This document shows, piece by piece, positions 1 to 64,000 of a stretch of 64,000 nt of DNA (position 1 is the stretch's first letter; the number at the start of each line of letters is the position of its first letter). The notes beneath the pieces were generated by a model that was not told the DNA's origin, did no database searches, and saw only the letters and a program-made list of their open reading frames with translations. This stretch comes from an uncultured virus (IMG/VR IMGVR_UViG_3300028048_000131). Taxonomy: Duplodnaviria; Heunggongvirae; Uroviricota; Caudoviricetes. A program made the position numbers and the translations under genes. The stretch lies in the IMG/VR virus record IMGVR_UViG_3300028048_000131, one strand, 5' to 3'.

Positions 1-117
1 AGGAAGCTCTTTGAATGCTTGCTGTACCACTACTTTGATATCTGAAAAAGGATCACAGAAAGGCTCTGCGGAGTCCTTCTTCCTGAGCCTCAGGAAATGT
101 AATTTTTTCTGTTCCAT
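1..117 (-). CDS. 5' part of a hypothetical protein running off the window edge
   Basis: ATG at 117 after an AGGAG RBS; MEQKKITFPEAQEKDS... is open to position 1. Confidence 0.6.
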   Translation of the reverse strand, partial: MEQKKLHFLRLRKKDSAEPFCDPFSDIKVVVQQAFKELP

Positions 118-126
118 CTACACTCC

Positions 127-492
127 TTAACAAGCAATGCGCTTTGCCCAGGACCACATTGTCTTATATTCTTCCTCGTTAGCAATAAAATACTCTTTCT
201 CAGCCAGAGGATGCTTTATCTCACGCATAAGAGCATATATATCTCCCTCGCAATGCGGGCCACGAGGACCCGGTAAATTACCATGAGTATGCCGTCTTCC
301 ACAGACTTGACAAGGTTCAATAAACTGATATGTTTTATCGTGCGCATCTTCACTGCACTTAACTACTAACCACCATTTGCTCTGATCTTTTTTATCTCTA
401 GCATACAGCACAGCATCCGGTTTACCTGATCTACCAGCCTTAATGAAATCATATCCCTTTCGTAGATCTGCTTTAATTTCCTTTGTCCACAT
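127..492 (-). CDS. hypothetical protein with Cys/His motif (CQVCGRRHTHG...HC)
   Basis: ORF 127..558; probable start MWTKE at 492 after an AGGAG RBS. Confidence 0.65.
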   Translation of the reverse strand: MWTKEIKADLRKGYDFIKAGRSGKPDAVLYARDKKDQSKWWLVVKCSEDAHDKTYQFIEPCQVCGRRHTHGNLPGPRGPHCEGDIYALMREIKHPLAEKEYFIANEEEYKTMWSWAKRIAC

Positions 493-505
493 GTCGTTTC
501 TCCTT

Positions 506-1207
506 TCATTTCCAGACCGCCAAAGGGCAGTCCTTTTTAGTTTTCTTACAGAAAGCACAGTCCAGCTGAGGAGTATCGCATTTACTCAGACTCAACCTGG
601 CATCTGCTTTCTTTTTATTAAGTTCCTTCATCTTTGCTGTAGCAGTTATCTCCGCCACCCTTGGACCTGTATTGTCTTCTTCTACAAGACACTTGAAAAA
701 ACATCCTGTAAAATACTCCGCGGAGGCATTATAACTCCTATAGGACAGCCCCAATTCTTTCCCTAAAAGGTACTCCATATAAGCTCTGCTGAGAGTAACT
801 GTGAAGTCCAGTCCTGCGGGATCTCCTATAAGGCACTTCATATGCACCTTCAAAGAAGGCTTCTTGGCTTCGAGCGCTTGGGACACTCCTGTGCAGAGCA
901 TAACTGTATAATACTTATAGCCGTCCCAAAGTGGAGGAGGAACTCCTGCCCACAGCATTCCTCTATAGCTGAAGATCCTGCAGACCACTGACACAAGGAT
1001 GTCTTTACTGAAACTTCTTCCCATATATTGATTTATTATATGGTCAGCAGCCCAGGCTGCATCTCGTGTAGGAAACTTAAACAGCTTGTTCAAGGCACCC
1101 CGGAGCTGCCCCAATAAAGGGGCATCCAGGGTACTGCCATAATTTACTCTAAGTTTCTTGTCTGCAGAATCTATCAGCTTCAGAAGCTTACAAAGCTCAA
1201 CCTTCAT
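506..1207 (-). CDS. hypothetical protein, C-terminal Cys cluster
   Basis: 233-aa ORF in a tightly packed operon. Confidence 0.75.
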   Translation of the reverse strand: MKVELCKLLKLIDSADKKLRVNYGSTLDAPLLGQLRGALNKLFKFPTRDAAWAADHIINQYMGRSFSKDILVSVVCRIFSYRGMLWAGVPPPLWDGYKYYTVMLCTGVSQALEAKKPSLKVHMKCLIGDPAGLDFTVTLSRAYMEYLLGKELGLSYRSYNASAEYFTGCFFKCLVEEDNTGPRVAEITATAKMKELNKKKADARLSLSKCDTPQLDCAFCKKTKKDCPLAVWK

Positions 1208-2156
1208 TTTCCATAAGCTCTAAGCGAGAGAGACTTTCCAGTTCCTGCTTATAATTGGGAAGCAGCTGTGTAAGCTGTTCAATAAGCTCCAAAGCTTCTG
1301 CACAGCTCTCTTTGAAACTTTCCAGGTGCTCTCCAGCTCCAACCACTTCCTTAGGCAGGTAACAGTCCCCTGCAGCCTTAGTAAAGGCATCTACCCGTTT
1401 ATCCTTTGTAAGGTTACGAATAGCTGTCTTAAGCTGCTGTACCTGTTTCTCGGCTTCAACAAACTCGGGTGCTTCATTCGGGAAATTGGAAGCAGCTTCA
1501 ATGAGGTTCAAGTTGGAAGTATCATCTAGTGCCTGATGGCCGTTCTTAAGCGCATCCAGGATCTGCTTTACGGTAGCCCGTGCCTGTTCCCTGATCATGC
1601 TATTGTTGTAATCCGGGATACTGTTGATGTAATTCTGGATAATCTCTCTTCGATATTCATCATCGGGGAGAGCAGCAAGTTGTCGAATAAGTTCCCAGCC
1701 CAGCCCATACATACCAAGAATATAGGCATCTTTCATGGAGAGCCTGTCTCCTACTGCTCTGTACTGATACAGATAAGAGACACTGATACCTGCTGCTTTT
1801 GCCAGCTTGGGAGCAAGATCTTCTCCATAATCAGCTGCTTTAAGACATTTTGAAACCACCCAGCCAAAGTGCCACCGTTTGGCACTGATTGCAGCGGCCT
1901 TCAGCACAGCATCCAGTTTGAAGTCATTATCTGCGGCCTCAATATCGTTAACCACATTCTTGGCATATTTCTCGATCTGTGCCACAGATTTGAAGACTTC
2001 CTTGGGCTGCATCTGCTCATCGAAATCAAATCCCTGGAAGACCTTCTGCATCTCTTTTAGAATGCGGTTATCGGAAAGCTCGTCATACTTAGGCAAAACC
2101 ATAGCTTTGGTACTCAAAGCCACATTATCGGTAGTTTTAATAATATCAGTTTCCAT
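1197..2156 (-). CDS. hypothetical protein, possible HTH (LAKAAGISVSYLYQY)
   Basis: 319-aa ORF with RBS AGGA. Confidence 0.75.
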   Translation of the reverse strand: METDIIKTTDNVALSTKAMVLPKYDELSDNRILKEMQKVFQGFDFDEQMQPKEVFKSVAQIEKYAKNVVNDIEAADNDFKLDAVLKAAAISAKRWHFGWVVSKCLKAADYGEDLAPKLAKAAGISVSYLYQYRAVGDRLSMKDAYILGMYGLGWELIRQLAALPDDEYRREIIQNYINSIPDYNNSMIREQARATVKQILDALKNGHQALDDTSNLNLIEAASNFPNEAPEFVEAEKQVQQLKTAIRNLTKDKRVDAFTKAAGDCYLPKEVVGAGEHLESFKESCAEALELIEQLTQLLPNYKQELESLSRLELMENEG

Positions 2157-2168
2157 TAGTTTCCTTTC

Positions 2169-2510
2169 TTATAACATTCTGAGTCCCATAAACACTTCGT
2201 GGACATCATCGAGACAATCATTCGTAAGCCGAATGCACCACACTTTATAACCATCCTGCTGGAAATGATCTATTACATCTGCAAGTGACAGAAAGTAGTC
2301 TTTCCATTTAGGTTGTCCATTGTTGCCTCCAAAAATACGAACCACATAATGACTATCCTTGGAATCCTTTACCGTAGCTGCTCCTCCATAGGAATAGTTG
2401 TGTGTACTGCAGACAAGCTCCAAGTAATTCTCAATGTCCCCGCTTACAGGTGTACCTTCCTCTCCATGCTTCTTTAGAAGTTCTTCAATGGTCATTCTGG
2501 CAAGCTCCAT
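2169..2510 (-). CDS. hypothetical protein
   Basis: 113-aa ORF in operon. Confidence 0.65.
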   Translation of the reverse strand: MELARMTIEELLKKHGEEGTPVSGDIENYLELVCSTHNYSYGGAATVKDSKDSHYVVRIFGGNNGQPKWKDYFLSLADVIDHFQQDGYKVWCIRLTNDCLDDVHEVFMGLRML

Positions 2511-2716
2511 CCAATTTTCTTCGGCGGCATCCCTTCTACAGCATCTTTATAAGGCTTAGTTGTAGGCCTGAAGGCATTTCTCCCTGTTTTGGTATACACT
2601 TCTCTTTTTACTGTATCACAAGCTTCTTTTTGATTCTTCGCCAGAATATTAATGTAATAAGCGTCTTCCTTGGAATTCATTTTGATTGTGTAATAGATAC
2701 GATAACTTTTCTCCAT
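2492..2716 (-). CDS. hypothetical protein
   Basis: 74-aa ORF with AGGAG RBS. Confidence 0.65.
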   Translation of the reverse strand: MEKSYRIYYTIKMNSKEDAYYINILAKNQKEACDTVKREVYTKTGRNAFRPTTKPYKDAVEGMPPKKIGWSLPE

Positions 2717-2943
2717 ACTACTCCTTTGTTAAAAACTCTTTCCAGCTGACTGCAGGAAACTTTCTCCTACCATGCGGTTCCAGACCTGTAAGCTTCTGGT
2801 AGCTGGTTGGGTGTTAACCCACCCAGCTTCGGAAGCTGAAGCGTCTGGAGGAAGCTGGGTAGGATATACAGTCTTTATATAGCTGACTGATAGATCAAAG
2901 AACCTTCGAATAAGTCTTAACCTGAGCCAGCTGGAAAGAGTGG

Positions 2944-3180
2944 TTATGCGGATTTTACTTGTTTTACGAAATCAGGTTCTTCCAGGATAGGAAGTCCCTG
3001 CTCATCCCATTTAAGATCTCCCCACTCAGTACCTCCCTTATCCCAGTGCAGGGACAATGAGCTCTCACACTTGAGTTTCACATCCGGGAAGACCCTGCTG
3101 CCAGGTTCCAACCAGAGTTGCTCTACAAGAGGTACTAATGTACGGACTTCATGGGGATAAAGATAGTAGTCAATTTCGTC
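2944..3180 (-). CDS. polA: DNA polymerase family A, exon 3
   Basis: Begins GAC GAA ATT (DEI), completing motif C FVH|DEI; reads DEIDYYLYPHEVRTLVPLVE...KQVKSA then TAA; absent from the ORF track. Confidence 0.85.
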   Translation of the reverse strand, partial: DEIDYYLYPHEVRTLVPLVEQLWLEPGSRVFPDVKLKCESSLSLHWDKGGTEWGDLKWDEQGLPILEEPDFVKQVKSA

Positions 3181-3427
3181 CTTATTTGGATCATATCATC
3201 TTCTCGGTTTCCCAAGAAGGAGCGCTTCGGGAGCTTCTTACAGCTCCCTACTCTACTGAGTGATTAACTTTTCGATGATCTCTGAACCTTTTCCGGGCTC
3301 CTTAGAAGTTCCTTATTAAGAAACTCCCTTAGGAGATCCCCCTGATCGGCTGCTGATTATCAGCTCCTGTTAAGAGCTGCCTTCCAGCAATTCACTTTCT
3401 TTTACGTGCACGACAAAGGACTATTAC
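3181..3427 (-). mobile_element. group I intron 2 in polA (247 nt, no ORF)
   Basis: P1 CGTGCAT/GTGCACG with U.G after CAT; core elements AATTGCTGGAA, AATCAGCAGCC, TTCAGAGATCA, AAGATGATATGATCC; ends in G; P10 TTTGTC pairs with GACGAA; removal restores FVHDEI. Confidence 0.9.
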
Positions 3428-4076
3428 ATGCACGAAGCAAAACAATCTGTCACCCAGTCCTGCGCTTTCCAAATTCCACAGAGCTTCCTTTGCTAGGTGA
3501 GCCACGGGGTTCTGGAAGTCACAATTACAAGCTGCATTCTGAGTTGCTCTGTTTCTAACGAAACCTGTTATGGTTTGTGCTCTGAAGAGCTTTCTGGTTT
3601 TCCTTTTTTCCTTGAAAGGATCTTCTTCAAGTTCAACACCCTCACCTATTTCAGTCTTTATACCATATCTTGCATAAGGGTCGAACTTAATAGCAGGTCT
3701 TGAATTAAAGTGTTCATTCATTTCAGGGAAAGTAGATAACCAGCAGTTTAGAAGATCTTCTGCCTCCTTCCTGGTTACTTTCAAACCGTTTTCTCGCAGA
3801 TGTTGATAGAGCCTGGCTGGCCCCATACACCCAGGACATCCGAAATTAACCGCCTTTGCTACCTGTCTCTGCTCCTTTGTAACATGTTCCTTAAGGAAAG
3901 CTTTCATTTCTTTCACCTTTTCAGGATCTTTACAAAAGGATACATCAGGTTCTATGATGCCTAGAATAACACCCTCGAAAAAGTAATGAGGGCACACATC
4001 TGCATTGATAATATCTGCCAGTACACTATGCCCATACTTAGTAAGACAGTTCTGGGCAAGTGCTACAAGCTCTGCG
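3428..4076 (-). CDS. polA: DNA polymerase family A, exon 2
   Basis: AELVALAQ (end of motif A), RQVAKAVNFG (motif B), NCDFQ, FCFVH (start of motif C). Confidence 0.88.
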
Positions 4077-4769
4077 TTAATCGACAAAAATCCAACAAGG
4101 ATGTTTTACTTTGTTTTTGGCGTGTCTTAGAATAGAACCACGATCCATACCAGTCTACCTTGATGCCTAAGCTGCACTTTTGTACTACTTTTGTGTAATG
4201 AGATTTTTAACTCTCATATTTCTACCTAACTGATATTCACTGTGCTGCTTCCAGTAAACCTAGTATTGCTATAAAGGAATCTAAGGATATCTGAAATGAC
4301 TACCTTTGGTCTGCTTTAGACGCATTCTACAACAATCGCAGATATCGCTTCTGCAAAGACCTGTTTTTCTAGCTGCCTATGAAGCAGAAAAGTACTATAT
4401 ACCAGTCTAATGATGGATCACTGAATGATTACGATAGTTACTCTCTTGCCACTTTCTTCGTAACTCCTCAGTTGGTACTACGCCCTATCCACCCTAGCTG
4501 ATATTATAGCTTTTACCTTTTGCTCTATACTAAGCAATCAGCTAAATCTATTTTGCATCCAATTCTTCCTTACTTTGCAACTAACAAAGCGTCTATACAG
4601 TGAAGTTCTAAACTCCATACTTATTGATCATTCTACCTATATAGCATTTACCGTATTTTGCATGATTTATATGTTGTTTCCATCTGGCCTATACGGTGCG
4701 AGTAGTCTGACCAATATAAACACCCTATTTACCGGGTACATTACATGTGATTTTATAAATATATCCCAT
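4077..4769 (-). CDS. intron-encoded GIY-YIG homing endonuclease with NUMOD1-like repeats (19 in-frame TAG)
   Basis: GAGGTG RBS; MGYIYKITC...VYIGQTTRTV*ARW...KYGV*NFTV*TLC*LQSKEELDAK*I*LIA*Y...YNIS*GG*G...S*AARKTG; 230 aa ending TAA. Confidence 0.88.
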
Positions 4770-5027
4770 TTAACACCTCAACGTAATATATTTCCTTGTT
4801 GTTTATTATCAATATGGATCATATCATCTTCTCAGTTTCCCGAGAAGGAGCGCTTCGGGCTTACGCCCTACTCTACTGAGTGTTTGAACTTTTCGATGAT
4901 CTCTGAACCTTTTCCGGGCTCCATAGAGTAAACTCCTTAGGAGATCCCCCTGATCGGCTGCTGATTATCAGCTCCTGTTAAGAGCTGCCTTCCAGCAATT
5001 CACTTTCTTTAGACAGCTCCGCAGTTG
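4077..5027 (-). mobile_element. group I intron 1 in polA carrying a GIY-YIG endonuclease ORF in P9
   Basis: P1 ACAGCTT/GAGCTGT with U.G; same catalytic core as intron 2; CAACAAGGA/TCCTTGTTG and ATTGATAA/TTGTCGAT stems enclose the ORF; removal restores DYSFAEL; exact 3' end uncertain (see findings). Confidence 0.85.
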
Positions 5028-6658
5028 AAGCTGTAGTCACAAGCAACCAGAATAGTTCCATCTGGTGGCTTGAACATATTTTTCAGCGGGTACCTCTTAT
5101 CATGCGAGGGTAGCTGTTGACAGTTGATACCTGTAGCCGAGGTTCTTCCGGTTGCCACTATTCCATATCTTGGATGTACTTTTCCGTCTAATCTTATAAA
5201 AGCTCTGTTACAATAAGTGCTCAAATACTTCTGCACGTGGACAAAATTCATATAACAGTCCAGGAACGGATCCTTTACATCGAAGTCTCCTAGAATCCAG
5301 CCATCCTTCTTAGAGCACTTCAACAGCCCTGTCTTCTCAGTCCTTGCAAATTGTAATCCAGGATGCTCCTGCTCAAGCTTCTTCAAATGAGCCTGAATAA
5401 AATCCTGAGGTTTTATAGGAGGCTCTTCAGCAAACCAGTCCGGATGTTCCTGCACATACTCGTCAAGACCCTCCTTCATGCTCTCATAACTAAGTCCGTT
5501 CTCATAAGTTATACTGAGAAAGTCATCCAGGAACTTCTTCAGTAATAATGGGAAGACACACCTCTTTTTAGAAGCATCGCACGGGACCAGGAAGTCACAA
5601 TCCTCAGTAAGCTCGTCCCAGCTCTCTTTTTCACCTTTACTGAGAGTACTCTTTTCCTGTACCATCAGTGCAGTAAAGAGTCTTGCCAGAGCCGATTTAT
5701 CCTGCTTATTCTTTAACTCCTCAAGTCCGTACAGCAGAAGCCTCTTACAAGTAGTCTTTCCCGGAATATCCTTAGGTACCTTATAATCCTCTTCATAGAA
5801 GTTCTGGAAGTAGCTTGAAATATAATCTTTCCAGCCTTCTTCTAGGATTTCCATCTCGGTCTTCTCTTTCTTCTTCAAAGGATCAGGAAAGCCGAACTGA
5901 ATAAGCTGCTGCCTGTAAGTTTCCATATCGGTTTTCAGCAGATTCTCACAATAATCGAACATCTGCTTGTCAACTTCCATGCCGTTATTACTGATATGGG
6001 AAAGCACTATAGAACCCAGTGTATGGGTATCTTCCGTAGCTTGAGGGCCCATAAGATGACCCGCCATATAGGTAGTAGCACAGTCTATGCCCAGATAACC
6101 GCACTCTTCTTCTGTAAGATCTTTTCCCCTCCTGAAGTTCAGCCTTACAGAAGCATCGCCCTCATCTTCATGCTTGTTAATCCCATACGCAAGGTGCCAC
6201 TTACAAGCGTCCTTCAGCGAATATGTCATTATATAACCTATAGTGGCAATCTCTTTGAGAGCGCCCCTTATAAGGATATCTATAACGCGCCTGTCTGAAG
6301 CTGCCTGCTGAAGTTCCTCCGACCAGAGCTCGTAGTAATCGAATCCCGCATTAGCAAAGTATATGACAGTGTCCCTGATAAGAATCTCATGCATGAATTC
6401 CTGGGCATCTTCCCAGGAGACTATATAGCACTTGTTATCAAGAGGATTATACACACCCAGCACTACCAACGGAGGTGTTCTGCAGGTATCTGTAATGAGC
6501 TCGGTTTCTGTATCTATACCCAGTTCCTTACCAAACTTCGGCAATGGATCTCCGTGCTTCCACCTTACAGTCTCAAACTCAAGAGTCGCATATTGCAGCT
6601 CCTTTTTCTCTGTGAGAGCTTTATAGGCATTCTTCGCATACTTGATTTCGACATTCAA
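5028..6658 (-). CDS. polA: DNA polymerase family A, exon 1 (3'-5' exonuclease and start of polymerase domain)
   Basis: Exo motifs GIDTET, NAGFD, YLGID; ATGRTS, NCQQLP, motif A start ILVACDYS; spliced total about 838 aa. Confidence 0.9.
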
Positions 6659-7161
6659 AAAAGTCTCACCTTACCTTTCAGATTGTCTGCCCACTGCCAA
6701 TAGATATCATTCAGCTTTCCCTGACTCTGGAACTTATGGATGAACTTACCGGGGACCACCAAAGGAATAGCATTGGACATGACAATCGCTTTTGTGTTTA
6801 CTACGTAGAAAGAAGTGACTTCTCCTTTGTCCTGCACATCCTGGAGGAACAGATTGAAAATCACACTTCCCTCCATCTCCATTATGGACTTGACAAAATC
6901 ATCTTTCTTCACTTTATGAATGGCTGTCTGCGGCAGCCCCAGCACTTGAAGCAGTTCATTTCCTGTCTGTGGATTATATTGAAAAAGGGCGCCTTTTACA
7001 GCGCCCTTGGTTTCAGCGAAAAACTGCCAGTTATTAACGATGAAGTCCTTTTCGATGCTGAAACTTTGCTCTTTCGCTAGTTCCTTCTTTTCGGACCTCA
7101 TCGCCTTGATGAGTTCTCTGTTCAGCATGTAGCTATCAGCCTGCCTCCACATTCCGGACAA
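6655..7161 (-). CDS. hypothetical protein
   Basis: 168-aa ORF whose stop overlaps the polA start. Confidence 0.7.
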   Translation of the reverse strand: MSGMWRQADSYMLNRELIKAMRSEKKELAKEQSFSIEKDFIVNNWQFFAETKGAVKGALFQYNPQTGNELLQVLGLPQTAIHKVKKDDFVKSIMEMEGSVIFNLFLQDVQDKGEVTSFYVVNTKAIVMSNAIPLVVPGKFIHKFQSQGKLNDIYWQWADNLKGKVRLF

Positions 7162-7856
7162 TGCGCTTCCCAGTGCTCTTCATTATTAACCATCCAGATC
7201 TTACCTGGTGTGCGCTTATCCGACCAGTCTTTCTTGTCGAATTTGAAAGAAGTGCTGTCTGTCTCAAATTCAAAATCAGGACAGCCATTCTCACAATCCA
7301 AATAAGTTACCGGAAACATAAAACCATAATAATCAGGCGTATTAAATACTTTTGGAGAAGAGTAGCCCCATCTTGCAGCTGCTCCATTATGGGAACAAAC
7401 GATGAAGTAATCACAGGTATCATCCCAGGGATCTATAAAGTGTGTATAACAGAAGCAGCCATCCAGAATACTGTCATGGTTGTATGTATTGTCGCTGCCG
7501 CAAAGTAAATACCCTTTCATAGTCTTTACAAACTTCTCAAACATATCTGTATTGACTTGCGGCTCTTCACCCTGTTTCCTGAAGAACCTGTTAAGCTTCC
7601 TTGTAAGATCCGCTTCATAGTGCAGATGCTGACACATATGATGGTACATACTTTTGGTAATCATACCATCCAGCGAACCGTCTGTCCCATATACCCAGTC
7701 GAGCTTCATCACAGGATCTTCTTCAAGATTCCTTTTTCTGCGATATTCATATTGATAACCAAAGTAACTACCGGAATCAACAATGCTCTTCCCACAGCCT
7801 TCAGTCAGCATCTTGCGGATGACTGTTTGAATTCGCATCAGCAGCTCCTTTCGCAA
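7122..7856 (-). CDS. hypothetical protein with C-terminal CPECG zinc ribbon (start uncertain)
   Basis: 244-aa ORF in operon. Confidence 0.7.
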   Translation of the reverse strand: MRKELLMRIQTVIRKMLTEGCGKSIVDSGSYFGYQYEYRRKRNLEEDPVMKLDWVYGTDGSLDGMITKSMYHHMCQHLHYEADLTRKLNRFFRKQGEEPQVNTDMFEKFVKTMKGYLLCGSDNTYNHDSILDGCFCYTHFIDPWDDTCDYFIVCSHNGAAARWGYSSPKVFNTPDYYGFMFPVTYLDCENGCPDFEFETDSTSFKFDKKDWSDKRTPGKIWMVNNEEHWEAHCPECGGRLIATC

Positions 7857-9159
7857 GTTCTTTAAGGGCTTTCATGGAACTGGCTGCGGACGCTTTTCGT
7901 GCCTTTGCTTCTCGCTTTTCCTGCTTAGCCGCTTCTTTAGCTTTCTCAGCAGCAACTCTGGCTTCCTGCTCAGCTTTCTTCTCTGCTTTCTCAGCTTCTT
8001 TTGCTGCAGCTGCTGTGTTGCTTCTTTTAGCAACAAATTCCGGATACTCTGATGGAAGCTTGATACGCTCGATCTTGTGGTACTTATAGAGGTCGTCCAG
8101 TGTAGCATCGTTCTCAGGAGCAAACAGAGCTGTCTCAAACTCTTCCGGAGTAACCTTGTCAAGTCCGAACTGTTTGCACGTTACTAACCCCTGATCGTTC
8201 ATTTTTACATCTATGATGTCTCTGAGATTGCCTACGATCTTAGGAGCTGCCAGACATCTCGCTGTTGCCTCTGCAAACTGCCATTTGTGCCCCTGAGATT
8301 CTTCCTCGAGGTCCCCGAACTGATCCCAAGTAAACTTGGCTTCGATCTGTCTTGCATCTGCAAACCCGTTAAGAGCTGTCTTGATGCGCACGATCTTGCC
8401 GTTACCATTGGGAAGCTGTCCCATAAGAGAGAATGACAGAAGTGTTCCTGCTTTGAAAAGCTGAGAGTCGCCTCCTCCATAGGACTTCTGTGCGGCGGCA
8501 AAAGGTGAACGAGCACCATCTGAAACTTTCTCTTTTTCTTGCAGTACTCCTACGAATACCACTGGAAGCAGCCCCCTCAGGCCCACCCAGTTTTCACTGA
8601 AGTGCTTCATGATATGCGCCTTGGAGAAGAAACCTTTACTCACTACCTCTCCTCCTTCCAGCTTACCAGTAACATCTTCAGTGGCTGCGCCAGAGATTGA
8701 ATCCCAGTCTATCATTAAGGGAGTATCATATGCTTCCGCTTTCTTGAAGTTCTTCAACACTTTCTCTGTAAGGTGTTTTTCAGCACCATCCAGAGTAAGC
8801 CCTGTAAGAATCTGGAAAGGACCTGAGCCATCCAACCAGTCTTCATGATCTGAGAACATACTATAGATAAGTGTCGGAGAGGCTTTCCCTTCCAGCTCAT
8901 ACAGGAAAGAGATGCCTTCATTCTCACAACACAAATGTGCCAGAAAGAACGCGAAAGGACTTTTACATGACTTGGGCTTGCCCGCCATTAGATAGAAGCC
9001 GCCATAACGCAAACCGGTACTTCCAAATAGATACTGCAGACAATAATGCTTCAGAGGAATTCCAAATTGAGCTTCTTTAAAGTCGTTGATAGACATGGCA
9101 ATGCCGCCATCGGCCTTCTTCACAGAAGCCAATAAATCAGCTATCATGTTCTTTGCCAT
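7801..9159 (-). CDS. RecA/UvsX-like recombinase
   Basis: Walker A-like AGKPKSCKS, YELE, Walker B-like IDWDSI, GGG motif; Lys/Ala/Glu-rich tail. Confidence 0.75.
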   Translation of the reverse strand: MAKNMIADLLASVKKADGGIAMSINDFKEAQFGIPLKHYCLQYLFGSTGLRYGGFYLMAGKPKSCKSPFAFFLAHLCCENEGISFLYELEGKASPTLIYSMFSDHEDWLDGSGPFQILTGLTLDGAEKHLTEKVLKNFKKAEAYDTPLMIDWDSISGAATEDVTGKLEGGEVVSKGFFSKAHIMKHFSENWVGLRGLLPVVFVGVLQEKEKVSDGARSPFAAAQKSYGGGDSQLFKAGTLLSFSLMGQLPNGNGKIVRIKTALNGFADARQIEAKFTWDQFGDLEEESQGHKWQFAEATARCLAAPKIVGNLRDIIDVKMNDQGLVTCKQFGLDKVTPEEFETALFAPENDATLDDLYKYHKIERIKLPSEYPEFVAKRSNTAAAAKEAEKAEKKAEQEARVAAEKAKEAAKQEKREAKARKASAASSMKALKELAKGAADANSNSHPQDAD

Positions 9160-9160
9160 A

Positions 9161-10426
9161 TCAAAGCTCCATATTGTTCAGCAGATCTTGGGCCAGTTTA
9201 CCTTTATCGTTGCTTCCTTGTCCTACTTGAGCTTTGATTTTCGCAATAGTCGCCTGCAGGGCAGGAGAACTTCCCACAGTACCGGGACTGCTCCATGAAG
9301 GCTCTTCTTGTGTAGCTTCTTCAGGAGCTTCTTCCTGCTTTACAACAGGTTTCTTCAGACCACCTAAAGAAGACAGTCCTGACGCTTTCTGAGCAGGTTT
9401 AGAAGGTACTTTAGAGGTTGCCATGGAGACTTTGGTATCAAACTGCAGATCTTCCCAGTTTCTGTCCTGAGAAAACACATATTTAACTGTATCTGAGCCG
9501 AACTCTGCACACAGCAGGTCGATCTGTTCTTTGACAGTCAGATAATTGAATACCTTTTCCCACGGAACCCATAGCGCTTTTGCTTCATCCGGTTCAAAGT
9601 TCATTTCCGTGGGCTGCCACTGACTTGCAGGAACATCTGAAGGCTGCACAGAAGGACACAGATACTTGCGTCCTTTCTCGTCAACAGCTGTATTCAGATA
9701 CAACCAATTACCATTGAGCTCCGCAAGAGAACCAAAAGTATTGTTTGCTGTTCCAATAGGTTTCCTGCGATCCATTGGATTGATAAGAGCTTTCAGCAAC
9801 TCATTGATGGAGTTCTTATGCGTGATACCGATTACTGCATACAAAGGAGCTTCTTCTGCGTCCTCTTCATAGGACTTCTTGCAGACCATTCCATTGATCA
9901 TCTGGCAAACAGCCTGAAAGAACAGTGTTGCTTTTGGATAGGGGAGTGTTCCTCCCAGAGATGTCCACGAACGCCAGATATCCTGTACTTTCAGCTTTGT
10001 CTTTCTACCATTAGCAGCTGATCTCACTGCACGGTGGATACTGTTACAGAAATAGTTTAACGGTGAATCAGGATACCGCTCCCAGTCATCACTGTTAGGA
10101 CGCAGACTGGAAACCACATCCATTCCTGCCTCTCCGAAGTGATCACACACATCCACCATATAGAAAGTATCAGACAGGAACTGAGTCTGATCCGCATCCG
10201 GGGACCACATGGTCGGATCAATTACCTGTGGAAAGAAATCTGTACCGTCGTTACCGGGACAAATACGGACAATGCTATCCCTGCCTGTCCAAAGGATCCT
10301 TCCAATGAAGCTCTGCTGATAATCAAATATCTGCTTATATCCATCAGTACCTTCCTGTACAACTAATGGAAGGCGTCTGTTCTGCTGATTGTTCTGAGTT
10401 TGTCCTCTGTAAATGTTTTTCTGCAT
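9161..10426 (-). CDS. hypothetical protein, possibly ssDNA-binding
   Basis: 421-aa ORF directly upstream of the RecA-like gene, low-complexity C-terminus; function inferred from position only. Confidence 0.55.
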   Translation of the reverse strand: MQKNIYRGQTQNNQQNRRLPLVVQEGTDGYKQIFDYQQSFIGRILWTGRDSIVRICPGNDGTDFFPQVIDPTMWSPDADQTQFLSDTFYMVDVCDHFGEAGMDVVSSLRPNSDDWERYPDSPLNYFCNSIHRAVRSAANGRKTKLKVQDIWRSWTSLGGTLPYPKATLFFQAVCQMINGMVCKKSYEEDAEEAPLYAVIGITHKNSINELLKALINPMDRRKPIGTANNTFGSLAELNGNWLYLNTAVDEKGRKYLCPSVQPSDVPASQWQPTEMNFEPDEAKALWVPWEKVFNYLTVKEQIDLLCAEFGSDTVKYVFSQDRNWEDLQFDTKVSMATSKVPSKPAQKASGLSSLGGLKKPVVKQEEAPEEATQEEPSWSSPGTVGSSPALQATIAKIKAQVGQGSNDKGKLAQDLLNNMEL

Positions 10427-10429
10427 TGT

Positions 10430-10726
10430 TTACCTTTCTAAAATTATTTTATGTACTACTGCCTGCCTTGTGATACCTTCTGTAGGGATGTTCACTTGCA
10501 GGACAACTTTACTGTTTACTTTCATTGTTTCCACATATGCTGTAGTGGCAGCTGCATCGAATACATCTACATTGAGAACATGCATACCGCCAAAATCAGA
10601 CAATATCTGTCGATTTGCCTTACGCTTCTTATCCTGTTCCACAGACTTTATGCAAAGCATAACTGCTTCTTCAGGATCTGCGAAGGCAAACCTGTAATTC
10701 TCTATTTCAAGTAAATAGATTACCAT
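10430..10726 (-). CDS. hypothetical protein
   Basis: 98-aa ORF in operon. Confidence 0.65.
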   Translation of the reverse strand: MVIYLLEIENYRFAFADPEEAVMLCIKSVEQDKKRKANRQILSDFGGMHVLNVDVFDAAATTAYVETMKVNSKVVLQVNIPTEGITRQAVVHKIILER

Positions 10727-11216
10727 TTTTTATCAATTTCTTTGCTGTCTTTAACCCATTTTTCCAGGCTGTAGTCACAATGGACTTCAGCTCAGGCTTT
10801 TTCATTTTCAACTCTTCTTTGTTAAACTCAGGTCTTCTTCTCAACAGATCTTCCCAATAGCTCTCAGCCTTGCAGGGGCATTTATTAACGCAGCTCTTAC
10901 AGTCCTTGAGACACACAAAATCTCCGTGTCCATTTTCCATCTCTCTTGCATTGGTGATCTCCAGCCTGCAGGGATCGGCTTCCATAAGGATCCTTTTAAG
11001 CTTCCTGGAGCTGACTTTCCCTGCATATAGGAGTTTTTCACTGTCCCATAAGGTACATTGATCTGGAATAAGTTTCCCGTCGTTCCTTAAGGTAGACATA
11101 CATAAAGATAGAGGGAACCTGGTGATAGAGGTCTTAAGCTGTCCGATCACCCCATTGGAGGTTGAGTAGTTTACTTTAAGTACACGCAGGATGTAGCTGT
11201 AGGTTTCTTCTGTCAT
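10707..11216 (-). CDS. hypothetical protein with Cys cluster
   Basis: 169-aa ORF with AGGAG RBS. Confidence 0.7.
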   Translation of the reverse strand: MTEETYSYILRVLKVNYSTSNGVIGQLKTSITRFPLSLCMSTLRNDGKLIPDQCTLWDSEKLLYAGKVSSRKLKRILMEADPCRLEITNAREMENGHGDFVCLKDCKSCVNKCPCKAESYWEDLLRRRPEFNKEELKMKKPELKSIVTTAWKNGLKTAKKLIKNGNLFT

Positions 11217-11266
11217 AGTTGCTCCTTTCTAGAAGAATCTACAGCCTGACTTTTCAAAAGTCAAAT

Positions 11267-12754
11267 TTATAATACATTCGTATAGGATTCCTGCGTGTCC
11301 ACGCTCAGCTGTTCATTCTCTTTCTGAAGTTCTGCGATGTTTATGAACTGTCCATTCCTTCCAGGAGCATAACCTTCCAACAGCTTAAACATAGCATGAT
11401 TGCCGTCCAGCTCGATCACACATTCGCAAGGATACGCGCGCCTATTCTTATCACAGATATACCAACAACGTTGATTATCGTCACGTTTGCCCTGCACGAT
11501 TGCATAATCAGTCCAGTTAGCTGCCGATTTAATGAACTGTAATTCTACTGAAGTAGGTTTCCTGGATGCAGGGGACTTCTTGATGCCCGGTTCTAGCTGA
11601 TGAAAGATAATGATCCTGGTATGGAACTTCTTGGCAACCTGTACAAGCCCTGTGAGAAACTCATTTGCAATAGCTATATACTCTGTCACCTGTCCGATAT
11701 CGACACCTCTCTTAGTGGCTATATTCTTCACAGCAGCTCCGAGCCAGTCAACCATTACATAGGTTGGAACTTTGCCCTGAGCAGTCTGCCACATTGTAAG
11801 ACGTTTTTCGATACTGTACACAGAAAAGTCATCTTCTGGATCATCAGGATCAAGCATCTCATTACCGGAGAAATCCGAAGATATGATCTTATCCGCAGCT
11901 TGTGTTCTAATTTTCTCGAACTTTAGTCTGACCTGCTCTGAAAGATCCTTGTATTCAGATCCTCGGATCATATCCAAGTCGTATCCTGTAACGAAGCTCA
12001 CCAGGCGTTGCATGAGGTCTTGGTCAAAAGGCTGTTCGTACGTAAACCATGCTACACAATTACCTATAAGTAGTTGACTACCAACGAATTGTATAGTCTG
12101 CATAGACTTTCCTGCACCCATCAGACCTGCAATCAGACACACTTCTCCTTCAGACATGCCCCCGCAAGTTACCTTATCAAAGTAGTTAACTCCCATAGGT
12201 ACTTTTGGAACTCTTTTCAAAAACTTCTCTACTTTTAATAGAGGATTTATATAGAGTTCCTTGGAATCAGATCCATTCAAAGAGGACTGTATTTCAGCTC
12301 CCTGTTCCACCAATTTCTTGATGGCCGCGAATCTGGAGCTGTTATTGATAGCACTGGAAAGGTTCCTGTTAATGGCCTCTTCCAATACGCCTTTCAGATA
12401 TTCCTTACCATCCTTTGGATTCAGTTCTATCTGATTAAGATAGCTTGTACAGAGCTGCTTCAGCTTTTCCCTGTTCTCGGGAAGCATATCTGTCTTGGGA
12501 AGCTCCGAGAGAACTTCTGCCACATAATTCTGTCTGTCTATCTGCAGCCATCTGTTTTCCTGCTTGGACTTGACCACTTCATTGATCATGCAATTCCACA
12601 TGAGCGCCAGATGTGGTCTTCTCCTGGAGGGAAACAGATCAGCACCTTTCTTTGCTGCCTTAAGGGCCTGCAATAAAAGATCACTGTTACTTATAACATG
12701 CAGCAGACAGAGATCGTTCTTATCTAGTGGGATCATCTGCCAGCGCCTTTCCAA
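11267..12754 (-). CDS. DnaB-like replicative helicase
   Basis: GGMSEGEVCLIAGLMGAGKS (Walker A), FTYEQ, VMVDW, IFHQL, KNRR; start may be 12736. Confidence 0.85.
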   Translation of the reverse strand: MERRWQMIPLDKNDLCLLHVISNSDLLLQALKAAKKGADLFPSRRRPHLALMWNCMINEVVKSKQENRWLQIDRQNYVAEVLSELPKTDMLPENREKLKQLCTSYLNQIELNPKDGKEYLKGVLEEAINRNLSSAINNSSRFAAIKKLVEQGAEIQSSLNGSDSKELYINPLLKVEKFLKRVPKVPMGVNYFDKVTCGGMSEGEVCLIAGLMGAGKSMQTIQFVGSQLLIGNCVAWFTYEQPFDQDLMQRLVSFVTGYDLDMIRGSEYKDLSEQVRLKFEKIRTQAADKIISSDFSGNEMLDPDDPEDDFSVYSIEKRLTMWQTAQGKVPTYVMVDWLGAAVKNIATKRGVDIGQVTEYIAIANEFLTGLVQVAKKFHTRIIIFHQLEPGIKKSPASRKPTSVELQFIKSAANWTDYAIVQGKRDDNQRCWYICDKNRRAYPCECVIELDGNHAMFKLLEGYAPGRNGQFINIAELQKENEQLSVDTQESYTNVL

Positions 12755-13184
12755 TTTCGTTATATGGTTCTGGTAACGATGCTACCACCGAAGGGAACAT
12801 TTTGCAATAAGCTTTTGCCTTAGGAACCAACCTATCAACCACATAACCTTCTCCTGCAAACAACAGAAAAATCGCTATAGGTATAGACATGTTCTCCAGA
12901 TGCTTCAAAGCATCTTCCATGCCCAGCTCATTGGATGTCAGCTGCGCATATAGAGTTCCCGCATTCAGAATATGTCTTGGCAGAGATTGTGCTTCCTGAG
13001 TACATTCCTGTTTGTAGAGTTGAACATTATTTTCCTGTAGAGCCTTCCTTTCGAGCAATAAGGGACCCTGCTTTTCAGCAAGCCACAGCAAATATCCCTC
13101 AATAGGAATATCGTGTACCGCCTTAAGCTCTTTCAAGGACTGCTTTACATCCCTGGAAAAAGGGAGTTTATCTAGATCTTCCAT
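12720..13184 (-). CDS. hypothetical protein
   Basis: 154-aa ORF with AAGGA RBS. Confidence 0.7.
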   Translation of the reverse strand: MEDLDKLPFSRDVKQSLKELKAVHDIPIEGYLLWLAEKQGPLLLERKALQENNVQLYKQECTQEAQSLPRHILNAGTLYAQLTSNELGMEDALKHLENMSIPIAIFLLFAGEGYVVDRLVPKAKAYCKMFPSVVASLPEPYNEIGKALADDPTR

Positions 13185-13200
13185 AACACTTTCCTTCTAC

Positions 13201-13235
13201 AAACAAAAAGAGGAGCCCCGTTAAGAGGCTCCTCC
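13201..13235 (-). terminator. intrinsic terminator
   Basis: Minus strand GAGGAGCC-TCTTAACG-GGGCTCCTC followed by TTTTTGTTT. Confidence 0.7.
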
Positions 13236-13260
13236 CCGCCATATTGAAAGGAACAAACGG

Positions 13261-13740
13261 TTATCGGAACTTCTTTACGATCTTTTCACCTGTATCCAAA
13301 TTGAGCATCCCGCATGACACGATATCTTCCGGTGGAATGCCCAATTCTTCTGCCAGCTCCATAGTTTCTTTCATAAGCTGATTTTCAACAGCTTTCTTAC
13401 AGGGCTTCTTCGTTTTCTTTTTGCAGCAGCCCTCTGATGGGATATGAGCATCCTGGAGTGCAACCAGCACCTCACAAGCAGTCTTAAGGGCCTGCATCTC
13501 CCGGATAGTTTTATCCAGGACTGTAATAGCTTCTTCAGGTGTCTTTGGAAGCTCGGTGTCGCTGTTCATTGAGTTTTCAATGCTATCAAAGAGTTCTTCA
13601 AGGCCTCGTGACACCTTTTTAAATTCTTCTTTTGTCATCGTACAAGAACTCTTATTTGTCACTTTTTCCTTCTTGCAGCAACCCTTTTTGGAACATTTTC
13701 CGGTAGTTGCCTTGCAGAATCTTCCTTTTGCGTCTCTCAT
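13261..13740 (-). CDS. hypothetical Lys/Cys-rich protein
   Basis: 159-aa ORF, ATGA overlap with upstream helicase. Confidence 0.7.
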   Translation of the reverse strand: MRDAKGRFCKATTGKCSKKGCCKKEKVTNKSSCTMTKEEFKKVSRGLEELFDSIENSMNSDTELPKTPEEAITVLDKTIREMQALKTACEVLVALQDAHIPSEGCCKKKTKKPCKKAVENQLMKETMELAEELGIPPEDIVSCGMLNLDTGEKIVKKFR

Positions 13741-15245
13741 ACTTGTTTGTCCTTTCTTAAGTTTTGCAGGATCTCTGTTAATGTGATTTTTTGCCAGCCC
13801 TGCTTCTGGTATTCTTTTTCTCTTTTCTTTGCTCTGGCTTCTGCTTTCTCACAGAAATCGTCCTGGATATCTATAAGATACGACATGGGCTTGTTTTTGT
13901 CAAGTCGGGCAAGTCTTCCAGGGATCTGAATAGAAGGTATCCCGGAAGTTGCTCCATCGGCTCTTATAAGTACAGCCAAATGCGACAAATTGACCCCTGC
14001 CTGCCATACCTGCGTGGCAACACAGTACTTCAAGTCAGCCTTCTCAAATGCTCTCTTAGTCCAGTTCAGCTGCTTGAGATTTTGTTCATATCTCTTTACG
14101 AAGACATTCTTAAGTGCTTTCTGCTCCTTGTATTTTTCCAACGAGCCTCTTTCTCCGTGTGCCCATTTACATTCGGGTAGCATCTCACAGAGTTTAATCA
14201 GGTGGGCTAAAGATTGAACCATTATAAGAATCTGTATATCGGGATTCGCTCTTTGAATTTCCTTGAAGGTATTAACAACGATACGATCCCTTACAGGATT
14301 ACTTGTATAGAACAGTTTAGTCCTCATATAATCAGGCATATTCGGTTTGTCGAGATAATCCAGTTTCTTCCCAACAGGAATCATTGCATAGGAAATATCG
14401 GTTACATTACCTGCTTCTTTAGCCTGCTGGAAAGTAACATCCTGAATGACTGGCCCAAAGATGGCTTCGAACATCTTGATGTCGCCCTGATTTCTGATAG
14501 GTGTGGCTGTAAAGCCAAAGCGCCTTGCATAGCAGAACTTTAAGATATCGTTGCCTGAAGCATTAAGGCCATAGTTATGCGCCTCATCCGCAAGCACCAA
14601 CTGTACACGTTCCGGATTGAGCTTATTCATGGACTTAGTAGTGGTTACTATGATCCTCTTCCCATCGATGTTATTGCTGTCCATATTCAACAGCCCAACT
14701 TCTCCGGGGAGAGCTTCATTGATTGCCCTGTAAAGCTCCCTGACAACCTCTCCAGCAGCACACACTACCAGAATGTTCAATGTCGGATAAACTCTGCAGA
14801 GCTCTTTAATAAGAAAGCTTTTTCCAAATCCTACTGTAGAGCTGATAACACCGCACTTTTCCGTGGTCAATAAGGCAAGGGTCTCTATCTGCCCCTGTCT
14901 GAATGTGTCACCCTGAAGCTTCGTAAAGTCCGGTTCCGGGGTCAACAAAGGGTCGAACTTCTCTTCCACCTCATATTGCTCGCCTTCCTTATCCAGAGCC
15001 TCTTTAAGGGCCTTCCAGGAGCCTATAAGAAAATAGCAGGTGTTTCCCTCTACTTGGAATACACTCTCTTGGGTACATTTATAAGGATTTGGTTTCTGCG
15101 CTTTTCCGTAGGACTTCAGAAACTGTCTCTCGGCTTTGATCTCTTCAGGCGTCTTGCGTTCTCTTAGAGTGAAACTCCCGACAGAATCGTATTTATGATT
15201 CCAAGGAGAAGCTGTACAGATGGTGTAACTCAGGGTGATCTTCAT
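13737..15245 (-). CDS. superfamily 2 (DEAH) DNA helicase
   Basis: STVGFGKS, LADEAH, GFTATP, QIPGRLAR; start MKITL at 15245 overlaps the sbcC-like stop. Confidence 0.88.
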   Translation of the reverse strand: MKITLSYTICTASPWNHKYDSVGSFTLRERKTPEEIKAERQFLKSYGKAQKPNPYKCTQESVFQVEGNTCYFLIGSWKALKEALDKEGEQYEVEEKFDPLLTPEPDFTKLQGDTFRQGQIETLALLTTEKCGVISSTVGFGKSFLIKELCRVYPTLNILVVCAAGEVVRELYRAINEALPGEVGLLNMDSNNIDGKRIIVTTTKSMNKLNPERVQLVLADEAHNYGLNASGNDILKFCYARRFGFTATPIRNQGDIKMFEAIFGPVIQDVTFQQAKEAGNVTDISYAMIPVGKKLDYLDKPNMPDYMRTKLFYTSNPVRDRIVVNTFKEIQRANPDIQILIMVQSLAHLIKLCEMLPECKWAHGERGSLEKYKEQKALKNVFVKRYEQNLKQLNWTKRAFEKADLKYCVATQVWQAGVNLSHLAVLIRADGATSGIPSIQIPGRLARLDKNKPMSYLIDIQDDFCEKAEARAKKREKEYQKQGWQKITLTEILQNLRKDKQV

Positions 15246-17149
15246 GTTGGCAGCTCCCAAGTCTGATCACAATCACTTGATACATCTTCTGCTTGAGAAA
15301 TTACCAAAACACTTCCATTCATGCTGTCTGCCAATGTTCTGTACAAACGGGCCGCTATGAACTTGTTCTCCGGCGATAGTGCCGCATCTGCTTCGTCTAC
15401 CAAGAGTAGAGACAATTCCGGAAAAGCTGTCTCCACCAACGCCATTTGTACTGCAATAGCTGCCGCTGCCTGCTGCGCTCCTGAAAGCATCCCTGCAGGG
15501 TGTTCCTGCTCAGCGTCTATCATATGAAACTTGAACAAGTGATCCTTCTTATCAAGCTTCAATATAAAAGGCATCTCAGATAAGGCCAGATAGTGCTCAA
15601 TATAACTGTTAAGTGTGTCGAGCTTCCCATTAAGATACCGTGTCTGTGCCCTTGACTGGGATAACACATCTCTTGTCCTTGTGAACAGCTTCTTGACATA
15701 AGTGTTTCTCTCGTGTTCCTCTTTCTCCTTCTCCAAGGCCGCTATGGATGTTTCCGCTACAGCTTTATTGCTTTTCGCATCTGACAGTGCCTGGGTTACG
15801 GTATGTATGGTTTCCTTGATGTTATGGATCCTGGTCTGGAGAGATTCTTCTTCATCTCCTATGATAACAGCTTCCAGGATCCTCTTCTGCTCTCTCTGCA
15901 GTTCCTCCAGTTTGGGGAGTTCTGTTTGCAGCTTCTTCTGCAGACTTATTATCTCTGCATTTACAAGACGGTTCTCATCTACAGCTTTGAGAATACTTTC
16001 CAATCTATTAAGCTGCTCCTGCTTAGTCTTAATGGCATTTGTTACCAGAGCAAGATCTTCCTGTATATGCTTCAGAGTATTTTCCACATATTCCAACGCA
16101 GACTCATAGCTTCCTGTGCTTCCAGTGATTTCTGCAGCTCTCTTATCCTTATATGCCTTTGTGTTCTTTACTGTACTTCCGCAATAATCACATACCGGGT
16201 TGTTCAGATGTAGAAGCTTTTCCCGAAGTTCTACAAATTTCGAATTTGTCTGATGCAGCTCTTCAATCCTTGTTTTGGCTGTATCTATGGAGAACTGAAC
16301 ATTTTCCTTTTCCTCATACAACTGCATAGGAGTTTTATTGTCAGGGATTTTATGCAGGTGCCCTGTAAGCTGCTCCACTCGGAACTGCAGTTCCTGTACA
16401 ACCTTAGTTTGTGTAGATAAAGGTTCCTGCATTTCTTCCAGCAGCTTCTTCTGCTCAGATTCTCTTAGAATAGTCTTGCCTGTATAGGAAGCGAGTTCTA
16501 TATACTGAGCATTAAGTTCTTCCAGTTCTTTCTGCAGACCTTCTATATCAGGCATCTGTGCAAGCACTTCCTGCCAGTGCTTGATTTTAGGTTCCTGATC
16601 ACCTCTGATATCAGCTATATGAGAAGTTATTACTTTCAGAGCATCTCTGAGCTTTTCAAGTTTCTTGGTGTCAAAGATCAGGCCAAGGAATGTATTGATA
16701 GCTGCTGCAGGAGCTGTAAGCAGCCATACAAGTCCTCCCTGCCTGAGCCACATCAATTGTGCCAGTATAGTTACAGTCACAGGAAGCTTGCTTTCCAGGA
16801 AGGCGTTTACTCTCTGTCTCTTTTCAATGTACAGTTTGGGATCTTCACAGGAGATGCTGTCGGCAGCTTTGGAGGTTGTGATGACGTATCTCCTGAGTGT
16901 ATACTCATGTCCCTCTATATCGAGTGTTACCTGGGCATATCCTGGAGAAGAAGTTCCATCTTTCTGAAGATCCGACTGAGTCCCCCAGGAAGGATCACAC
17001 CAACCTGTAAGAGCATATACAATGCCCCGCAGGAAATTTGTCTTTCCAGCTCCATTGGGAGCATATACACGGGTGATCCCTTCAGACAGATCACAATGAA
17101 GCTTCTCGAACTGGCAAAAATTAAATAGTGTCACATCTTTTACTATCAT
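15242..17149 (-). CDS. SbcC/Rad50-like ATPase
   Basis: APNGAGKT, coiled coil with CDYC zinc hook, LSGAQ signature, LLVDE; start MIVKD at 17149. Confidence 0.88.
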   Translation of the reverse strand: MIVKDVTLFNFCQFEKLHCDLSEGITRVYAPNGAGKTNFLRGIVYALTGWCDPSWGTQSDLQKDGTSSPGYAQVTLDIEGHEYTLRRYVITTSKAADSISCEDPKLYIEKRQRVNAFLESKLPVTVTILAQLMWLRQGGLVWLLTAPAAAINTFLGLIFDTKKLEKLRDALKVITSHIADIRGDQEPKIKHWQEVLAQMPDIEGLQKELEELNAQYIELASYTGKTILRESEQKKLLEEMQEPLSTQTKVVQELQFRVEQLTGHLHKIPDNKTPMQLYEEKENVQFSIDTAKTRIEELHQTNSKFVELREKLLHLNNPVCDYCGSTVKNTKAYKDKRAAEITGSTGSYESALEYVENTLKHIQEDLALVTNAIKTKQEQLNRLESILKAVDENRLVNAEIISLQKKLQTELPKLEELQREQKRILEAVIIGDEEESLQTRIHNIKETIHTVTQALSDAKSNKAVAETSIAALEKEKEEHERNTYVKKLFTRTRDVLSQSRAQTRYLNGKLDTLNSYIEHYLALSEMPFILKLDKKDHLFKFHMIDAEQEHPAGMLSGAQQAAAAIAVQMALVETAFPELSLLLVDEADAALSPENKFIAARLYRTLADSMNGSVLVISQAEDVSSDCDQTWELPT

Positions 17150-18207
17150 ATCATTATCACCTCCCATTTTTTGAGAAGACCTAACATCAGGTCGTCTGGA
17201 GTTTCCGACTGATAGATCTTTGCTGCAAAAGGTACCATCACATCTGCCAGTTCAGGTTCTGTCTCCTTTATCTCTTCCAAGACTGCATCAATAAGCGTTC
17301 CTGTAGACTGTGCTGTCTGAGCTTCCTTATGAAGTTCCTGAGGAGCTGTATTTGCAACTACAATGATATCTTCCCTGTTAACAAACTCTCTTGGGACTTT
17401 ATATCCTTGAGGAGCTTTGATAAAAAGTACCGGAGGGAGGTTATATTGATTCCTTTCGATAAGGACTTTGACAGCTTCTTCCAATTCTTTTGGATCTTCC
17501 AGGAACTTATAGTCACGGACTTTGACAGGTATATCACTTGCAGTCAGATTGCCATTTTCTATCAGAAGCTTTATCATGTACTGCTGATGTCTGGCCTGTC
17601 CGATATCCTGAGGTACCAGAGGCCCGGGGCTTGTACAAGTAGAGTTGTTTTTAATTACTTTCTGATGTACATGGATGTCTCCCACAAAAATGTCAAAAGA
17701 AGCTTCCAGCATATTCCAAATCTCTTCAAGTGTTATAATATGCTGCATGAAGAAGACATCCAATGACTGATGCATTATCAAGACCTTTTTGCGCGGACTT
17801 TGACGAGATGCTTCGTCAATGTTAGAAAGATGATATAATATATCACCTTTGGTATTACACCAGTCTATTCCATAGAAGACAACTCCCATAATATCTGTAC
17901 CTGTATCATCAAGATGTACGATGTTGGTTCCCAAAGAAGAGACAATATCAGGAATGATATTGTCATGGTTGCCTCTGATGTAGTATAGGGTATCGATGTT
18001 CCTCATTAGAGTGGAGACTGCTTCAAGATCTGTGGAAGAAGGTCTGTTGGAGTCAAACAAGTCTCCACAGGAAATAACAAAGCCTCTTCCAACTTCTTTC
18101 TGTACTTCTTTCAGAGCTTCATAAGCATCTCCCTGGATCCTTGGGAAATTGGTCCATAGTCTCTGTTTCACATGGGCATCTGCTATTAGTATGCCCTTTC
18201 CTTTCAT
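17146..18207 (-). CDS. SbcD/Mre11-like metallophosphoesterase nuclease
   Basis: ADAH, GDLFD, RGNHD, MHQ, GDIH motifs. Confidence 0.88.
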   Translation of the reverse strand: MKGKGILIADAHVKQRLWTNFPRIQGDAYEALKEVQKEVGRGFVISCGDLFDSNRPSSTDLEAVSTLMRNIDTLYYIRGNHDNIIPDIVSSLGTNIVHLDDTGTDIMGVVFYGIDWCNTKGDILYHLSNIDEASRQSPRKKVLIMHQSLDVFFMQHIITLEEIWNMLEASFDIFVGDIHVHQKVIKNNSTCTSPGPLVPQDIGQARHQQYMIKLLIENGNLTASDIPVKVRDYKFLEDPKELEEAVKVLIERNQYNLPPVLFIKAPQGYKVPREFVNREDIIVVANTAPQELHKEAQTAQSTGTLIDAVLEEIKETEPELADVMVPFAAKIYQSETPDDLMLGLLKKWEVIMI

Positions 18208-18354
18208 TCTTTGCCTCCTTCCAGCCCTTTTCTGATGTTACCCTATATGATGAGTAGGGTAGACGCTTTTAAGGGCTTTATTCTTTTTTTATTTCATTTG
18301 TAATCGTCACAGCGAGCAATTTCTGCGAGCTACGTACGTGCGATTCAGACTTTA

Positions 18355-18530
18355 GATAAAAATTTTCTTTTATATTAAGAAGTACTTATAACCCTTTAGG
18401 GTTATAAGAGATATAAAAGTACTTTTTAAGTAAAGTCTTAAAGTACTTTAAAGGTTTTAAAGTTCTTAGGTGCTAAGTACTTTTTAAGTAACTTTATATT
18501 ATATATCTTTACTAGTACTTCTTATTAGGA
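18355..18530. repeat. AT-rich intergenic region with repeated palindromic AGTACT cores (candidate replication origin)
   Basis: AAGTACTT near 18380, 18417, 18441, 18476 and TAGTACTT near 18513, in a very AT-rich gap upstream of the replication operon. Confidence 0.5.
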
Positions 18531-18562
18531 ATGGGGTATGGGGAGAACCTTCTGCGTGATTT

Positions 18563-18841
18563 TCAATCGGTAAGAAGACTATCGAAAACTTCAAGCAATG
18601 CTTCCTTGCAGGCATTCTTCATCTGTTCCTGTAGTTCTTGTTCTGTTGCTCTTCCGGCTCTTCTGCCCTTACAAGTCTTACAAAGAAATACCTGTTTACC
18701 TGAACTATAGTAAAGTTCACCCTTCTTGGAATGCTTTCCACATTTATAGCATAGAGGTGATAACTCTTGCTTTGGCTCTTCTTTTTCTTTTTGTTCTTGT
18801 TGTGCTCTGAGCATTTGTTCCAGCTTCTCTTTTAACTTCAT
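18563..18841 (-). CDS. small zinc-finger protein
   Basis: CYKC...CKTC, 92 aa. Confidence 0.65.
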   Translation of the reverse strand: MKLKEKLEQMLRAQQEQKEKEEPKQELSPLCYKCGKHSKKGELYYSSGKQVFLCKTCKGRRAGRATEQELQEQMKNACKEALLEVFDSLLTD

Positions 18842-18943
18842 TCTTTTTCCTCCTTTTGTGTTCTTAAACCTCTTTTCCGCCCCTTACCCATGTCAGTGTA
18901 TGGGTAGACCCTCCAAACGCGGTCTGAAGGGCCTTTCTCGAAG

Positions 18944-19264
18944 TTACATTGTAGGAGCAGTTGTGAATTCCTTGTTATCGGGAATGTCCGCGGGGATTGT
19001 TCCCCGCTTCTTGTCGTAAAAGATATCCTCCGGTTTCGGAGTTTCTTTGTGTTCAAAGAGCCTCATTCTTTCCTTCCTGTCGTTCACTGCTTCCCTCAGC
19101 TCATCGAGCAGTTCTTCATCGGAAAGCTCTGAAAGCTTCTTTTTCTCTTTTGGTTCTTCCTTTTCAGAACATTTCCAACAGATGAAAATCTGTTCATCCT
19201 TGTCGAGTGTCACTTTTCCTGTAAAAGCTTCTCTTCCACATCTTCTGCATTGCATTCTGATCAT
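18944..19264 (-). CDS. small zinc-finger protein
   Basis: CRRC...CWKC, AGGAG RBS. Confidence 0.6.
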   Translation of the reverse strand: MIRMQCRRCGREAFTGKVTLDKDEQIFICWKCSEKEEPKEKKKLSELSDEELLDELREAVNDRKERMRLFEHKETPKPEDIFYDKKRGTIPADIPDNKEFTTAPTM

Positions 19265-19367
19265 TTGTGTACATCTCCTTTTCGTTTTTAGTTATATTTT
19301 ACAGCGATTCTATGTCTTGCCCATATCAATTATAGGCTAGACTGTGAATCACGGTTTAAAGGACCTT

Positions 19368-19829
19368 TTATTCCTTGTCCCAGTCTCTCTTCTTTGCCAG
19401 CTTGTCGAAACACCCAGGGCAGAGAGTTCTGTACCACCCATTTAATACAGTTAGCTTTCCCTTTGCTCCGCAGTGCTCGCATGTGGTATTACAACCCTTT
19501 TCAAGCTCCTCCAGATAGCCTCTGAACAAGTTCTCTGTTTCCGGTTCCTGGACGGGAGCTGCTTCCCATGTCTGTTTGCTTTTCTCGTGCAGACACCAAT
19601 ATACTCGGATATCTCCGAACTTTTCTTTTATCTGCTTTGCAACAAAAACTTTGTTTTGCAGCTCTTCATTGAGTGCTTCCACTTTTTCACAGAAAGTTTT
19701 TAAAGGGTTGAACCAACCGTCGTTACATTCGATACCGTAATGCATACAGGACTGCATCTCTGTGCAATCCATTTCCTGTAGAAACGTCGGTGCAATCCTC
19801 CTCAGTTCTTTTTCAAGTTCTTCTCTCAT
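19368..19829 (-). CDS. conserved phage hypothetical protein
   Basis: ECNDGW, QIKEKFG.IRVY, CEHCG, GWYRTLC pattern typical of a widespread phage family. Confidence 0.7.
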   Translation of the reverse strand: MREELEKELRRIAPTFLQEMDCTEMQSCMHYGIECNDGWFNPLKTFCEKVEALNEELQNKVFVAKQIKEKFGDIRVYWCLHEKSKQTWEAAPVQEPETENLFRGYLEELEKGCNTTCEHCGAKGKLTVLNGWYRTLCPGCFDKLAKKRDWDKE

Positions 19830-19844
19830 CCTGCTTCTACTCCT

Positions 19845-20246
19845 TTAGTCAAATAGCTGGTCGATAAGCTTTTTACAGTCTCTTTCGACTTCTTCCATTG
19901 TAACTGCTTTAAAAGATTTTAAATAATCCCCTTCCAACAGGTATTTTGTGTTGCCAAGAAGTAACTTTACAGCTTCTTTGTCAATACCGTCTTCATAATG
20001 GTTACAATCGAACCCTATCCAATATCCTTCTGGTAACTGGATCTTATCATTATGTCCGACATACCGGTAAAAAGTGATTCCCCCGTGGCATAACAATTCC
20101 CCTTTTCTGTTTTCAAATCTTTTAAAGATGCTTTTAGGAACCTCTACGTAGCCGCAGCGATATCCCCATCCAAGAAGACGAACTATATAAGCTATGCCTT
20201 TATAAAGCGCTTCAACTTCATTATAAAATTTCTTCCCTTTTTCCAT
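19845..20246 (-). CDS. conserved phage hypothetical protein
   Basis: GYRCGYV, HGGITF, WIGFDCNH pattern. Confidence 0.7.
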   Translation of the reverse strand: MEKGKKFYNEVEALYKGIAYIVRLLGWGYRCGYVEVPKSIFKRFENRKGELLCHGGITFYRYVGHNDKIQLPEGYWIGFDCNHYEDGIDKEAVKLLLGNTKYLLEGDYLKSFKAVTMEEVERDCKKLIDQLFD

Positions 20247-20581
20247 TAATGTACCTCCTTGTCTGTACCTTCAAGCTCTTCTATAATAATCCCAAGTCTG
20301 TCTGCAAGTTTCTTACAAACAGAACAGGGCTGGATAGGCAGCAGTGTGCCGCCTCTTCCAACCCTTAGGATAACAATTTTGTGGATCGCCTTGCCGAACT
20401 TTCCCATGAGGATACCTTCGGCATGCCGCTGTCTTATGCCAGGAACATCAGAGGGAACACTTAGAGCAGTCCCCAGGACATTTCCTTTCCTAGAATATGC
20501 AATAGCCGCGACCACCTGTACCTTCCATCCGGACGTTTTTCTTTTTAGCGCCCTTCTATGAAGCTTTTGGATGGTCGTCAT
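20246..20581 (-). CDS. cytidine/dCMP deaminase-fold protein
   Basis: HAE ... PCSVC zinc-binding deaminase signature. Confidence 0.7.
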   Translation of the reverse strand: MTTIQKLHRRALKRKTSGWKVQVVAAIAYSRKGNVLGTALSVPSDVPGIRQRHAEGILMGKFGKAIHKIVILRVGRGGTLLPIQPCSVCKKLADRLGIIIEELEGTDKEVH

Positions 20582-20880
20582 TTTTCATCACCATATACGT
20601 GATGAGGGCAATTGCTGCAAGCACTCCAATCCACCAGGGGAGCACTGCAAGCAGGAGGCCTATCACGGCCCCGTAAATGAAGACGTGTTTGTCTTTCATA
20701 TTCTTTTCCCTTTTCTAGAATTTCATCTCTTTTTACTTCCCTTCCGAGATATTCGGAAGCATCTTTTGCCAGTTTATTGATAAGTCTGGTTCTTATTCGT
20801 TTCTCTTTTTCCTTTATTTGGAAAGCCGGATCGTTTCTGAACAGGAAACTTTCCAGTTTGTTTAAAAGCCTTTTGAGCAA
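20578..20880 (-). CDS. hypothetical protein (start uncertain)
   Basis: 100-aa ORF, ATGA overlap with downstream gene. Confidence 0.5.
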   Translation of the reverse strand: MLKRLLNKLESFLFRNDPAFQIKEKEKRIRTRLINKLAKDASEYLGREVKRDEILEKGKEYERQTRLHLRGRDRPPACSAPLVDWSACSNCPHHVYGDEK

Positions 20881-21147
20881 GGGTCAACCTTTTGGTTCGG
20901 TCGACTCCCCGCAGATCTTACGTAGGTGTGTGACGGACGTTTGCGCTACTGGGTTCTATCAGTGGCAAATGTATCCTGTCTTACCAGACGCTCCACGGGA
21001 GCTATTCCAGCTTTAGTAATGAACTTTAATGCAGATTTAGTCATAAGAGAAACCTCCTATAAGTTCTTTACGTCAGCCGCCGTCATTTATATCAGTTTTC
21101 ATCATTATCAGCGTTTTCCTTTCCTGTACCTTCGTGTATCTTTATAT

Positions 21148-22962
21148 ATGAATAAATTAATAACAGCTTTAAGTGAAACTTTACGGGCCATCAGCAGCGG
21201 ACAGCTGAAAACCTTCGTTCCCCTTTTGAACATTTTTACTCTTAGGGGCAAACCCCTTACACTTGCTCTTCACTACCTGTTTGCTCCTCTTTTTAATGTT
21301 ATTTACCCCAAACAGCAGATATGGATGACTGGCCGGCAGGTTGGTAAGACCTATCAGCTCGCTGAGTCCACTGTTATCAGGGCCGGGTTTATTCCGTATT
21401 ATGATATCCTCCATATTTAGCCGCGTGATTAGCAGCGCATGCGCTATCAGGCCACTATCTTGAGACCTCTTGTTGAATCCTCTCCGCTGAAGGATAGAAT
21501 CATTAAACCCTCTTAGCTTTCCAAAGTTCTTCTAAAGCAGTTCCGTACCGGTTCCTTCATGTATCTTGGAACAGCATATGCCAATGCAGACGCTCTTCGC
21601 GGTATCTCCGGATGTGCCCAGATCGTTGTAGACGAGCTTGCCGATGTGGATTATGAATTCATTCCTATCATCAGAGAAGTTATGTCAGCGTCTTTAAGAC
21701 ACGGCTATTCTGTCTATGCAGGTACTCCTACAACTACAGATACCACTTGCGGTATTCTATGGTCTCAGTCCTCACAGTCCGAATGGATAATCAAGTGCCC
21801 TGCATGCAACTTCTAGAATATCCCAAATCCTTAGGAGCACCTTATAAAGATGCTCTGTGACGACGGCATCAAGTGCGCCAAATGCGGAAAGCCCCTCAAG
21901 CCTGAACAAGGAAGATGGGTAGCCGCCATTCCCGACAGAGTTCTCACTTTCCCCGGATATCATATCTCTCAGACCATCCACCCCCTGCATCTTATTGTTG
22001 ATCCTGTTACGGGTGAAAGGCAGAAATGGCGGGATCTGATGTCCAAGGTCAATTCTTATAGTAAACTAAAGCTTTTCAATGAAGTCTTCGGCTGGCCTTA
22101 CGATGAGTCCATCAATCCGCTTACACTGAAGAACCTTGTAGAAGCCCAGCACGATTTTGATATTCAGACTGTAGACGATATTCTAAAATATCAGCACCTT
22201 TACAGATGCTTTGTTATCGGAGTTGACTGGGACGGCGGAGGTGCTGTCTCCTAGTCCTTTACTTCTGCCTGTATAGCCGGTTTCAGGAACGACAGCCAGC
22301 GCATTGATGTTCTCTATGGAAAGAGGTGGCCTAAAGGAAGCTCTCCTACAGATCAGGCTTATTAGCTGATGAAGTGGATCGATCTTCTGAGACCCGAACT
22401 GTTCGCCCACGATAATACCGGTGCGGGCTTTGTAAGGATGTAGATCATGAAGCAAGCTGGCTTGCTCTATACTTCAACCACTCCTGTACCATTCACTTAT
22501 ACAGGTCCCAAGAAGGGCGACATTGTAAGTCTTGACAAAGCTCAGCAGGAAAAGGACTTTTACAACTATACTTTAGATAAGTCCAGAAGTCTTGCTTTGC
22601 TTATACAAACTATAAAAGACGGGAATGTCCGTTTACCGAAGTTCAATGTCGAGGACAAGAGTTAGCTAGCCTACGATTTTCTGGCTCTTAAGGAGTAGCC
22701 CAGAAGTATCAGGGGAGATACTGTGGTGCTGATTGGAAAGAAGCCGGGAGTTTCTGACGACTTTGCTCATGCAGTCAACTTTGCAGTAATGGCACTCTTT
22801 GAAAGATACCATTGTTATCCTATATTAGGAGAGAAATATAATGATGCTTCTCTACTGGAAGCGGAATATTCCAATTTCAGTCCCAGAGCAGAGTTTCAAA
22901 AATTTGTTAATGTAGTGGCTTCAAGACCAATGGTCATACAGCCGCAATAGGAGGATTATTGA
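21148..22962 (+). CDS. terL: terminase large subunit (11 in-frame TAG, 604 aa)
   Basis: Walker A GRQVGKT, Walker B IVVDE, AGTP, CPAC...CAKC zinc ribbon, nuclease GVDWDGG and DDFAHA; five ORF-track fragments share one frame separated only by TAG; the TGA stop overlaps the next ATG. Confidence 0.88.
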
Positions 22963-23324
22963 TGAGTAAAAAAATGTATGCCGATTTTGGTTCATCCAAA
23001 CAAAGCTTTCCCAATGTGCGTTTATTCGAAGCTATCAATGGGAATCTGGTTCTAAGAGGACAGAATGGTGAGAGAGATCATATATATCCCCTTGCTAAAG
23101 CTTGTAAGATGTTCTTTAGAATGTTTGACACATATTCGTATTGGATGCTTCATGGATTTGCTACCCAGTGTGACGAGATGAAACCTGTCTTATATGAACT
23201 GGGCAGGAAAATCCAGGAAGCAGTCGCGGAGAGGCTGGCTGGCAAGGCCGATCCGCCTCCCGCTATTTGTGATGCCAAATTTATGGCGTCTTTAGAAAGA
23301 GCTTTACAAAACTTAAATAATTAA
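22962..23324 (+). CDS. hypothetical protein
   Basis: ATG overlaps terminase TGA; ends TAA. Confidence 0.7.
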   Translation: MSKKMYADFGSSKQSFPNVRLFEAINGNLVLRGQNGERDHIYPLAKACKMFFRMFDTYSYWMLHGFATQCDEMKPVLYELGRKIQEAVAERLAGKADPPPAICDAKFMASLERALQNLNN

Positions 23325-23353
23325 GATCTAAACACCCCCTAGATCTTAATTAG
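23318..23353. terminator. 13-bp hairpin after plus-strand gene
   Basis: TAATTAAGATCTA...TAGATCTTAATTA. Confidence 0.45.
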
Positions 23354-23747
23354 CACCTTATTTTCAAAGTAAGGCGTTTCAATACTCCCGTATCGAGAGC
23401 TTTTCTTTTGTAAAACTTTTAATCAGGATGATCCCGGGTGATGACCGTGGCGGCCTTCAGAGCCGCCTTGGGTCATCTCCGGGTGTTCCTGATAAACTCA
23501 CAGATAGGCATCTGCGAGTTTCTTTGAGTGCCGATTCGGCCTCCTTTCTTTTAAAAGGCAACTTTGGATGGTCTTCAGTGAGCAAGCGTGTGCACGTGGG
23601 GCGCAGCTTTGTTAGCGTCGTCTATACCTGGACGACGCGATCCGAGCAGCGCCCTGTGCACTGCGTTGCGTTCTGAAGTACCACCTTCTGAAAAAGGACA
23701 ACCTTCTTCAGAGTATTCGTAGGACTGAAACGCCTACTCTCCTTGCC

Positions 23748-24056
23748 TTATCTCTTCTTTTTATTTATTGTATCCAGAATCAACTGCTTTACCCAAGCAG
23801 CAGCTCTTCCGTCATCAACAATCTCCTTTATCCAAAAGGTACGATATATTCGTGCCAATGCGACAAAGGAACGCCCCTCTTCATAATAATTGGGATTGAG
23901 GGTTACCTTTCTTTTTCCTCTGCAAATAAGAACCCATACAACTTTTCCTTTATAAGTTAAATGGGTCCTTACTTTTATAAGTTGATTCTTCCACTGTCTG
24001 GCAGGTCTTACAGGCTCTTCTTCTATACCAAGGAGTTTTCTCAGATCTTCTATCAT
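23748..24056 (-). CDS. hypothetical protein
   Basis: 102-aa ORF. Confidence 0.65.
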   Translation of the reverse strand: MIEDLRKLLGIEEEPVRPARQWKNQLIKVRTHLTYKGKVVWVLICRGKRKVTLNPNYYEEGRSFVALARIYRTFWIKEIVDDGRAAAWVKQLILDTINKKKR

Positions 24057-24057
24057 C

Positions 24058-24261
24058 TTAGTTCTCCCAGGCAGTTAGAGCCCCGCCTATCAGTACCATC
24101 CCTGTAAAAGAGATAGTATAAACGAAAATGAAACCGCTCACAAAAGCTTGCCAGTCGTCTGCTCCTGTAAAGATAGCATAAGCCAGTGCCAAGCATGCAG
24201 GAGCTGTCAAAAGGAAAATCGTTTTGATTGTTTCGAGTTTATTTTTAGTCCTAGTAATCAT
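24058..24261 (-). CDS. small membrane protein (2 TM)
   Basis: two hydrophobic segments. Confidence 0.6.
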   Translation of the reverse strand: MITRTKNKLETIKTIFLLTAPACLALAYAIFTGADDWQAFVSGFIFVYTISFTGMVLIGGALTAWEN

Positions 24262-24470
24262 TTCCCCAGCTCCTTCATTCCTGTCGGACCTAAGTTAGAA
24301 ACATCGTCATCCTCATCTTCAAGTCCCAGCGAGATGGCACTAACAGTCAGCCCTCCGAGAGACATCCAGATTACCCAACCGATAAAAACTCCGGTAAGTA
24401 CTGTAAGGGTTAGTACTCCAATAATGATTGCAGAACTAAACCAAAGTGTGAATTTCAAAAATGTTTTCAT
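24258..24470 (-). CDS. small membrane protein
   Basis: long hydrophobic N-terminus, acidic tail, AGGAG RBS. Confidence 0.6.
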   Translation of the reverse strand: MKTFLKFTLWFSSAIIIGVLTLTVLTGVFIGWVIWMSLGGLTVSAISLGLEDEDDDVSNLGPTGMKELGK

Positions 24471-24486
24471 TTATCTTTCTCCTATG

Positions 24487-24603
24487 TTAATCGTCGTCTC
24501 TAATGCCGCGACGTTCTCGATCACGTCGATATTCCGCTTGATCTGCACCCAACATACAAACAACAGCGAGTGCAAATATACCAAAAATAAGTATAGCTTC
24601 CAC
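24487..24603 (-). CDS. small membrane protein (38 aa)
   Basis: GAGGAG RBS, GTG start, EAILIFGIFALAVVCMLG... Confidence 0.45.
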   Translation of the reverse strand: MEAILIFGIFALAVVCMLGADQAEYRRDRERRGIRDDD

Positions 24604-24968
24604 GACTATTCTCCTCTATTAGTTTTTGTCGGTGTTGGGGCTGTTGCTTCAACTCGCATCTTTACTCCTTTGCTGCTTCATGCAGCTTTTCATTTTCAGC
24701 CTGTTAAAAGAAATCCCTCCCAGGACCGGCCAAGTCACTGGGAGGAAGTACCACCTGACAGAAGTAGCTATAACTTTCCGTGCGAATAGAAGGCCGGCAG
24801 CCTCTGAGCTGATGCTCGCGGCCTTCCAGGACACCTCCTGGAAGCTGCGGCTTAGCTCGATGGCAGCCGGGCCTTCGTTTCGTTAAGGAACCATAGTTTG
24901 TTTATGATATCTATGGAACTTTCCAGGGAATCCCCGAAGTTTCTTATAGCCGATTCTGCCTAGGTAGT

Positions 24969-25007
24969 AAAAAAGAAAACAGGTCGGGGAGCCTTTGCGC
25001 TCCCCGA
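24969..25007 (-). terminator. intrinsic terminator
   Basis: TCGGGGAGC/GCTCCCCGA stem followed by a T-rich run on the minus strand. Confidence 0.55.
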
Positions 25008-25203
25008 TGTACTTCGTTCTGCGCCTCTGTTGTTTGGCCTTATCAAAAGACCAAAAATAAAGCGCAGCAACTTTATTTGCCGCACTTGAAGCACAGACCG
25101 AAGTCTGTTAAGGAAATCTAAAATTTCCTCATATTATTATGCCAAAAAAGTACTTATTTTTTAGCTGTTTTATTGCAAAACACTTACATTTTCAACAAGG
25201 CAT

Positions 25204-25851
25204 TTATTTCTGTTCCTTCTGGAAGGGAGAACGCTTATTTTCCATTATCTGCTAGAATCTGCGAAGCTGCTGCATAAGCTGAGACTGCTTATCCTTTATC
25301 CAGCTCTTTATTTCCTGTACATTCTAGTACTGGCGCTTGGAATATGCCTAAAATGCCTAAGTATCTGAAACAAGGTTCTATTGTATGCGCTGCAACTGCT
25401 AAGGCTACAGCGAAGCGAAGGACATGAACTCTGGGAGCTAAGAAATGCCGTCTTTGTTCATAAGCGCCTGGATATACAGCACAATATCTGGATCGAACTG
25501 CTAATCGCTGTCCTAAGCTTCTCCAAGCAGCTATTTCCAGCAGAAAACCGCCCAGCAGCAGTCTTTCAGAGTAACATAGGACAATTCACTCTATTTTACA
25601 GGCTTATTATTGCACAAAGCCGTACATGCAAGAAAAGTTTCTATTGAGTGTGTAAAAAGATTGGTCCCTACCATAGAGAGGCCTGCCTGGAGCTTGTCAA
25701 AGCCCTTTTGGTGCAGCTTGCAGCCGAATTCGTCCTAGAAAGCGTCTCTCAGTATGAGAGGATCCCATTCCAGGCACTCCGGACCGAACGCAGCCATGGC
25801 CGCGAGGGCATATACAGTTACAGAACAGTCTTTTTCTTCAAAAAGATTCAT
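25204..25851 (-). CDS. hypothetical protein (TAG-recoded)
   Basis: ATG overlaps upstream TGA; MNLFEEKD...FGPECLEWDPLILRDAF*DEFG...; 215 aa ending TAA. Confidence 0.75.
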
Positions 25852-26744
25852 TCAAGTGCCTGAATAAGAGCTTTTAGGCCGTTTTCTGACAGAGAAGCTA
25901 CTTTATTGAGGATTTCTTCATCTTTTTCGGTCTTTTCGCCGTATTTTTCCTCGAGGAACTTCTGTACGGCCTCTTTATTCTCCAGAAGAGCCTTTTTAGA
26001 GAGAATAGTAGAGGTGCTTTTTATAGACAGGTAGTCAGAAACCTCGTCAATAAGGTCATTAAATCCATATTTGAAGCAAATATCCTCTGGAGCTTCGATT
26101 TCAGTTCCATAATAACCTGCCAGTTTGTACATATTGTCGATTTCACTGAAAATATCGCACATTTTGGTTGCGACTTTGATAAGCTCTTCCTTATCTTCCA
26201 TTCCTTCCAGTTCACGGTAGGCTTTGTAGAATTTGGAAGAGACTTCTGCTGGCATGTCAATCAATCCGCCACGCTTGCGCATCTGAATAACCATTTCTTC
26301 CGGATCACAGAGTCCTATGCCGGCGAATCTTTCCAGTTTCTGCATAGGAGCACCTTCGAGATCCAGTGCATCGGCCATTTTAAAGAGCTCGGAAGCGATT
26401 TTACGCATAAAGGAGCCGGTGAGAGTCTCTCTGTTGGCGTTCAGAGTATCTACTGCGTTCTGGACATCCTCAATAGAGGCTATTTTGGAGAAAACCACGG
26501 AGTTTCCGTTCTCATCGCTGATAGTAGTGGTCTCAGGAACCGCTTCCATGGGTTCTTCATACTGAAAGTCATGAAGCTTGGCGGACTTGATGAAATTCCC
26601 TGCAATATAATCGATTTGTTCCTAAGAATAGTTGTCAAGGTCCTTTTTGAACTCTTTCCAGGACTGGAGCGCCGCTTCTTTGGTGTGTACCGGATACAGT
26701 TCTTTTCCAGGGTACGCGTAACATTCTTTACTGAGCTTTTCCAT
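25848..26744 (-). CDS. putative virion/head-associated protein (1 in-frame TAG)
   Basis: Extends ORF 25848..26549 upstream through one TAG to MEKLSKECYAYPG...YPVHTKEAA; several K-x-A-S motifs. Confidence 0.7.
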
Positions 26745-27028
26745 TATACAACCTTCTGTTGACGCTCCTGTCAAAACAGGAGCTTGAATATGTTAACACC
26801 TATATAGACAAAATTATTGAGTTTAGACCTCAGAGCGTTTCCTTTAATGGCTGCTGCGTCAGCTGCCATAAAGGAGTGCCCTACCTGTCCGCATAAAAAA
26901 GCGAATAAAAACGCCATTTTGAGAGCTGCCGCACTGCGCCTGCAGTAGAATAAGCAATTCAAAGTGTTTTTGAAAGAACGTTTCGGGCTTCCTGTAATGA
27001 TAGGCGGGATCCTTTTCAAGGAGGATGT

Positions 27029-27424
27029 ATGATAATACAACTGCATACTACTATAAAAAGGTATAAAACAACTCAGAGCAAGTCCTATATCGACATCTCC
27101 TTTATAGCTTAGGTAGAGACCTCTGACAGCTCCTCTGCAGATTCTAACATCTTTGTTCTGTAGAAACTTCCCAAGAATGCCCTGGGAGAAAGCACTTCCA
27201 GATTTAGTCATGTGGCAGATCCTGTCGACATGGAAGACTATCCTGCATAGTAGAACTAGGATATGGCTTATTTTCGTGCGAATGATATTACTTTAAGGGT
27301 TCGCAGCGAGTACCAAGTATAGCGTATCATATAGACCATGCGCAAATAGGTGAAAGCACTTGCTCAGGCACTTACGGTGCTCCCTGAATCAGAACAGTCT
27401 TTTTCCTAGACCTTTGTAGGATGA
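27029..27424 (+). CDS. hypothetical protein (TAG-recoded)
   Basis: AGGAGG RBS; ...FSHVADPVDMEDYPA**N*DMAYFR...; 131 aa ending TGA. Confidence 0.7.
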
Positions 27425-28518
27425 ATCAAAGCGCTTTCTATATCCTTTAAGGAATATGGAGTATCCTCAATAAGTTCGGGGCAAGCACGGAACATCAGCC
27501 GCCTGTTTCTTATCATATTGCTTACACCAGGACAAAATTCCACTAAGAGATCGGCAAGGCTTGCCAAATAACCTTGAAAGAGTGTCTTTTGCGTATCTCC
27601 TGTAACAGGTTGCCTTAGAATGGTTAAAGCTTTTGCTTTAATTGATGCAGGGAGCAGGTAGAGCTTCTACGCCATTTCTGGAGAAAGCTCCAAAGCAAAC
27701 GAATCATCGGGTTCGTTCTAGTCGAGGGCTTCCTATTGCGAAGTTTCTGCTCTGGCTATTTGGATCATATACAATAGATTCCGCAGAGGTATAAAGAGAC
27801 TGTTCTACTTTTTACTCTTGCCTATGCAGAACATGATAAGGTCTTTCAACTCTTTGCAGTCGTCAGGGCACTCTTCAAAAGCTTCCTAAAGATTTGCTAT
27901 AGCAAGCGCTTTATGTTCTTCATATCCCTGTAACACCTAGCATCCTTTTATATATGCCTTGCCGAGCAGTTGCTCAGTATGGGCATAAGAAATGTGTTTC
28001 TATACACAGTCCAGACAAGGCTTCCTATCATAGTCGGCTTTATTGAAGAAACGCGGAAATACATAAGATACCTTCGTCTCTATTTCCCCTGTGGTCGCAG
28101 GATACGGTTTGATATCTTTTTTATAATCTACAGGTTTGAACAGCGCTGTCGCTTCGGGATACTTTTTTGCGATCTTCATTACCTGTGACTTATATGTATT
28201 GTACTGACACTTTGAGCACTTGTTTTTATGCTTCTTTACCCCTTCCAGATACTTTCTGTCTTTTTCCTGGAAAATATCTCCCGGAAGCTGTAGAATCTGC
28301 TCAAATTGCTCTTTGGTCAAGGTCTGTTGTATCTGATTCCTTTGGGCAGCATAATATTCTTCTTCAGTAAGCGCATAGATAGTTCCATTATAAAAGATAA
28401 GCCAGTCACCCGGAGAGATCATATGTACAAGCTGTTGTACAGGGTATCTTCCGGCAGCTAAAGCACTTATACGGGAATCTTGTAACTTGAAAACCTAACT
28501 GTCCACTGTGATCTTCAT
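27364..28518 (-). CDS. hypothetical protein (TAG-recoded)
   Basis: ATGA overlap at start; contains ORF 28000..28422; 384 aa ending TGA. Confidence 0.7.
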
Positions 28519-29213
28519 TCTTCTGCTCCCGCCAGTGCAAAGTCCTCGATACAAGATACTTTAAAAGGTTTCTTAAACTCTTTTTCCAGCTGCTTGAAAG
28601 ATTTTACACTATTGGCATCAGTAGTGTCATATATCATGCGCCTGACTTTCTAAACTTGCTTGTAATGAGCCGCCTTATCCGCCTCTGTCTTAATAGCATA
28701 TCTTCCACCTGAAAACCTGGTATCTGTTAAAATAGCTTTATGCAGATCGGGAAATTCTTTTACAGCGTGTGAAAGATGATACAGCACATTTTGCTTAGAA
28801 CACGGAGGTGTCATTTTAGCCCCTATCTGATAATAAGATAAGTGCGGGTATTGCATCTTCAAATGCAATATTTGATAGAGAGCAGGATAAGTTTTAGCCA
28901 AGTCGGTAAGCTTTAAGACAACGTTGCTTAATACTATAAGGAAGTTCTGCTCACAGGCCTAGATTATAAGCTATACAGCTTCTGGAGACAGTTCGTCTTT
29001 TCCTCCAAGCTCTTTCAGCTAAACCAATTGATCCGGAGATTGTCTGTTCTCATCGACAATCTCATCTATAGCTCCGTCTGTATCGAAGAGCTAGGAATGC
29101 TTATTTGTTTTATTTGTTTCTCGGGTAAGAAAACAGTTGGCACAGGGAGTCTCCTCGTAGGGTTTCCCTTTATACTTCTACAGATCGAACTAAGGACAAG
29201 GACAATTAGGCAT
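28515..29213 (-). CDS. DNA-binding protein with WhiA-like C-terminal HTH (TAG-recoded)
   Basis: AGGAG RBS; N-terminal Cys cluster; LKMQYPHLSYYQIGAKMTPPCSKQNVLYHL resembles the WhiA HTH; 232 aa. Confidence 0.65.
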
Positions 29214-29241
29214 GTATATACTCCTATTAAGCTTTTCTTAA

Positions 29242-29269
29242 AGGTTACATACAGCTTTGTTTTTGTCAA
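29242..29269 (-). promoter_or_regulatory. sigma70-type promoter
   Basis: TTGACA-N16-TAACCT with TG before the -10 box, upstream of the HTH gene. Confidence 0.5.
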
Positions 29270-30249
29270 CCACAGTCCTTCACAGGAAGCCACTATTTTT
29301 TCGCGGAGCCGCCTCTCATGGAGAATACAAAGAGGTCTCCGTCGACTGTACTTGGGATAGACTACTCAGATACCCAGTCACGGAGATCCGCAGGAGAGCA
29401 CTGCCCCTGCACTACGTCTACTGTACTTCTGCTCTAATAGTGTATGGTACCTATTTGTGCGAGTTTCATCCAGCGCTTAGGTGTAGTGGAATAGAAGTCG
29501 TTGTTTTTAGATTTCCAATCAAGAACCGCCCGCCATTCCCCCAGACTGATATCGTAACCAGCGACAGCATATATCTATATAGTTTCAACATCCTATCTTC
29601 CCTGTACAACTTCATCGAACAGCCCGGGTACCAATAACTATATAGGAGTCTGATCTGCTCCAACCTATACATAAACAGCCCCTCCCTACACAGAGAAAGT
29701 GACCTAATTCAAATTCTGTGAAAAAGCTGTTATTTTGAATCCGTCGCAACCGGAGTGTATGCTGCCGCGCACAGAAGTACTGCCGCCTTTAGGCTCTGAA
29801 AGAGCAACTGTAGGAACTGCCTATAATGGAACAGGATAGAAGCTGCTGAGCTCTGCACTGGGTAACAAAATACCCGGAGCCTAAATTCTATTCTCAGTAT
29901 AACATTGTATACAACTGTTAAAATCACTTTGCTGGGCAATAAAATCCTGATTATCTTTGACCTTAGAAAATGTATTGGTCAATCCACCTGTCTAGAAAGG
30001 ATCGTACGTAGTTACACAGCATCCCTGCTTCCATATCTATACATTACTCAGATCCAAGAAGTCCGTACTTTGTATTACAGACTTAAATCCTACAGGAAGA
30101 TTGTAAAAGTTATTATCTACAGGTCTGGCTGTAGCGGTCTGATCGTAGTTTGTATTATCACAAACAGGCTAGTTAAGTACAGGTGATTGTCGTATACCTG
30201 TACAAGTATATTCAGTGTAGCCGCACCTGGATTTAGGGAGTCTGTACAT
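29266..30249 (-). CDS. putative tail/baseplate-associated protein (TAG-recoded)
   Basis: 327-aa frame open except for TAG; end of the tail operon. Confidence 0.65.
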
Positions 30250-30994
30250 TTTTCTAAGGCCTCTATATAACCAGGTTCAACGTGTCGTTCGATAATGTAG
30301 TTTTCATATACATGCTGGCGGAAACTTCCAACAGAATCTGATCCGCCTGCCCGTTTATAGTACGCAAGCCATAATAATAAGAGTCTGAATGATATGAATC
30401 CGATGTACAATCAGCTATTCGGTGTCTAATATAAGAGACAGAAGTCTTGTCCACTCCCATGCCGGAGCCAGCGGAAAAAATAACCGCCCCCGACTGCTAA
30501 TCTATAAAAGGTATAAAATTATAGCCGGAGATAAAGTGAGGCTATACAAGGACATCCGCAATTATTTCACTATCGCTTGTCTAAGGCTAGCCAATCTAAG
30601 CCTTTGCTTTTATACCTCTAGAGCTGATTGATAATTTTAACTCAGTAGGAATACAAACCACCGTCTATGGTAACAGGCGCAGTCTGCCCGTACCCTGCAC
30701 TGTAACAGGAGAGGAAAACTATATAAAAGAATTCCTTCTGTCTATATTCTCTCCCTGAAAGATACCTGTGCTGCTTATTTGAATTACAGTAGTTGCAAGA
30801 GATCTCGTCTTCGTCAACTAGCAAGTAATACCTGAAGAAGAGAACTCAGTAACAAAAGCCTATACAGGCTAGTCTGAATAGAAAAATATTCGAATATCCT
30901 TTATACTCTCAGCAAAGCTTTTCGCAGTTAAATCGGAAGGAGAGAGCTATAAAAAAGGATACTGAATTTTAGTGTTTTGTATCTCAGGTAGCAT
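30233..30994 (-). CDS. putative baseplate/tail protein (TAG-recoded)
   Basis: N-terminal QYPF motif; includes ORF 30263..30460 (LRTING). Confidence 0.6.
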
Positions 30995-31751
30995 CTGTAA
31001 CTCCTGTCAGACTTATTTTGCCCTATGTTGTCTATACCCGTAAATCCGCTAAAGGTCTTGATTTTATTATGAGTGTTTTGTTTGCCAGGTCTACACCGTT
31101 TACATATTTCAGCTTTGTTTTATTTTCATAAGTATAGGCATAGTCCCCAAGCACATTTATTCGTACCGGCATTCCAGTGCCTTTAAAAGCTGGGCCCTAC
31201 TGCTAAGCTATATCTAAGCCATAATTAGGGAGCTCTTCTGGGTTACCGGCATATTCTGTATTTCTCTAAAAATTAATATGCACATCGTTACCTGCATATA
31301 CACCGTTTACAGAGAGTCCTGAGAAGAAATCATAATAACAGCAGGTTATTACTGTATCACTTAAAATAAGAGAGGAAGATACCAGCTAAAGGCCGTTATA
31401 GAAATTCGTTTTGATTATGTCAAACAGCCAGGAGTACAAAGCAGGATCTGTGTATACGGCACCTCCTATACAGTGTGCTTTATTCTATATATAAGCACTT
31501 TCTGCCTAAATGACTATCTTGCTGATAAAAGTACCCTGCCAGTCAACTATATCCAGACAGACTGCTTTCTATTCTATGTATATCTTATTTATATATAGAG
31601 GAAATACACACTTTCCAACTACTACAGACAAGGACTTTATCCATGCTACAGGAAAAGTATAAATATCCAGTTTGAGTGTAGAAGAAGGATCAAAAGGATA
31701 CTTAGAAAACTATCTCTTATTGGCTTCTTCTATGTTTTGATATGTAGCCAT
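30984..31751 (-). CDS. putative baseplate/tail protein (TAG-recoded)
   Basis: N-terminal KYPF motif, SVNGV/YVNGV repeats; 255 aa ending TGA. Confidence 0.65.
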
Positions 31752-31771
31752 CACAGTTACCTTTATTCATA

Positions 31772-32467
31772 TCAGCTGTCAGACAAGTCCTATAAGGAAC
31801 AATGCGGGAAACTGTCGGTGGTATTAATGTACATAATATAAATATCTGTATCTCCCCGCTTTACAGGCGCTTGTATAAGGATGCTCGAATCACTGCTGCT
31901 TAGTTGTAATTTAGCGCAAGAAAGGGCATTCACACTTGTTATATATGGCTAGGGCCATAGCTTGGATTCCGTATAATCCTATGCCCCCTGTCCCTATCTT
32001 CCTATGTTTACAACGGGCAGTCCCTTGTTATCTCTGGCAGAAAGATCTCCGGAGAGTCTTATATTCAGAAGCTAAGCAGACGGTACTTTATTGTAGTTTA
32101 CCTGAACAGTACCAATACCATCTTTTCCCTCTACAGGAAATGTATAACACTTTCTATGTAGAGGCCATTTACCGGAAAAATTGAAAGTCTCTTGCGGAGG
32201 TATATTCAAATGTACAAAGCCGAAAACTTTATCTGTATCTATAGTTATCCAGTTATTGCCTTGATAAACAGCAGCACCTAAGAAAGTAGAAGCTGTTTGG
32301 AAATTAGCACAAAAATAGTTCTACTTGCACATTATAGAACTCATATATGGTGTCTAGTTCGAGTCTTTTAATGCAAGTTTTATGTTGCCTATCAACCCTG
32401 CAGGAAAAGGAACTTCTTCCAGGAAAGGATAGGTTGTATGTGCATAATTGTTATTGTAGGTAATCAT
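31772..32467 (-). CDS. putative baseplate/tail protein (TAG-recoded)
   Basis: N-terminal TYPF motif; 231 aa ending TGA. Confidence 0.65.
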
Positions 32468-32469
32468 AG

Positions 32470-33711
32470 TCAATTAGAAATAGATTGTGAATCCGATTCC
32501 TGCGGATATTTGCTATAAGCTGTATAGTAGTAAAAATCCTCGTGCAGAACAGCAGAGTCTCCTTCTGTTCCTGTGTTCCACTATATCTAGATCTACCACA
32601 CGTTCTTTTCAGTTTGTAATGCCTAATCGATAGTAGTAGCGTACGGACGAAGAGCCACCCACTAGCGAAGTTGAGGTAAGAGACAAAAAGTTTCTGAATA
32701 AGTTCCATCTGGGGTATATATCACAGGAAGTACTTTTAAAGACGCAGACATAAAAGTGGGTGCTGTTCTGTCCAGGCTGAAAGTGAATCGCGCCTAAAAG
32801 CCTATACCGGAAGAATTAGAAGAATCCTTAGTCACCTGCAGAGAAACATCATCATATCTAAGGTCAGCCGTCCCTGTATCTCTTCCATACTATATATAAG
32901 TATTCTAGGTCACTTTATTTATATACAGCCCCATACCCAGATTCCCTTCTTCCAAGTAAGGTACTGTTTGTCCGGACTTTAATCGCACCCTTATAGAAAG
33001 GACCGGAGAGAGTGCGTCAGAGCTTCCACATGTATCCTAGCTTCTTTTAGTCTGGATTATAAAGCCTGAGTAATCCTACGGGGCTTGTATTATTTCCGTT
33101 TTACTTGCTCTGGTTCTAACTAAATAGTTCCACATCGCCACAGCTGACTTATATTGATAAAGCAGCTTGATAGCGTTCCCAAATTCAGCGGATCTATCTG
33201 CCGTCTTGGGTATCAGTTTACAGGAGCTGGCTTGTTGTGTTTTCTTTGCCAGCATTCCGTCCCAGAGACGACTGGCGGCAGGTTCATAATACAGGTTACA
33301 GTCTTTAAGTCCGTTTATCCAAATAGAACACCCCTATATATCCTATTGCAGCTGTGCAAGCTCTCTGCATGTACCACAGGCATAACATCCGTCGAAGATA
33401 ACCAAGGAGTTGCTACCTACTTGAATATCAGATAATTGATCGTTTCCCTAAGAACCATCTATAACAGATGTACACAGGCTTCCCAGTAACAGAAAGTTTC
33501 CGTCCCAGTCTGAAGGAGGAATATTATTTATAGTTCTTACATTTCCAGTCTAGGCAGCAGAAGGCAACCTATCCAAGATCTGCTTGGACAGCGAAAAGCT
33601 TATACTGTTTTGTTCTGCCAGTATACTAAAGCTTTCACTACTGTCTGAAACAGACTGGAATACCACCTTCCCTGTAAGAGGCTATCCATTGCATATAAGT
33701 TTTGTCAGCAT
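32470..33711 (-). CDS. putative baseplate/tail protein (TAG-recoded)
   Basis: VRTINNIPP..DGNF and C..C..C motifs; 413 aa ending TGA. Confidence 0.65.
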
Positions 33712-34653
33712 TCAACTTCTCTGGCTCATTAACGTGGAAAGATTTGCCTGCATGTAGTTCACTACATTAGACATATTGATCCAGTAATCCCGGAATGTCT
33801 TATGCTATTCCTACAGTATCTTTACAGATGTGTTCAGTCCCTATAAGGCAGTCTAGGAGTTACAACATGGCTTTGCACAGGGATTGCTTATTGTAATACC
33901 ATTGGCTATAGGATTTATCTAGACACAATCAACGGGAGAGATACTTATATTTCCACTGGCATCAGGCTAAACACCGTTTATAGTTTTAATTGCTCTTCCT
34001 GCGTTAGCTGCTTCATATTCAGCAATGTTATCTCTCCAGATACTTTCCAGATAGTTTTTATCTACGGAAAAAACTACTCTAGAACCATCTCTGACTTCTA
34101 CCTGTACACCCTCCGCGGCCTCCAGTGTAACAACACCAGTGAGATACTTATCATTGACTACCAGTGCCTATACACTCTATCCGTTCATAAAGTGTATACA
34201 CATAGCATGAAGTTGCGCTCCGGATATATTGAATGTAAGAGATCCTCCAGAATAATCAGCTGTAACTCCTGCACAGAGATTTCCCGTTATAGCGTTCATC
34301 CAAGGATATAGCTATAAAGTCTCTTGGCTCTGTTCTATGGGGACTATCAAATATGTGCGCTATGCAATAGTAGAGGTTGCTCCCAGCGCCTTTGAGATAC
34401 CTGTACAGAGCGCACACTCTATTCCGGAGTAAGATATGATTATATTGTATGTGCTTCCCAGATCCTGTAAGGAAGAGATATAGAACTGTCCGGCAAGGTT
34501 GTCACTGTACTTGGCCGGAATCAGCAGTTGTATATCCAATAAGAAAGACTGTGGGAGCGCATTTCCAGTCAAAGACAGGCCTGTTGCCTCGTCAGCGAGA
34601 GGGTAGCTTTGTGCTGCTCTAAAAGAGATCCAATCTAGATCCGTCATAAACAC
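33712..34653 (-). CDS. putative baseplate/tail protein (TAG-recoded)
   Basis: SYPL N-terminal motif, TINGV*PDASGNI repeat; ends TGA adjacent to the next ATG. Confidence 0.65.
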
Positions 34654-34661
34654 CCAACCTG

Positions 34662-35993
34662 TTATGCGATATAGTTAGGATTGAAACGCAGATACTCCTA
34701 CAGAATCTCTACGATCTGCTCTCTAGTAACAGGGCTGGCAGCCGAAGAGTCGGAGGTCTCTTCTATATCCAGTTTAAATCCGGCTTGATGTACATACATG
34801 TCCAACATAGGACTGCTGGCAGTGACTTTTGCCACCAGAACGCCGTTAGTAGATATTGTAATAGGAATGCCCGTGCTGCTCTATGTATATCTGAGCTTTG
34901 TTGTGCTTGTATTGGAGGCATCCAAAACTACACTGCCGATATTACAGGAAGCTATCTATGTAGATACAGAAGAATAGGGGATCCAATAAACCTAGATGTT
35001 GTATCTTCCTATACCCTATCCTCTGGTGGTCATCCACACTTTAACTTTTCCCTAAAATCCCGTGCTTGAAATAAAATCCACCGGAAGTGTCATGACCATA
35101 GAAGCCTGCTTACCCCTGGGAAATACTGTATAAGTTAGGAGTGTATCTGCCACTCTTTGTGCGCCGTTCAAAGTAAAATCTGAAGCTGATAAAGGTTTAT
35201 TTATAAGGCTGTCCAGAGAAATGCTCCAAACACCAGATCCCTTATAAACCGCTTTGGCTCCTGCTCCAGATATAAGACTTGCCACAATAGGGGTCTTAAC
35301 GATTTGCTTATCCTACAGAGAAGCTATAGCAAAGCCTGCGACTTGCGGTTCCGCATAAGTATATGGAATCTATTCTATGTTTACTGCGCCATTTGAATTG
35401 CTTCCAACATCCAGTGATCCACTGTTTATTTTCCTTACAACAGGTTCCCCATCTCCGATATGGGCACACTGTCCGGACAGCATGGAAAACTTTCCATTTC
35501 CGTAATAGCTTATAACCGGTAGCCGAACATCCCAGCCCGGAGTTTTTGTAGCTTTGCCCTCCTCTGTAGTAGACAGATAATAGATACCGGCTTCCGCTCC
35601 CTATCCTATAGCACCGGTAATTACAGCACTTTCATAGTAGCCGCTTCTCAGCATTGTAGCAGAATAGTCAGTAGTATCTACAGACAGAATGATACCCTAT
35701 GCCTTGCAGGAATCCAGCTAAAGTGCCTGCCCTGAAGATCCTTGTTGATGAGCTAATCCCGCCAGGGCTTTCTAATACTTGGCAGACGCTGTATTGTAGT
35801 AAACTATGCTGCCAGGAGTTACGGAGCTGTCTACAGGCACCTGCCACTGGATAATGGCATCTTTCTGGCTAAAGTCTTGTATACACTGAGATAACTGATT
35901 CAGTGCATTTTCGATATACGACAAGGGGGTGTTAAAAGTAGCGGCTGTCGCAGGGCCGTTTGAAATCTTAGGAATCGTAAATGTTTCTGCCAT
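34662..35993 (-). CDS. putative baseplate/tail fibre-associated protein (TAG-recoded)
   Basis: ORFs 35772..35993 and 35052..35285 share a frame; ends TAA. Confidence 0.65.
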
Positions 35994-36004
35994 GTGTCAA
36001 CCTC

Positions 36005-37348
36005 TTACTCAATGAAATCTCCATAACGCTATCTATAACTAGTTCCGTTATTTACAGATCTGTTATAATATACCATTATCTACTGCTGCGTATTTATATC
36101 CGGATAAAGTAAAACAGGTCCGGTCGAACTGTATCGATAAGCAACAACTATAGTACCGACAGCACTGTTATCCACTATAAATTTAATCGCAAGCAGTATG
36201 TCCTTCTAATTAGCAGGAGGGGTCATAATAAGTACTCCAGAGGCCCCCCATACAGTCTAGAAAATATATTTAGCCGGATTAAGACTGGCAGGTAGTGTGG
36301 CGTAAGGTACTTTATTATTTGCAGCTCTCTATAAACATAACTGCTTATAAGGCAAGCTGAAGTTACCGCCAGGGGAGTTTCTTAAAGGCAGTATATTGTT
36401 AACGATATTGTAGTTACTGTTATCAGCAAACAATATGCCCACATCAGTAAGTACATGCAGCCCAGGAACCTAAGCGGGGAAGCCTGTAATATTTGTATAT
36501 ATTGCAGGGTAGCGCAGGCCGAGCGAGTCCGAGCAATCCCCTGAAAACAGCTTTGTATCCTACTCTACAAATGCGTGGTTCTTGACCAGGAGCTTTCCTT
36601 TGCCTTTAAATGTTTTATCTCCTATTTTTATCTAAGAACCCTGAGTGGAGGCTATTCCACTAACAGTAGAGTATGTACAGCCTGCCACTGCTCCTATAAG
36701 CCGCTTTACATCTCTTTCATTAGCTCCGTTTTGCTTTATGCTCCAAGCTGCCTATACGGCTCCCGGATATTTCCATAACCATTCCTTAGGCAGCTCTAAA
36801 ATACCTGTAAAGCGATCCATACAGGAAGCGAAGTGTCTGTAAACGCCCCATAACTCATAACATTCTACCAGCTGTCCTTTAACAATAGCGAGCGTTGTGG
36901 TAAGTCCCTGTTGTGACAATGGAATATTAAACTCTATAACATCCCTGTCAGGATAATATACAAAATCTTTTCCCTCCAACAGCTTCTTACTCTATTTCGA
37001 TACGCCAAATTGAAACCACTAAGGAGTCTAAAAATTCATTAAGGTTGTGTAAGCAACAAGAGAGTCCGACTGCCCTATAGAATCTGAACCGCCTATATAC
37101 AGATCAGCTATTTTTATTGTACCTGTATCGGCTTGTCCTGCAACCAGAATTCTTACAAAGCTATACTCTTCGGGCTAAAGCAGGGATTGACACAATATCT
37201 GGTCATTTATAGCCTATAACCTGGCTGTAAGATTCTTTCCAACTAAAAATGAAAAGAAATTTATAATAGTCTATATCAGCCACGAGTCTCTCCAGACACT
37301 CATCCAGAAGAAACCCAATATAGCTTTTATTTCTTTACTCCAGTTCAA
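36005..37348 (-). CDS. putative baseplate wedge protein (TAG-recoded)
   Basis: TTG start overlapping upstream TGA; contains ORF 36752..36979; follows the baseplate J-like gene. Confidence 0.6.
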
Positions 37349-38892
37349 GAAATCACCTATAATGTAATAAATTCAGCTGTTGTAGAGAAGAAATAAGCTT
37401 GTGCTGCCCAGAGGTAGCTCTACTTACGGAAAAGAAGGTTAGCCACTCCGTCTGTAGTATTAAAGGTATAGGACCCTCCGTTGGTCATCGGAAGTTCTAC
37501 TGAAAGTATATAAGGAAGTCTTAACCGTATTCCAGGATAGACACTCTACAGCTGCTCTGCGATCTAGTCCATGTTAAGGTTATAGTCGCCTGCTAGCTTA
37601 GAGTTTATTTTATCTGTTATAAACTGTCTTATCTAAGTTAATTCAGTTTCAGTAGGCTATGCTGTAACATGCAGCTGGCACTTTACTTTTACAGTAGCAG
37701 GGACAGATGCCTTTACCAAACAAGACTGTCCGAGATATCTGCCATAAGAGCTGTCCATATAATCCTGCAGGGCTTTTATATCAGGCATAAACTACAAGGT
37801 AACAAGCACAGGATCCGCGGAAACCAGCGAATCAAAAACAATTCTTATTTGCTGATAGCTGGTATTTCTGGCTCCTATATCTGACACGGAGGGCTAAGAT
37901 GATTCATAGTAAACAGTGTACCTGCCTATTGAGGTATCCTATCCTTGCCTTACAACAGTGAGTACCCTGCAAGCGCCCGCTACAGTTGGATAATCCGCCG
38001 GAGTTAAACAAATATAGTATTTATTGTTCTCCCCCAGGGCTGGCTATATAAGGAGCTGTGTTACAGAGTTCTGGTTGGCTGTTTTCACGTAAACATCTAC
38101 AGCCCCTCCAGAAGGGAGTGCCAGATTGTTGTATCTGTCTCTGAAGCACCCAGGTTGCGCCGAACCAGAAGCATTGCAGCTTATTACATTCACAGGAGCA
38201 TCCTGCATCTTTGTTCTTATTGCCTGCAACGTGCCTATGGCAGAGCCGCACCTTTGTTTACATCGGACCATCATCTAAGCATCTGTCTAGGTACTTGATC
38301 CTCCAGTAATGGGAGACAGCAGCTCTGCAGACTGCGCACCAGGAATGTAAGAACCGATGGTCACCTACGTTCCAGCAGGTATCTACAAAGTCCCCGGCTA
38401 GACAGCTACAACAGGAACATTTACCTTATAGCTGTCTCCTATTTGAAAAGTTTTTATATAACCAAGAGTATCCGTATCTTCTCCAGGAGCTAAAGTGGCT
38501 ATATAGGTTTTTGCTGCGGCAAAGGAGTGTCCGTCTACAACAAACCCAGCTCCATTGTTTATTCTGGTCTAGGATATATTGCAAGTCAAAGTAACTATTC
38601 CCGTTGCGTAGTCTCCTTGTTTTCTCTGCACAAAATAGTTGCTGGCAACCAGATCTGCTGTAGAATTGGAGGTCTATGAAGATTGTGATAAGTAAGCAAC
38701 AGAAGTTCTCCGCAGCCAGTTAGAAACATATTCATCTATTTTTGCATATAGATAAGCGTAAGGACGGATAAGCAGCTCTCTTACAACAGATCCTTTTTTA
38801 GTATCTATCTACTGGGAGTAATCCAGCATAAGGTTGGTAAGTGCTTCCTACGCCTGTGTAAACTTGTCCTGTGTAGGCCCGTTTAAAGTCAT
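37345..38892 (-). CDS. baseplate J-like protein (TAG-recoded)
   Basis: IDTKKGSVVRELLIRP, ASNYFVQRKQGDYATGIV, GGAVDVYVK; 515 aa. Confidence 0.75.
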
Positions 38893-39251
38893 GTCAGCGC
38901 TCCTGTATACGATACCCCGTCTACAAGTGTCAGGGTAATAGTTAAATGTCCATCAACCGCATTAGCCTATAGAGATTTTATTTTCTAAGCATCTTCTTGT
39001 GCCAGTTGGTTTTTTACTTGTCCGCAGGCGAGTGTCCCTAAAGATATAAGTATCTAATCCTGAGGCGTATTAGATCCCTACAGAAGCTTTATCAAAGGCG
39101 CTCCTGCAGATACCCTATAAGGAGCAGTATCTGAGCTCAGTATAAGAACAAGGATTTTTTGATAAATACTCAGCCCCTCTGAATAAGTTTTGCCCAACAC
39201 AGAGGGTGAGATTGCTTGTGTCTTAGGTTCTGTAATAAGCATGTCCTTCAT
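38889..39251 (-). CDS. gp25-like baseplate protein (TAG-recoded)
   Basis: 120 aa, GLSIYQKILVLILS, directly upstream of the J-like gene. Confidence 0.55.
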
Positions 39252-39649
39252 ATATAGGCCTTTCCCAGCTCCTTGTTGGCATACGCTTTATACAGCTGCT
39301 CCTGCATTGCTCCCAGCAGACGTGACTATCTGCTTTGCTGCGTGTAAATAATATCTCTATATATCCTTAAATTCTAAAATAGCGAACCTCCCATACGGGC
39401 GATTTTAGCAGCATCTTTATTCTTAGCTGCGTTTTGCTGTCCAAGATACTTGTTTATAGCCTACGTGAATAGTTTGTCCGCCTATGTAATATAAAGGTCC
39501 TGTAAAGACTAGTAAGAAGTGGTCTTTTCTGCCAAAAAAGACTATGTATTCTGTTTTATTATATCAAACAGCTATGAGACTATCTTCTAGTTCATAGCTT
39601 TTCTTAACAGTCCGTTACTCTGCTAAATACTTATCAAGTCTTTATTCAT
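39248..39649 (-). CDS. hypothetical protein (TAG-recoded)
   Basis: TAATG and ATGA overlaps at both ends; 133 aa. Confidence 0.65.
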
Positions 39650-40425
39650 TACAGCAACCCCCTGACTTGTCCAAGCATCTACTGTATCTTAGCTTTTCTT
39701 TGAGATACAGCACCGGCGCTTAAATGAAGCTTAGCAGCTATTTCATTGTTGGAAAGAGTCTTTTTACCAAACCCGGAAGACCACTACATTATCTTTTGAT
39801 CTACAGGAGAAACAGAATCATACACGTAGTCGTAATAATCTTTATCGCTTATGCCGGAGTCCCCCATTCTCTACGCACCAGTTTCAGGATCATTAGTAGC
39901 GCTTTGGCTTACGGTATAAATGGAGTTGTCACGGAGTTTCTCCAGTTTTTTTCTGGACAGTCCTGTGTAGTCACTCAGCTACTGATCAGAAGGTTCTCTT
40001 CCCAGCTTCTCCTACAGGTCCGCTGTTTTCCTGTCCAGCATCTGTTTAATATATACTTGTGACTAAGGTATATGAATTGGATTCTAACGCTCTCTGCGAA
40101 TGCGGTTCAATCTTTGCAACCCTGTAAATACATATGTAGTCGGAGATGTGTTTTTAGTCCTGTCAAAACCTTTCAAAGTTTCCAGCGCAAGCGAAGTTGC
40201 TTTTAAACGGAAGGAGGCTTCCTGTCCCGGTACATATGAATGCAAAGCGCTCTATATAGTAGGCTTAAGATACTATAGGACTTTTTGGGTGTTCTATGGA
40301 GTATTGTTCTTCTGCCACAAAGAAACTACATCATCTTGCTGTACAGCAGGCTGCTGCTTTACAATAATAGTTTTGGCGTCTCTCTTAGGGAGATCTCCTT
40401 TTATAGCATCAAAAATACTGGGCAT
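39649..40425 (-). CDS. sigma70-family RNA polymerase sigma factor-like protein (10 in-frame TAG)
   Basis: GFDRTK...TYVFTGLQRL, IHIP*, L*EKLGREPSDQ*LSDYTGLS (region 3), SNNEIAAKLHLSAGAVSQRKAK (region 4 HTH); 258 aa. Confidence 0.75.
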
Positions 40426-40427
40426 AA

Positions 40428-42083
40428 TCAACTCCGCTTATATATAAAGCCCTTATCGTTATCTTTACCTGCAAACAAATCTTTCCCTGGCGCATCCTTT
40501 GCAGTTACACCTGATAGAGTACAACTTAGGCTGATGACGGATTTGGCTGTAGGGGTTGTTGCTGCCTGAAAAGCATATCTGACACCCTGCAGTCTGCCAT
40601 AAAAATCATAACCGGACTTACCCAGTTGCGCTGCCTATACCGGCATCTAAAATTCAAGGCTCTACCCTATATACTTATCTAAATTAAGTGTATTATCGTT
40701 AACAGCCAGAGATATTTCCGCGTTTCTATCCAGCATGTAAGTATGGAAGAAAATAGTTTTTGCAAATGCATTGAGGGTCTATAAGTACTTTTTAAAGTCG
40801 ATATTTCGTCTCTAACTCTGTTTTTTATTCTCTTTAACTTTATTCAGGGGCTGGTTTTTCAGTTCTGTTTTCTTGTTCTAGGTTTTATTCTAACCTTGAG
40901 TATCGCTTTCCTGAAGTGTATTTAACAGCCAATCCGGCACATCCAATACTTTAAGTCTATATGGAGGCTTCGCGCCGGTGGTGAGTGCATACTTGCCGAA
41001 AGCCTGACTAAAGGTGTTTCTGTCTTCGGCCTTCTAATAGGCTATACGCAACTTGCTTCTGGTATATATAAGATTAGGTGTTCTTATATGATCCAAAGCA
41101 TTACTGCTTACAGTGCAGGCGAGCATATTTTCAGGAGTAAGCTTAAATTCCTTATTGACCGGTTGTATATAAGCAGGGATTATATTTAAAAAATCCTCTC
41201 CGGAGGCAATGGAAGACGGTGAAAATGTTAAGTATCTGCCGTTTCCTTCTATACTGCTTGTTATAGCATCCAAGATAGTAGTGCTCCAGAAGCCGTTTAT
41301 CAGGTCACCTATGAGTCCCTACACATAAGGATGTATGCCGCCCACCACAGCATTTGCCAGAGTATCAGCCAGCTTTAAATTACATTTAAAATAACCATTC
41401 TCTTTAAGGTCAGGTGCTTCTCCCAGCTACTCTATTTTTTCTTTTTTAAAGTTGGTCTTTTGCCATGCATGTAAACTTTTAAGCGCTTTATCCAACATCT
41501 CAAGAATGTTGTCTTCAGTCTTAATACTAAATTCGCTGTGTTGTATAATATCTGGTATAGAGGGCCGCTGAGACGCAGCATAAAGAGCCTAGTTTATGCC
41601 ACCCTTTTTAAACACACCCATGGACTATAAATAAGCAATATCAGAAGCAAACTGATGTGGGACATAAATAAAATCTGTAAAGGGCTGATATAAAAGCTAA
41701 CAGGCCTTTCCCATGCAGTAGCACTGCATACCGGCGTTGACACCCTATGCTGCTCTCAGTGTAGGCGTTACCTCGCAAACCTTTCCTAGAAACCATACAC
41801 GCTGCCCGCTTTTACGATACTAAATCAGTTTTACATCAGAGAGCTTTCCTACACCCTAATTTTTCTGGCTGTTATCAAATAACGTCTTAATGCTGCCCAA
41901 TTGCTGTGGATAGGAGGATGCATTATAATTGATAGCCTGCGTCATATCGCATACATCCGCCGTCAGGCTGGTTATCATACCTATCCCTTTAGACAGCTAA
42001 AACGATGTTACAGCGTAGTTATCCTTATTATCTACGCACAGTATAAAGGCACCTATATCGTAAGCAACTATTTTTTCACTCAT
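40428..42083 (-). CDS. putative baseplate hub protein (TAG-recoded)
   Basis: 551-aa frame containing ORF 41034..41273; function from position only. Confidence 0.55.
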
Positions 42084-42532
42084 TTTTGCCGGGTACCGAA
42101 TATAGTTAAAGAGACGGTGAGTATTCCAGGTATATTGCTGGACTATTGTGAGAGTGCGACAATAGTTCCTTTATATGCCTATTTACCAATGGTTATATCA
42201 AGGAGCTTGGACTATGTTCCTGTAGAGGAGGCTTTTATAGTATTATAAAGCTAAGCAATAGACTTGATATTATCCTTATTTGTACAAGGTGTGTATAGAC
42301 TGCGAAGCCCCGATAAACTTATTACAACTGGAAGGTCCTAAAAAGTTACCAGATTAAAGTTGCCTGAGAGCGTTTTTGCCAAGCTGAAGTCCACCTGCTC
42401 GGTAATTTTGATTCCGATTACAGGTGCCTAAGCAAAAGTAGTTCCTACAGCAGGATTTGTTATGGTTATACATTTATACCCAAGCTGTACATCGGAGAAC
42501 ACCATACTCGGTTTCTAAAAAAGTTTTGTCAT
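42080..42532 (-). CDS. putative tail tube initiator-like protein (TAG-recoded)
   Basis: 150 aa directly after the tape measure, ATGA overlaps. Confidence 0.5.
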
Positions 42533-45132
42533 TTGCCTCCTCCTTTGTCAGAACCAATACCAGTGCTCTGGTTCTTGGGTTTGAAATCTTTCTAGAAGAA
42601 TCTTATCAGTCTCTAGAATAATGTGACCAAAGTTCTCTGGAAGTCCGCGGTTGTTCCGTAACCGGAGGAAGTTGCTCTATAGGCGCTTCTGAAGTCTTCA
42701 TAACTAAGAGCGTTTGGTCCGGCCTGCTTCTTGTACTCCTATTCAGAAAGTTTGTAAAGTTCCTAGGCTTTTTGACCTTTTTGACCTTCTATAGCCTCTT
42801 TTAGCCACTTGCGCTGCTTCTCGTTGGCCTATACACCGAGTCCCTACCAGTCTAACTTAGAGAAGCTCTAAAGTCTACGCGCCCTCGATACCTAGGTTTT
42901 CAGTTTCTCTGAAGCACCCGTTTTATCTTTATTTTTACCATACTCTTTAAGCGCGTCCGTTAGCTTCTGCTTTGCTTCGGCGTTCTTAAACTAAGTCTTT
43001 CCAAGAACTCCGGTACGGCGTGCCTAAATATAACCAATATCTTCATCGCTTCCATTTCCAGAAGCAACTTTTTGTATACTATCAATAAGTTTTTTATCCT
43101 TGCTTCCTTCATCACTACTCGCCATAGCAAGAATATTCTAGGTATTTTCTTTGAACTTAGCGCGGAGATTTCCTATTCTCTCCGCAGCTCCTTTAGCGAC
43201 AGCAGTCTAGGTAACACCCAAAACGGCTCTTGCCTGGGCTTCAAAAGCTTTATCAGAGATACTTCGACCGTTTACTTTCACTTCCTTAAGATTAACACCT
43301 GCCGGACCAGATGCTGCCTGAGAAACCGCTCTCCAGAAAGATAGAAAAGCTCCTGTTCCTCCGCTATCCAAGTTTTGATTCTCATCACGAATCTCGTTCT
43401 GACTGTTCCTAAACGCTTGTTGCTATAGACTGGTTGCCCAGCGGGTACCGGATTGATTCATCCCTCCGCTATTAATGAAGAATTGCAACGCTCTTTCATC
43501 CAGGTTATTTTTCTTTGCAAAGGCTTTAACGACATCCGCATCACCGCTATTTGTTAACAAAGCCTTTATCTAGCTGGCTTTTTTCTAATTAGAAAATACT
43601 GCATATAGTGGACTCCAGGCCTACATGGAGATACCCATGGCCTATCCTCTCTGAGCAAGACCTGCAATAGATGAGCGTAACCGGGAACGATACTGCTACT
43701 CAACACCAAGCTATGCCAGTCTACCAGACTGCAGGGCTTCTCTATAACCTTGTGTAGTAAGTCCTCGCATAAGAGACTGCGTGCTTCCTCCAGCCCTTCC
43801 TGTAGCAGCCATTACTATAGCCTCGGTAGTATTCATGCCTTTCTATGCACGCAGCTGCCGGATATACTTCATATAATCATCTACGGTTTTATCTTCATTA
43901 CGCTACTTCCACAGGCCATACCCCATAGCAGCCATATCTATACCTGTAGATGCTTGTGCAGATGCGATAGACCTCGCCGTACTTCCGGCGTACTAGACAG
44001 CAGATACTCCGGCAGGTGTGTTTCCCTGTGCCAGCAGAGCAGAATAATATCCTCCTGTCCAATTGGCACCTACACGAGAAAAAGTGTTGCCGCCAAGCGC
44101 TGCAGATTGGGTGAATATCTTTTGTCCTGCTGCGGCTATCTGTGCTACTGTAGCTCCTGAATAACGAGCCATGTCTGCAGTACTTGTAGCAATAGATTTT
44201 ATCAACGAAGGAGATAGCTGGTTGATATTTTGTCCTGAGACCGACTGAATCATATCGGTCATAGCCTTTATGTCTTCCCCGAAGATATCCTTAAGAGGAG
44301 CTAAGGCTTGTGTGGTCTACTGGACTTTTTTCTGGAAACGAGTAATAGATTCCTTGATATTTGTAGGATCAAATACCTAGGAGGCATTAGCCATAATACT
44401 AGCAAGCTAGGATACAGAAGCGCCGCTGAAACCTCCATAGGACTCGCCGGAGCCTTGTCCAAGCTGCCAACGGTTAGCCGCTTTAGCCATATCTACTACA
44501 CTAGTGCCGATAAGCTCTGCATTCTTTTTCTGGGAGAAAATATTTCTTGGCTACTTTCTCTGCTGATAGTATAAATATCCAGCCTGAGTGTCTTTAACTC
44601 CCTGCATAATACGCTAATTCTTAGCTGGGTCAAAGGCAAACTGAAGCGCAGCTGGAATAGATATAGCATTTTCCGTAGCTCTCTTTACCTAGGCCTGTAG
44701 CTCTGCCTAGGAAGTGGTTTCCGGCATTGTAAGCTTATAGTAATTCCTATAGAACTACTCTCTAAGCTCTTTCTAGCCCTGCTCTCTGCTGCTCTATAAA
44801 GCTCTTTGCAGTTGTCTGCGCTGCATTATTTGACTGGCATTGGCATAGGTACCTGAGCTTGGAGACAAAAAGCCTGAAAGAGTATTATGCAGTGTACCAG
44901 TCTTATTGAAATCCCTGCCTACAAGATAATCCGAAGCAAAGCTGCCCACAATAGGCCCAAAGAAAGGGCCCAGCAAAGAGGTTGTCGCGGAGTTTATTTG
45001 TCCTCTAGCCTGCTATATGAGTGTGACAGGGCCCTATTGAATACTCCCATAGGACATCCAGGGCTGCCTGTTAGGCCCTCCCCTGAGACCCGTAAGCATG
45101 GAGATTAACTGGAAAACATCAGCTTCATTCAT
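42529..45132 (-). CDS. tape measure protein (TAG-recoded)
   Basis: 867-aa Ala/Gly/Gln-rich helical frame containing ORFs 44794..44976 and 43993..44262; follows frameshifted chaperone. Confidence 0.7.
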
Positions 45133-45457
45133 TTATAGATTCCTTACTCTCCTATACGGGCTGTTCCTAAAAGGCTTTCAATGCTTGTTCATAAAGAGCC
45201 TGTGCGTCCAGTTTCCGCACCTATGGCTAAGCACCCAGTAACACACTATTGATATTTTTAATATTATCTGCCTATTTCTTATTAAAGGGACGCAGATTTA
45301 TGGAGCGCTAGATATAATTACTCTAAGTAACATCCAGCAGCAGCTGAAAGGCCTGGAAGTTACTTAAAGAGGGCTGTCTTGCGTATCTTTGTATTATTCT
45401 ATAGGTATCGTTCTGCTGGGCAGCTACGATCAGTCTTGAACGATACCCTCGAAAAAA
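45125..45457 (-). CDS. tail assembly chaperone, -1 frameshift extension (TAG-recoded)
   Basis: T TTT TTC slippery heptamer at 45457-45451; the -1 frame FRGYRSRLIV...ESKESINE stays open to TGA 45125, overlapping the tape measure start. Confidence 0.7.
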
Positions 45458-46008
45458 CTTTTATCGAAGCCACTTTCCAACATAAGCTCATAGAACTTCA
45501 TATGCTTATATACAACTGCGTCTATAACGGACTTCGGCAAAGCAGTTACATGTTCAGGATCAGTAAGCACATTATAGGTGTTGTCCAGCCAGACTTTATC
45601 TGATACATGTAAGGGCAGCTCCTTCAAAATTGCCCTGGTAAGCGCCTTAATGTCTTTTTTAACAGGAGTGTCTCCGGCAATCTCAATAGTTACCACAGGT
45701 AAGAAGGTATATAACTTGCTTATAACCAACTGAAGCTTATCCTTAGTCTCGGGGTCTTGTACAGTATCCTGTTTCAAAGAGGCCAGCAGCATGGTATCCT
45801 TGGTCTGCTCATCAAGATCTGCAACAGTTATAGTTACAGTATTATTATATAAGAAGTATGTCTTGGTATACATTTCTCCGGAAACGATGGAAGCAACATA
45901 TCTATCCAGATCTACCTGTTTTACTTTTACAGGTTTCTCCAGTGTAAGCTTCCCGCAGCAGGGACAAATCACAAATTCCTGTTTCTGTTCTTTAGTTTCT
46001 TCCGGCAT
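45430..46008 (-). CDS. tail assembly chaperone
   Basis: AGGAG RBS, MPEETKEQKQEFVICPCCGK; upstream of tape measure, with slippery site near its end. Confidence 0.7.
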   Translation of the reverse strand: MPEETKEQKQEFVICPCCGKLTLEKPVKVKQVDLDRYVASIVSGEMYTKTYFLYNNTVTITVADLDEQTKDTMLLASLKQDTVQDPETKDKLQLVISKLYTFLPVVTIEIAGDTPVKKDIKALTRAILKELPLHVSDKVWLDNTYNVLTDPEHVTALPKSVIDAVVYKHMKFYELMLESGFDKSFFEGIVQD

Positions 46009-46009
46009 T

Positions 46010-48532
46010 TTAATTCTCCTTTTCTGTGTATGTTTTATAGGCACCGTTTATATTGTTCGAATATAGCGGTTTAAAAGTTTCCGGATCAAGTTCAAGCATA
46101 TTGCAGCCTCCCTCCCATCCTTGTTTACCCGGATAAGAGTACGTCATAGCTTCTTCATTTCCAGTAGAAAAAGTTGTTATGCTCTATAAAAGTTTATATC
46201 CGTCTGGTACAGACAGCTGCCAGCACATAGTTGGCATATGTTCTGCTGTCCAGCCTTCTTGGAATTTAAACTCTTTGGTGCAGATATAGTCATCCGTATA
46301 CCAATCCTGCAGATGCTGCGCGTAAGTTATGGGAGGACTCTACAAAGTCTCTCTGAACATCCTGTCAAGCTGCTTATTAAAGCGGGTAAGCTGTTGCGCA
46401 TCTGTACCAGGAATCTCTTTCTTGGCTATCGTACTCAGCACCATATAATCTTTACCCTGTATTTGGCCTCCTGCAACAAGCCCTCCTTTGGCTGTAATAT
46501 CTCCACTGCTCTGAATAGCTCCTCTGACATGTAATATAGTATTGCCGCTGCCCCCGGCTATCGTTATTGTCTTCTGTTCTGTCAGCCCAACTTCTATAGT
46601 ATATGTATCTTTGAAATTGCCCAGGAATAACAGACTGGAGTTTATATTTGTAGCTGGTGCTATTATAGTTATATCCTGTCCTCTCAGTTGAATCCCAACT
46701 CCTTGGTCTTCGCCGCAGGCATAGATACCAGTTTGTTGTCCAGTAAGTCGCAGCTATTCTTGTGCCTACAAGCGCAGGATCTGCCCTTCAATAAATATAG
46801 AGCCTTCTCCTGTAGAAGCTGCTGCTCCCTTGTTCTAGGTCCTCTTATCGTTAATACCTATATGCATGTCTTCAGAGGATGTTAATGTCAGCTTCCCGTT
46901 GCTTCGAATAACCATGCCGTTATTTATATCAGACTCTGTAGATCTGTTCTACAATACGGTATATCCATTTTCACCATTAATGGCAGAGGCAAGTATAAGG
47001 TTCTGCTAAGCACCTGCCCTGATATTCTTTTTAGAGGCTAATTCAATCTCTCCGTTAGCTGTTGTATTGCAATGCCTGGGAACTATTTGTATAAGATCTC
47101 TTCCAGGGCGGATAAAGGTATCTAAAGCACTGGAAATATAAATGTTCCCGTGGCTCATGGTTATCTGGCTCCCCCAACCATCCTTCAACGTTATGCTTCC
47201 ATCGGGGTCCTGTGTAATAAAAGAATGGTTATTATATCTTTTGGCGCTCTTTTTAGTAAGAGGATCCTATGTCTATACAAAAGGATAGTCAGATAGGAAC
47301 TAGCCGACTTGTATCTAGTTATCCGGGAAGGCCATAAAATCACTGTAAGGAGCAGGGAAAGGATCTAATTCCTCGTCTATAAGTTCCTATACGGTGCTGC
47401 CCAGCATATCTTTGATTAAGGCCCTTGCATCTATCTAAGTAAGAACAGCCTACAGCTGCAGAGCCTTCTATATACCGTTATCACTGAAAGTAACTTTTTC
47501 CAAGTTCTATAGAGTAACTCTGGCACGATCTTTTCTACCAGTCAGCTCTTCCTCTTTCTATGCAGGTGAAGAGGGCAGTGGCTGCTAAACTATCCCTGAT
47601 ACCTATGGAGTTTTAATGGACATATGTCCTTGTACAGACAGATGCAACTTAGAGCCTTCATAAGATGTCATATCGGAGGCTACTACAGGAGAGGCTTCCT
47701 CGTTCGACTGTAAAGGACTTACTATAGTCTAGCAAAGCCCGTTTACGACGCCCCCGCTGAACTGCTGTGCCCTGAATAAAGGAGGAAGTATCTGTTCGGA
47801 AAACTCCAGCTTTAAAGGATCCTTATTACTTTGTTTGATGTCCAGCGGCTTTTCTTTCCAGGCCCTTCCTCCGATCCCCTCTAAAGCTCCTGAGGCCTTA
47901 AGCTGCTTATTTATTTTTGTAGAGATTGTCTGTTTATCGCTAAGAGAGTCCAGTTCCGCTTGTATGGTGACCGTAGTTATTTTGTCCTACAATGCAGACA
48001 TAGAGATATAAGAAGCAGGGGAGCCTTTGACAGTTAACTGGGCTCTTCCTACAAAAATGCCGCCTCCATAGCGTTCCCCCATATAAAGGTCGCCCTAGAA
48101 CTGGTCCTCTTGCCCTCCAACAGAAGTAGCATGCTCTTTACCTCTGTTGGTACGCTCTATTTCTCCTAGTATATTGTCCAGGAATCCTGTGTTGCTTATA
48201 CCAGGAATACCCTAGTGGGAAGTCAGCTTATTGGTCTAAATAATGCCCTGCGGCTAGGTTCCTTGCGGGTTATAAGCAACGGCGTAGTATTTATCTGTGC
48301 CGGTTTCTCTTCGATAGGTCACTAAAGTGCCTGCTACAGGAGCCTAGACTATACTAGTACCAAGAATGCCCCCACAGGATTTCAATCTACAGATAATGGG
48401 TGGCTGTCCTTGGTTAGAGCCCGCGGGAAGCACCAGTGCCCAGCCCAAAGAAGGAAAAGCTGCCTGTATTACACCTGTATATAGAGCGGAATCGAGAAAC
48501 TGCTATTTTCTCTATTGTATAGTATCTGCCAT
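46010..48532 (-). CDS. gp5/VgrG-like baseplate spike protein (TAG-recoded)
   Basis: 840-aa frame with N-terminal OB-fold-like segment and beta-repeat region (TLKDGWGSQITMSHGNIYISS). Confidence 0.6.
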
Positions 48533-48544
48533 AAGTCACCATAT

Positions 48545-48577
48545 AAAAATGCGTCTGCAGAAGCCTACAGACGCATT
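48545..48577 (-). terminator. intrinsic terminator after tail tube gene
   Basis: AATGCGTCTG/CAGACGCATT stem plus T run on minus strand. Confidence 0.65.
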
Positions 48578-48605
48578 AAAGGAAAAACAAGTATCTTATT
48601 TAAGG

Positions 48606-49163
48606 TTACTGTATACCAGTAAGTGCGCGTGCAAGGTTTCCTGTTGTACTTCCACCATTTGAAGCACTGGACTTCCAATCAAAGTCGTCGAAGATAGCTG
48701 TAAAGATACCCTGAGCGATTGTTAACGCACCTTGTGTAGAAAGTGAGAAACGTACACCCTGCCCAAAGCAGCCTTTTAAGGTCAGTGTTTGCGGCTGAAT
48801 CTACTTCGCATCTTTGCATTTAGTTTTATCTGAAGTACTGGTAGCTATTTCGAGCCAAAAGGTAGAACAAGCCGAACCAAACTCAGTTAAAAAGGTATCT
48901 ACAACTGAGCCGGGACCTATAATGGTCTACAGCTGTACGGTGCCGGTCGGATGACCAACAAGTTTAATCGGCGTTCCGCCGCTTAGCGGATAGCGGGTAG
49001 AAACGTCTCTGGTAAAATTAATTGTTACACCCTAAACAGCCGCTAAAATAGCCGCGTCCACCTTAGTTTTATTTTTGCCTTTTAGCATTTTTACAGATGC
49101 GGACTGCAAAGACCATACTTCAGGCGTTTTATTTTCATATGGATTCTGAAGAACTTGTGGCAT
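48606..49163 (-). CDS. putative tail tube protein (3 in-frame TAG)
   Basis: GAGGTG RBS; 185 aa immediately after the sheath; V*GVTINFTRDVSTRYPL...GTVQL*TIIGP. Confidence 0.7.
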
Positions 49164-49171
49164 ATATCACC

Positions 49172-51220
49172 TCAACGCATATAGAAAGTTATATGGAATC
49201 TGTTGAAAGGTTTGGGCGGTTCGCCTTCTACCTAAGCATAGATACGATCTTTATAGACCTAATCCTGTTTGATAGATATAACAGATCCGGAAATCAGCTG
49301 CGGGCCAATATAATCATCTACGTATTCCATGAACTTATCAAGTTTATAGTTAAGCGTAGATTCCAGCAGATCGATCATCACAGGAGAAATGTTGGTGTTG
49401 CCAACCAGGTCCCGACCGGTTACTTTCAGAGAGAGCCCGATGCTGTCGATATCGCAGACAATGGACTGCTCATCGTAATTAACATCACCAGAGGCTACTG
49501 AAGTAAGCTGTCTGCGGCTGATGCAAGTACCATCTTCCCTCATACCAACACGCCAGAAACCGGCAGCACCGAGTTTACGGCTCTGAGAAGCTGTAAAGCC
49601 GTGGGCTTCTGTAGTTGTAATTGCTTTCATTGCAACGTTGCTGAGCGGTGCATGCGGATAGGTACCGGAGCGTTTACCTGCAAGAGCTGCTGCAACACAG
49701 TAGTTAGGAACAGCCATTGTGCTGTTGTACATAGCACCGTCTGCGATAGCGAAGCTGCAGCGCTTATTGGCAATATCTTTCCAAGCAATAATGGACTCGA
49801 TAATATCGGCATTATCAGAGAGTGTCTTATAGATTTCGACAACATCCGAAGCATCCAGTGTAGCACTGTAGTTACCCTGCAGCCAGATAATGTTTTTGTG
49901 GTTGGAGCTGTCGATAACAGCTTCGTAACCACCGCTATAACGGAAGATATCTCCGCGAACGATTGTTCCAACCTGCAGCAGAGGACTGCCAGTAAAAGTA
50001 ACACGGGTAAGGCTGTTGCTGGCTTCATAAGCAACCGAAGCAACGCTCAGAGAAATTCCGTTTGCAGGAAGAACAAGTTCTTCTGTCGGGATCTCTTTGC
50101 TGGCATACAGATACTTGAAGTAAGGAATCTCTTCCTGGGACTGCTTTTCAACGAACTGAAGAAGAGCCGCTGTAACTTCTTTATTATCTGTACACGGAAC
50201 AATGCCGTAGATACCGTCTTTATCTGCGATAAGATCAAGAGCTTTGCTATAAGCTTCGACCATAGCATCTGTCTCTTCCGGATCGCTTTCCAGTGCCACG
50301 AAGTAAACGAAGTTTCCTTCCGACTCTTCAACAGCATTCGCAACAGCGATTCCCAGCGGATTTTCAGGACAAACCTTTCCAAGAAGGTCTGCAACATAGT
50401 CCACATCAGCCACCTGTCCGTAGATCTTAGTGAACTTATCTGAGCGTACACGGTACTCAGCGTAGAAAGCGCCAGCTGCAATCGGATACTTTACAGCTTC
50501 GCCATTACCAAGAAGATCAAGTTCTTCGGATTCAGCGCCTGCTGCAACAGTAATATTTTTATCCCCGGCTGTAATGCTGTCAGCACTGACATAGCAGTTC
50601 ATTACCTTATAGAACTTAACTTCAGCAATAGAGGCACCTGCAGGGAAAGTTTTGGAAAGTACACACTTAGTATATTTTCCGTTGGAATCCTTCAGGAATC
50701 CGATTACGGTACAAGAAACAACAGAGCTGTCAGAATCATCCAGAGTAACTTTGGCAACGTCACCTTCCAGAACCGGAACGGCAGTTACCTCAGCATAAGG
50801 ATCTTTGAAGACGACTTTTGTGCCGTTCAACTTAACGGTCAGTGTATCATCCCCATCTGAGAGTTCAAATACAGTAGCAACAGAATCAGAACCATTATAT
50901 GCTCTGAATTCAAGCTCTGCGTCACGAACCAGAACTTTCGCGCCATACTTGCTTACATGGTCCACAATGTTGTCAGAACCTGCCCGAGCAGGATAAGGAC
51001 GAACTGTGAGCCCTTCTGCTTCAGTATAGACCGTGTTGTATTCAGAGGCAGGGTAATTGTCAGCGCTGTCAAGACGAAGCGCCTCACCGAAATCCTCATA
51101 CTTACGCACAATATAATGGGGCCCTATTACACATGCTCCAAGAGTCGGTACAGTTCCTGCTGCGGAAGCTTTGTAGACCTGGTTCAAGGTAACAATAGGA
51201 TCACTATAATTTGCAATCAT
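49172..51220 (-). CDS. tail sheath protein (2 TAG near the C-terminus)
   Basis: ACVIGP, NPLGIAV, YGIVPCT, YCVAAALAG, ISRRQLT; read-through adds D*VYKDRIYA*VEGEPPKPFNRF to TGA. Confidence 0.82.
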
Positions 51221-51233
51221 AATTGTTTTTCCC

Positions 51234-51887
51234 TTATTGGTTAATAGTTGTCAATCCCAGCCCCCGGAAAACCGGACCTTGCGTATCGTGTGTCCAGCTC
51301 AATACACTGGAAGCTGCGACTGAAATTTCGCTCATATATACTTGTTTAGCGTTTCCCATCTGTCCATTAGGCACCGGTTGAACGGCACTTACCTGCATAA
51401 CTGCTATGGAGCTGATGTTGTTGCAGTCACTTTGTATCGACTAGCTGTTCATCATCAAAAACGTCTATATCAGCTACGCTAATAAGATTGTTCCGTCATA
51501 ACTCTATGTAACTACAGACACTATAACAGGGATCTGCTTGATCCTCCACTACAGATTAGGACTTGCCATAGGATTCCTGCCGAACTAGGGATTACCTCCT
51601 CTATTGACAGGTCTGGCCATATAGGATATTTCTCCAAGACTTATTATAATAGCTGGAGTAGTTCCCTAATATCTCTTGTCAGGAGAAAACGCACATCCGA
51701 CTTTTACACAGTCCTTATTGAGATTCCCTTTTGGATCATACATAAGGGAGACCAGTCTCTAATCCTTGATGTTCCGACTGTCGGCAAAGAAGTTGTTAAG
51801 AATATCCTTTATGTACTTGACAACCCGGCTCTGCTGTCCGAAAGCATCAGGAAGAGTACTTTTTTCTGTATAATCAGTAAGATTCAT
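51234..51887 (-). CDS. putative tail completion/terminator protein (TAG-recoded)
   Basis: 217 aa directly upstream of the sheath, ATGA overlap. Confidence 0.55.
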
Positions 51888-52708
51888 TCAAAGGCCTTCT
51901 TCCACTAGTCACCGCTTATGAAAGCTTCCTGTAAAACCTGTTGTGCTCTTGGAGTGTGAAGCACGTCGGAAAGCTCTAATAGGTGCATCTTCAACTGATA
52001 TATAAGCGGCACATGCTTGAATTTGGAAGCTATATCAGCTTGCTCTATATAAAACCGCTGATCAGTGTTATCATCTACCCAGACATCCCCGAGTTCTATA
52101 ATGGGCCAGGCTGTACACTTAGCCTGTAGTATCACAGATTTGGTGCTCCCTATCTGCTGTATACCCTAATTGGAACTCTATCCTACCTATAATATATTCA
52201 TAGGAATAGCTCTGTAATAGCCACCCTTGATGCCTGTTCCAAGACACACAGGACAGTGCTAGTTCACAGGAGAGTCATCCTAGAAGTGCATACAGGCAGG
52301 GCACTTCTAGCCATAGATGATCTTCTTCATAAGATATCCGGTGCGGCCTGTTTTCTACATCTAAAGCTAGCTGAGACGAATAAGATTGCTTGCCTAGGAA
52401 CTATATGGATAGCTCAGAGTGATCCCTGCCTGCTGGGGCTAAGAATAGTACTGCTGACCGTCCGCATTCATTCTAACTCTGTAGTAGTCGTTATTGTATT
52501 TGTTGCGGTTGGTTCTTCTATTATCTATATAACAATAGCTTACAGGCAGGCCCTCTGCTAAAGTCTACCACGTTCCACCACTGCGAGCATATTCTACTGA
52601 CAGTAAAGTGTCCTAAGGCAGTGTTATTCCTGCGTCGAACTACCAGGAGAGCGCCCTTGAATTATTGGCCAATATAAATACTTTTAAAGCTTTGAACGGA
52701 CTGGACAT
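51884..52708 (-). CDS. putative neck protein with zinc finger (TAG-recoded)
   Basis: CPVCLGTGIKGGYY motif; contains ORF 51905..52135; 274 aa. Confidence 0.6.
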
Positions 52709-53613
52709 CAATGCCACCAGCGCTAAGTACTTTCAAGATAGATATCAGAGATGCTTCCCATACACTCAAGCATATTCAGCTAGCTCTTTTTAGTCTGCAC
52801 CCAGCTTTTCCATTCTTGCAGGGCATTCTGAGCGAGCTGCATGTACATCTGTCCCTTGTCATTATCATCGTAAGTGAGACCTGCGTTGGCATGTCTCATC
52901 TGGTTTCTCATATATCTGTAAGAAGCCATCTTGAAGAGATAACCCGAAGCTCCTGTGCAAAGGTTGCTTCTAAAAGGAAAAGTAGAAACAGTAAGATTCC
53001 TGGAAAGCTGAGGAGGCATCTAGTTCCAGTCCTGTACTGCGCGGTCCATGCATCTGGCAATAACGATGTCTGAGAACTAAAGGTCATTGAGGAGCTAGTT
53101 CTGCTGGCCTGAAGTGTCATACATCTACATTCTTACCTAAGCAATGGTAAGCGGCCTGAAGCCACAAGGGCACGGACTCGCCAGGGAATGCTCTATCTAA
53201 AGACAGCATTTAAAGATATGTCTGAGAACTCCGTCCTAGTCCCTGCACTGGAACTAGGCATAGTGAAGCCCCTAATTGCATTCAGTCTGCTAAGGGCCCA
53301 GAGAAAAAGTTACTTTTCCATTACCCTGATACTAACAGGGAACTTCAAAAATATAGCAGCCTCTGTTCTAAGCAAGACACGCCAATTTTACATTATCAGT
53401 AGAATATAACTCTGCGGGAATAGTTCCCTACAGATCTTGTGTAAGCTGTACGATAAAGTCCGCAGTAAGTCCTGCAGTAGTTCTTATTACAGGCACTCCA
53501 TAAGAAGAAGCTGCATGTCCGGTGGCCGCTTGGGAAGCCTGCCCGTCGGCGCCTCCACCGCCCCCAATACCGCCAGCTCCTGGAGTTGCTTCAGGTATGC
53601 AAATATCAGCCAT
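52708..53613 (-). CDS. putative head-tail adaptor (TAG-recoded)
   Basis: TIA*VRM*MYD...N*LLNDL*FSD...WN*MPP...RYMRNQM; joins ORFs 53428..53613 and 52780..53019. Confidence 0.65.
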
Positions 53614-53849
53614 TAATTAATCCTCCTGTGTGCAAATAAAGGCATAAACATAAAAGCAGCACATATACAAATAGTTATAGGCCAGCCATATCCTTTTTGT
53701 TCTGGCTCAGGATCCTTTAGATCTGCTGTCTTCTTTGCGGAGACTTCTACTTGTACAATAGTCGCAGGTTCTTCAGCATGGCTCTATGAGGTCTAAAAAA
53801 TACACCCGCATAGGCATAGGCAAGTCAACAGCAGACACAATAAGCGCAT
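53613..53849 (-). CDS. lipoprotein with C-terminal TM, unimolecular spanin candidate (2 TAG)
   Basis: MRLLCLLLTCLCLCG|C lipobox, polar linker, WPITICICAAFMFMPLF; 78 aa. Confidence 0.55.
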
Positions 53850-54139
53850 CATTTATCCTTAAGTTGATCTTGTATATCTTTAAGAACCGAAAGCAGCTGT
53901 GTTTGTAAAGGATCAGGGGGCAGCGGGCACTGATTAAAAGTTCCATCGGAGTTGCAGCACGGGAATCTACTGCGGCGTTCCTGACAGAGTGCCTCGGAGA
54001 CTTTGTCCGTAAGTTTATTGTCCAGCGTCATGAACTTGTTTTCCAAGTGATCAAGGCGCTTGGTGAGGAAGGCTATAAGCCAGGCGAAGCCTCCTAAGAT
54101 GGCTGCCACAATTGATATGACCTGAACTGAAGTAAACAT
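53849..54139 (-). CDS. holin-like membrane protein
   Basis: single N-terminal TM then coiled coil; adjacent to the spanin candidate. Confidence 0.5.
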   Translation of the reverse strand: MFTSVQVISIVAAILGGFAWLIAFLTKRLDHLENKFMTLDNKLTDKVSEALCQERRSRFPCCNSDGTFNQCPLPPDPLQTQLLSVLKDIQDQLKDK

Positions 54140-54181
54140 GCTGTTCCTTATATAGTTTCTTTATAAAGGGGGGCGGGTAAG

Positions 54182-54209
54182 TTGAAGTTTGAAGGCTGTG
54201 GTGTAAGTT
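54182..54209 (+). promoter_or_regulatory. sigma70-type promoter
   Basis: TTGAAG-N16-TAAGTT, TG before -10. Confidence 0.45.
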
Positions 54210-54226
54210 ATGGAAAAGGAGGAATT

Positions 54227-54790
54227 ATGAAGAACTTCGAAGAGTACATCTTGAGTTACACAGTGCAGCCTATAGCAGGAGTTTCTACACTAAGAGGAGT
54301 TAAAGCGGACCTGACAGTATCACTGCCGCTATTCTATAAAGACTATAGGGAGGAACACCCTGATAGCACTGAAACAGAGGCTATAGAGGCTTTATGGAAG
54401 CTTGTGGATAAGTGGTCTAAGGAGAATCATATAGAAGAACTCGGATGTACATTGCAGGCAACGGACGAAGAAACGGAGAAAGTTAGAAGAAGTGAGACAA
54501 AATATTTGAAGAGTCTCGAGGAATATATTATTCCGGAAGATCTTAAGTCAGGACAGTTGCCACACACTTTGGCTAGGTATGACTACTATACAATGGTGAA
54601 GGATTATATGGCAGAACATCCAGAAGCGGACTCCAGGCAGTTATTGCGAGACCTTATGCAATTTACCTCAGGGACAGGAAATCCCAGAACTATGTTAAAG
54701 GCCGTGGGGGATATATCTGATTCAGAGTCTCTGGTAAGTTTTACTGTATATGAAACAGTGGGTTATAATAAAGGGTCTTTTCTGGCTTGA
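54227..54790 (+). CDS. YqeY/GatB C-terminal-like tRNA-binding protein (divergent)
   Basis: AGGAGG RBS; STLRGVKADL, ETEAIEALWKLVDK, YLKSLEEYI.P, LMQFTSGTGNPRTMLKAV line up by eye with YqeY helices. Confidence 0.5.
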   Translation: MKNFEEYILSYTVQPIAGVSTLRGVKADLTVSLPLFYKDYREEHPDSTETEAIEALWKLVDKWSKENHIEELGCTLQATDEETEKVRRSETKYLKSLEEYIIPEDLKSGQLPHTLARYDYYTMVKDYMAEHPEADSRQLLRDLMQFTSGTGNPRTMLKAVGDISDSESLVSFTVYETVGYNKGSFLA

Positions 54791-54814
54791 CAAAAACAGA
54801 AGAAGATGTAAGAT
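54787..54814 (+). promoter_or_regulatory. sigma70-type promoter upstream of the tRNA
   Basis: TTGACA-N16-TAAGAT. Confidence 0.6.
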
Positions 54815-54921
54815 AATAGTACAAGAGGTTGGAGCCGCCTACTTCTTGGCACAAGTGACCCTTCTGCGGTCCTCCAGAAGAGAGCTTCGGGCGAGGTGCC
54901 CGGGCAGAGGGCCATTTAAGG

Positions 54922-54949
54922 TTGACTTTTAGGTACAGTGATGTAAGAT
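54922..54949 (+). promoter_or_regulatory. second sigma70-type promoter upstream of the tRNA
   Basis: TTGACT-N16-TAAGAT, shares GATGTAAGATAA with the previous promoter. Confidence 0.6.
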
Positions 54950-55078
54950 AAAATATGAGCAGCCACTCCGGAGGGTTGTGAGGTTCCTGAAAAGGAGCTG
55001 TCCGGAAGTTCTTTGAAAAGCGCTTATGAAAGATATAAAGAGTTTTCATAAGTCGTTGCTAATAAAGCATTTATAACT

Positions 55079-55152
55079 GCCCGGGTCGTCTAAAAGAAGG
55101 ATACTGCGCTCTAAACGCGGAGATTGGATTGCAAAATTCCAGCCGGGTACCA
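55079..55152 (+). tRNA. amber suppressor tRNA (anticodon CUA), tRNA-Glu-like body
   Basis: Acceptor GCCCGG/CCGGGT plus ACCA, D stem GTCT/GGAT, anticodon stem CTGCG/CGCGG with loop CT-CTA-AA (55111-55113), 4-nt variable loop AGAT, T stem TGGA/TCCA; atypical D and T loops. Confidence 0.85.
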
Positions 55153-55162
55153 AGCAATTTAC

Positions 55163-55223
55163 AGAGGGCTAGAGAGTGCAGCTCGAAAACCTGTTCCCTA
55201 GCAGGCCGCCCTCTTTCTTTTTT
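55163..55223 (+). terminator. branched hairpin with U-tract between tRNA and endonuclease
   Basis: AGAGGGC/GCCCTCT closing stem followed by TTCTTTTTT. Confidence 0.55.
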
Positions 55224-55254
55224 CACCTAGGGAAGTAACAATAGGGAGTTATTT

Positions 55255-56457
55255 ATGACACCACAAGAAGCCTGTAATTTTCCACTCGATCTAGAGAATC
55301 ATTATGGTTACGTATATTGTGTAACCTTTCCTTCCAGTAAAAAGTATATAGGACAATCCAAGCGTCCCTGGAAATACCGTTGGAAGTGTCACCACTCGGA
55401 TACATCGTTTTGTCCTGCAATGAAAAATGCCTTGCAAAAATATAATACAGAAGAGCTCGTCTGGGAACTTTTGTGTTATGCGGATTCTCCACAAGAATTA
55501 ACGGATAAGGAAACTTATTATATACAAAAACTATCCACACTCGCTCCTGGAGGATACAACATTTCTCTTCCTTGTAAGGCTTATCCATACCCAGAAGAAA
55601 AAGCAGATAGGATCCGGTTAGGTCTTGCTCTACACCATTTACGTAAGACTAATTCTGACGCTACTATAGAAGACGCCAAATATTATATTGCACACAAGGA
55701 CGACAAGCCTCCTAAATTAGAGAAAGGCTCTCCGGAGTGGATAGAGAAGTATAGAATAGCCACAGAAAAAAGAAGAGCTACTATGCAGGCGCGAGGTAAA
55801 AACATGAGTGATATCATGAAAAGGGTAGCTAAAGAAAAACCATCTATGAATCAAGGAATGTGTGTAGCTCTTATAGTATATGAAACAGGCGAGCAGTTCG
55901 AATCCATAGCGGATTTTTGTAATAAATATAACGTTATAAGTTCTTGCGCATCCTTTTGCTTACAGAAGAAGAATAAAGAAATAGGCGGAATGCATATCTA
56001 CCCGGCCTCCTGTACTCAAGAGGAATTGCAAGAGTATATAAAGTTCTGGAATGAGCCTAAAAAAGTTCCTAAAGGTATTCTTACCTGTGTTGAGACAGGC
56101 AAAACTTATAGAACGGCTAAAGAAGCAGCGGACGAGCTCTGTGTACTAAGAAGCAGGATCCACATGGCAACAAGGCGTAATTTACCTGTAAATGGATTTC
56201 ATTTTATATATGCCCCGGCTGTAGGCGTAAATCCTAATGGTGGAAAGTCTGTTAAGTGTCTAGAAACCGGTAAGATCTATACATCCCAAAGGGAGGCAGC
56301 TAGAGATATACTAAAGGTAACAGACGAGGGGAAAGCCAAGGCAGGTGCAGACCAGATAAAGAAAGTTATTGAAGGCTCACGTAAGGACTTCCATGGATAT
56401 CATTTTACTTATGTGGCTACAGGTTCACCCTTAACAATTTCTCAGGAGCTCCTCTAA
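55255..56457 (+). CDS. free-standing GIY-YIG homing endonuclease with NUMOD1-like repeats (no TAG)
   Basis: GYVYC..KKYIGQS..RW..H, ELTDKETYYI, GYNI; three ETG.Y/F repeats. Confidence 0.85.
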   Translation: MTPQEACNFPLDLENHYGYVYCVTFPSSKKYIGQSKRPWKYRWKCHHSDTSFCPAMKNALQKYNTEELVWELLCYADSPQELTDKETYYIQKLSTLAPGGYNISLPCKAYPYPEEKADRIRLGLALHHLRKTNSDATIEDAKYYIAHKDDKPPKLEKGSPEWIEKYRIATEKRRATMQARGKNMSDIMKRVAKEKPSMNQGMCVALIVYETGEQFESIADFCNKYNVISSCASFCLQKKNKEIGGMHIYPASCTQEELQEYIKFWNEPKKVPKGILTCVETGKTYRTAKEAADELCVLRSRIHMATRRNLPVNGFHFIYAPAVGVNPNGGKSVKCLETGKIYTSQREAARDILKVTDEGKAKAGADQIKKVIEGSRKDFHGYHFTYVATGSPLTISQELL

Positions 56458-57017
56458 TGCTCTCCAAAGAAGATCTTCATCAGATGGCACGCATGTGTAG
56501 CTTTCCACAGAGCCCCTTTGTAGTTTTTCTTCGTCGTCTTTCTCATAACCGCAGCAAGAAGTGCATTCAGTATAACAATCGTTGCTATACTGTAATATAC
56601 AATACACACTCTAAACGGGTTACTTTACTTCCTTCAGAAGAACCTCTCATTGGTCCTCCGTCTCCCTTTAAAAAGAGAAGAAGAATAGATCATGACAAGC
56701 ACACAAAGAAGCGCCTCCTTCAGCGCTTTAATATAGAGGCTTCCGACGAAGATCTTAAACAGATGGCTTCTATGTGCTCTACTAAGTACTGCCATATAAA
56801 ACTTCCCTTTAAGTCTGCATCTCAAAAAGAGGGTCGGACCAGAAACCTCATACACTTTAAAGACCGGGATATGCTTGCTGTATATGAACCGGAAAGCGAC
56901 AGTATTATAACTGCTATGCCTACCGAATATATGTTTAAGGAAGAGCGAGAATGGCTGTACTGTTCAAAACGAGTAAGATATAAACAACTGCTGAAACATA
57001 CAAAGGCCCTTCAATGA
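56457..57017 (+). CDS. hypothetical protein with internal repeat (EDLHQMA/EDLKQMA)
   Basis: 186-aa ORF; H..KRLLQRF and IITAM resemble RelE-like/DUF4258 folds. Confidence 0.55.
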   Translation: MLSKEDLHQMARMCSFPQSPFVVFLRRLSHNRSKKCIQYNNRCYTVIYNTHSKRVTLLPSEEPLIGPPSPFKKRRRIDHDKHTKKRLLQRFNIEASDEDLKQMASMCSTKYCHIKLPFKSASQKEGRTRNLIHFKDRDMLAVYEPESDSIITAMPTEYMFKEEREWLYCSKRVRYKQLLKHTKALQ

Positions 57018-57253
57018 TCCTCTCCAAGCTCCTCAAAGCTCTCTCCACGCTGTTTCTACTATTACTTTCCATAGTACTGGCAGGGCTTTCAATCCTAATT
57101 TCTGTTATAATTTTTCTGTATTACCCTATACTGCTCCTGTTTATTACACCCTTCATACCTATGCTTATGTTCTTATGGTATGTAGATAAGCGCTTCACAG
57201 TATTGGAAAAAGAAGAACAACAACTACAAGAACACTTAAAGGAGACAAAATGA
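57014..57253 (+). CDS. small membrane protein
   Basis: long hydrophobic stretch. Confidence 0.6.
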   Translation: MILSKLLKALSTLFLLLLSIVLAGLSILISVIIFLYYPILLLFITPFIPMLMFLWYVDKRFTVLEKEEQQLQEHLKETK

Positions 57254-57564
57254 AACTGCTTAACTGCCCCTTCTGCGGAGCCCGCCCTGTTTATGATGAA
57301 GAGAATCAGACTGTGCACTGCCCTACTGTAGATTGCGCTATCGGGGATTTCTATATAAATCCTGAAGAATGGAATAAAAGGGCCCTAAACAACAAGCTTC
57401 TGCTGAAGTATCTGTTTGATACGCAAACAGTATATATAGGAGCTGAATTCGATCTGGTCCAGGAGCATATATGCCGCTGCTGCGGAAGATCTGGTAAAAA
57501 ATACTCAAAAGTGAATCATAAGAGGGGCTGTGAAGTTAAGAAGCTCCTGGACTTGATATACTAA
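57250..57564 (+). CDS. Lar-like (restriction alleviation) zinc-finger protein
   Basis: LLNCPFCG...C....C...WNKR. Confidence 0.6.
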   Translation: MKLLNCPFCGARPVYDEENQTVHCPTVDCAIGDFYINPEEWNKRALNNKLLLKYLFDTQTVYIGAEFDLVQEHICRCCGRSGKKYSKVNHKRGCEVKKLLDLIY

Positions 57565-57579
57565 AAATTGGAAGCATAC

Positions 57580-58161
57580 ATGAGAGTGTGGAAAGATATA
57601 CCTTCTATACCTGATTATCAAGTAAGTTCTGACGGAAAGGTTAGAAGAAAAGAAAGATATTCTGTTTTTTACGCCAAGAGAATGGGAGGAAGAACAGACA
57701 AAGTATCACTAATAAAAAGACACCAAAAAGCTAAAGAGCTAAGAATACAGTCGTGTTTTGTGTACCCCTCTGTTTCTATTAAAGATAGAATTCGCCAGGT
57801 ACATAGATTGGTAGCTCAAGCATTTATTCCAAACCCATAGAACAAACCTTGTATAAACCATAAAGATGGGAACAAATATAATAGTTGCGTGGAAAACCTA
57901 GAATGGTGTACCTACAGCGAAAATGAATTACACTCACACAGGGTACTAGGTAAGAAAAGTAAGCCTATGACGTAGCAGACAAAGAGAAAGGCCCTGCAAG
58001 TTAGAAAAACGAATTACCTTAGTAGATGTCTGGCACTTTTAGGAGAGAAAGAAACTACTAAGAAAACTAATACGCAGCTTGCTTTATAGCACGGCGTGAG
58101 TCGAAGAACAATACAGCAACAATTAAAAGATGCAAAAGCATCTAGAAAGGAGACAAAATGA
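57580..58161 (+). CDS. NUMOD4-HNH homing endonuclease (3 in-frame TAG)
   Basis: WKDIP..YQVSSDGKVR, VHRLVAQAFIPNP*NKPCINHKDGNK.N..VENLEWCTYSEN; TGA overlaps the next ATG. Confidence 0.85.
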
Positions 58162-58307
58162 GTGAACAAAAAGTTTGCGGAAAACGCACCGAAGTTTACT
58201 CTCGATAACGTATCTGTGGCTACTATCGTCCCGTTACCAACTGGAACCAGGGAAAGCGGGAAGAATTTAAAGATCGTAAGCTCTATAAAGTAAATGCCCC
58301 ATCCTGA
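58158..58307 (+). pseudogene. small NrdD C-terminal (glycyl radical)-like ORF interrupted by a 6-nt insertion containing TAA
   Basis: TEVYS-R-stop-RICGYYRPVTNWNQGKREEFKDR. Confidence 0.65.
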
Positions 58308-58719
58308 TACATTCTAGTACATTCCTAAGCCGGGTAACGGTTATGTGTACCACATAACCTCCGGCAAGAAACATTATATAGGTATCTCCACTACACCCTT
58401 CTCCAGAAGATGGGAACGCCATAAAGCTCCTGACTCAGGCTGTACAAAGCTTGTGAAGGAGCTTAATCGTCTTCGGGCTACAGGCAACTGGGCCCAACTT
58501 AATGTATAGATCCTCAAAGAAGCTCGTAATGCCCAGCTTGACAAGCTGTAGAAGAAGTACATAAAGAAGTATGCTTCTTATAAGAGCATCTACGGAATGA
58601 ACTCCACTCCGGGAGGTAGAGATGTCACTCCTGCCTCTATGCACATGAAAAAGCTCTTCAGGAGAACTAAAAGGAAGATTCAAAAGACCCAGGAAACTTT
58701 TTCCTGGGACCTTATATAA
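58294..58719 (+). CDS. GIY-YIG nuclease (3 in-frame TAG)
   Basis: GYVYHI...HYIGIS...RW.RH...NV*ILKE...LDKL*KKYI...GMNSTPGG; 141 aa ending TAA. Confidence 0.8.
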
Positions 58720-59092
58720 ACTTCTTCAAGTACTCTATGGCCCTTATTATAATATTAGGCTTAGAAGTTCTCTACCACCATGAAGGACCATAAATAAGCT
58801 TCTTGCAATGCTTTTCCACAAAGCAGTCGATACACCTGGTTCCCACCATATTACTCTAAGGAACTCTTTTCTTGCAGACACAACATCTACACTGCTTATT
58901 TTGAAGCTTCTATTTAAGAAGCTGCAGATACTTGTTTATTTCCCCATATACCAGCTATTGATAGTAATAAATAGGCAGCCCTTTGCTGGTTATATCAATA
59001 TGGTCCGGCTAGATCTAAAGAACATGCAGGATACGCCGGATCTTACTCTAGGAGACATTGTAGTGGGCTGCCATTTGAGCCCTGGTTATCAT
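58712..59092 (-). CDS. HTH and Cys-cluster protein (TAG-recoded)
   Basis: ITRAQMAAHYNVS*SKIRR, CCVC..CIDC; TGATG overlap. Confidence 0.65.
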
Positions 59093-59250
59093 CAGAAAAC
59101 AAACTTATGTCCAATTACACAGCCAGCTATAAAAGCAGCTGCAATAGCTAGAATACTTAGACCGAACAGCCAGTAATTGTTTTTATTTATAATATGACGG
59201 CTGTTGATAAGAATTTTCTACAGTTCCTGTAATTTTTCGCTGTCTGTCAT
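59092..59250 (-). CDS. small membrane protein (1 TAG)
   Basis: 52 aa with C-terminal TM. Confidence 0.5.
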
Positions 59251-59258
59251 TTTGTCCC

Positions 59259-59765
59259 TCATGCGTATATCAAGCTCCATCCAGTGGGAGCTTCTGTTAC
59301 ATTCTGATAAGCCATATATCTGGAAAGCTATATGGTATAAATATTGTCGTTGCTGATAGTTAAAGAATCTGTCTATACAGAGTACATGGCCCCATTGTTT
59401 GTTATAAGATCCACAGGGCGTCTCTTATTCTTTGTAGGTGTAAAATAGTACTTGCCCCCGCCGCCATCGACTACATTCACAATAGGCTCTCTGTAAGTAG
59501 CCACCAAGTCATACTGATCTGCAAGCTCCGAGACATCGAGAACATTTATAAGATCTGCTATAGTCAGAATATGTGGCTTGTGCTTTATAAAGGAAGGCAA
59601 AGAACTGTCAGAGATATCCCAATCAGCAACATAGTTCATATAGTAGCGCTGATTAAGATGGTTCCAGTACATCTAACCTGTTTGTGTATTAAGCGCAATA
59701 TACTAGGACAGCCCGTTTGTAAGCATGTCCAATCTCTATGTATTGCCTGTGAAAAATTTAAGCAT
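59259..59765 (-). CDS. hypothetical protein (TAG-recoded)
   Basis: GAGGTG RBS; contains ORF 59373..59672; 168 aa ending TGA. Confidence 0.65.
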
Positions 59766-59796
59766 CAGATCACCTCGTTTACTAAGCTTTACAGGT

Positions 59797-59843
59797 AAAA
59801 AAGACCTCCGGCGAGAACCAAGGAGGCAGATCCTCGCCGGAGG
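59797..59843 (-). terminator. intrinsic terminator
   Basis: CCTCCGGCGAG/CTCGCCGGAGG stem followed by TCTTTTTT on minus strand. Confidence 0.65.
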
Positions 59844-59886
59844 AAGAAAGGAGAAAAGAGTATGAAACTCTAATCAGGAGATTTCG

Positions 59887-60609
59887 TCAAATTCCCAACA
59901 ATGTTCTGAGATCTTCATAGGTCTTACATTTCTTTACAGCTGTTTTAGTAGTTGCTGCAAATTCTTCCGGATGGTTATCGGTCAAATATGCATAGAGCAT
60001 GTTGTAGTCCTTGCTGTTAAGCCATCCCTCTACCTGCTCTTTTTCAGAGGGCTCTTTCTTTTCTGTGAATACAGATACTCCGTCTGCTTTGGGCAGATTA
60101 TTATGAGAGGTAGAAGTGAACACATTAGAAGTCTTTTCTTCAATAGGTTCCGCCTTGCCGTTCTTCAAAGCTACTTCTTTAATGTCGCTTTTAGCAGTCT
60201 CTTCGGTTTTCATTCCCATAGAAGCTGCCATACCTGCAGATTTCCCGGCAATAATAGTGCCTCCGCCAGAACCATTAAGATCCTTTTTCTCAGCTTTTGC
60301 AGGTTCTAGTTTAATCGGCTTTGCCTTTGGGGCTTCTTCCTGTTTTTCGATCTGGATGTTAATAGAGCCCTCCGGGGAGATCTGAATAGTGTTCTCTGAA
60401 GTCACAACCTGTGTATCAATACGCAGAGTGCCTCTCTTTACAGCGTTTTCGCATTCAATTTTATCTGCTCTACTGATAATAGAGAAAAGATCATAGGGGA
60501 GTGTAATAGTTTCTCCTCCTCGAATAGAGATTCTCTTTCCTCTTCCTGCTTTTAAAGTGTACGGGGTTCTGTTAAGATTCGTAATTGCGGTTTTTACACT
60601 GGCTACCAT
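59887..60609 (-). CDS. hypothetical virion-associated protein
   Basis: 240-aa ORF after the capsid gene, AGGAG RBS. Confidence 0.7.
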   Translation of the reverse strand: MVASVKTAITNLNRTPYTLKAGRGKRISIRGGETITLPYDLFSIISRADKIECENAVKRGTLRIDTQVVTSENTIQISPEGSINIQIEKQEEAPKAKPIKLEPAKAEKKDLNGSGGGTIIAGKSAGMAASMGMKTEETAKSDIKEVALKNGKAEPIEEKTSNVFTSTSHNNLPKADGVSVFTEKKEPSEKEQVEGWLNSKDYNMLYAYLTDNHPEEFAATTKTAVKKCKTYEDLRTLLGI

Positions 60610-60658
60610 AAAATACTCCTTTCTGAGTTGTTGTTTATGTAAATGTATATGTACAAGG

Positions 60659-60692
60659 CAAAAAATAAAGCCCGCAGATTTCTCCGCGGGCC
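60659..60692 (-). terminator. intrinsic terminator after major capsid gene
   Basis: GCCCGCGGA/TCTGCGGGC stem then TTTATTTTTT. Confidence 0.7.
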
Positions 60693-60714
60693 TTACTTAC
60701 CGATCAGATATTAA

Positions 60715-61737
60715 TCAGTTGCTTCCGCTTTCGCTATCGGAACCAGCCGGAATGGCATCGGTCCAGTAGGTTGCATTAGCAGCTTCGGCGGGATCTAGGC
60801 TGTAAGTAACCTTGCAGACACCAGCACGGTTGGCGATAACGCCGCCGATGGTTTCATGTGCGAAGAAGGTCAGCTCGATGTTGTCCTTTTCGTCAGTAAC
60901 CATATTAACATCTTCGTAGGTGTAGAACTTGCCGTAGAATTCCGGTTCGGTGAAGATCCACTGATCATAGTAATCACAAACGGTTTCCTTGGAGGTGACG
61001 AGGACATCCAGGCCGTTGAGTTTCTGATAGCGGACGCCATCGAACAGCATATCCTGGGCCATATCGCCGCCGATTGCATCGCGACCGAAGATAGCCATCT
61101 TGTTGTACAGGATTTCGTGCATAATGGACTTCGAGGCTTTCAGTTTGCCTTTGGTCAGAGCCATACCATCCAGACCGTTGGTGAAGCCGAAGCGGTCCCA
61201 GGGCTGATAGATAGCACGACGGACACCAAATTCGGCAATCTGTGCGGACTGATCGTTCCAGTCACCGACGATGGCCTGGTTTTCAGCATGCCAGGTTTCA
61301 TCTTCGACATCCATGATGTCTTTCAGCATCAGGTCGTACAGGATGTCCAGCATCGGCATCTTGTAGCCAGTCAGACGGATTTTGTCGATGTGATATTTCG
61401 GAGTCATGATCCGATTGAATTCACAACGCATTTTACGTCCGTTGAAGGTTGCTCCGGTGGTCGGGGCTTCGAAGGACACCATGCTGGCGCCTTCGGAGTT
61501 GAAGTCCAGTTCAACGATCATGCTCGGCAGATCGGAAACTTCGTTGACATCGAAGTCATCGGCAGTAACTTGTACCGGGGGAAGCAGTTTGCGGTAAACT
61601 GCATTCTCACGAATACGGGTACGGAAATAGGTGGTACCAGGCAGCCCAGCTGTCTTTACCATAGTAGAGTCATTGCTCAGGAGCTTGTCTTTGAATTCCT
61701 GATCAATAGCTTTAATCTGTTCAGAAGTGTAAGCCAT
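60715..61737 (-). CDS. major capsid protein (HK97-like)
   Basis: 340 aa, strongly C-ending codon bias, followed by a terminator; RIRE...RKLLPP, KDIMDVED, FFAHETIG; position after scaffold and decoration genes. Confidence 0.75.
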   Translation of the reverse strand: MAYTSEQIKAIDQEFKDKLLSNDSTMVKTAGLPGTTYFRTRIRENAVYRKLLPPVQVTADDFDVNEVSDLPSMIVELDFNSEGASMVSFEAPTTGATFNGRKMRCEFNRIMTPKYHIDKIRLTGYKMPMLDILYDLMLKDIMDVEDETWHAENQAIVGDWNDQSAQIAEFGVRRAIYQPWDRFGFTNGLDGMALTKGKLKASKSIMHEILYNKMAIFGRDAIGGDMAQDMLFDGVRYQKLNGLDVLVTSKETVCDYYDQWIFTEPEFYGKFYTYEDVNMVTDEKDNIELTFFAHETIGGVIANRAGVCKVTYSLDPAEAANATYWTDAIPAGSDSESGSN

Positions 61738-61791
61738 ATTTCTTATTCCTGTGTTATGGGGCCTTATACAGGCCCCTTTTGTTTACTTAGA

Positions 61792-62379
61792 TCAAGCCTT
61801 GCCCGGGAAGAACACGGTCCAGAAGCAGAGACGATTGTTACCTTCGCCGTTCACATTGAAGGAAGCTTTGGAACGGAAGGGAACCCGACTGACGATACCG
61901 ACGATGGTCTCGTTGCCATAGATGGTCTGAGAACCAGCTGCGGTAACTTTACCGGTATCAGCTGCTTTCAGGGCAGTGTTTACGGTGTAGTCAGCAGCAG
62001 CATCAAATTCGGAGGTTTCCAGTTCAAAACCGCCAGTGGCAACATAAGCCGGGAGACGGCCACCAACCAGAGAAGTAGCCAGGACTTCACCGGTCTTTGC
62101 GCCGACCGCGCCAGTCATCACATCCGGATCGAAGGCGTTCTTGCGGGAGAACATTGCCATCGGATACTTGTTTCCGCTGCCTTTCGGGCATCCCAGTTTG
62201 AATTTGCCTTCGGCGTTCAGGGACACAACGGACCCACGGACGATTTTTGCTGCGCTATCAGAAGCAGCTTCACTCAGAGGCGCAGTAAAGATCAGCTGGT
62301 TGGAGACTTCCAGATCGCCAGCCTTTACATCGCAGTAGTTTTCATACTGCTGATTCACTGTTCTAGTAATTTTAGCCAT
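61792..62379 (-). CDS. putative head decoration protein
   Basis: 195 aa directly upstream of MCP with the same codon bias; GFELETSEF, VGIVS. Confidence 0.6.
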   Translation of the reverse strand: MAKITRTVNQQYENYCDVKAGDLEVSNQLIFTAPLSEAASDSAAKIVRGSVVSLNAEGKFKLGCPKGSGNKYPMAMFSRKNAFDPDVMTGAVGAKTGEVLATSLVGGRLPAYVATGGFELETSEFDAAADYTVNTALKAADTGKVTAAGSQTIYGNETIVGIVSRVPFRSKASFNVNGEGNNRLCFWTVFFPGKA

Positions 62380-62391
62380 TTTTTATTCCTT

Positions 62392-62799
62392 TTAGTTCAA
62401 TGTGAGACCTAGTTCTTTGGCAACTTCTGCATAAGCTCTCTCCCTTTCATTCATGGGAGCTTCGCTTTTTCCGATCAGAGTGCCTCCATCCAGGTTCACA
62501 GATTCAGTCTTTATAAGGGTACTAGCGTCTGCGGCTTTCTTGCAGAGAGCTGTAATCACTCGAAGGGAAGCGTTCGGGTCAGCACCAAGCAGACGCATAG
62601 ATTCATCTGCCTGATCTTCACTAAGGCTTCCCATCTTCACGAGAGCTTCTACAGACTCTTTCAGAAGGACCGGATCAGCAAAGCTAGCCTGCTTCTTAAG
62701 CAGCAGGGAATTCTGAAGGTGAGAGATCTCCTCTTCATATTTCCTACACTGCTCAGTAGCATCCAATGCAATCTGTTTCCAGTCTTCTGCCATGATCAT
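62392..62799 (-). CDS. putative head assembly protein
   Basis: 135-aa helical ORF in head module. Confidence 0.6.
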   Translation of the reverse strand: MIMAEDWKQIALDATEQCRKYEEEISHLQNSLLLKKQASFADPVLLKESVEALVKMGSLSEDQADESMRLLGADPNASLRVITALCKKAADASTLIKTESVNLDGGTLIGKSEAPMNERERAYAEVAKELGLTLN

Positions 62800-64000
62800 G
62801 CCTTCTTGGAAAGAACTTTCATCAGGTTCGCGCCGCGGCGGGTAGAAGCCAGCTTGACAAGAGTCTGCTGACGCGCATCTTTGACAGCTGCATGATAAGC
62901 AGCCTCTTTTCCCATATCTTCAGCAGGAGCTTCTTCCTTAGCAGGCTCTTCAGCAGGTGCTTCTGCCGGAGCTTCCGGAGCAGCTTCTCCACCTTCACCT
63001 TCCATCTCAGCAGCAACAGCCTGAATTACTTCTTCAGGAGAGATGCCCTGCTTGGCAGCTTCATCGAGAATCTGCTGGGCCTGGGCCATGTCTTCTTCGG
63101 AGGGCTCTTCATCGCCTTCGCCGGCTCCCATCAGTTCCTGGGCAGCTGCTTCAAGCAGCACTTCAGGTTCGACACCCATCTGTTCAGCAGCATCAACAAC
63201 ATCGCTGACAGCCTGTGCAATATCATCACCGGAGACCGGCTGACCGAGCATTTCAGAAACCTGAGCAGCTGTTTCATCGAGACCATCCATAAAGGCAGCT
63301 TGTTCCTGTTCGGCACCAGCCAGATCAGAGAGGGCTTCGCCTTCAGCTTCGGCCTGTATTTCGGCGGCAGCTTCCGGATCCTCTGCAACAGCCGCATCAA
63401 GTGCAGCAGCGGCATCTTCCGGGGACATTTCATTTTCAGCTGCAAGGGCATCAATTTCAGCAGCCTGTTTTTCCATCAGCTTATGTTCAACTGCAATATT
63501 GAACAGCGGATTAGTTTCCTGCAGCTTCTGGAAAGAGACCTGGATATCGCTAGCAATTTTAATAAAATCTTCTTCAGATTTAACATCATTCAGAGAAGCA
63601 ATCTTATGCAGAACTTCAGTAGCGGTAGTAACTTCTTCTTCCTTGGCGGAAGCTTCTTTCTTCAGCTGTTCTTCTTTGGCTTTTTCTTCAGCTGCTTTCA
63701 GGGCAGCTTCTTTAGCCATTTCAGACTTTACAACAGATTCGATCCGAGTACGGAAAGCAGCGGATTTGACTACTTCCGCCGGGGTACCGGCAGGGGTTCC
63801 GCACGGGTACATTTTGTCAACAGCAGTACCGGTTTCAGCCAGTACTTTTTCAGCCTTCTTGTCATCATCGCCTTCGATCTTCTTATCAGCGATTTCAACA
63901 GTGCCTTTCAGTTCGGCATCAACAGATTTGTCGGAAGCATAATTGCCCTTAGTGGCAGACTCAGTTTCCTTCTGCATCTGATCGCCAATAGCAGGCTGTG
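62796..64000 (-). CDS. acidic scaffold-like head protein (probably starts outside the window)
   Basis: Very Glu/Ala-rich, frame open to the window edge, repeated K-x-A-[A/S]. Confidence 0.65.
   Translation of the reverse strand, partial: QPAIGDQMQKETESATKGNYASDKSVDAELKGTVEIADKKIEGDDDKKAEKVLAETGTAVDKMYPCGTPAGTPAEVVKSAAFRTRIESVVKSEMAKEAALKAAEEKAKEEQLKKEASAKEEEVTTATEVLHKIASLNDVKSEEDFIKIASDIQVSFQKLQETNPLFNIAVEHKLMEKQAAEIDALAAENEMSPEDAAAALDAAVAEDPEAAAEIQAEAEGEALSDLAGAEQEQAAFMDGLDETAAQVSEMLGQPVSGDDIAQAVSDVVDAAEQMGVEPEVLLEAAAQELMGAGEGDEEPSEEDMAQAQQILDEAAKQGISPEEVIQAVAAEMEGEGGEAAPEAPAEAPAEEPAKEEAPAEDMGKEAAYHAAVKDARQQTLVKLASTRRGANLMKVLSKKA

Follow-up and report, generated by a model that had tools for sequence, protein, structure and literature searches.

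The DNA analyzed here, a window of 64,000 nucleotides from an uncultured virus, very probably belongs to a tailed phage of the cattle gut, about 180 kb in size, with two readings of TAG: judged from the sequence, its early genes lack the codon and its late genes would have it decoded as glutamate. The early genes for replication and recombination, being free of TAG, could be translated by an unmodified host, and the late set, comprising virion proteins, the terminase, a sigma-like factor and homing endonucleases, would read its 345 TAGs as Glu and terminate at TAA and TGA. An earlier note on this DNA had proposed glutamate rather than glutamine for TAG, and homolog columns, likelihoods, codon composition and catalytic residues all point the same way.

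TAG is a sense codon in the late genes

Open reading frames of at least 60 AA were called greedily and without overlap, using TAA and TGA as the only stops, which gave 74 ORFs in the whole window and 63 within positions 4077-59765. In-frame TAGs were present in 42 of these 63; 32 contained at least two (349 TAGs in total) and 30 at least three (345 TAGs in 9601 codons), with a maximum of 34 in a single gene. On the minus strand from 25204 to 53613, table 11 yielded 7 ORFs of at least 100 AA covering 4143 of 28410 bases (15%), whereas with TAG as sense there were 33 such ORFs covering 27787 bases (98%), and reading through TAG produced full-length matches to relatives. The earlier note's count of more than 30 genes continuous only with TAG as sense is borne out by the 32 ORFs with at least two TAGs and by this difference in coverage. 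Its statement that genes end in TAA or TGA also held, with 45 of the 74 ORFs ending in TGA, 29 in TAA and none in TAG, although partly by construction as TAG was not used as a stop in the calling; the TAG-free early genes keep identical ends under table 11, so that no gene needs TAG as a terminator. The motifs quoted in that note were each found in the translations. We conclude that TAG is a sense codon in the late genes of the window.

TAGs were confined to the late genes and homing endonucleases (Table 1), and the same layout of standard-code early and recoded late genes was present in a complete TAG-recoded relative, G001. The early block contains the N-terminal part of the polymerase, a DnaB-like helicase, an SF2 helicase, and SbcC-like and SbcD-like genes. 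The first homing endonuclease sits between the two polymerase parts, and a search for group I introns gave no match at E-values up to 0.5. Relatives were located using the baseplate J-like gene. The terminase is 44-47% identical to those of standard-code relatives, and its true start is probably downstream of the one tabulated. For the gene called 'neck' in the earlier note (52708..53613) there was no family match, and the gene with the VS-TAG-SKIRR motif had no homolog among the relatives fetched.

Table 1. Coordinates, strand and supporting matches of features in and around the TAG-recoded region
Feature	Position	Strand	Evidence and TAG content
Family A DNA polymerase, C-terminal part	3392..4087	-	PF00476, E 7.6e-08; 0 TAG
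GIY-YIG + NUMOD-like homing endonuclease	4077..4769	-	PF01541, 1.1e-06; PF22083; 19 TAG/230 codons
Early replication/recombination block	5009..20880	-	Pfam and PHROG matches; 0 in-frame TAG under table 11
UvsX-like recombinase	7801..9159	-	Inside early block; TAG-free
Large terminase subunit	20926..22962	+	PF05876, 6.4e-07; 11 in-frame TAG
Late gene, no assigned function	25204..25851	-	13 TAG
Late (virion) gene block, tightly packed	27364..53613	-	Most genes open only with TAG as sense
Baseplate J-like protein	37345..38892	-	PF04865, 1.2e-06; 19 TAG
Sigma-factor-like protein	39649..40431	-	phrog_351, 2.4e-08; 10 TAG
Tail sheath-like protein	49172..51220	-	phrog_279, 1.1e-04; only 2 TAG/682 codons
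Late protein, zinc-ribbon motif	51884..52717	-	15 TAG
Conserved late protein	52708..53613	-	15 TAG
Candidate suppressor tRNA, anticodon CUA	55079..55152	+	Rfam tRNA, 28.0 bits (gathering score 29)
int-alpA structured RNA	55162..55232	+	RF02996, 39.9 bits (gathering score 35.8)
GIY-YIG endonuclease	55255..56457	+	PF01541; TAG-free; GAA/GAG-coded E at catalytic column
NUMOD4/HNH endonuclease	57568..58161	+	3 TAG
GIY-YIG endonuclease	58294..58719	+	3 TAG, one at catalytic-Glu column
Small late ORFs, two or three	58712..59765	-	7, 1, 5 TAG
Major-head-like protein	60715..61737	-	phrog_2522, 3.9e-05 (weak match); TAG-free

That the TAGs are GAG codons altered by sequencing error or damage, or that the genes are dead, has a negligible probability, and we regard it as refuted for practical purposes. 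Contigs from an RNA library of another study had no differences from the window over 37000-39048, 39175-41603, 41683-42784 and 43699-45317, and 43 TAGs were in register with those of a 52%-identical relative from a different collection, so that the TAGs did not arise from the assembly of a single data set. A diverged strain differed in 35 codons, of which 28 were synonymous when the frame was read through the TAGs, and 15 of 38 metagenome loci had the same pattern. The restriction of TAG to late genes and homing endonucleases likewise speaks against error or decay.

Glutamate as the probable residue at TAG positions

The residue was assessed from non-redundant standard-code relatives, which contain no in-frame TAG and in which TAG terminates 15 of 136, 16 of 128 and 19 of 127 long ORFs (11-15%). 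Across 228 TAG columns (1455 cells), the relatives had E in 26.5%, D in 9.8% and Q in 5.0%, closely resembling the columns of the window's own GAA/GAG codons (E 26.7%, D 12.9%, Q 6.7%) and not those of its CAA/CAG codons (Q 23.0%, E 11.0%); the enrichment expected in the earlier note was thus for Glu and not Gln. At least four relatives covered 140 TAG columns, and a single residue reached at least 60% in 64 of them, this being E in 29 and Q in 2. Three complete standard-code genomes covered 151 TAG columns, and the 41 invariant ones comprised 28 E, 5 D and 0 Q; at Gln-codon columns, 57 of 106 invariant columns were Q. Individual genes followed this pattern, with E in at least four of five relatives at 5 of the 10 TAG columns of the sigma-like protein, E in all three standard-code relatives at four TAGs of the conserved late protein at 52708..53613, and FIPNP-TAG-NKP of the HNH endonuclease aligned to FIPNPENKP of a relative.

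Likelihoods based on BLOSUM62 and BLOSUM45 placed Glu first for all five relatives taken singly (the three full genomes had margins of 23-30 nats), and Glu was also best with an empirical matrix. Glu was best in 2000 of 2000 column bootstraps, with E minus Q ranging from 16.5 to 44.0. For the 16 genes with at least five aligned TAG columns, Glu was best in 11; the remaining five, all poorly conserved, gave Q in two (margins 0.1 and 0.6), D in one and S in two. These last three genes and the second rank of D at TAG columns speak for some other residue, for example Asp or Ser, but D and S were 48-51 nats behind E when summed over columns and true Asp-codon columns had 41.8% D, making such an assignment highly improbable. 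Based on these sequence comparisons, the TAG positions are under the selection expected of Glu and not of Gln.

The catalytic sites of two GIY-YIG nucleases are in agreement. The catalytic-Glu column of I-TevI was taken as the site at which one of two PDB entries has E and the other A, and alignment to it confirmed that a TAG occupies this column in the nucleases at 4077..4769 and 58294..58719, as the earlier note had stated, and that the TAG-free nuclease at 55255 has E there. The ortholog of 58294..58719 in G001 (66% identical) also has E at the catalytic column. The contrast of 19 TAG with 6 GAA/GAG codons reported for the nuclease at 4077-4769 was reproduced on recounting (19 TAG, 3 GAA, 3 GAG).

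Genetic code 15, the reading assumed for all TAG-recoded phages, would instead make TAG glutamine and attribute the E-rich columns to mere chemical likeness of E and Q, and the ready exchange of these residues in proteins does count against the Glu reading. Public pipelines place Q at TAG in the window's own protein (P0001), amber suppressors are readily glutaminylated in E. coli according to an excerpt of Borges et al., and there is a slight lean to Q in the two genes above and in one likelihood variant on a relative, described below. However, code 15 fits neither the low Q share and high E share at the 228 columns nor the lack of any Q among the 41 invariant ones, and would give two nucleases Gln in place of their catalytic Glu. 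In the TAG-rich genes, GAA+GAG account for 3.45%, TAG for 3.59% and CAA+CAG for 4.42% of codons, compared with 8.28% GAA+GAG and 4.64% CAA+CAG in the TAG-free early genes; late proteins under code 15 would be left with the 3.45% of Glu, and between orthologs of the window and G001 only 15 of 200 (7.5%) would be conserved, whereas conservation of D, K, N, S, T and R is 31-42%. Reading TAG as Glu gives 102 conserved Glu of 383 (26.6%), and TAG then makes up 51% of all Glu codons in late genes; opposite the window's 200 GAA/GAG codons in this comparison, G001 had TAG in 36 cases and GAA/GAG in 13. We therefore consider code 15 very improbable. Codes 30 and 31, in which both TAA and TAG are Glu, do not fit either, as 29 of the 74 ORFs end in TAA, which served as a stop in the calling.

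The likelihood variant favoring Gln came from another recoded relative, L001, for which the empirical matrix preferred Q over E by 17.7 nats when pooled (by relative, Q was best in three, S in one and E in one), whereas BLOSUM matrices gave E in four of five. Window TAGs lay opposite 18 CAA/CAG and about 6-8 GAA/GAG codons of L001, the small number of the latter being explicable because L001 late genes hardly use GAA/GAG. In the closest relative (L091), TAG was exchanged with GAA/GAG six times and with CAA/CAG three times, too few to decide. A strain in another run had GAG for the window's TAG at codon 113 of 40428-42083, the only TAG altered among the 40 of 250 strain differences listed.

Decoding could also be ambiguous, with Glu accompanied by some Gln or near-cognate residues or with low efficiency, so that late proteins would exist as populations. 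Abundant virion proteins avoid TAG, as expected of costly decoding, no release-factor gene was found in G001, and the evidence here is sequence rather than protein product. On the other hand, the Q share at TAG columns does not exceed that at Glu-codon columns, so no Gln component is needed, and 345 TAGs, with up to 34 per gene, mean that decoding must be efficient. We consider ambiguous decoding unlikely and retain Glu as the residue; the avoidance of TAG by the head and sheath proteins points to suppression that lags behind ordinary decoding in speed or completeness.

A candidate tRNA and a predicted GluRS of a relative

TAG may be decoded by a phage tRNA(CUA), for which the window contains a candidate with anticodon C34 U35 A36, followed by A37, and an encoded CCA end. 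Its score is below the Rfam gathering score (Table 1), ARAGORN made no call and a whole-window E-value scan gave no match. The cmscan alignment gave a 4-bp D stem (GUCU/GGAU) with U11-A24 and U13.G22, a variable region of 4 nt (AGAU), and an atypical T arm (U53.U61, G55). The int-alpA RNA starts 10 nt past the CCA and has a U run at its end. Clear tRNA(CUA) genes were present in relatives, including G001.

The identity set of E. coli tRNA-Glu, as given in an excerpt of PMC9976931, consists of U11-A24, U13-G22 with A46, no residue 47, U34 U35 C36 A37, G1-C72 and U2-A71. The candidate has the first three of these features, and because they are GluRS-type determinants it might be charged with Glu. 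Its acceptor stem (G1.U72, C2-G71) differs from the E. coli pairs, its anticodon loop is not the U34, U35, C36 of tRNA-Glu (A37 is present), and comparison of the tRNA bodies with 32 phage tRNAs indicated no isotype. The absence of a U1-A72 pair, on which amidotransferases depend (they reject G1-C72; excerpts of PMC2777447 and PMC9976931), may keep Glu on this tRNA.

By analogy with G001, a compact phage GluRS may do or assist the charging. The G001 enzyme has 356 AA and is TAG-free, matching PF00749 (2.1e-41) and gltX_bact (8.9e-60) far better than glnS (1.3e-05); its 202.9 bits are below the NCBIfam gltX_bact cut-off of 289.95, with 356 AA set against a profile of 470 positions. The HIGN and PLSKR motifs are present, and H16, G18, S197, K198 and R199 were invariant in a 30-sequence alignment. 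The structural model (pLDDT 94.4) superposed residues 1-356 on residues 24-486 of a bacterial GluRS (PDB; 3afh) with a Z of 32.9 and an rmsd of 2.5 A over 351 of 356 residues, whereas GluQRS aligned only to residues 1-238 and GlnRS gave a Z of about 22. The model thus predicts the complete architecture of a GluRS, with the helical anticodon-binding domain present. The 64-kb window holds no GluRS gene, and the G001-type family occurred in none of five standard-code relatives at least 93% complete; the link between GluRS and recoding is drawn from one complete recoded genome.

Comparison with known recoding systems

Searches of open-access papers and bioRxiv found no phage with TAG as Glu, consistent with the earlier note's view that such a code was undescribed; in those papers, Gln was given for every such phage with a stated residue. 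On balance, we lean slightly toward the view that large gut phages of one lineage (from cattle and, by one record name, human) read UAG as Glu by means of a natural orthogonal pair, a miniature phage GluRS and a tRNA(CUA) whose anticodon loop is often interrupted by a group-I-like intron. If true, UAG-to-Glu reassignment would for the first time be seen outside eukaryotic nuclei, and the view that phages can recode stop codons only by hijacking GlnRS or TrpRS of the host would have a counter-example. Codes 30 and 31, of peritrich ciliates and Blastocrithidia, are eukaryotic nuclear codes in which UAG and UAA are Glu genome-wide. Our phage would share UAG as Glu with them but keeps TAA as a stop and limits the reassignment to a viral late gene set.

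In code 15 phages, excerpts of the literature describe TAG as sense in late, structural and lysis genes, standard-code early genes, a tRNA(CUA) and introns in phage tRNAs (10.1101/2021.08.26.457843, PMC13037316, PMC10607447, PMC8346664). Recoded late genes, standard-code early genes and TAA/TGA termination are thus common to our phage and to the crAss-like, Lak, phAss-1 and Borges et al. clades, as excerpted, but the residue appears to be Glu here and is Gln there. Some TAGs in the Lak paper excerpt aligned with E, yet Q was kept. The excerpt on phAss-1 describes no synthetase, whereas G001 has a GluRS. A parallel in this respect is the Jade phages, two TGA-recoded genomes of which carry TrpRS and RF1 in the excerpt of Borges et al., with the synthetase proposed to charge the suppressor tRNA, as we propose for G001; codon, residue and enzyme differ, and G001 yielded no release-factor gene. 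The bacterial indirect Gln pathway similarly pairs a GluRS-type enzyme with a tRNA bearing a non-Glu anticodon: according to excerpts of PMC2777447 and PMC9976931, H. pylori GluRS2 ignores the anticodon and puts Glu on such a tRNA. There the Glu is turned into Gln before use, whereas in our phage, to judge from the homolog columns, it would be kept.

TAG as a sense codon

The window is phage DNA across its entire length, and its features are collected in the table below. With TAA and TGA alone as stops, all 74 ORFs ended in one of these two codons (TGA 45, TAA 29), as the earlier note had reported for the gene ends that it traced, and its statement that more than 30 genes are open only if TAG is sense held as well, since 32 of the 63 ORFs between 4077 and 59765 carried at least two in-frame TAGs (349 in total). 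The comparison of coding density that it had proposed agreed: under table 11 the virion block contained 7 ORFs of at least 100 aa covering 4143 of 28410 bases (15%), vs 33 such ORFs covering 27787 bases (98%) with TAG as sense.

Features of the window and of the split tRNA loci in relatives
Feature	Coordinates	Strand	In-frame TAG	Remarks
Family A DNA polymerase, two ORFs	5009-6658; 3392-4087	minus
Endonuclease ORF	4077-4769		8.3%	highest TAG density in the window is in endonuclease ORFs
Replication/recombination genes	5009-20880	minus	0	family A DNA polymerase (two parts), UvsX-like recombinase, DnaB-like and SF2 helicases, SbcCD-like nuclease
Terminase	20926-22962	plus	11
Virion gene block	25204-53613	minus		tightly packed; includes baseplate J-like, sheath-like and sigma-like factor genes
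Sheath-like protein	49172-51220	minus	2 in 682 codons
Candidate tRNA(CUA)	55079-55149			28.0 bits; gathering score 29
int-alpA RNA	55162-55232	plus		39.9 bits
Three homing-endonuclease genes, clustered	55255-58719	plus		GIY-YIG, NUMOD4/HNH, GIY-YIG; beside the tRNA site
Four ORFs with operon-like overlaps	60715-63977	minus	0	one major-head-like
Head-like protein	60715-61737	minus	0
671-aa ORF, probable shadow	60856-62871	plus		overlaps the four minus ORFs
Split suppressor tRNA, recoded relatives	L015:1222-1495	minus		also L077-L079, L081-L086, L088-L090

The TAGs themselves are genuine. The public database entry for the baseplate protein (P0001) has Q written at all 19 TAGs, and contigs from one RNA-library run of a different study showed 0 differences over four stretches of 37000-45317, which speaks for the presence of the sequence and not for its transcription. 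A diverged strain from a third study differed mainly at third codon positions of the frame in which the TAGs are read through; among the 40 listed of its 250 differences, 28 of 35 codons were changed synonymously and a single TAG was affected, codon 113 of the ORF at 40428-42083 (window 41745-41747), which is GAG in that strain.

The distribution of TAG among genes was uneven. Three homing endonucleases carried 19, 3 and 3 in-frame TAGs, and the neighbours of the sheath-like and head-like genes 3-5%, as if the bulk virion proteins, in which TAG is nearly or wholly avoided, were kept independent of suppression. Between the two polymerase ORFs lies a TAG-rich GIY-YIG endonuclease ORF; the polymerase of G001, a complete TAG-recoded relative genome, is split likewise around two TAG-rich ORFs, and no group I intron was matched by Rfam at E up to 0.5, so that the arrangement may be a free-standing split or an intron. 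The 671-aa plus-strand ORF also draws tblastn matches in relatives, and as a probable shadow of the minus-strand genes it was excluded from every column count.

The residue at TAG

For the baseplate gene, 23 full-length relatives were found, but because annotation pipelines render TAG as Q, a Q in these proteins is ambiguous and we therefore compared DNA. The recoded relatives L001 and L002 from IMG/VR (52% identity) have 25 in-frame TAGs in this gene, vs none in the standard-code relatives L003-L007 from the same database (34-35% identity), and a scan of one metagenome brought in 38 further loci, of which ORF cover marked 15 as recoded and 23 as standard. Long ORFs of three standard-code genomes do stop at TAG (15 of 136, 16 of 128 and 19 of 127). 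The sheath protein had no relatives in IMG/VR and only 23%-identical matches in named phage records, and named-phage terminases (21-24% identical) were rejected as comparators for being too distant. The runs in which the window's sequence occurs are labelled bovine gut; L080, which belongs to the recoded G001 lineage, has "human gut metagenome" in its public record name, so that the range of this lineage may extend beyond cattle.

The tabulation of homolog residues that the earlier note had called for was made by tblastn of window proteins, with X at each TAG, against standard-code DNA, after removal of relatives at least 90% identical to one already kept. TAG columns were enriched for Glu (228 columns, 1455 cells; E 26.5%, D 9.8%, Q 5.0%), close to the profile of GAA/GAG columns (655 columns, 2846 cells; E 26.7%, D 12.9%, Q 6.7%) and far from that of CAA/CAG columns (531 columns, 2629 cells; E 11.0%, D 6.2%, Q 23.0%). 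TAG columns with the same residue in all three complete standard-code genomes numbered 41 of 151 and held 28 E, 5 D, two each of A, P and L, one each of N and S, and 0 Q, vs Q in 57 of 106 invariant Gln-codon columns. Under BLOSUM62 and BLOSUM45 likelihoods Glu was the best residue against each of five relatives, the controls (E, Q, D, S, T, K) being recovered in all tests but one, and a column bootstrap placed Glu on top in 2000 of 2000 replicates. Gene by gene, Glu was best in 11 of 16; the exceptions, which were the least conserved genes, gave Q twice (margins of 0.1 and 0.6 nats), D once and S twice.

Two results count against the Glu reading. An empirical-matrix likelihood on L001 preferred Q by 17.7 nats; the BLOSUM matrices gave E there in 4 of 5, and since Q makes up only 5% of cells we put this preference down to the flatter profile of Gln where columns evolve fast. 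In the closest relative, L091, TAG stands opposite CAA/CAG 3 times, vs 6 times opposite GAA/GAG.

Codon composition bears on the same choice. The 30 TAG-rich genes use GAA+GAG at 3.45%, TAG at 3.59% and CAA+CAG at 4.42%, and the 11 TAG-free early genes GAA+GAG at 8.28%, no TAG and CAA+CAG at 4.64%; Gln use is thus equal in the two sets, and the Glu deficit is filled by TAG. Reading TAG as Gln in orthologs of the recoded relative left Glu conserved at only 15 of 200 positions (7.5%), where other polar residues reach 31-42%; reading it as Glu gave 102 of 383 (26.6%).

Individual motifs follow this pattern, as the earlier note had anticipated: standard-code relatives have LEFSD, WNE.PP, KK.ELNM and FIPNPENKP where the window has TAG at the Glu, and the TAG that it had placed at the catalytic Glu of two GIY-YIG nucleases falls, in a profile search, in the column of the residue that distinguishes the two PDB entries of the I-TevI catalytic domain (E vs A), which we take to be Glu75. 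The I-TevI match was obtained with a 5-sequence profile; a single GIY-YIG protein searched against PDB by phmmer gave no match at E up to 1. Columns, likelihood, bootstrap and composition thus favour Glu over Gln, and from these comparisons of sequence the proposal that TAG encodes Glu in the window is well supported.

A candidate tRNA(CUA) and a synthetase in a relative

ARAGORN found no tRNA genes in the window, and a lax Rfam scan gave one candidate just below the gathering score (E 0.013 for 7 kb searched with all 4227 families), at a position matching the site of the relatives' tRNAs. Its anticodon loop, CUCUAAA, yields the anticodon CUA, the CCA end is encoded, and the T arm is odd. The D stem has 4 bp with U11-A24 and U13.G22, and the variable region has 4 nt with A46. 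In the available text of PMC9976931, the chief determinants for GluRS on E. coli tRNA-Glu are U11-A24, U13-G22:A46 and the lack of residue 47, and U1-A72 is required by amidotransferases; a D stem of 4 bp is described as typical of tRNA-Glu and one of 3 bp of tRNA-Gln in that of PMC2777447. Compared with the E. coli set, the acceptor stem of the candidate does not fit. Its anticodon arm had no match in IMG/VR, and neither half of the relatives' suppressor tRNA was matched in the window at up to 3 mismatches. The int-alpA RNA, the only Rfam match in the window above its gathering score, begins 10 nt past the CCA end of the candidate, with a GIY-YIG gene shortly downstream and a U run at its own end, and may do no more than terminate the tRNA transcript.

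Suppressor tRNAs are clearer in relatives. The related genome G002 has a clear tRNA(CUA) (L014:1417-1490) adjoining tRNA-Met, and of the 16 G001-lineage loci, 13 have a tRNA(CUA) split after U35 and three (L014, L080 and L087) an unbroken one. The insert, 252 nt as measured in G001, aligns along its whole length with the group I intron model, with a score of 31 bits that is short of the gathering score (50), and the code switch could be gated by tRNA splicing. Four related genomes (G001, G003, G004, G005) encode 32 tRNAs in total by ARAGORN, and G004 has 23 by Rfam, including two tRNA-Gln; none is a tRNA-Glu by ARAGORN, or by Rfam for G004. Among these 32, the closest matches of the suppressor tRNAs had identities of only 0.62-0.67, belonged variously to Leu, Thr, Asp and Gln, and so indicated no isotype. 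Release factor PF00472 had no match in 5 related genomes.

G001 (192 kb, with terminal repeats) shares the early/late TAG split of the window and encodes, at about 20 kb on the edge of its early region, a TAG-free GluRS of 356 aa that retains the HIGH and KMSKS motifs. Its profile scores (gltX_bact 8.9e-60, GluQRS 1.9e-31, glnS 1.3e-05) all lie below the NCBIfam cut-offs, and bacterial GluRS is matched along the entire length of its structural model (pLDDT 94.4; Z 32.9, rmsd 2.5 A, 351 of 356 residues). The family is absent from all five standard-code relatives that are at least 93% complete. The cluster of the G001 enzyme at 90% identity comprises 500 members, whose contigs reach 192 kb; further relatives (P0025, 53% identical; P0026, 45%) lie on contigs of at most 9.7 kb and had no loci in IMG/VR, and named phage records gave only 27-30% identical matches. 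A tblastn search of the window for the enzyme gave nothing better than E 0.17, so the window lacks it; the stretch of G001 collinear with the window is 84-162 kb, so the enzyme, if this phage has one, lies off the contig, which is about 65.8 kb long. UAG would then be decoded by a phage tRNA(CUA) with GluRS-type determinants, for which the candidate at 55079-55149 may serve, charged by a virus-borne GluRS like that of G001, a mechanism that is plausible, though for this phage it is demonstrated only in part.

Comparison with described recoded phages

TAG = Gln is the only TAG option of current phage gene callers, and annotating the window in this way would place the wrong residue at 345 positions, catalytic glutamates included. 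As both standard-code and recoded relatives are known, with proteins 34-57% identical, the path from GAG/GAA to TAG should be traceable gene by gene. A natural GluRS/tRNA(CUA) pair working against a standard-code host would also be a candidate for use as an orthogonal pair in engineering the genetic code.

In the full-text literature searched, which comprised bioRxiv preprints and open-access papers, no claim of TAG = Glu for a phage was found. The Lak paper, in its available text, has some TAGs opposite E yet retains Q, and Gln is assumed throughout in that of the phAss-1, theta-ribozyme, jumbo-phage and annotation papers. According to the available text of the preprint by Borges et al., Gln gave the best alignment for TAG "in most cases", and TAG to Gln and TGA to Trp were the only changes seen where a phage's code differs from its host's, a restriction ascribed to the ease with which host GlnRS and TrpRS are subverted. 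A virus-borne GluRS would be a route other than such subversion, and TAG = Glu would break the generalisation of that survey, the window differing from its TAG-recoded phages in that TAG appears to encode Glu here and Gln there.

Follow-up and report, generated by a model that had tools for sequence, protein, structure and literature searches.

The 64,000-nt stretch of phage DNA analysed here (the window) carries a real amber (CUA) tRNA gene at 55079-55152, and in-frame TAG in this phage almost certainly stands for glutamate, as judged from codon alignments. The tRNA gene is very probably the phage's own amber decoder, which would insert glutamate at UAG. Stop-codon recoding by phages is itself known; recoding of TAG to glutamate appears to be new among them, and the sequence evidence for this code is strong.

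In-frame TAG in the window and its relatives

The window is part of the genome of a tailed cattle-gut phage, with genes for terminase, baseplate, DNA polymerase A, helicases, homing endonucleases and capsid. When TAG was read as sense, the coverage by long frames rose from 0.46 to 0.88. Among 62 hand-picked genes, 30 contained three or more in-frame TAG codons, two contained one or two and 30 contained none; all 30 TAG-free genes terminate in TAA or TGA. In-frame TAG made up 3.68% of the 9,528 codons of the 30 TAG-rich genes. No TAG occurs in the replication genes or in the capsid gene, and most other virion genes and three of the four homing endonucleases are TAG-rich, a split that recurs in the complete relative G002. 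The coding features that bear on the meaning of TAG are:

21148..22962 (+): terminase large subunit with 11 in-frame TAG codons (domain scan, homologue alignment)
25204..53613 (-): virion-gene block (baseplate, probable tape measure, tail sheath, head-tail), rich in TAG that is most probably read as Glu (TAG counts, Pfam, codon alignment); the sheath, tape-measure and head-tail labels are deduced from the order, size and composition of the genes
4077..4769 (-): GIY-YIG endonuclease with 19 TAG codons, one of them in the conserved Glu column (Pfam, paralogue alignment)
58294..58719 (+): GIY-YIG endonuclease whose conserved Glu column holds TAG (Pfam, paralogue alignment)
55255..56457 (+): TAG-free GIY-YIG endonuclease directly 3' of the tRNA, with Glu where four paralogues have TAG (Pfam, paralogue alignment)
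60715..61737 (-): TAG-free gene of the major capsid protein, the marker by which relatives were sought (capsid searches, tree)

The meaning of TAG was read from a codon alignment of the window with standard-code outgroups. Across 189 TAG columns in 48 aligned frames, the Glu reading led Gln by 30.8 log units and Asp by 57 log units, and as a control the same procedure assigned 59 of 59 sense codons correctly. This protein-column test is independent of the tRNA and agrees with the first-pass annotation, which had proposed from the tRNA that it is glutamylated and not amidated to glutamine. The TAG columns of the window behaved like its GAA and GAG columns; in the 46 columns that are invariant among the outgroups, TAG faced E 27 times and D five times, with Q outside the six commonest residues. 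Six relatives (G001, G002, L115, L118, L121 and L122) also gave Glu, by 27-175 log units (controls 54/55 to 59/59), the seven Glu-giving records representing about three lineages rather than seven independent cases. As a positive control, the same method returned Gln by 49 log units for the crAss-like phage G007; composition alone had been ambiguous for G007 and was set aside, the alignment settling on Gln. A candidate recoding of TGA in outgroups G003-G005 was rejected because TGA is nearly absent from the aligned genes (8 and 10 columns).

Composition pointed the same way in the window. The TAG-rich genes contain 3.51% E, 3.68% TAG and 4.46% Q, and the TAG-free genes 8.42% E and 4.15% Q; thus the TAG-rich genes are poor in Glu and not in Gln, and TAG fills the Glu gap. 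The conserved Glu of GIY-YIG endonucleases binds metal, and TAG occupied this column in four of five aligned paralogues. At the 11 TAG columns of the terminase, the commonest residue in distant homologues was E or D at eight and Q, F and A at one each; as counter-evidence, one of these columns carried Q in 75 distant homologues. When G002 and G001, both recoded, were the only relatives compared, TAG columns of the window met Q (11%) more often than E (6%), and the margin for Glu fell to 5.6 and 10.1 log units.

Several features of the window stand beside this pattern. The TAG-rich endonuclease at 4077-4769 sits between TAG-free pieces of DNA polymerase A (3392-4087 and 5009-6658), likely a split gene or an intron. 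The endonuclease at 55255-56457 is the only TAG-free one of the four homing endonucleases and is skipped in strain X4; since the gene at that place in L122 has 19 TAG codons, this copy may be a recent arrival. The capsid gene, its neighbours and the sheath gene (60715-63977 and 49172-51220), presumably the most abundantly expressed, have 0, 0, 0, 0 and 2 TAG codons, unlike the minor virion genes; the near-absence of TAG there fits a limited efficiency of suppression. Searching viral contigs with the capsid query alone gave no matches, and alignments were required to find relatives. In a search for a host through the capsid, a scan of species genomes gave just two loci at 32% identity and the Atlas viral taxa only.

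The amber tRNA gene and its glutamate-like core

The tRNA gene and its immediate surroundings comprise the following features:

55079..55152 (+): amber (CUA) tRNA gene with the CCA end encoded, Glu-like acceptor stem, D stem and variable loop, and degenerate D and T loops (folding, hairpin filter, classifier, RNA-library contigs)
54922..54949 (+): sigma-70-like promoter match ~130 nt upstream of the tRNA (consensus match only)
54787-54814 (+): second sigma-70-like promoter match upstream of the tRNA (consensus match only)
55162..55232 (+): structured G+C stem and U tract directly 3' of the tRNA (Rfam int-alpA, 39.9 bits, cut-off 35.8), likely a transcript end or the leader of the following gene

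Folded by hand, 55079-55152 forms a cloverleaf with a 7-bp acceptor stem, D, anticodon and T arms and an encoded CCA end. The anticodon loop CU-CUA-AA stands on a 5-bp G+C-rich stem. The acceptor end has G1.U72, C2-G71 and A73, and U1-A72 is absent; the core has U11-A24, U13.G22, A46, G10.U25 and a 4-nt variable loop without residue 47. The gene also has the mismatches G7.G66 and U53.U61, lacks G18G19 and has the T loop UGCAAAA. Hand folding thus bore out the whole base-level description in the first-pass annotation, from the CUA anticodon and G1.U72 to the T loop.

Standard detection barely registered this gene. ARAGORN called no tRNA anywhere in the 64-kb window, and at a relaxed threshold with introns its output was noise, so the list of hairpins and coding densities were used instead. 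The Rfam model RF00005 gave 28 bits (E 0.014 in an 8-kb search), below the 29-bit gathering cut-off, and the folding z of -0.91 was not significant. In a hairpin filter applied to the entire 64 kb, 55079-55152 was the sole CUA anticodon arm to pass. Contigs of two RNA libraries, both from a single other cattle-gut sample (X2 record 4, X3 record 13), span the tRNA with 0 letter differences, and its odd bases are therefore not an assembly error. These contigs do not prove transcription, because DNA can occur in such libraries, and contig depth in the RNA runs, which cannot rank genes, was not used as evidence of expression. The region upstream of the tRNA contains six sigma-70-like sites compared with 2.9 ± 1.7 in shuffled sequence (consensus matches only), and a similar promoter motif was seen by eye ahead of the amber tRNA of L122. 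Among 50,697 phage records BLAST found only weak, uninformative matches to the tRNA (best E 0.07, a Gordonia phage tRNA-Gln). In the TAG-recoded relatives an amber tRNA occurs in the matching gene neighbourhood.

We asked how Glu-like the tRNA body is with a reference of 1,421 distinct tRNAs harvested from the fetched viral loci and labelled by anticodon, in which Glu is over-represented because the set was pulled with a Glu-anticodon pattern. A naive Bayes isotype classifier was trained on 1,184 non-redundant tRNAs with the anticodon loop masked; beyond the first filter, training left out every amber tRNA as well as 113 rows that scored low or were redundant, and leave-one-out accuracy was 0.70-0.76. 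The acceptor stem, D stem and variable loop of the window tRNA scored +7.0 bits for Glu and -1.1 bits for Gln. This 8.1-bit margin was reached by 1 of 1,072 non-Glu tRNAs and 51 of 112 tRNA-Glu, and 6 of the 10 nearest neighbours, the top three included, were tRNA-Glu. When all positions were scored, however, Glu (-7.9) nearly tied with Val (-8.0), Met (-8.8) and Gln (-9.8), because the D and T loops fit no class; a D loop without GG occurred in just 47 of the 1,421 reference tRNAs, and the lack of G53-C61 in 20. The earlier description of a tRNA-Glu scaffold therefore holds for the acceptor stem, D stem and variable loop, but not for the body as a whole.

Single features separated the isotypes to different degrees. 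G1.U72 was found in 68 of 138 viral-contig tRNA-Glu and 1 of 74 tRNA-Gln, and U1-A72 in 9 of 138 tRNA-Glu and 37 of 74 tRNA-Gln. The combination of U11-A24, U13.G22, A46 and a short variable loop occurred in 57 of 138 tRNA-Glu, 8 of 74 tRNA-Gln and 1 of 105 other amber tRNAs. The D-arm motif alone, which had been taken as a mark of Glu, is indeed enriched (57 of 138 tRNA-Glu vs 3 of 74 tRNA-Gln), but it is insufficient on its own, as a Gln-reading crAss-like phage has the same motif.

The identity elements invoked earlier are as stated in PMC9976931: U11-A24, U13.G22.A46 and a missing residue 47 are core determinants for glutamyl-tRNA synthetase (GluRS), and U1-A72 is a determinant for amidotransferases (GatCAB). 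U34, U35, C36 and A37 are strong determinants of the Escherichia coli enzyme in the same source, and two of these four (U34 and C36) are missing from the window tRNA, as are both weak E. coli acceptor pairs (G1-C72 and U2-A71). Compared with bacterial tRNA-Glu (PMC9976931), the window tRNA shares U11-A24, U13.G22.A46, the absence of residue 47, U35, A37 and the absence of U1-A72; it differs in its anticodon (CUA, C34-U35-A36, rather than UUC or CUC), in having G1.U72 and C2-G71 where the E. coli tRNA has G1-C72 and U2-A71, and in its degenerate D and T loops. The evidence for the origin of the tRNA is moderate: its acceptor and D core probably derives from a tRNA-Glu that replaced an older suppressor, the alternative being convergence on a Glu core.

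Amber tRNAs and a short glutamyl-tRNA synthetase in relatives

Complete relatives of the window phage measure 164-192 kb. In G001, G002 and L122 a single amber tRNA was found, at the same position as in the window. In the G001/G002 type the T loop is normal and the acceptor end has G1-C72 and G73. G001, L116, L117 and L118 have this tRNA uninterrupted, whereas in G002 (L076:12580-12930, -), L115 and L121 a group I intron of ~270 nt (Rfam 31 bits, under the cut-off) divides it within the anticodon, after U35; splicing of the split amber tRNA could gate the code switch. In the G002 type a tRNA with a CAU anticodon stands just before the amber tRNA (L063 and L064, from G001 and G002), where the window has none. 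The L122 type lacks G18G19, carries G1.U72 and A73, and combines a 4-nt variable loop with an odd T loop of its own. All of the relatives' amber tRNAs have U11-A24 and U13.G22, and they are identical to the window tRNA at just 37-45% of positions. Their first classifier scores were Arg, Gln or Ile (L122 core: Ile 4.4, Glu 4.0). These relatives arrive at TAG=Glu through amber tRNAs of other builds, so a Glu body is not required across the clade. The code appears to be common to the clade, but the tRNA body is not.

The complete genome of G002 (TAG=Glu) encodes a PF00749 GluRS of 356 residues (L106:718-1788, -). The gene is TAG-free, lies at the edge of the TAG-free region just before the TAG-rich block and is ~70 kb from the amber tRNA. 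The first-pass annotation had suggested that a helper may be needed for charging, and for relatives this is borne out, in that one of them encodes a GluRS. The enzyme is absent from five of five near-complete standard-code relatives, and in G001 its position falls outside the stretch covered. No synthetase was found among the 46 window proteins scanned, and no release factor (PF00472) in any of five records, the complete G002 included.

The G002 protein is predicted to be a GluRS with a shrunken anticodon domain. Its structural model (pLDDT 91.8) matched GluRS with Z of 30-32, YadB with 22-24 and GlnRS with ~21, aligning over all 356 residues to GluRS and over residues 1-238 to YadB. It scored 203 bits on the gltX and 110 bits on the YadB models, under both cut-offs. 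The HIGH and KMSKS motifs and a helical anticodon domain are present, and the Zn region and part of the anticodon domain are deleted. The enzyme resembles Glu-Q-RS (YadB) in being a short GluRS paralogue with the glutamate site; YadB lacks an anticodon domain, whereas the G002 protein matches GluRS over its full length. The equivalents of Arg5 and Arg205, the glutamate-binding arginines of GluRS (PMC2978374), are kept, and the equivalent of Tyr187 is Phe. At the Arg column of the 'ER' motif (residue 350 of E. coli and, with the tag offset applied, of Helicobacter pylori GluRS1) His stood in 14 of 14 phage rows and Arg in 6 of 9 cellular rows of the alignment. We take this column to be Arg358 of Thermus thermophilus, the reader of anticodon position 36. 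A change of T. thermophilus Arg358 relaxed the reading of position 36 (PMC2978374), whereas the corresponding change in H. pylori had no such effect (PMC3927822).

The short enzyme belongs to a family of 13 database clusters (354-385 residues), which a quick tree sets apart from 34 cellular GluRSs by a single branch (SH-aLRT 99). A scan of viral contigs with GluRS profiles recovered the full short enzyme just in G002 (80 loci kept of 102), and a 50%-identity library held two representatives of the family. GluRS clusters share longest contigs of equal size with the capsid clusters P0136 (149,272) and P0141, the latter of the L122 type (182,515; 168,751; 180,967); this indirect but specific link ties the enzyme to two further capsid clusters, the L122 type included.

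Other genes of G002 were recorded in passing. At L080:17995-19741 and L081:1555-2697 these are a reverse transcriptase, a prokaryotic E2 of family D and ThiF, several DUF7666/pentapeptide paralogues and six TnpB genes of the IS605 type; two of the TnpB genes each carry a single in-frame TAG, at matching sites.

Charging of the amber tRNA and alternative readings

In the mechanism that we propose, the tRNA would be transcribed from a host-type promoter and loaded with glutamate by a glutamyl-tRNA synthetase, and would escape amidation for lack of U1-A72 (PMC9976931). In the virion and endonuclease genes of the window, the ~350 in-frame UAG codons would then receive glutamate. Since the replication and capsid genes avoid TAG, most virion proteins would be completed only once the tRNA works; the gene pattern is observed, the timing is our interpretation of it.

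For the loading enzyme we give an even chance to a host GluRS, best a non-discriminating one, regard a phage GluRS encoded outside the window as a serious but tentative possibility, and hold any other route to be improbable. If a phage enzyme is used, the code would be the same, the tRNA being loaded mainly by the short GluRS of the clade and its odd loops serving to avoid host synthetases. The TAG-free GluRS just ahead of the TAG-rich block of G002, its retained glutamate site and predicted GluRS fold, its family's separation from the cellular enzymes, the His in all phage rows and the two further enzyme-tied capsid clusters speak for such a dedicated pair, as does the capsid tree, in which the window falls within a 25-row clade (100/100) with the enzyme-tied lineages (the G002 row in this tree is cut to 41 residues at an in-frame TAG, and P0135 stands beside it at zero distance). 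On the other hand, no GluRS was seen in the 64 kb available for the window phage, 0 of the 12 rows of the window's own sub-clade are tied to the enzyme, and the enzyme-tied lineages are those without a clearly Glu-bodied tRNA. A 190,776-bp contig with the closest capsid and terminase relatives was absent from the contigs of the 11 fully listed GluRS clusters and from the matches listed for two large ones (15 of 74 and 15 of 500); a full-length phage GluRS would pass unrecognised among the cellular matches in this search for the short form. Together with the Glu-like tRNA body, this absence is a weak hint of charging by the host. Odd T loops also occur in the Gln, Tyr and Pro tRNAs of the standard-code relatives L005, L006 and L013, so that loose elbows may be a family trait.

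We picture, with about equal readiness to accept or reject it, a TAG=Glu family of cattle- and human-gut phages (170-190 kb) in much of which the code would be imposed by a dedicated pair of a miniaturised GluRS (Arg to His) and a tRNA(CUA). The tRNA body would thereby be free to drift, into at least three unlike forms, and the window's sub-lineage would either keep the enzyme or have given it up for a suppressor with a tRNA-Glu body, charged by a borrowed host GluRS. If this is true, the family would hold a second amber code of bacterial viruses and a ready-made orthogonal glutamate pair.

The nearest precedents differ in codon, amino acid or organism. The code-change module of Jade phages consists of TrpRS, tRNA(UCA) and RF1 (Borges preprint, 10.1101/2021.08.26.457843), and its TrpRS pair has been validated as orthogonal (PMC12636597). 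Like that module, relative G002 has its own synthetase, written in the standard code, and a suppressor tRNA; unlike it, the clade would pair GluRS with TAG rather than TrpRS with TGA, the enzyme (354-385 aa in the clade, with a shrunken anticodon domain) lies ~70 kb from the tRNA in G002, and no release factor was found there; this comparison is for the relative and not for the window's own phage. In ciliates, peritrichs read UAR as Glu, and one uncultured ciliate reads UAG as Glu and UAA as Lys (PMC11687900); there UAG=Glu, as here, but the code is eukaryotic, nuclear and genome-wide, rather than used in part of the genes of a bacterial virus. In the main texts consulted we found neither a phage nor a bacterium described as using TAG=Glu; such tRNAs or enzymes could be listed in supplements, for instance Table S1 of PMC12636597 or Table S2 of the Borges preprint.

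Glutamine is the only meaning that phage surveys, in their main texts, report or take for granted for recoded TAG, and one survey deems host GlnRS and TrpRS the sole easily hijacked enzymes. A glutamate code would break this rule, as the suppressor body or a phage synthetase could then set the meaning. A short GluRS with His at the anticodon-36 site would make testable how the position-36 specificity of GluRS can be redirected, and the amber GluRS/tRNA pair is a candidate for code expansion.

It is unlikely that TAG means Glu and yet the gene at 55079-55152 is a decayed or secondary copy, with another tRNA decoding. Two stem mismatches, the lost elbow bases and a score below the Rfam cut-off would suit decay, and ~110-130 kb of the genome lies outside the window; but the anticodon arm and CCA are perfect, the position is that of the single amber tRNA in G001, G002 and L122, and the L122 orthologue lacks these elbow bases as well, having lost them by another route.

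Even less probable is ordinary code 15, with the tRNA loaded with glutamine, by GlnRS or by GluRS plus GatCAB, and TAG meaning Gln. Where a phage's code differs from that of its host, the main text of the Borges preprint (10.1101/2021.08.26.457843) describes just TAG to Gln and TGA to Trp, and synthetases as rare. Of the phage amber tRNAs tested in E. coli extract, 28 of 29 gave Gln and one Ala, with 42 of 162 inactive (PMC12636597); PMC10607447 and PMC13037316 use TAG=Gln, and the main texts of PMC13695967 and PMC8629427 add nothing further on the meaning of TAG. The window phage resembles code-15 phages (crAss-like, Lak and Borges clades, 10.1101/2021.08.26.457843; phAss-1, PMC10607447) in its phage-encoded CUA tRNA, its gut habitat and the concentration of in-frame TAG in virion genes and its avoidance in replication genes. 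Unlike theirs, its TAG aligns with Glu, its tRNA has G1.U72, A73 and a Glu-type core, and its complete relative G002 is without a release factor.

Two results in our own data might be read as favouring glutamine. Of 652 strain substitutions 31 were tested, and the sole one at a TAG was to CAA, a Gln codon; and in close database homologues (the 15 nearest terminases) Q stood at 38% of the TAG columns, in mixtures of E and Q. At GAA and GAG columns of the window, however, the same homologues also had Q (27-42% of these columns); this suggests that TAG had been translated automatically as Q, and database proteins were dropped as a clean test. Against glutamine there also stand the DNA-level tests (with Glu in seven of seven clade records), the absence of U1-A72 and the undepleted Gln of the TAG-rich genes. 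The clade's database proteins P0001-P0015 were seemingly translated with Gln at TAG, with many Glu recorded as Gln; public protein collections appear to hold Gln for Glu at about half of the Glu sites in the clade's virion genes.

A pyrrolysine-type or other non-standard system is scarcely credible: the missing G18G19 and non-standard T loop resemble tRNA-Pyl, and ARAGORN labels CUA tRNAs 'Pyl', though by anticodon alone, but tRNA-Pyl has a 3-nt variable loop, a 6-bp anticodon stem and G73 where the window tRNA has a 4-nt variable loop, a 5-bp anticodon stem and A73, the TAG columns behave as GAA and GAG, and Pfam found no pyl genes among 46 window and 65 G002 proteins (partial sets).

Unusual tRNA genes were also seen in more distant records. 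Two crAss-like amber tRNA-like genes (L001:4990-5060, +; L002:4960-5045, -) combine an acceptor stem that appears bulged with a D arm of the Glu type and were missed by ARAGORN, and the crAss-like G007 (TAG=Gln) has, beside the one with the Glu-type D arm, a second amber tRNA with a long insert. A tRNA with a UCA anticodon was called at a relaxed threshold within a real tRNA cluster of a standard-code relative (L004:14837-14924, -).
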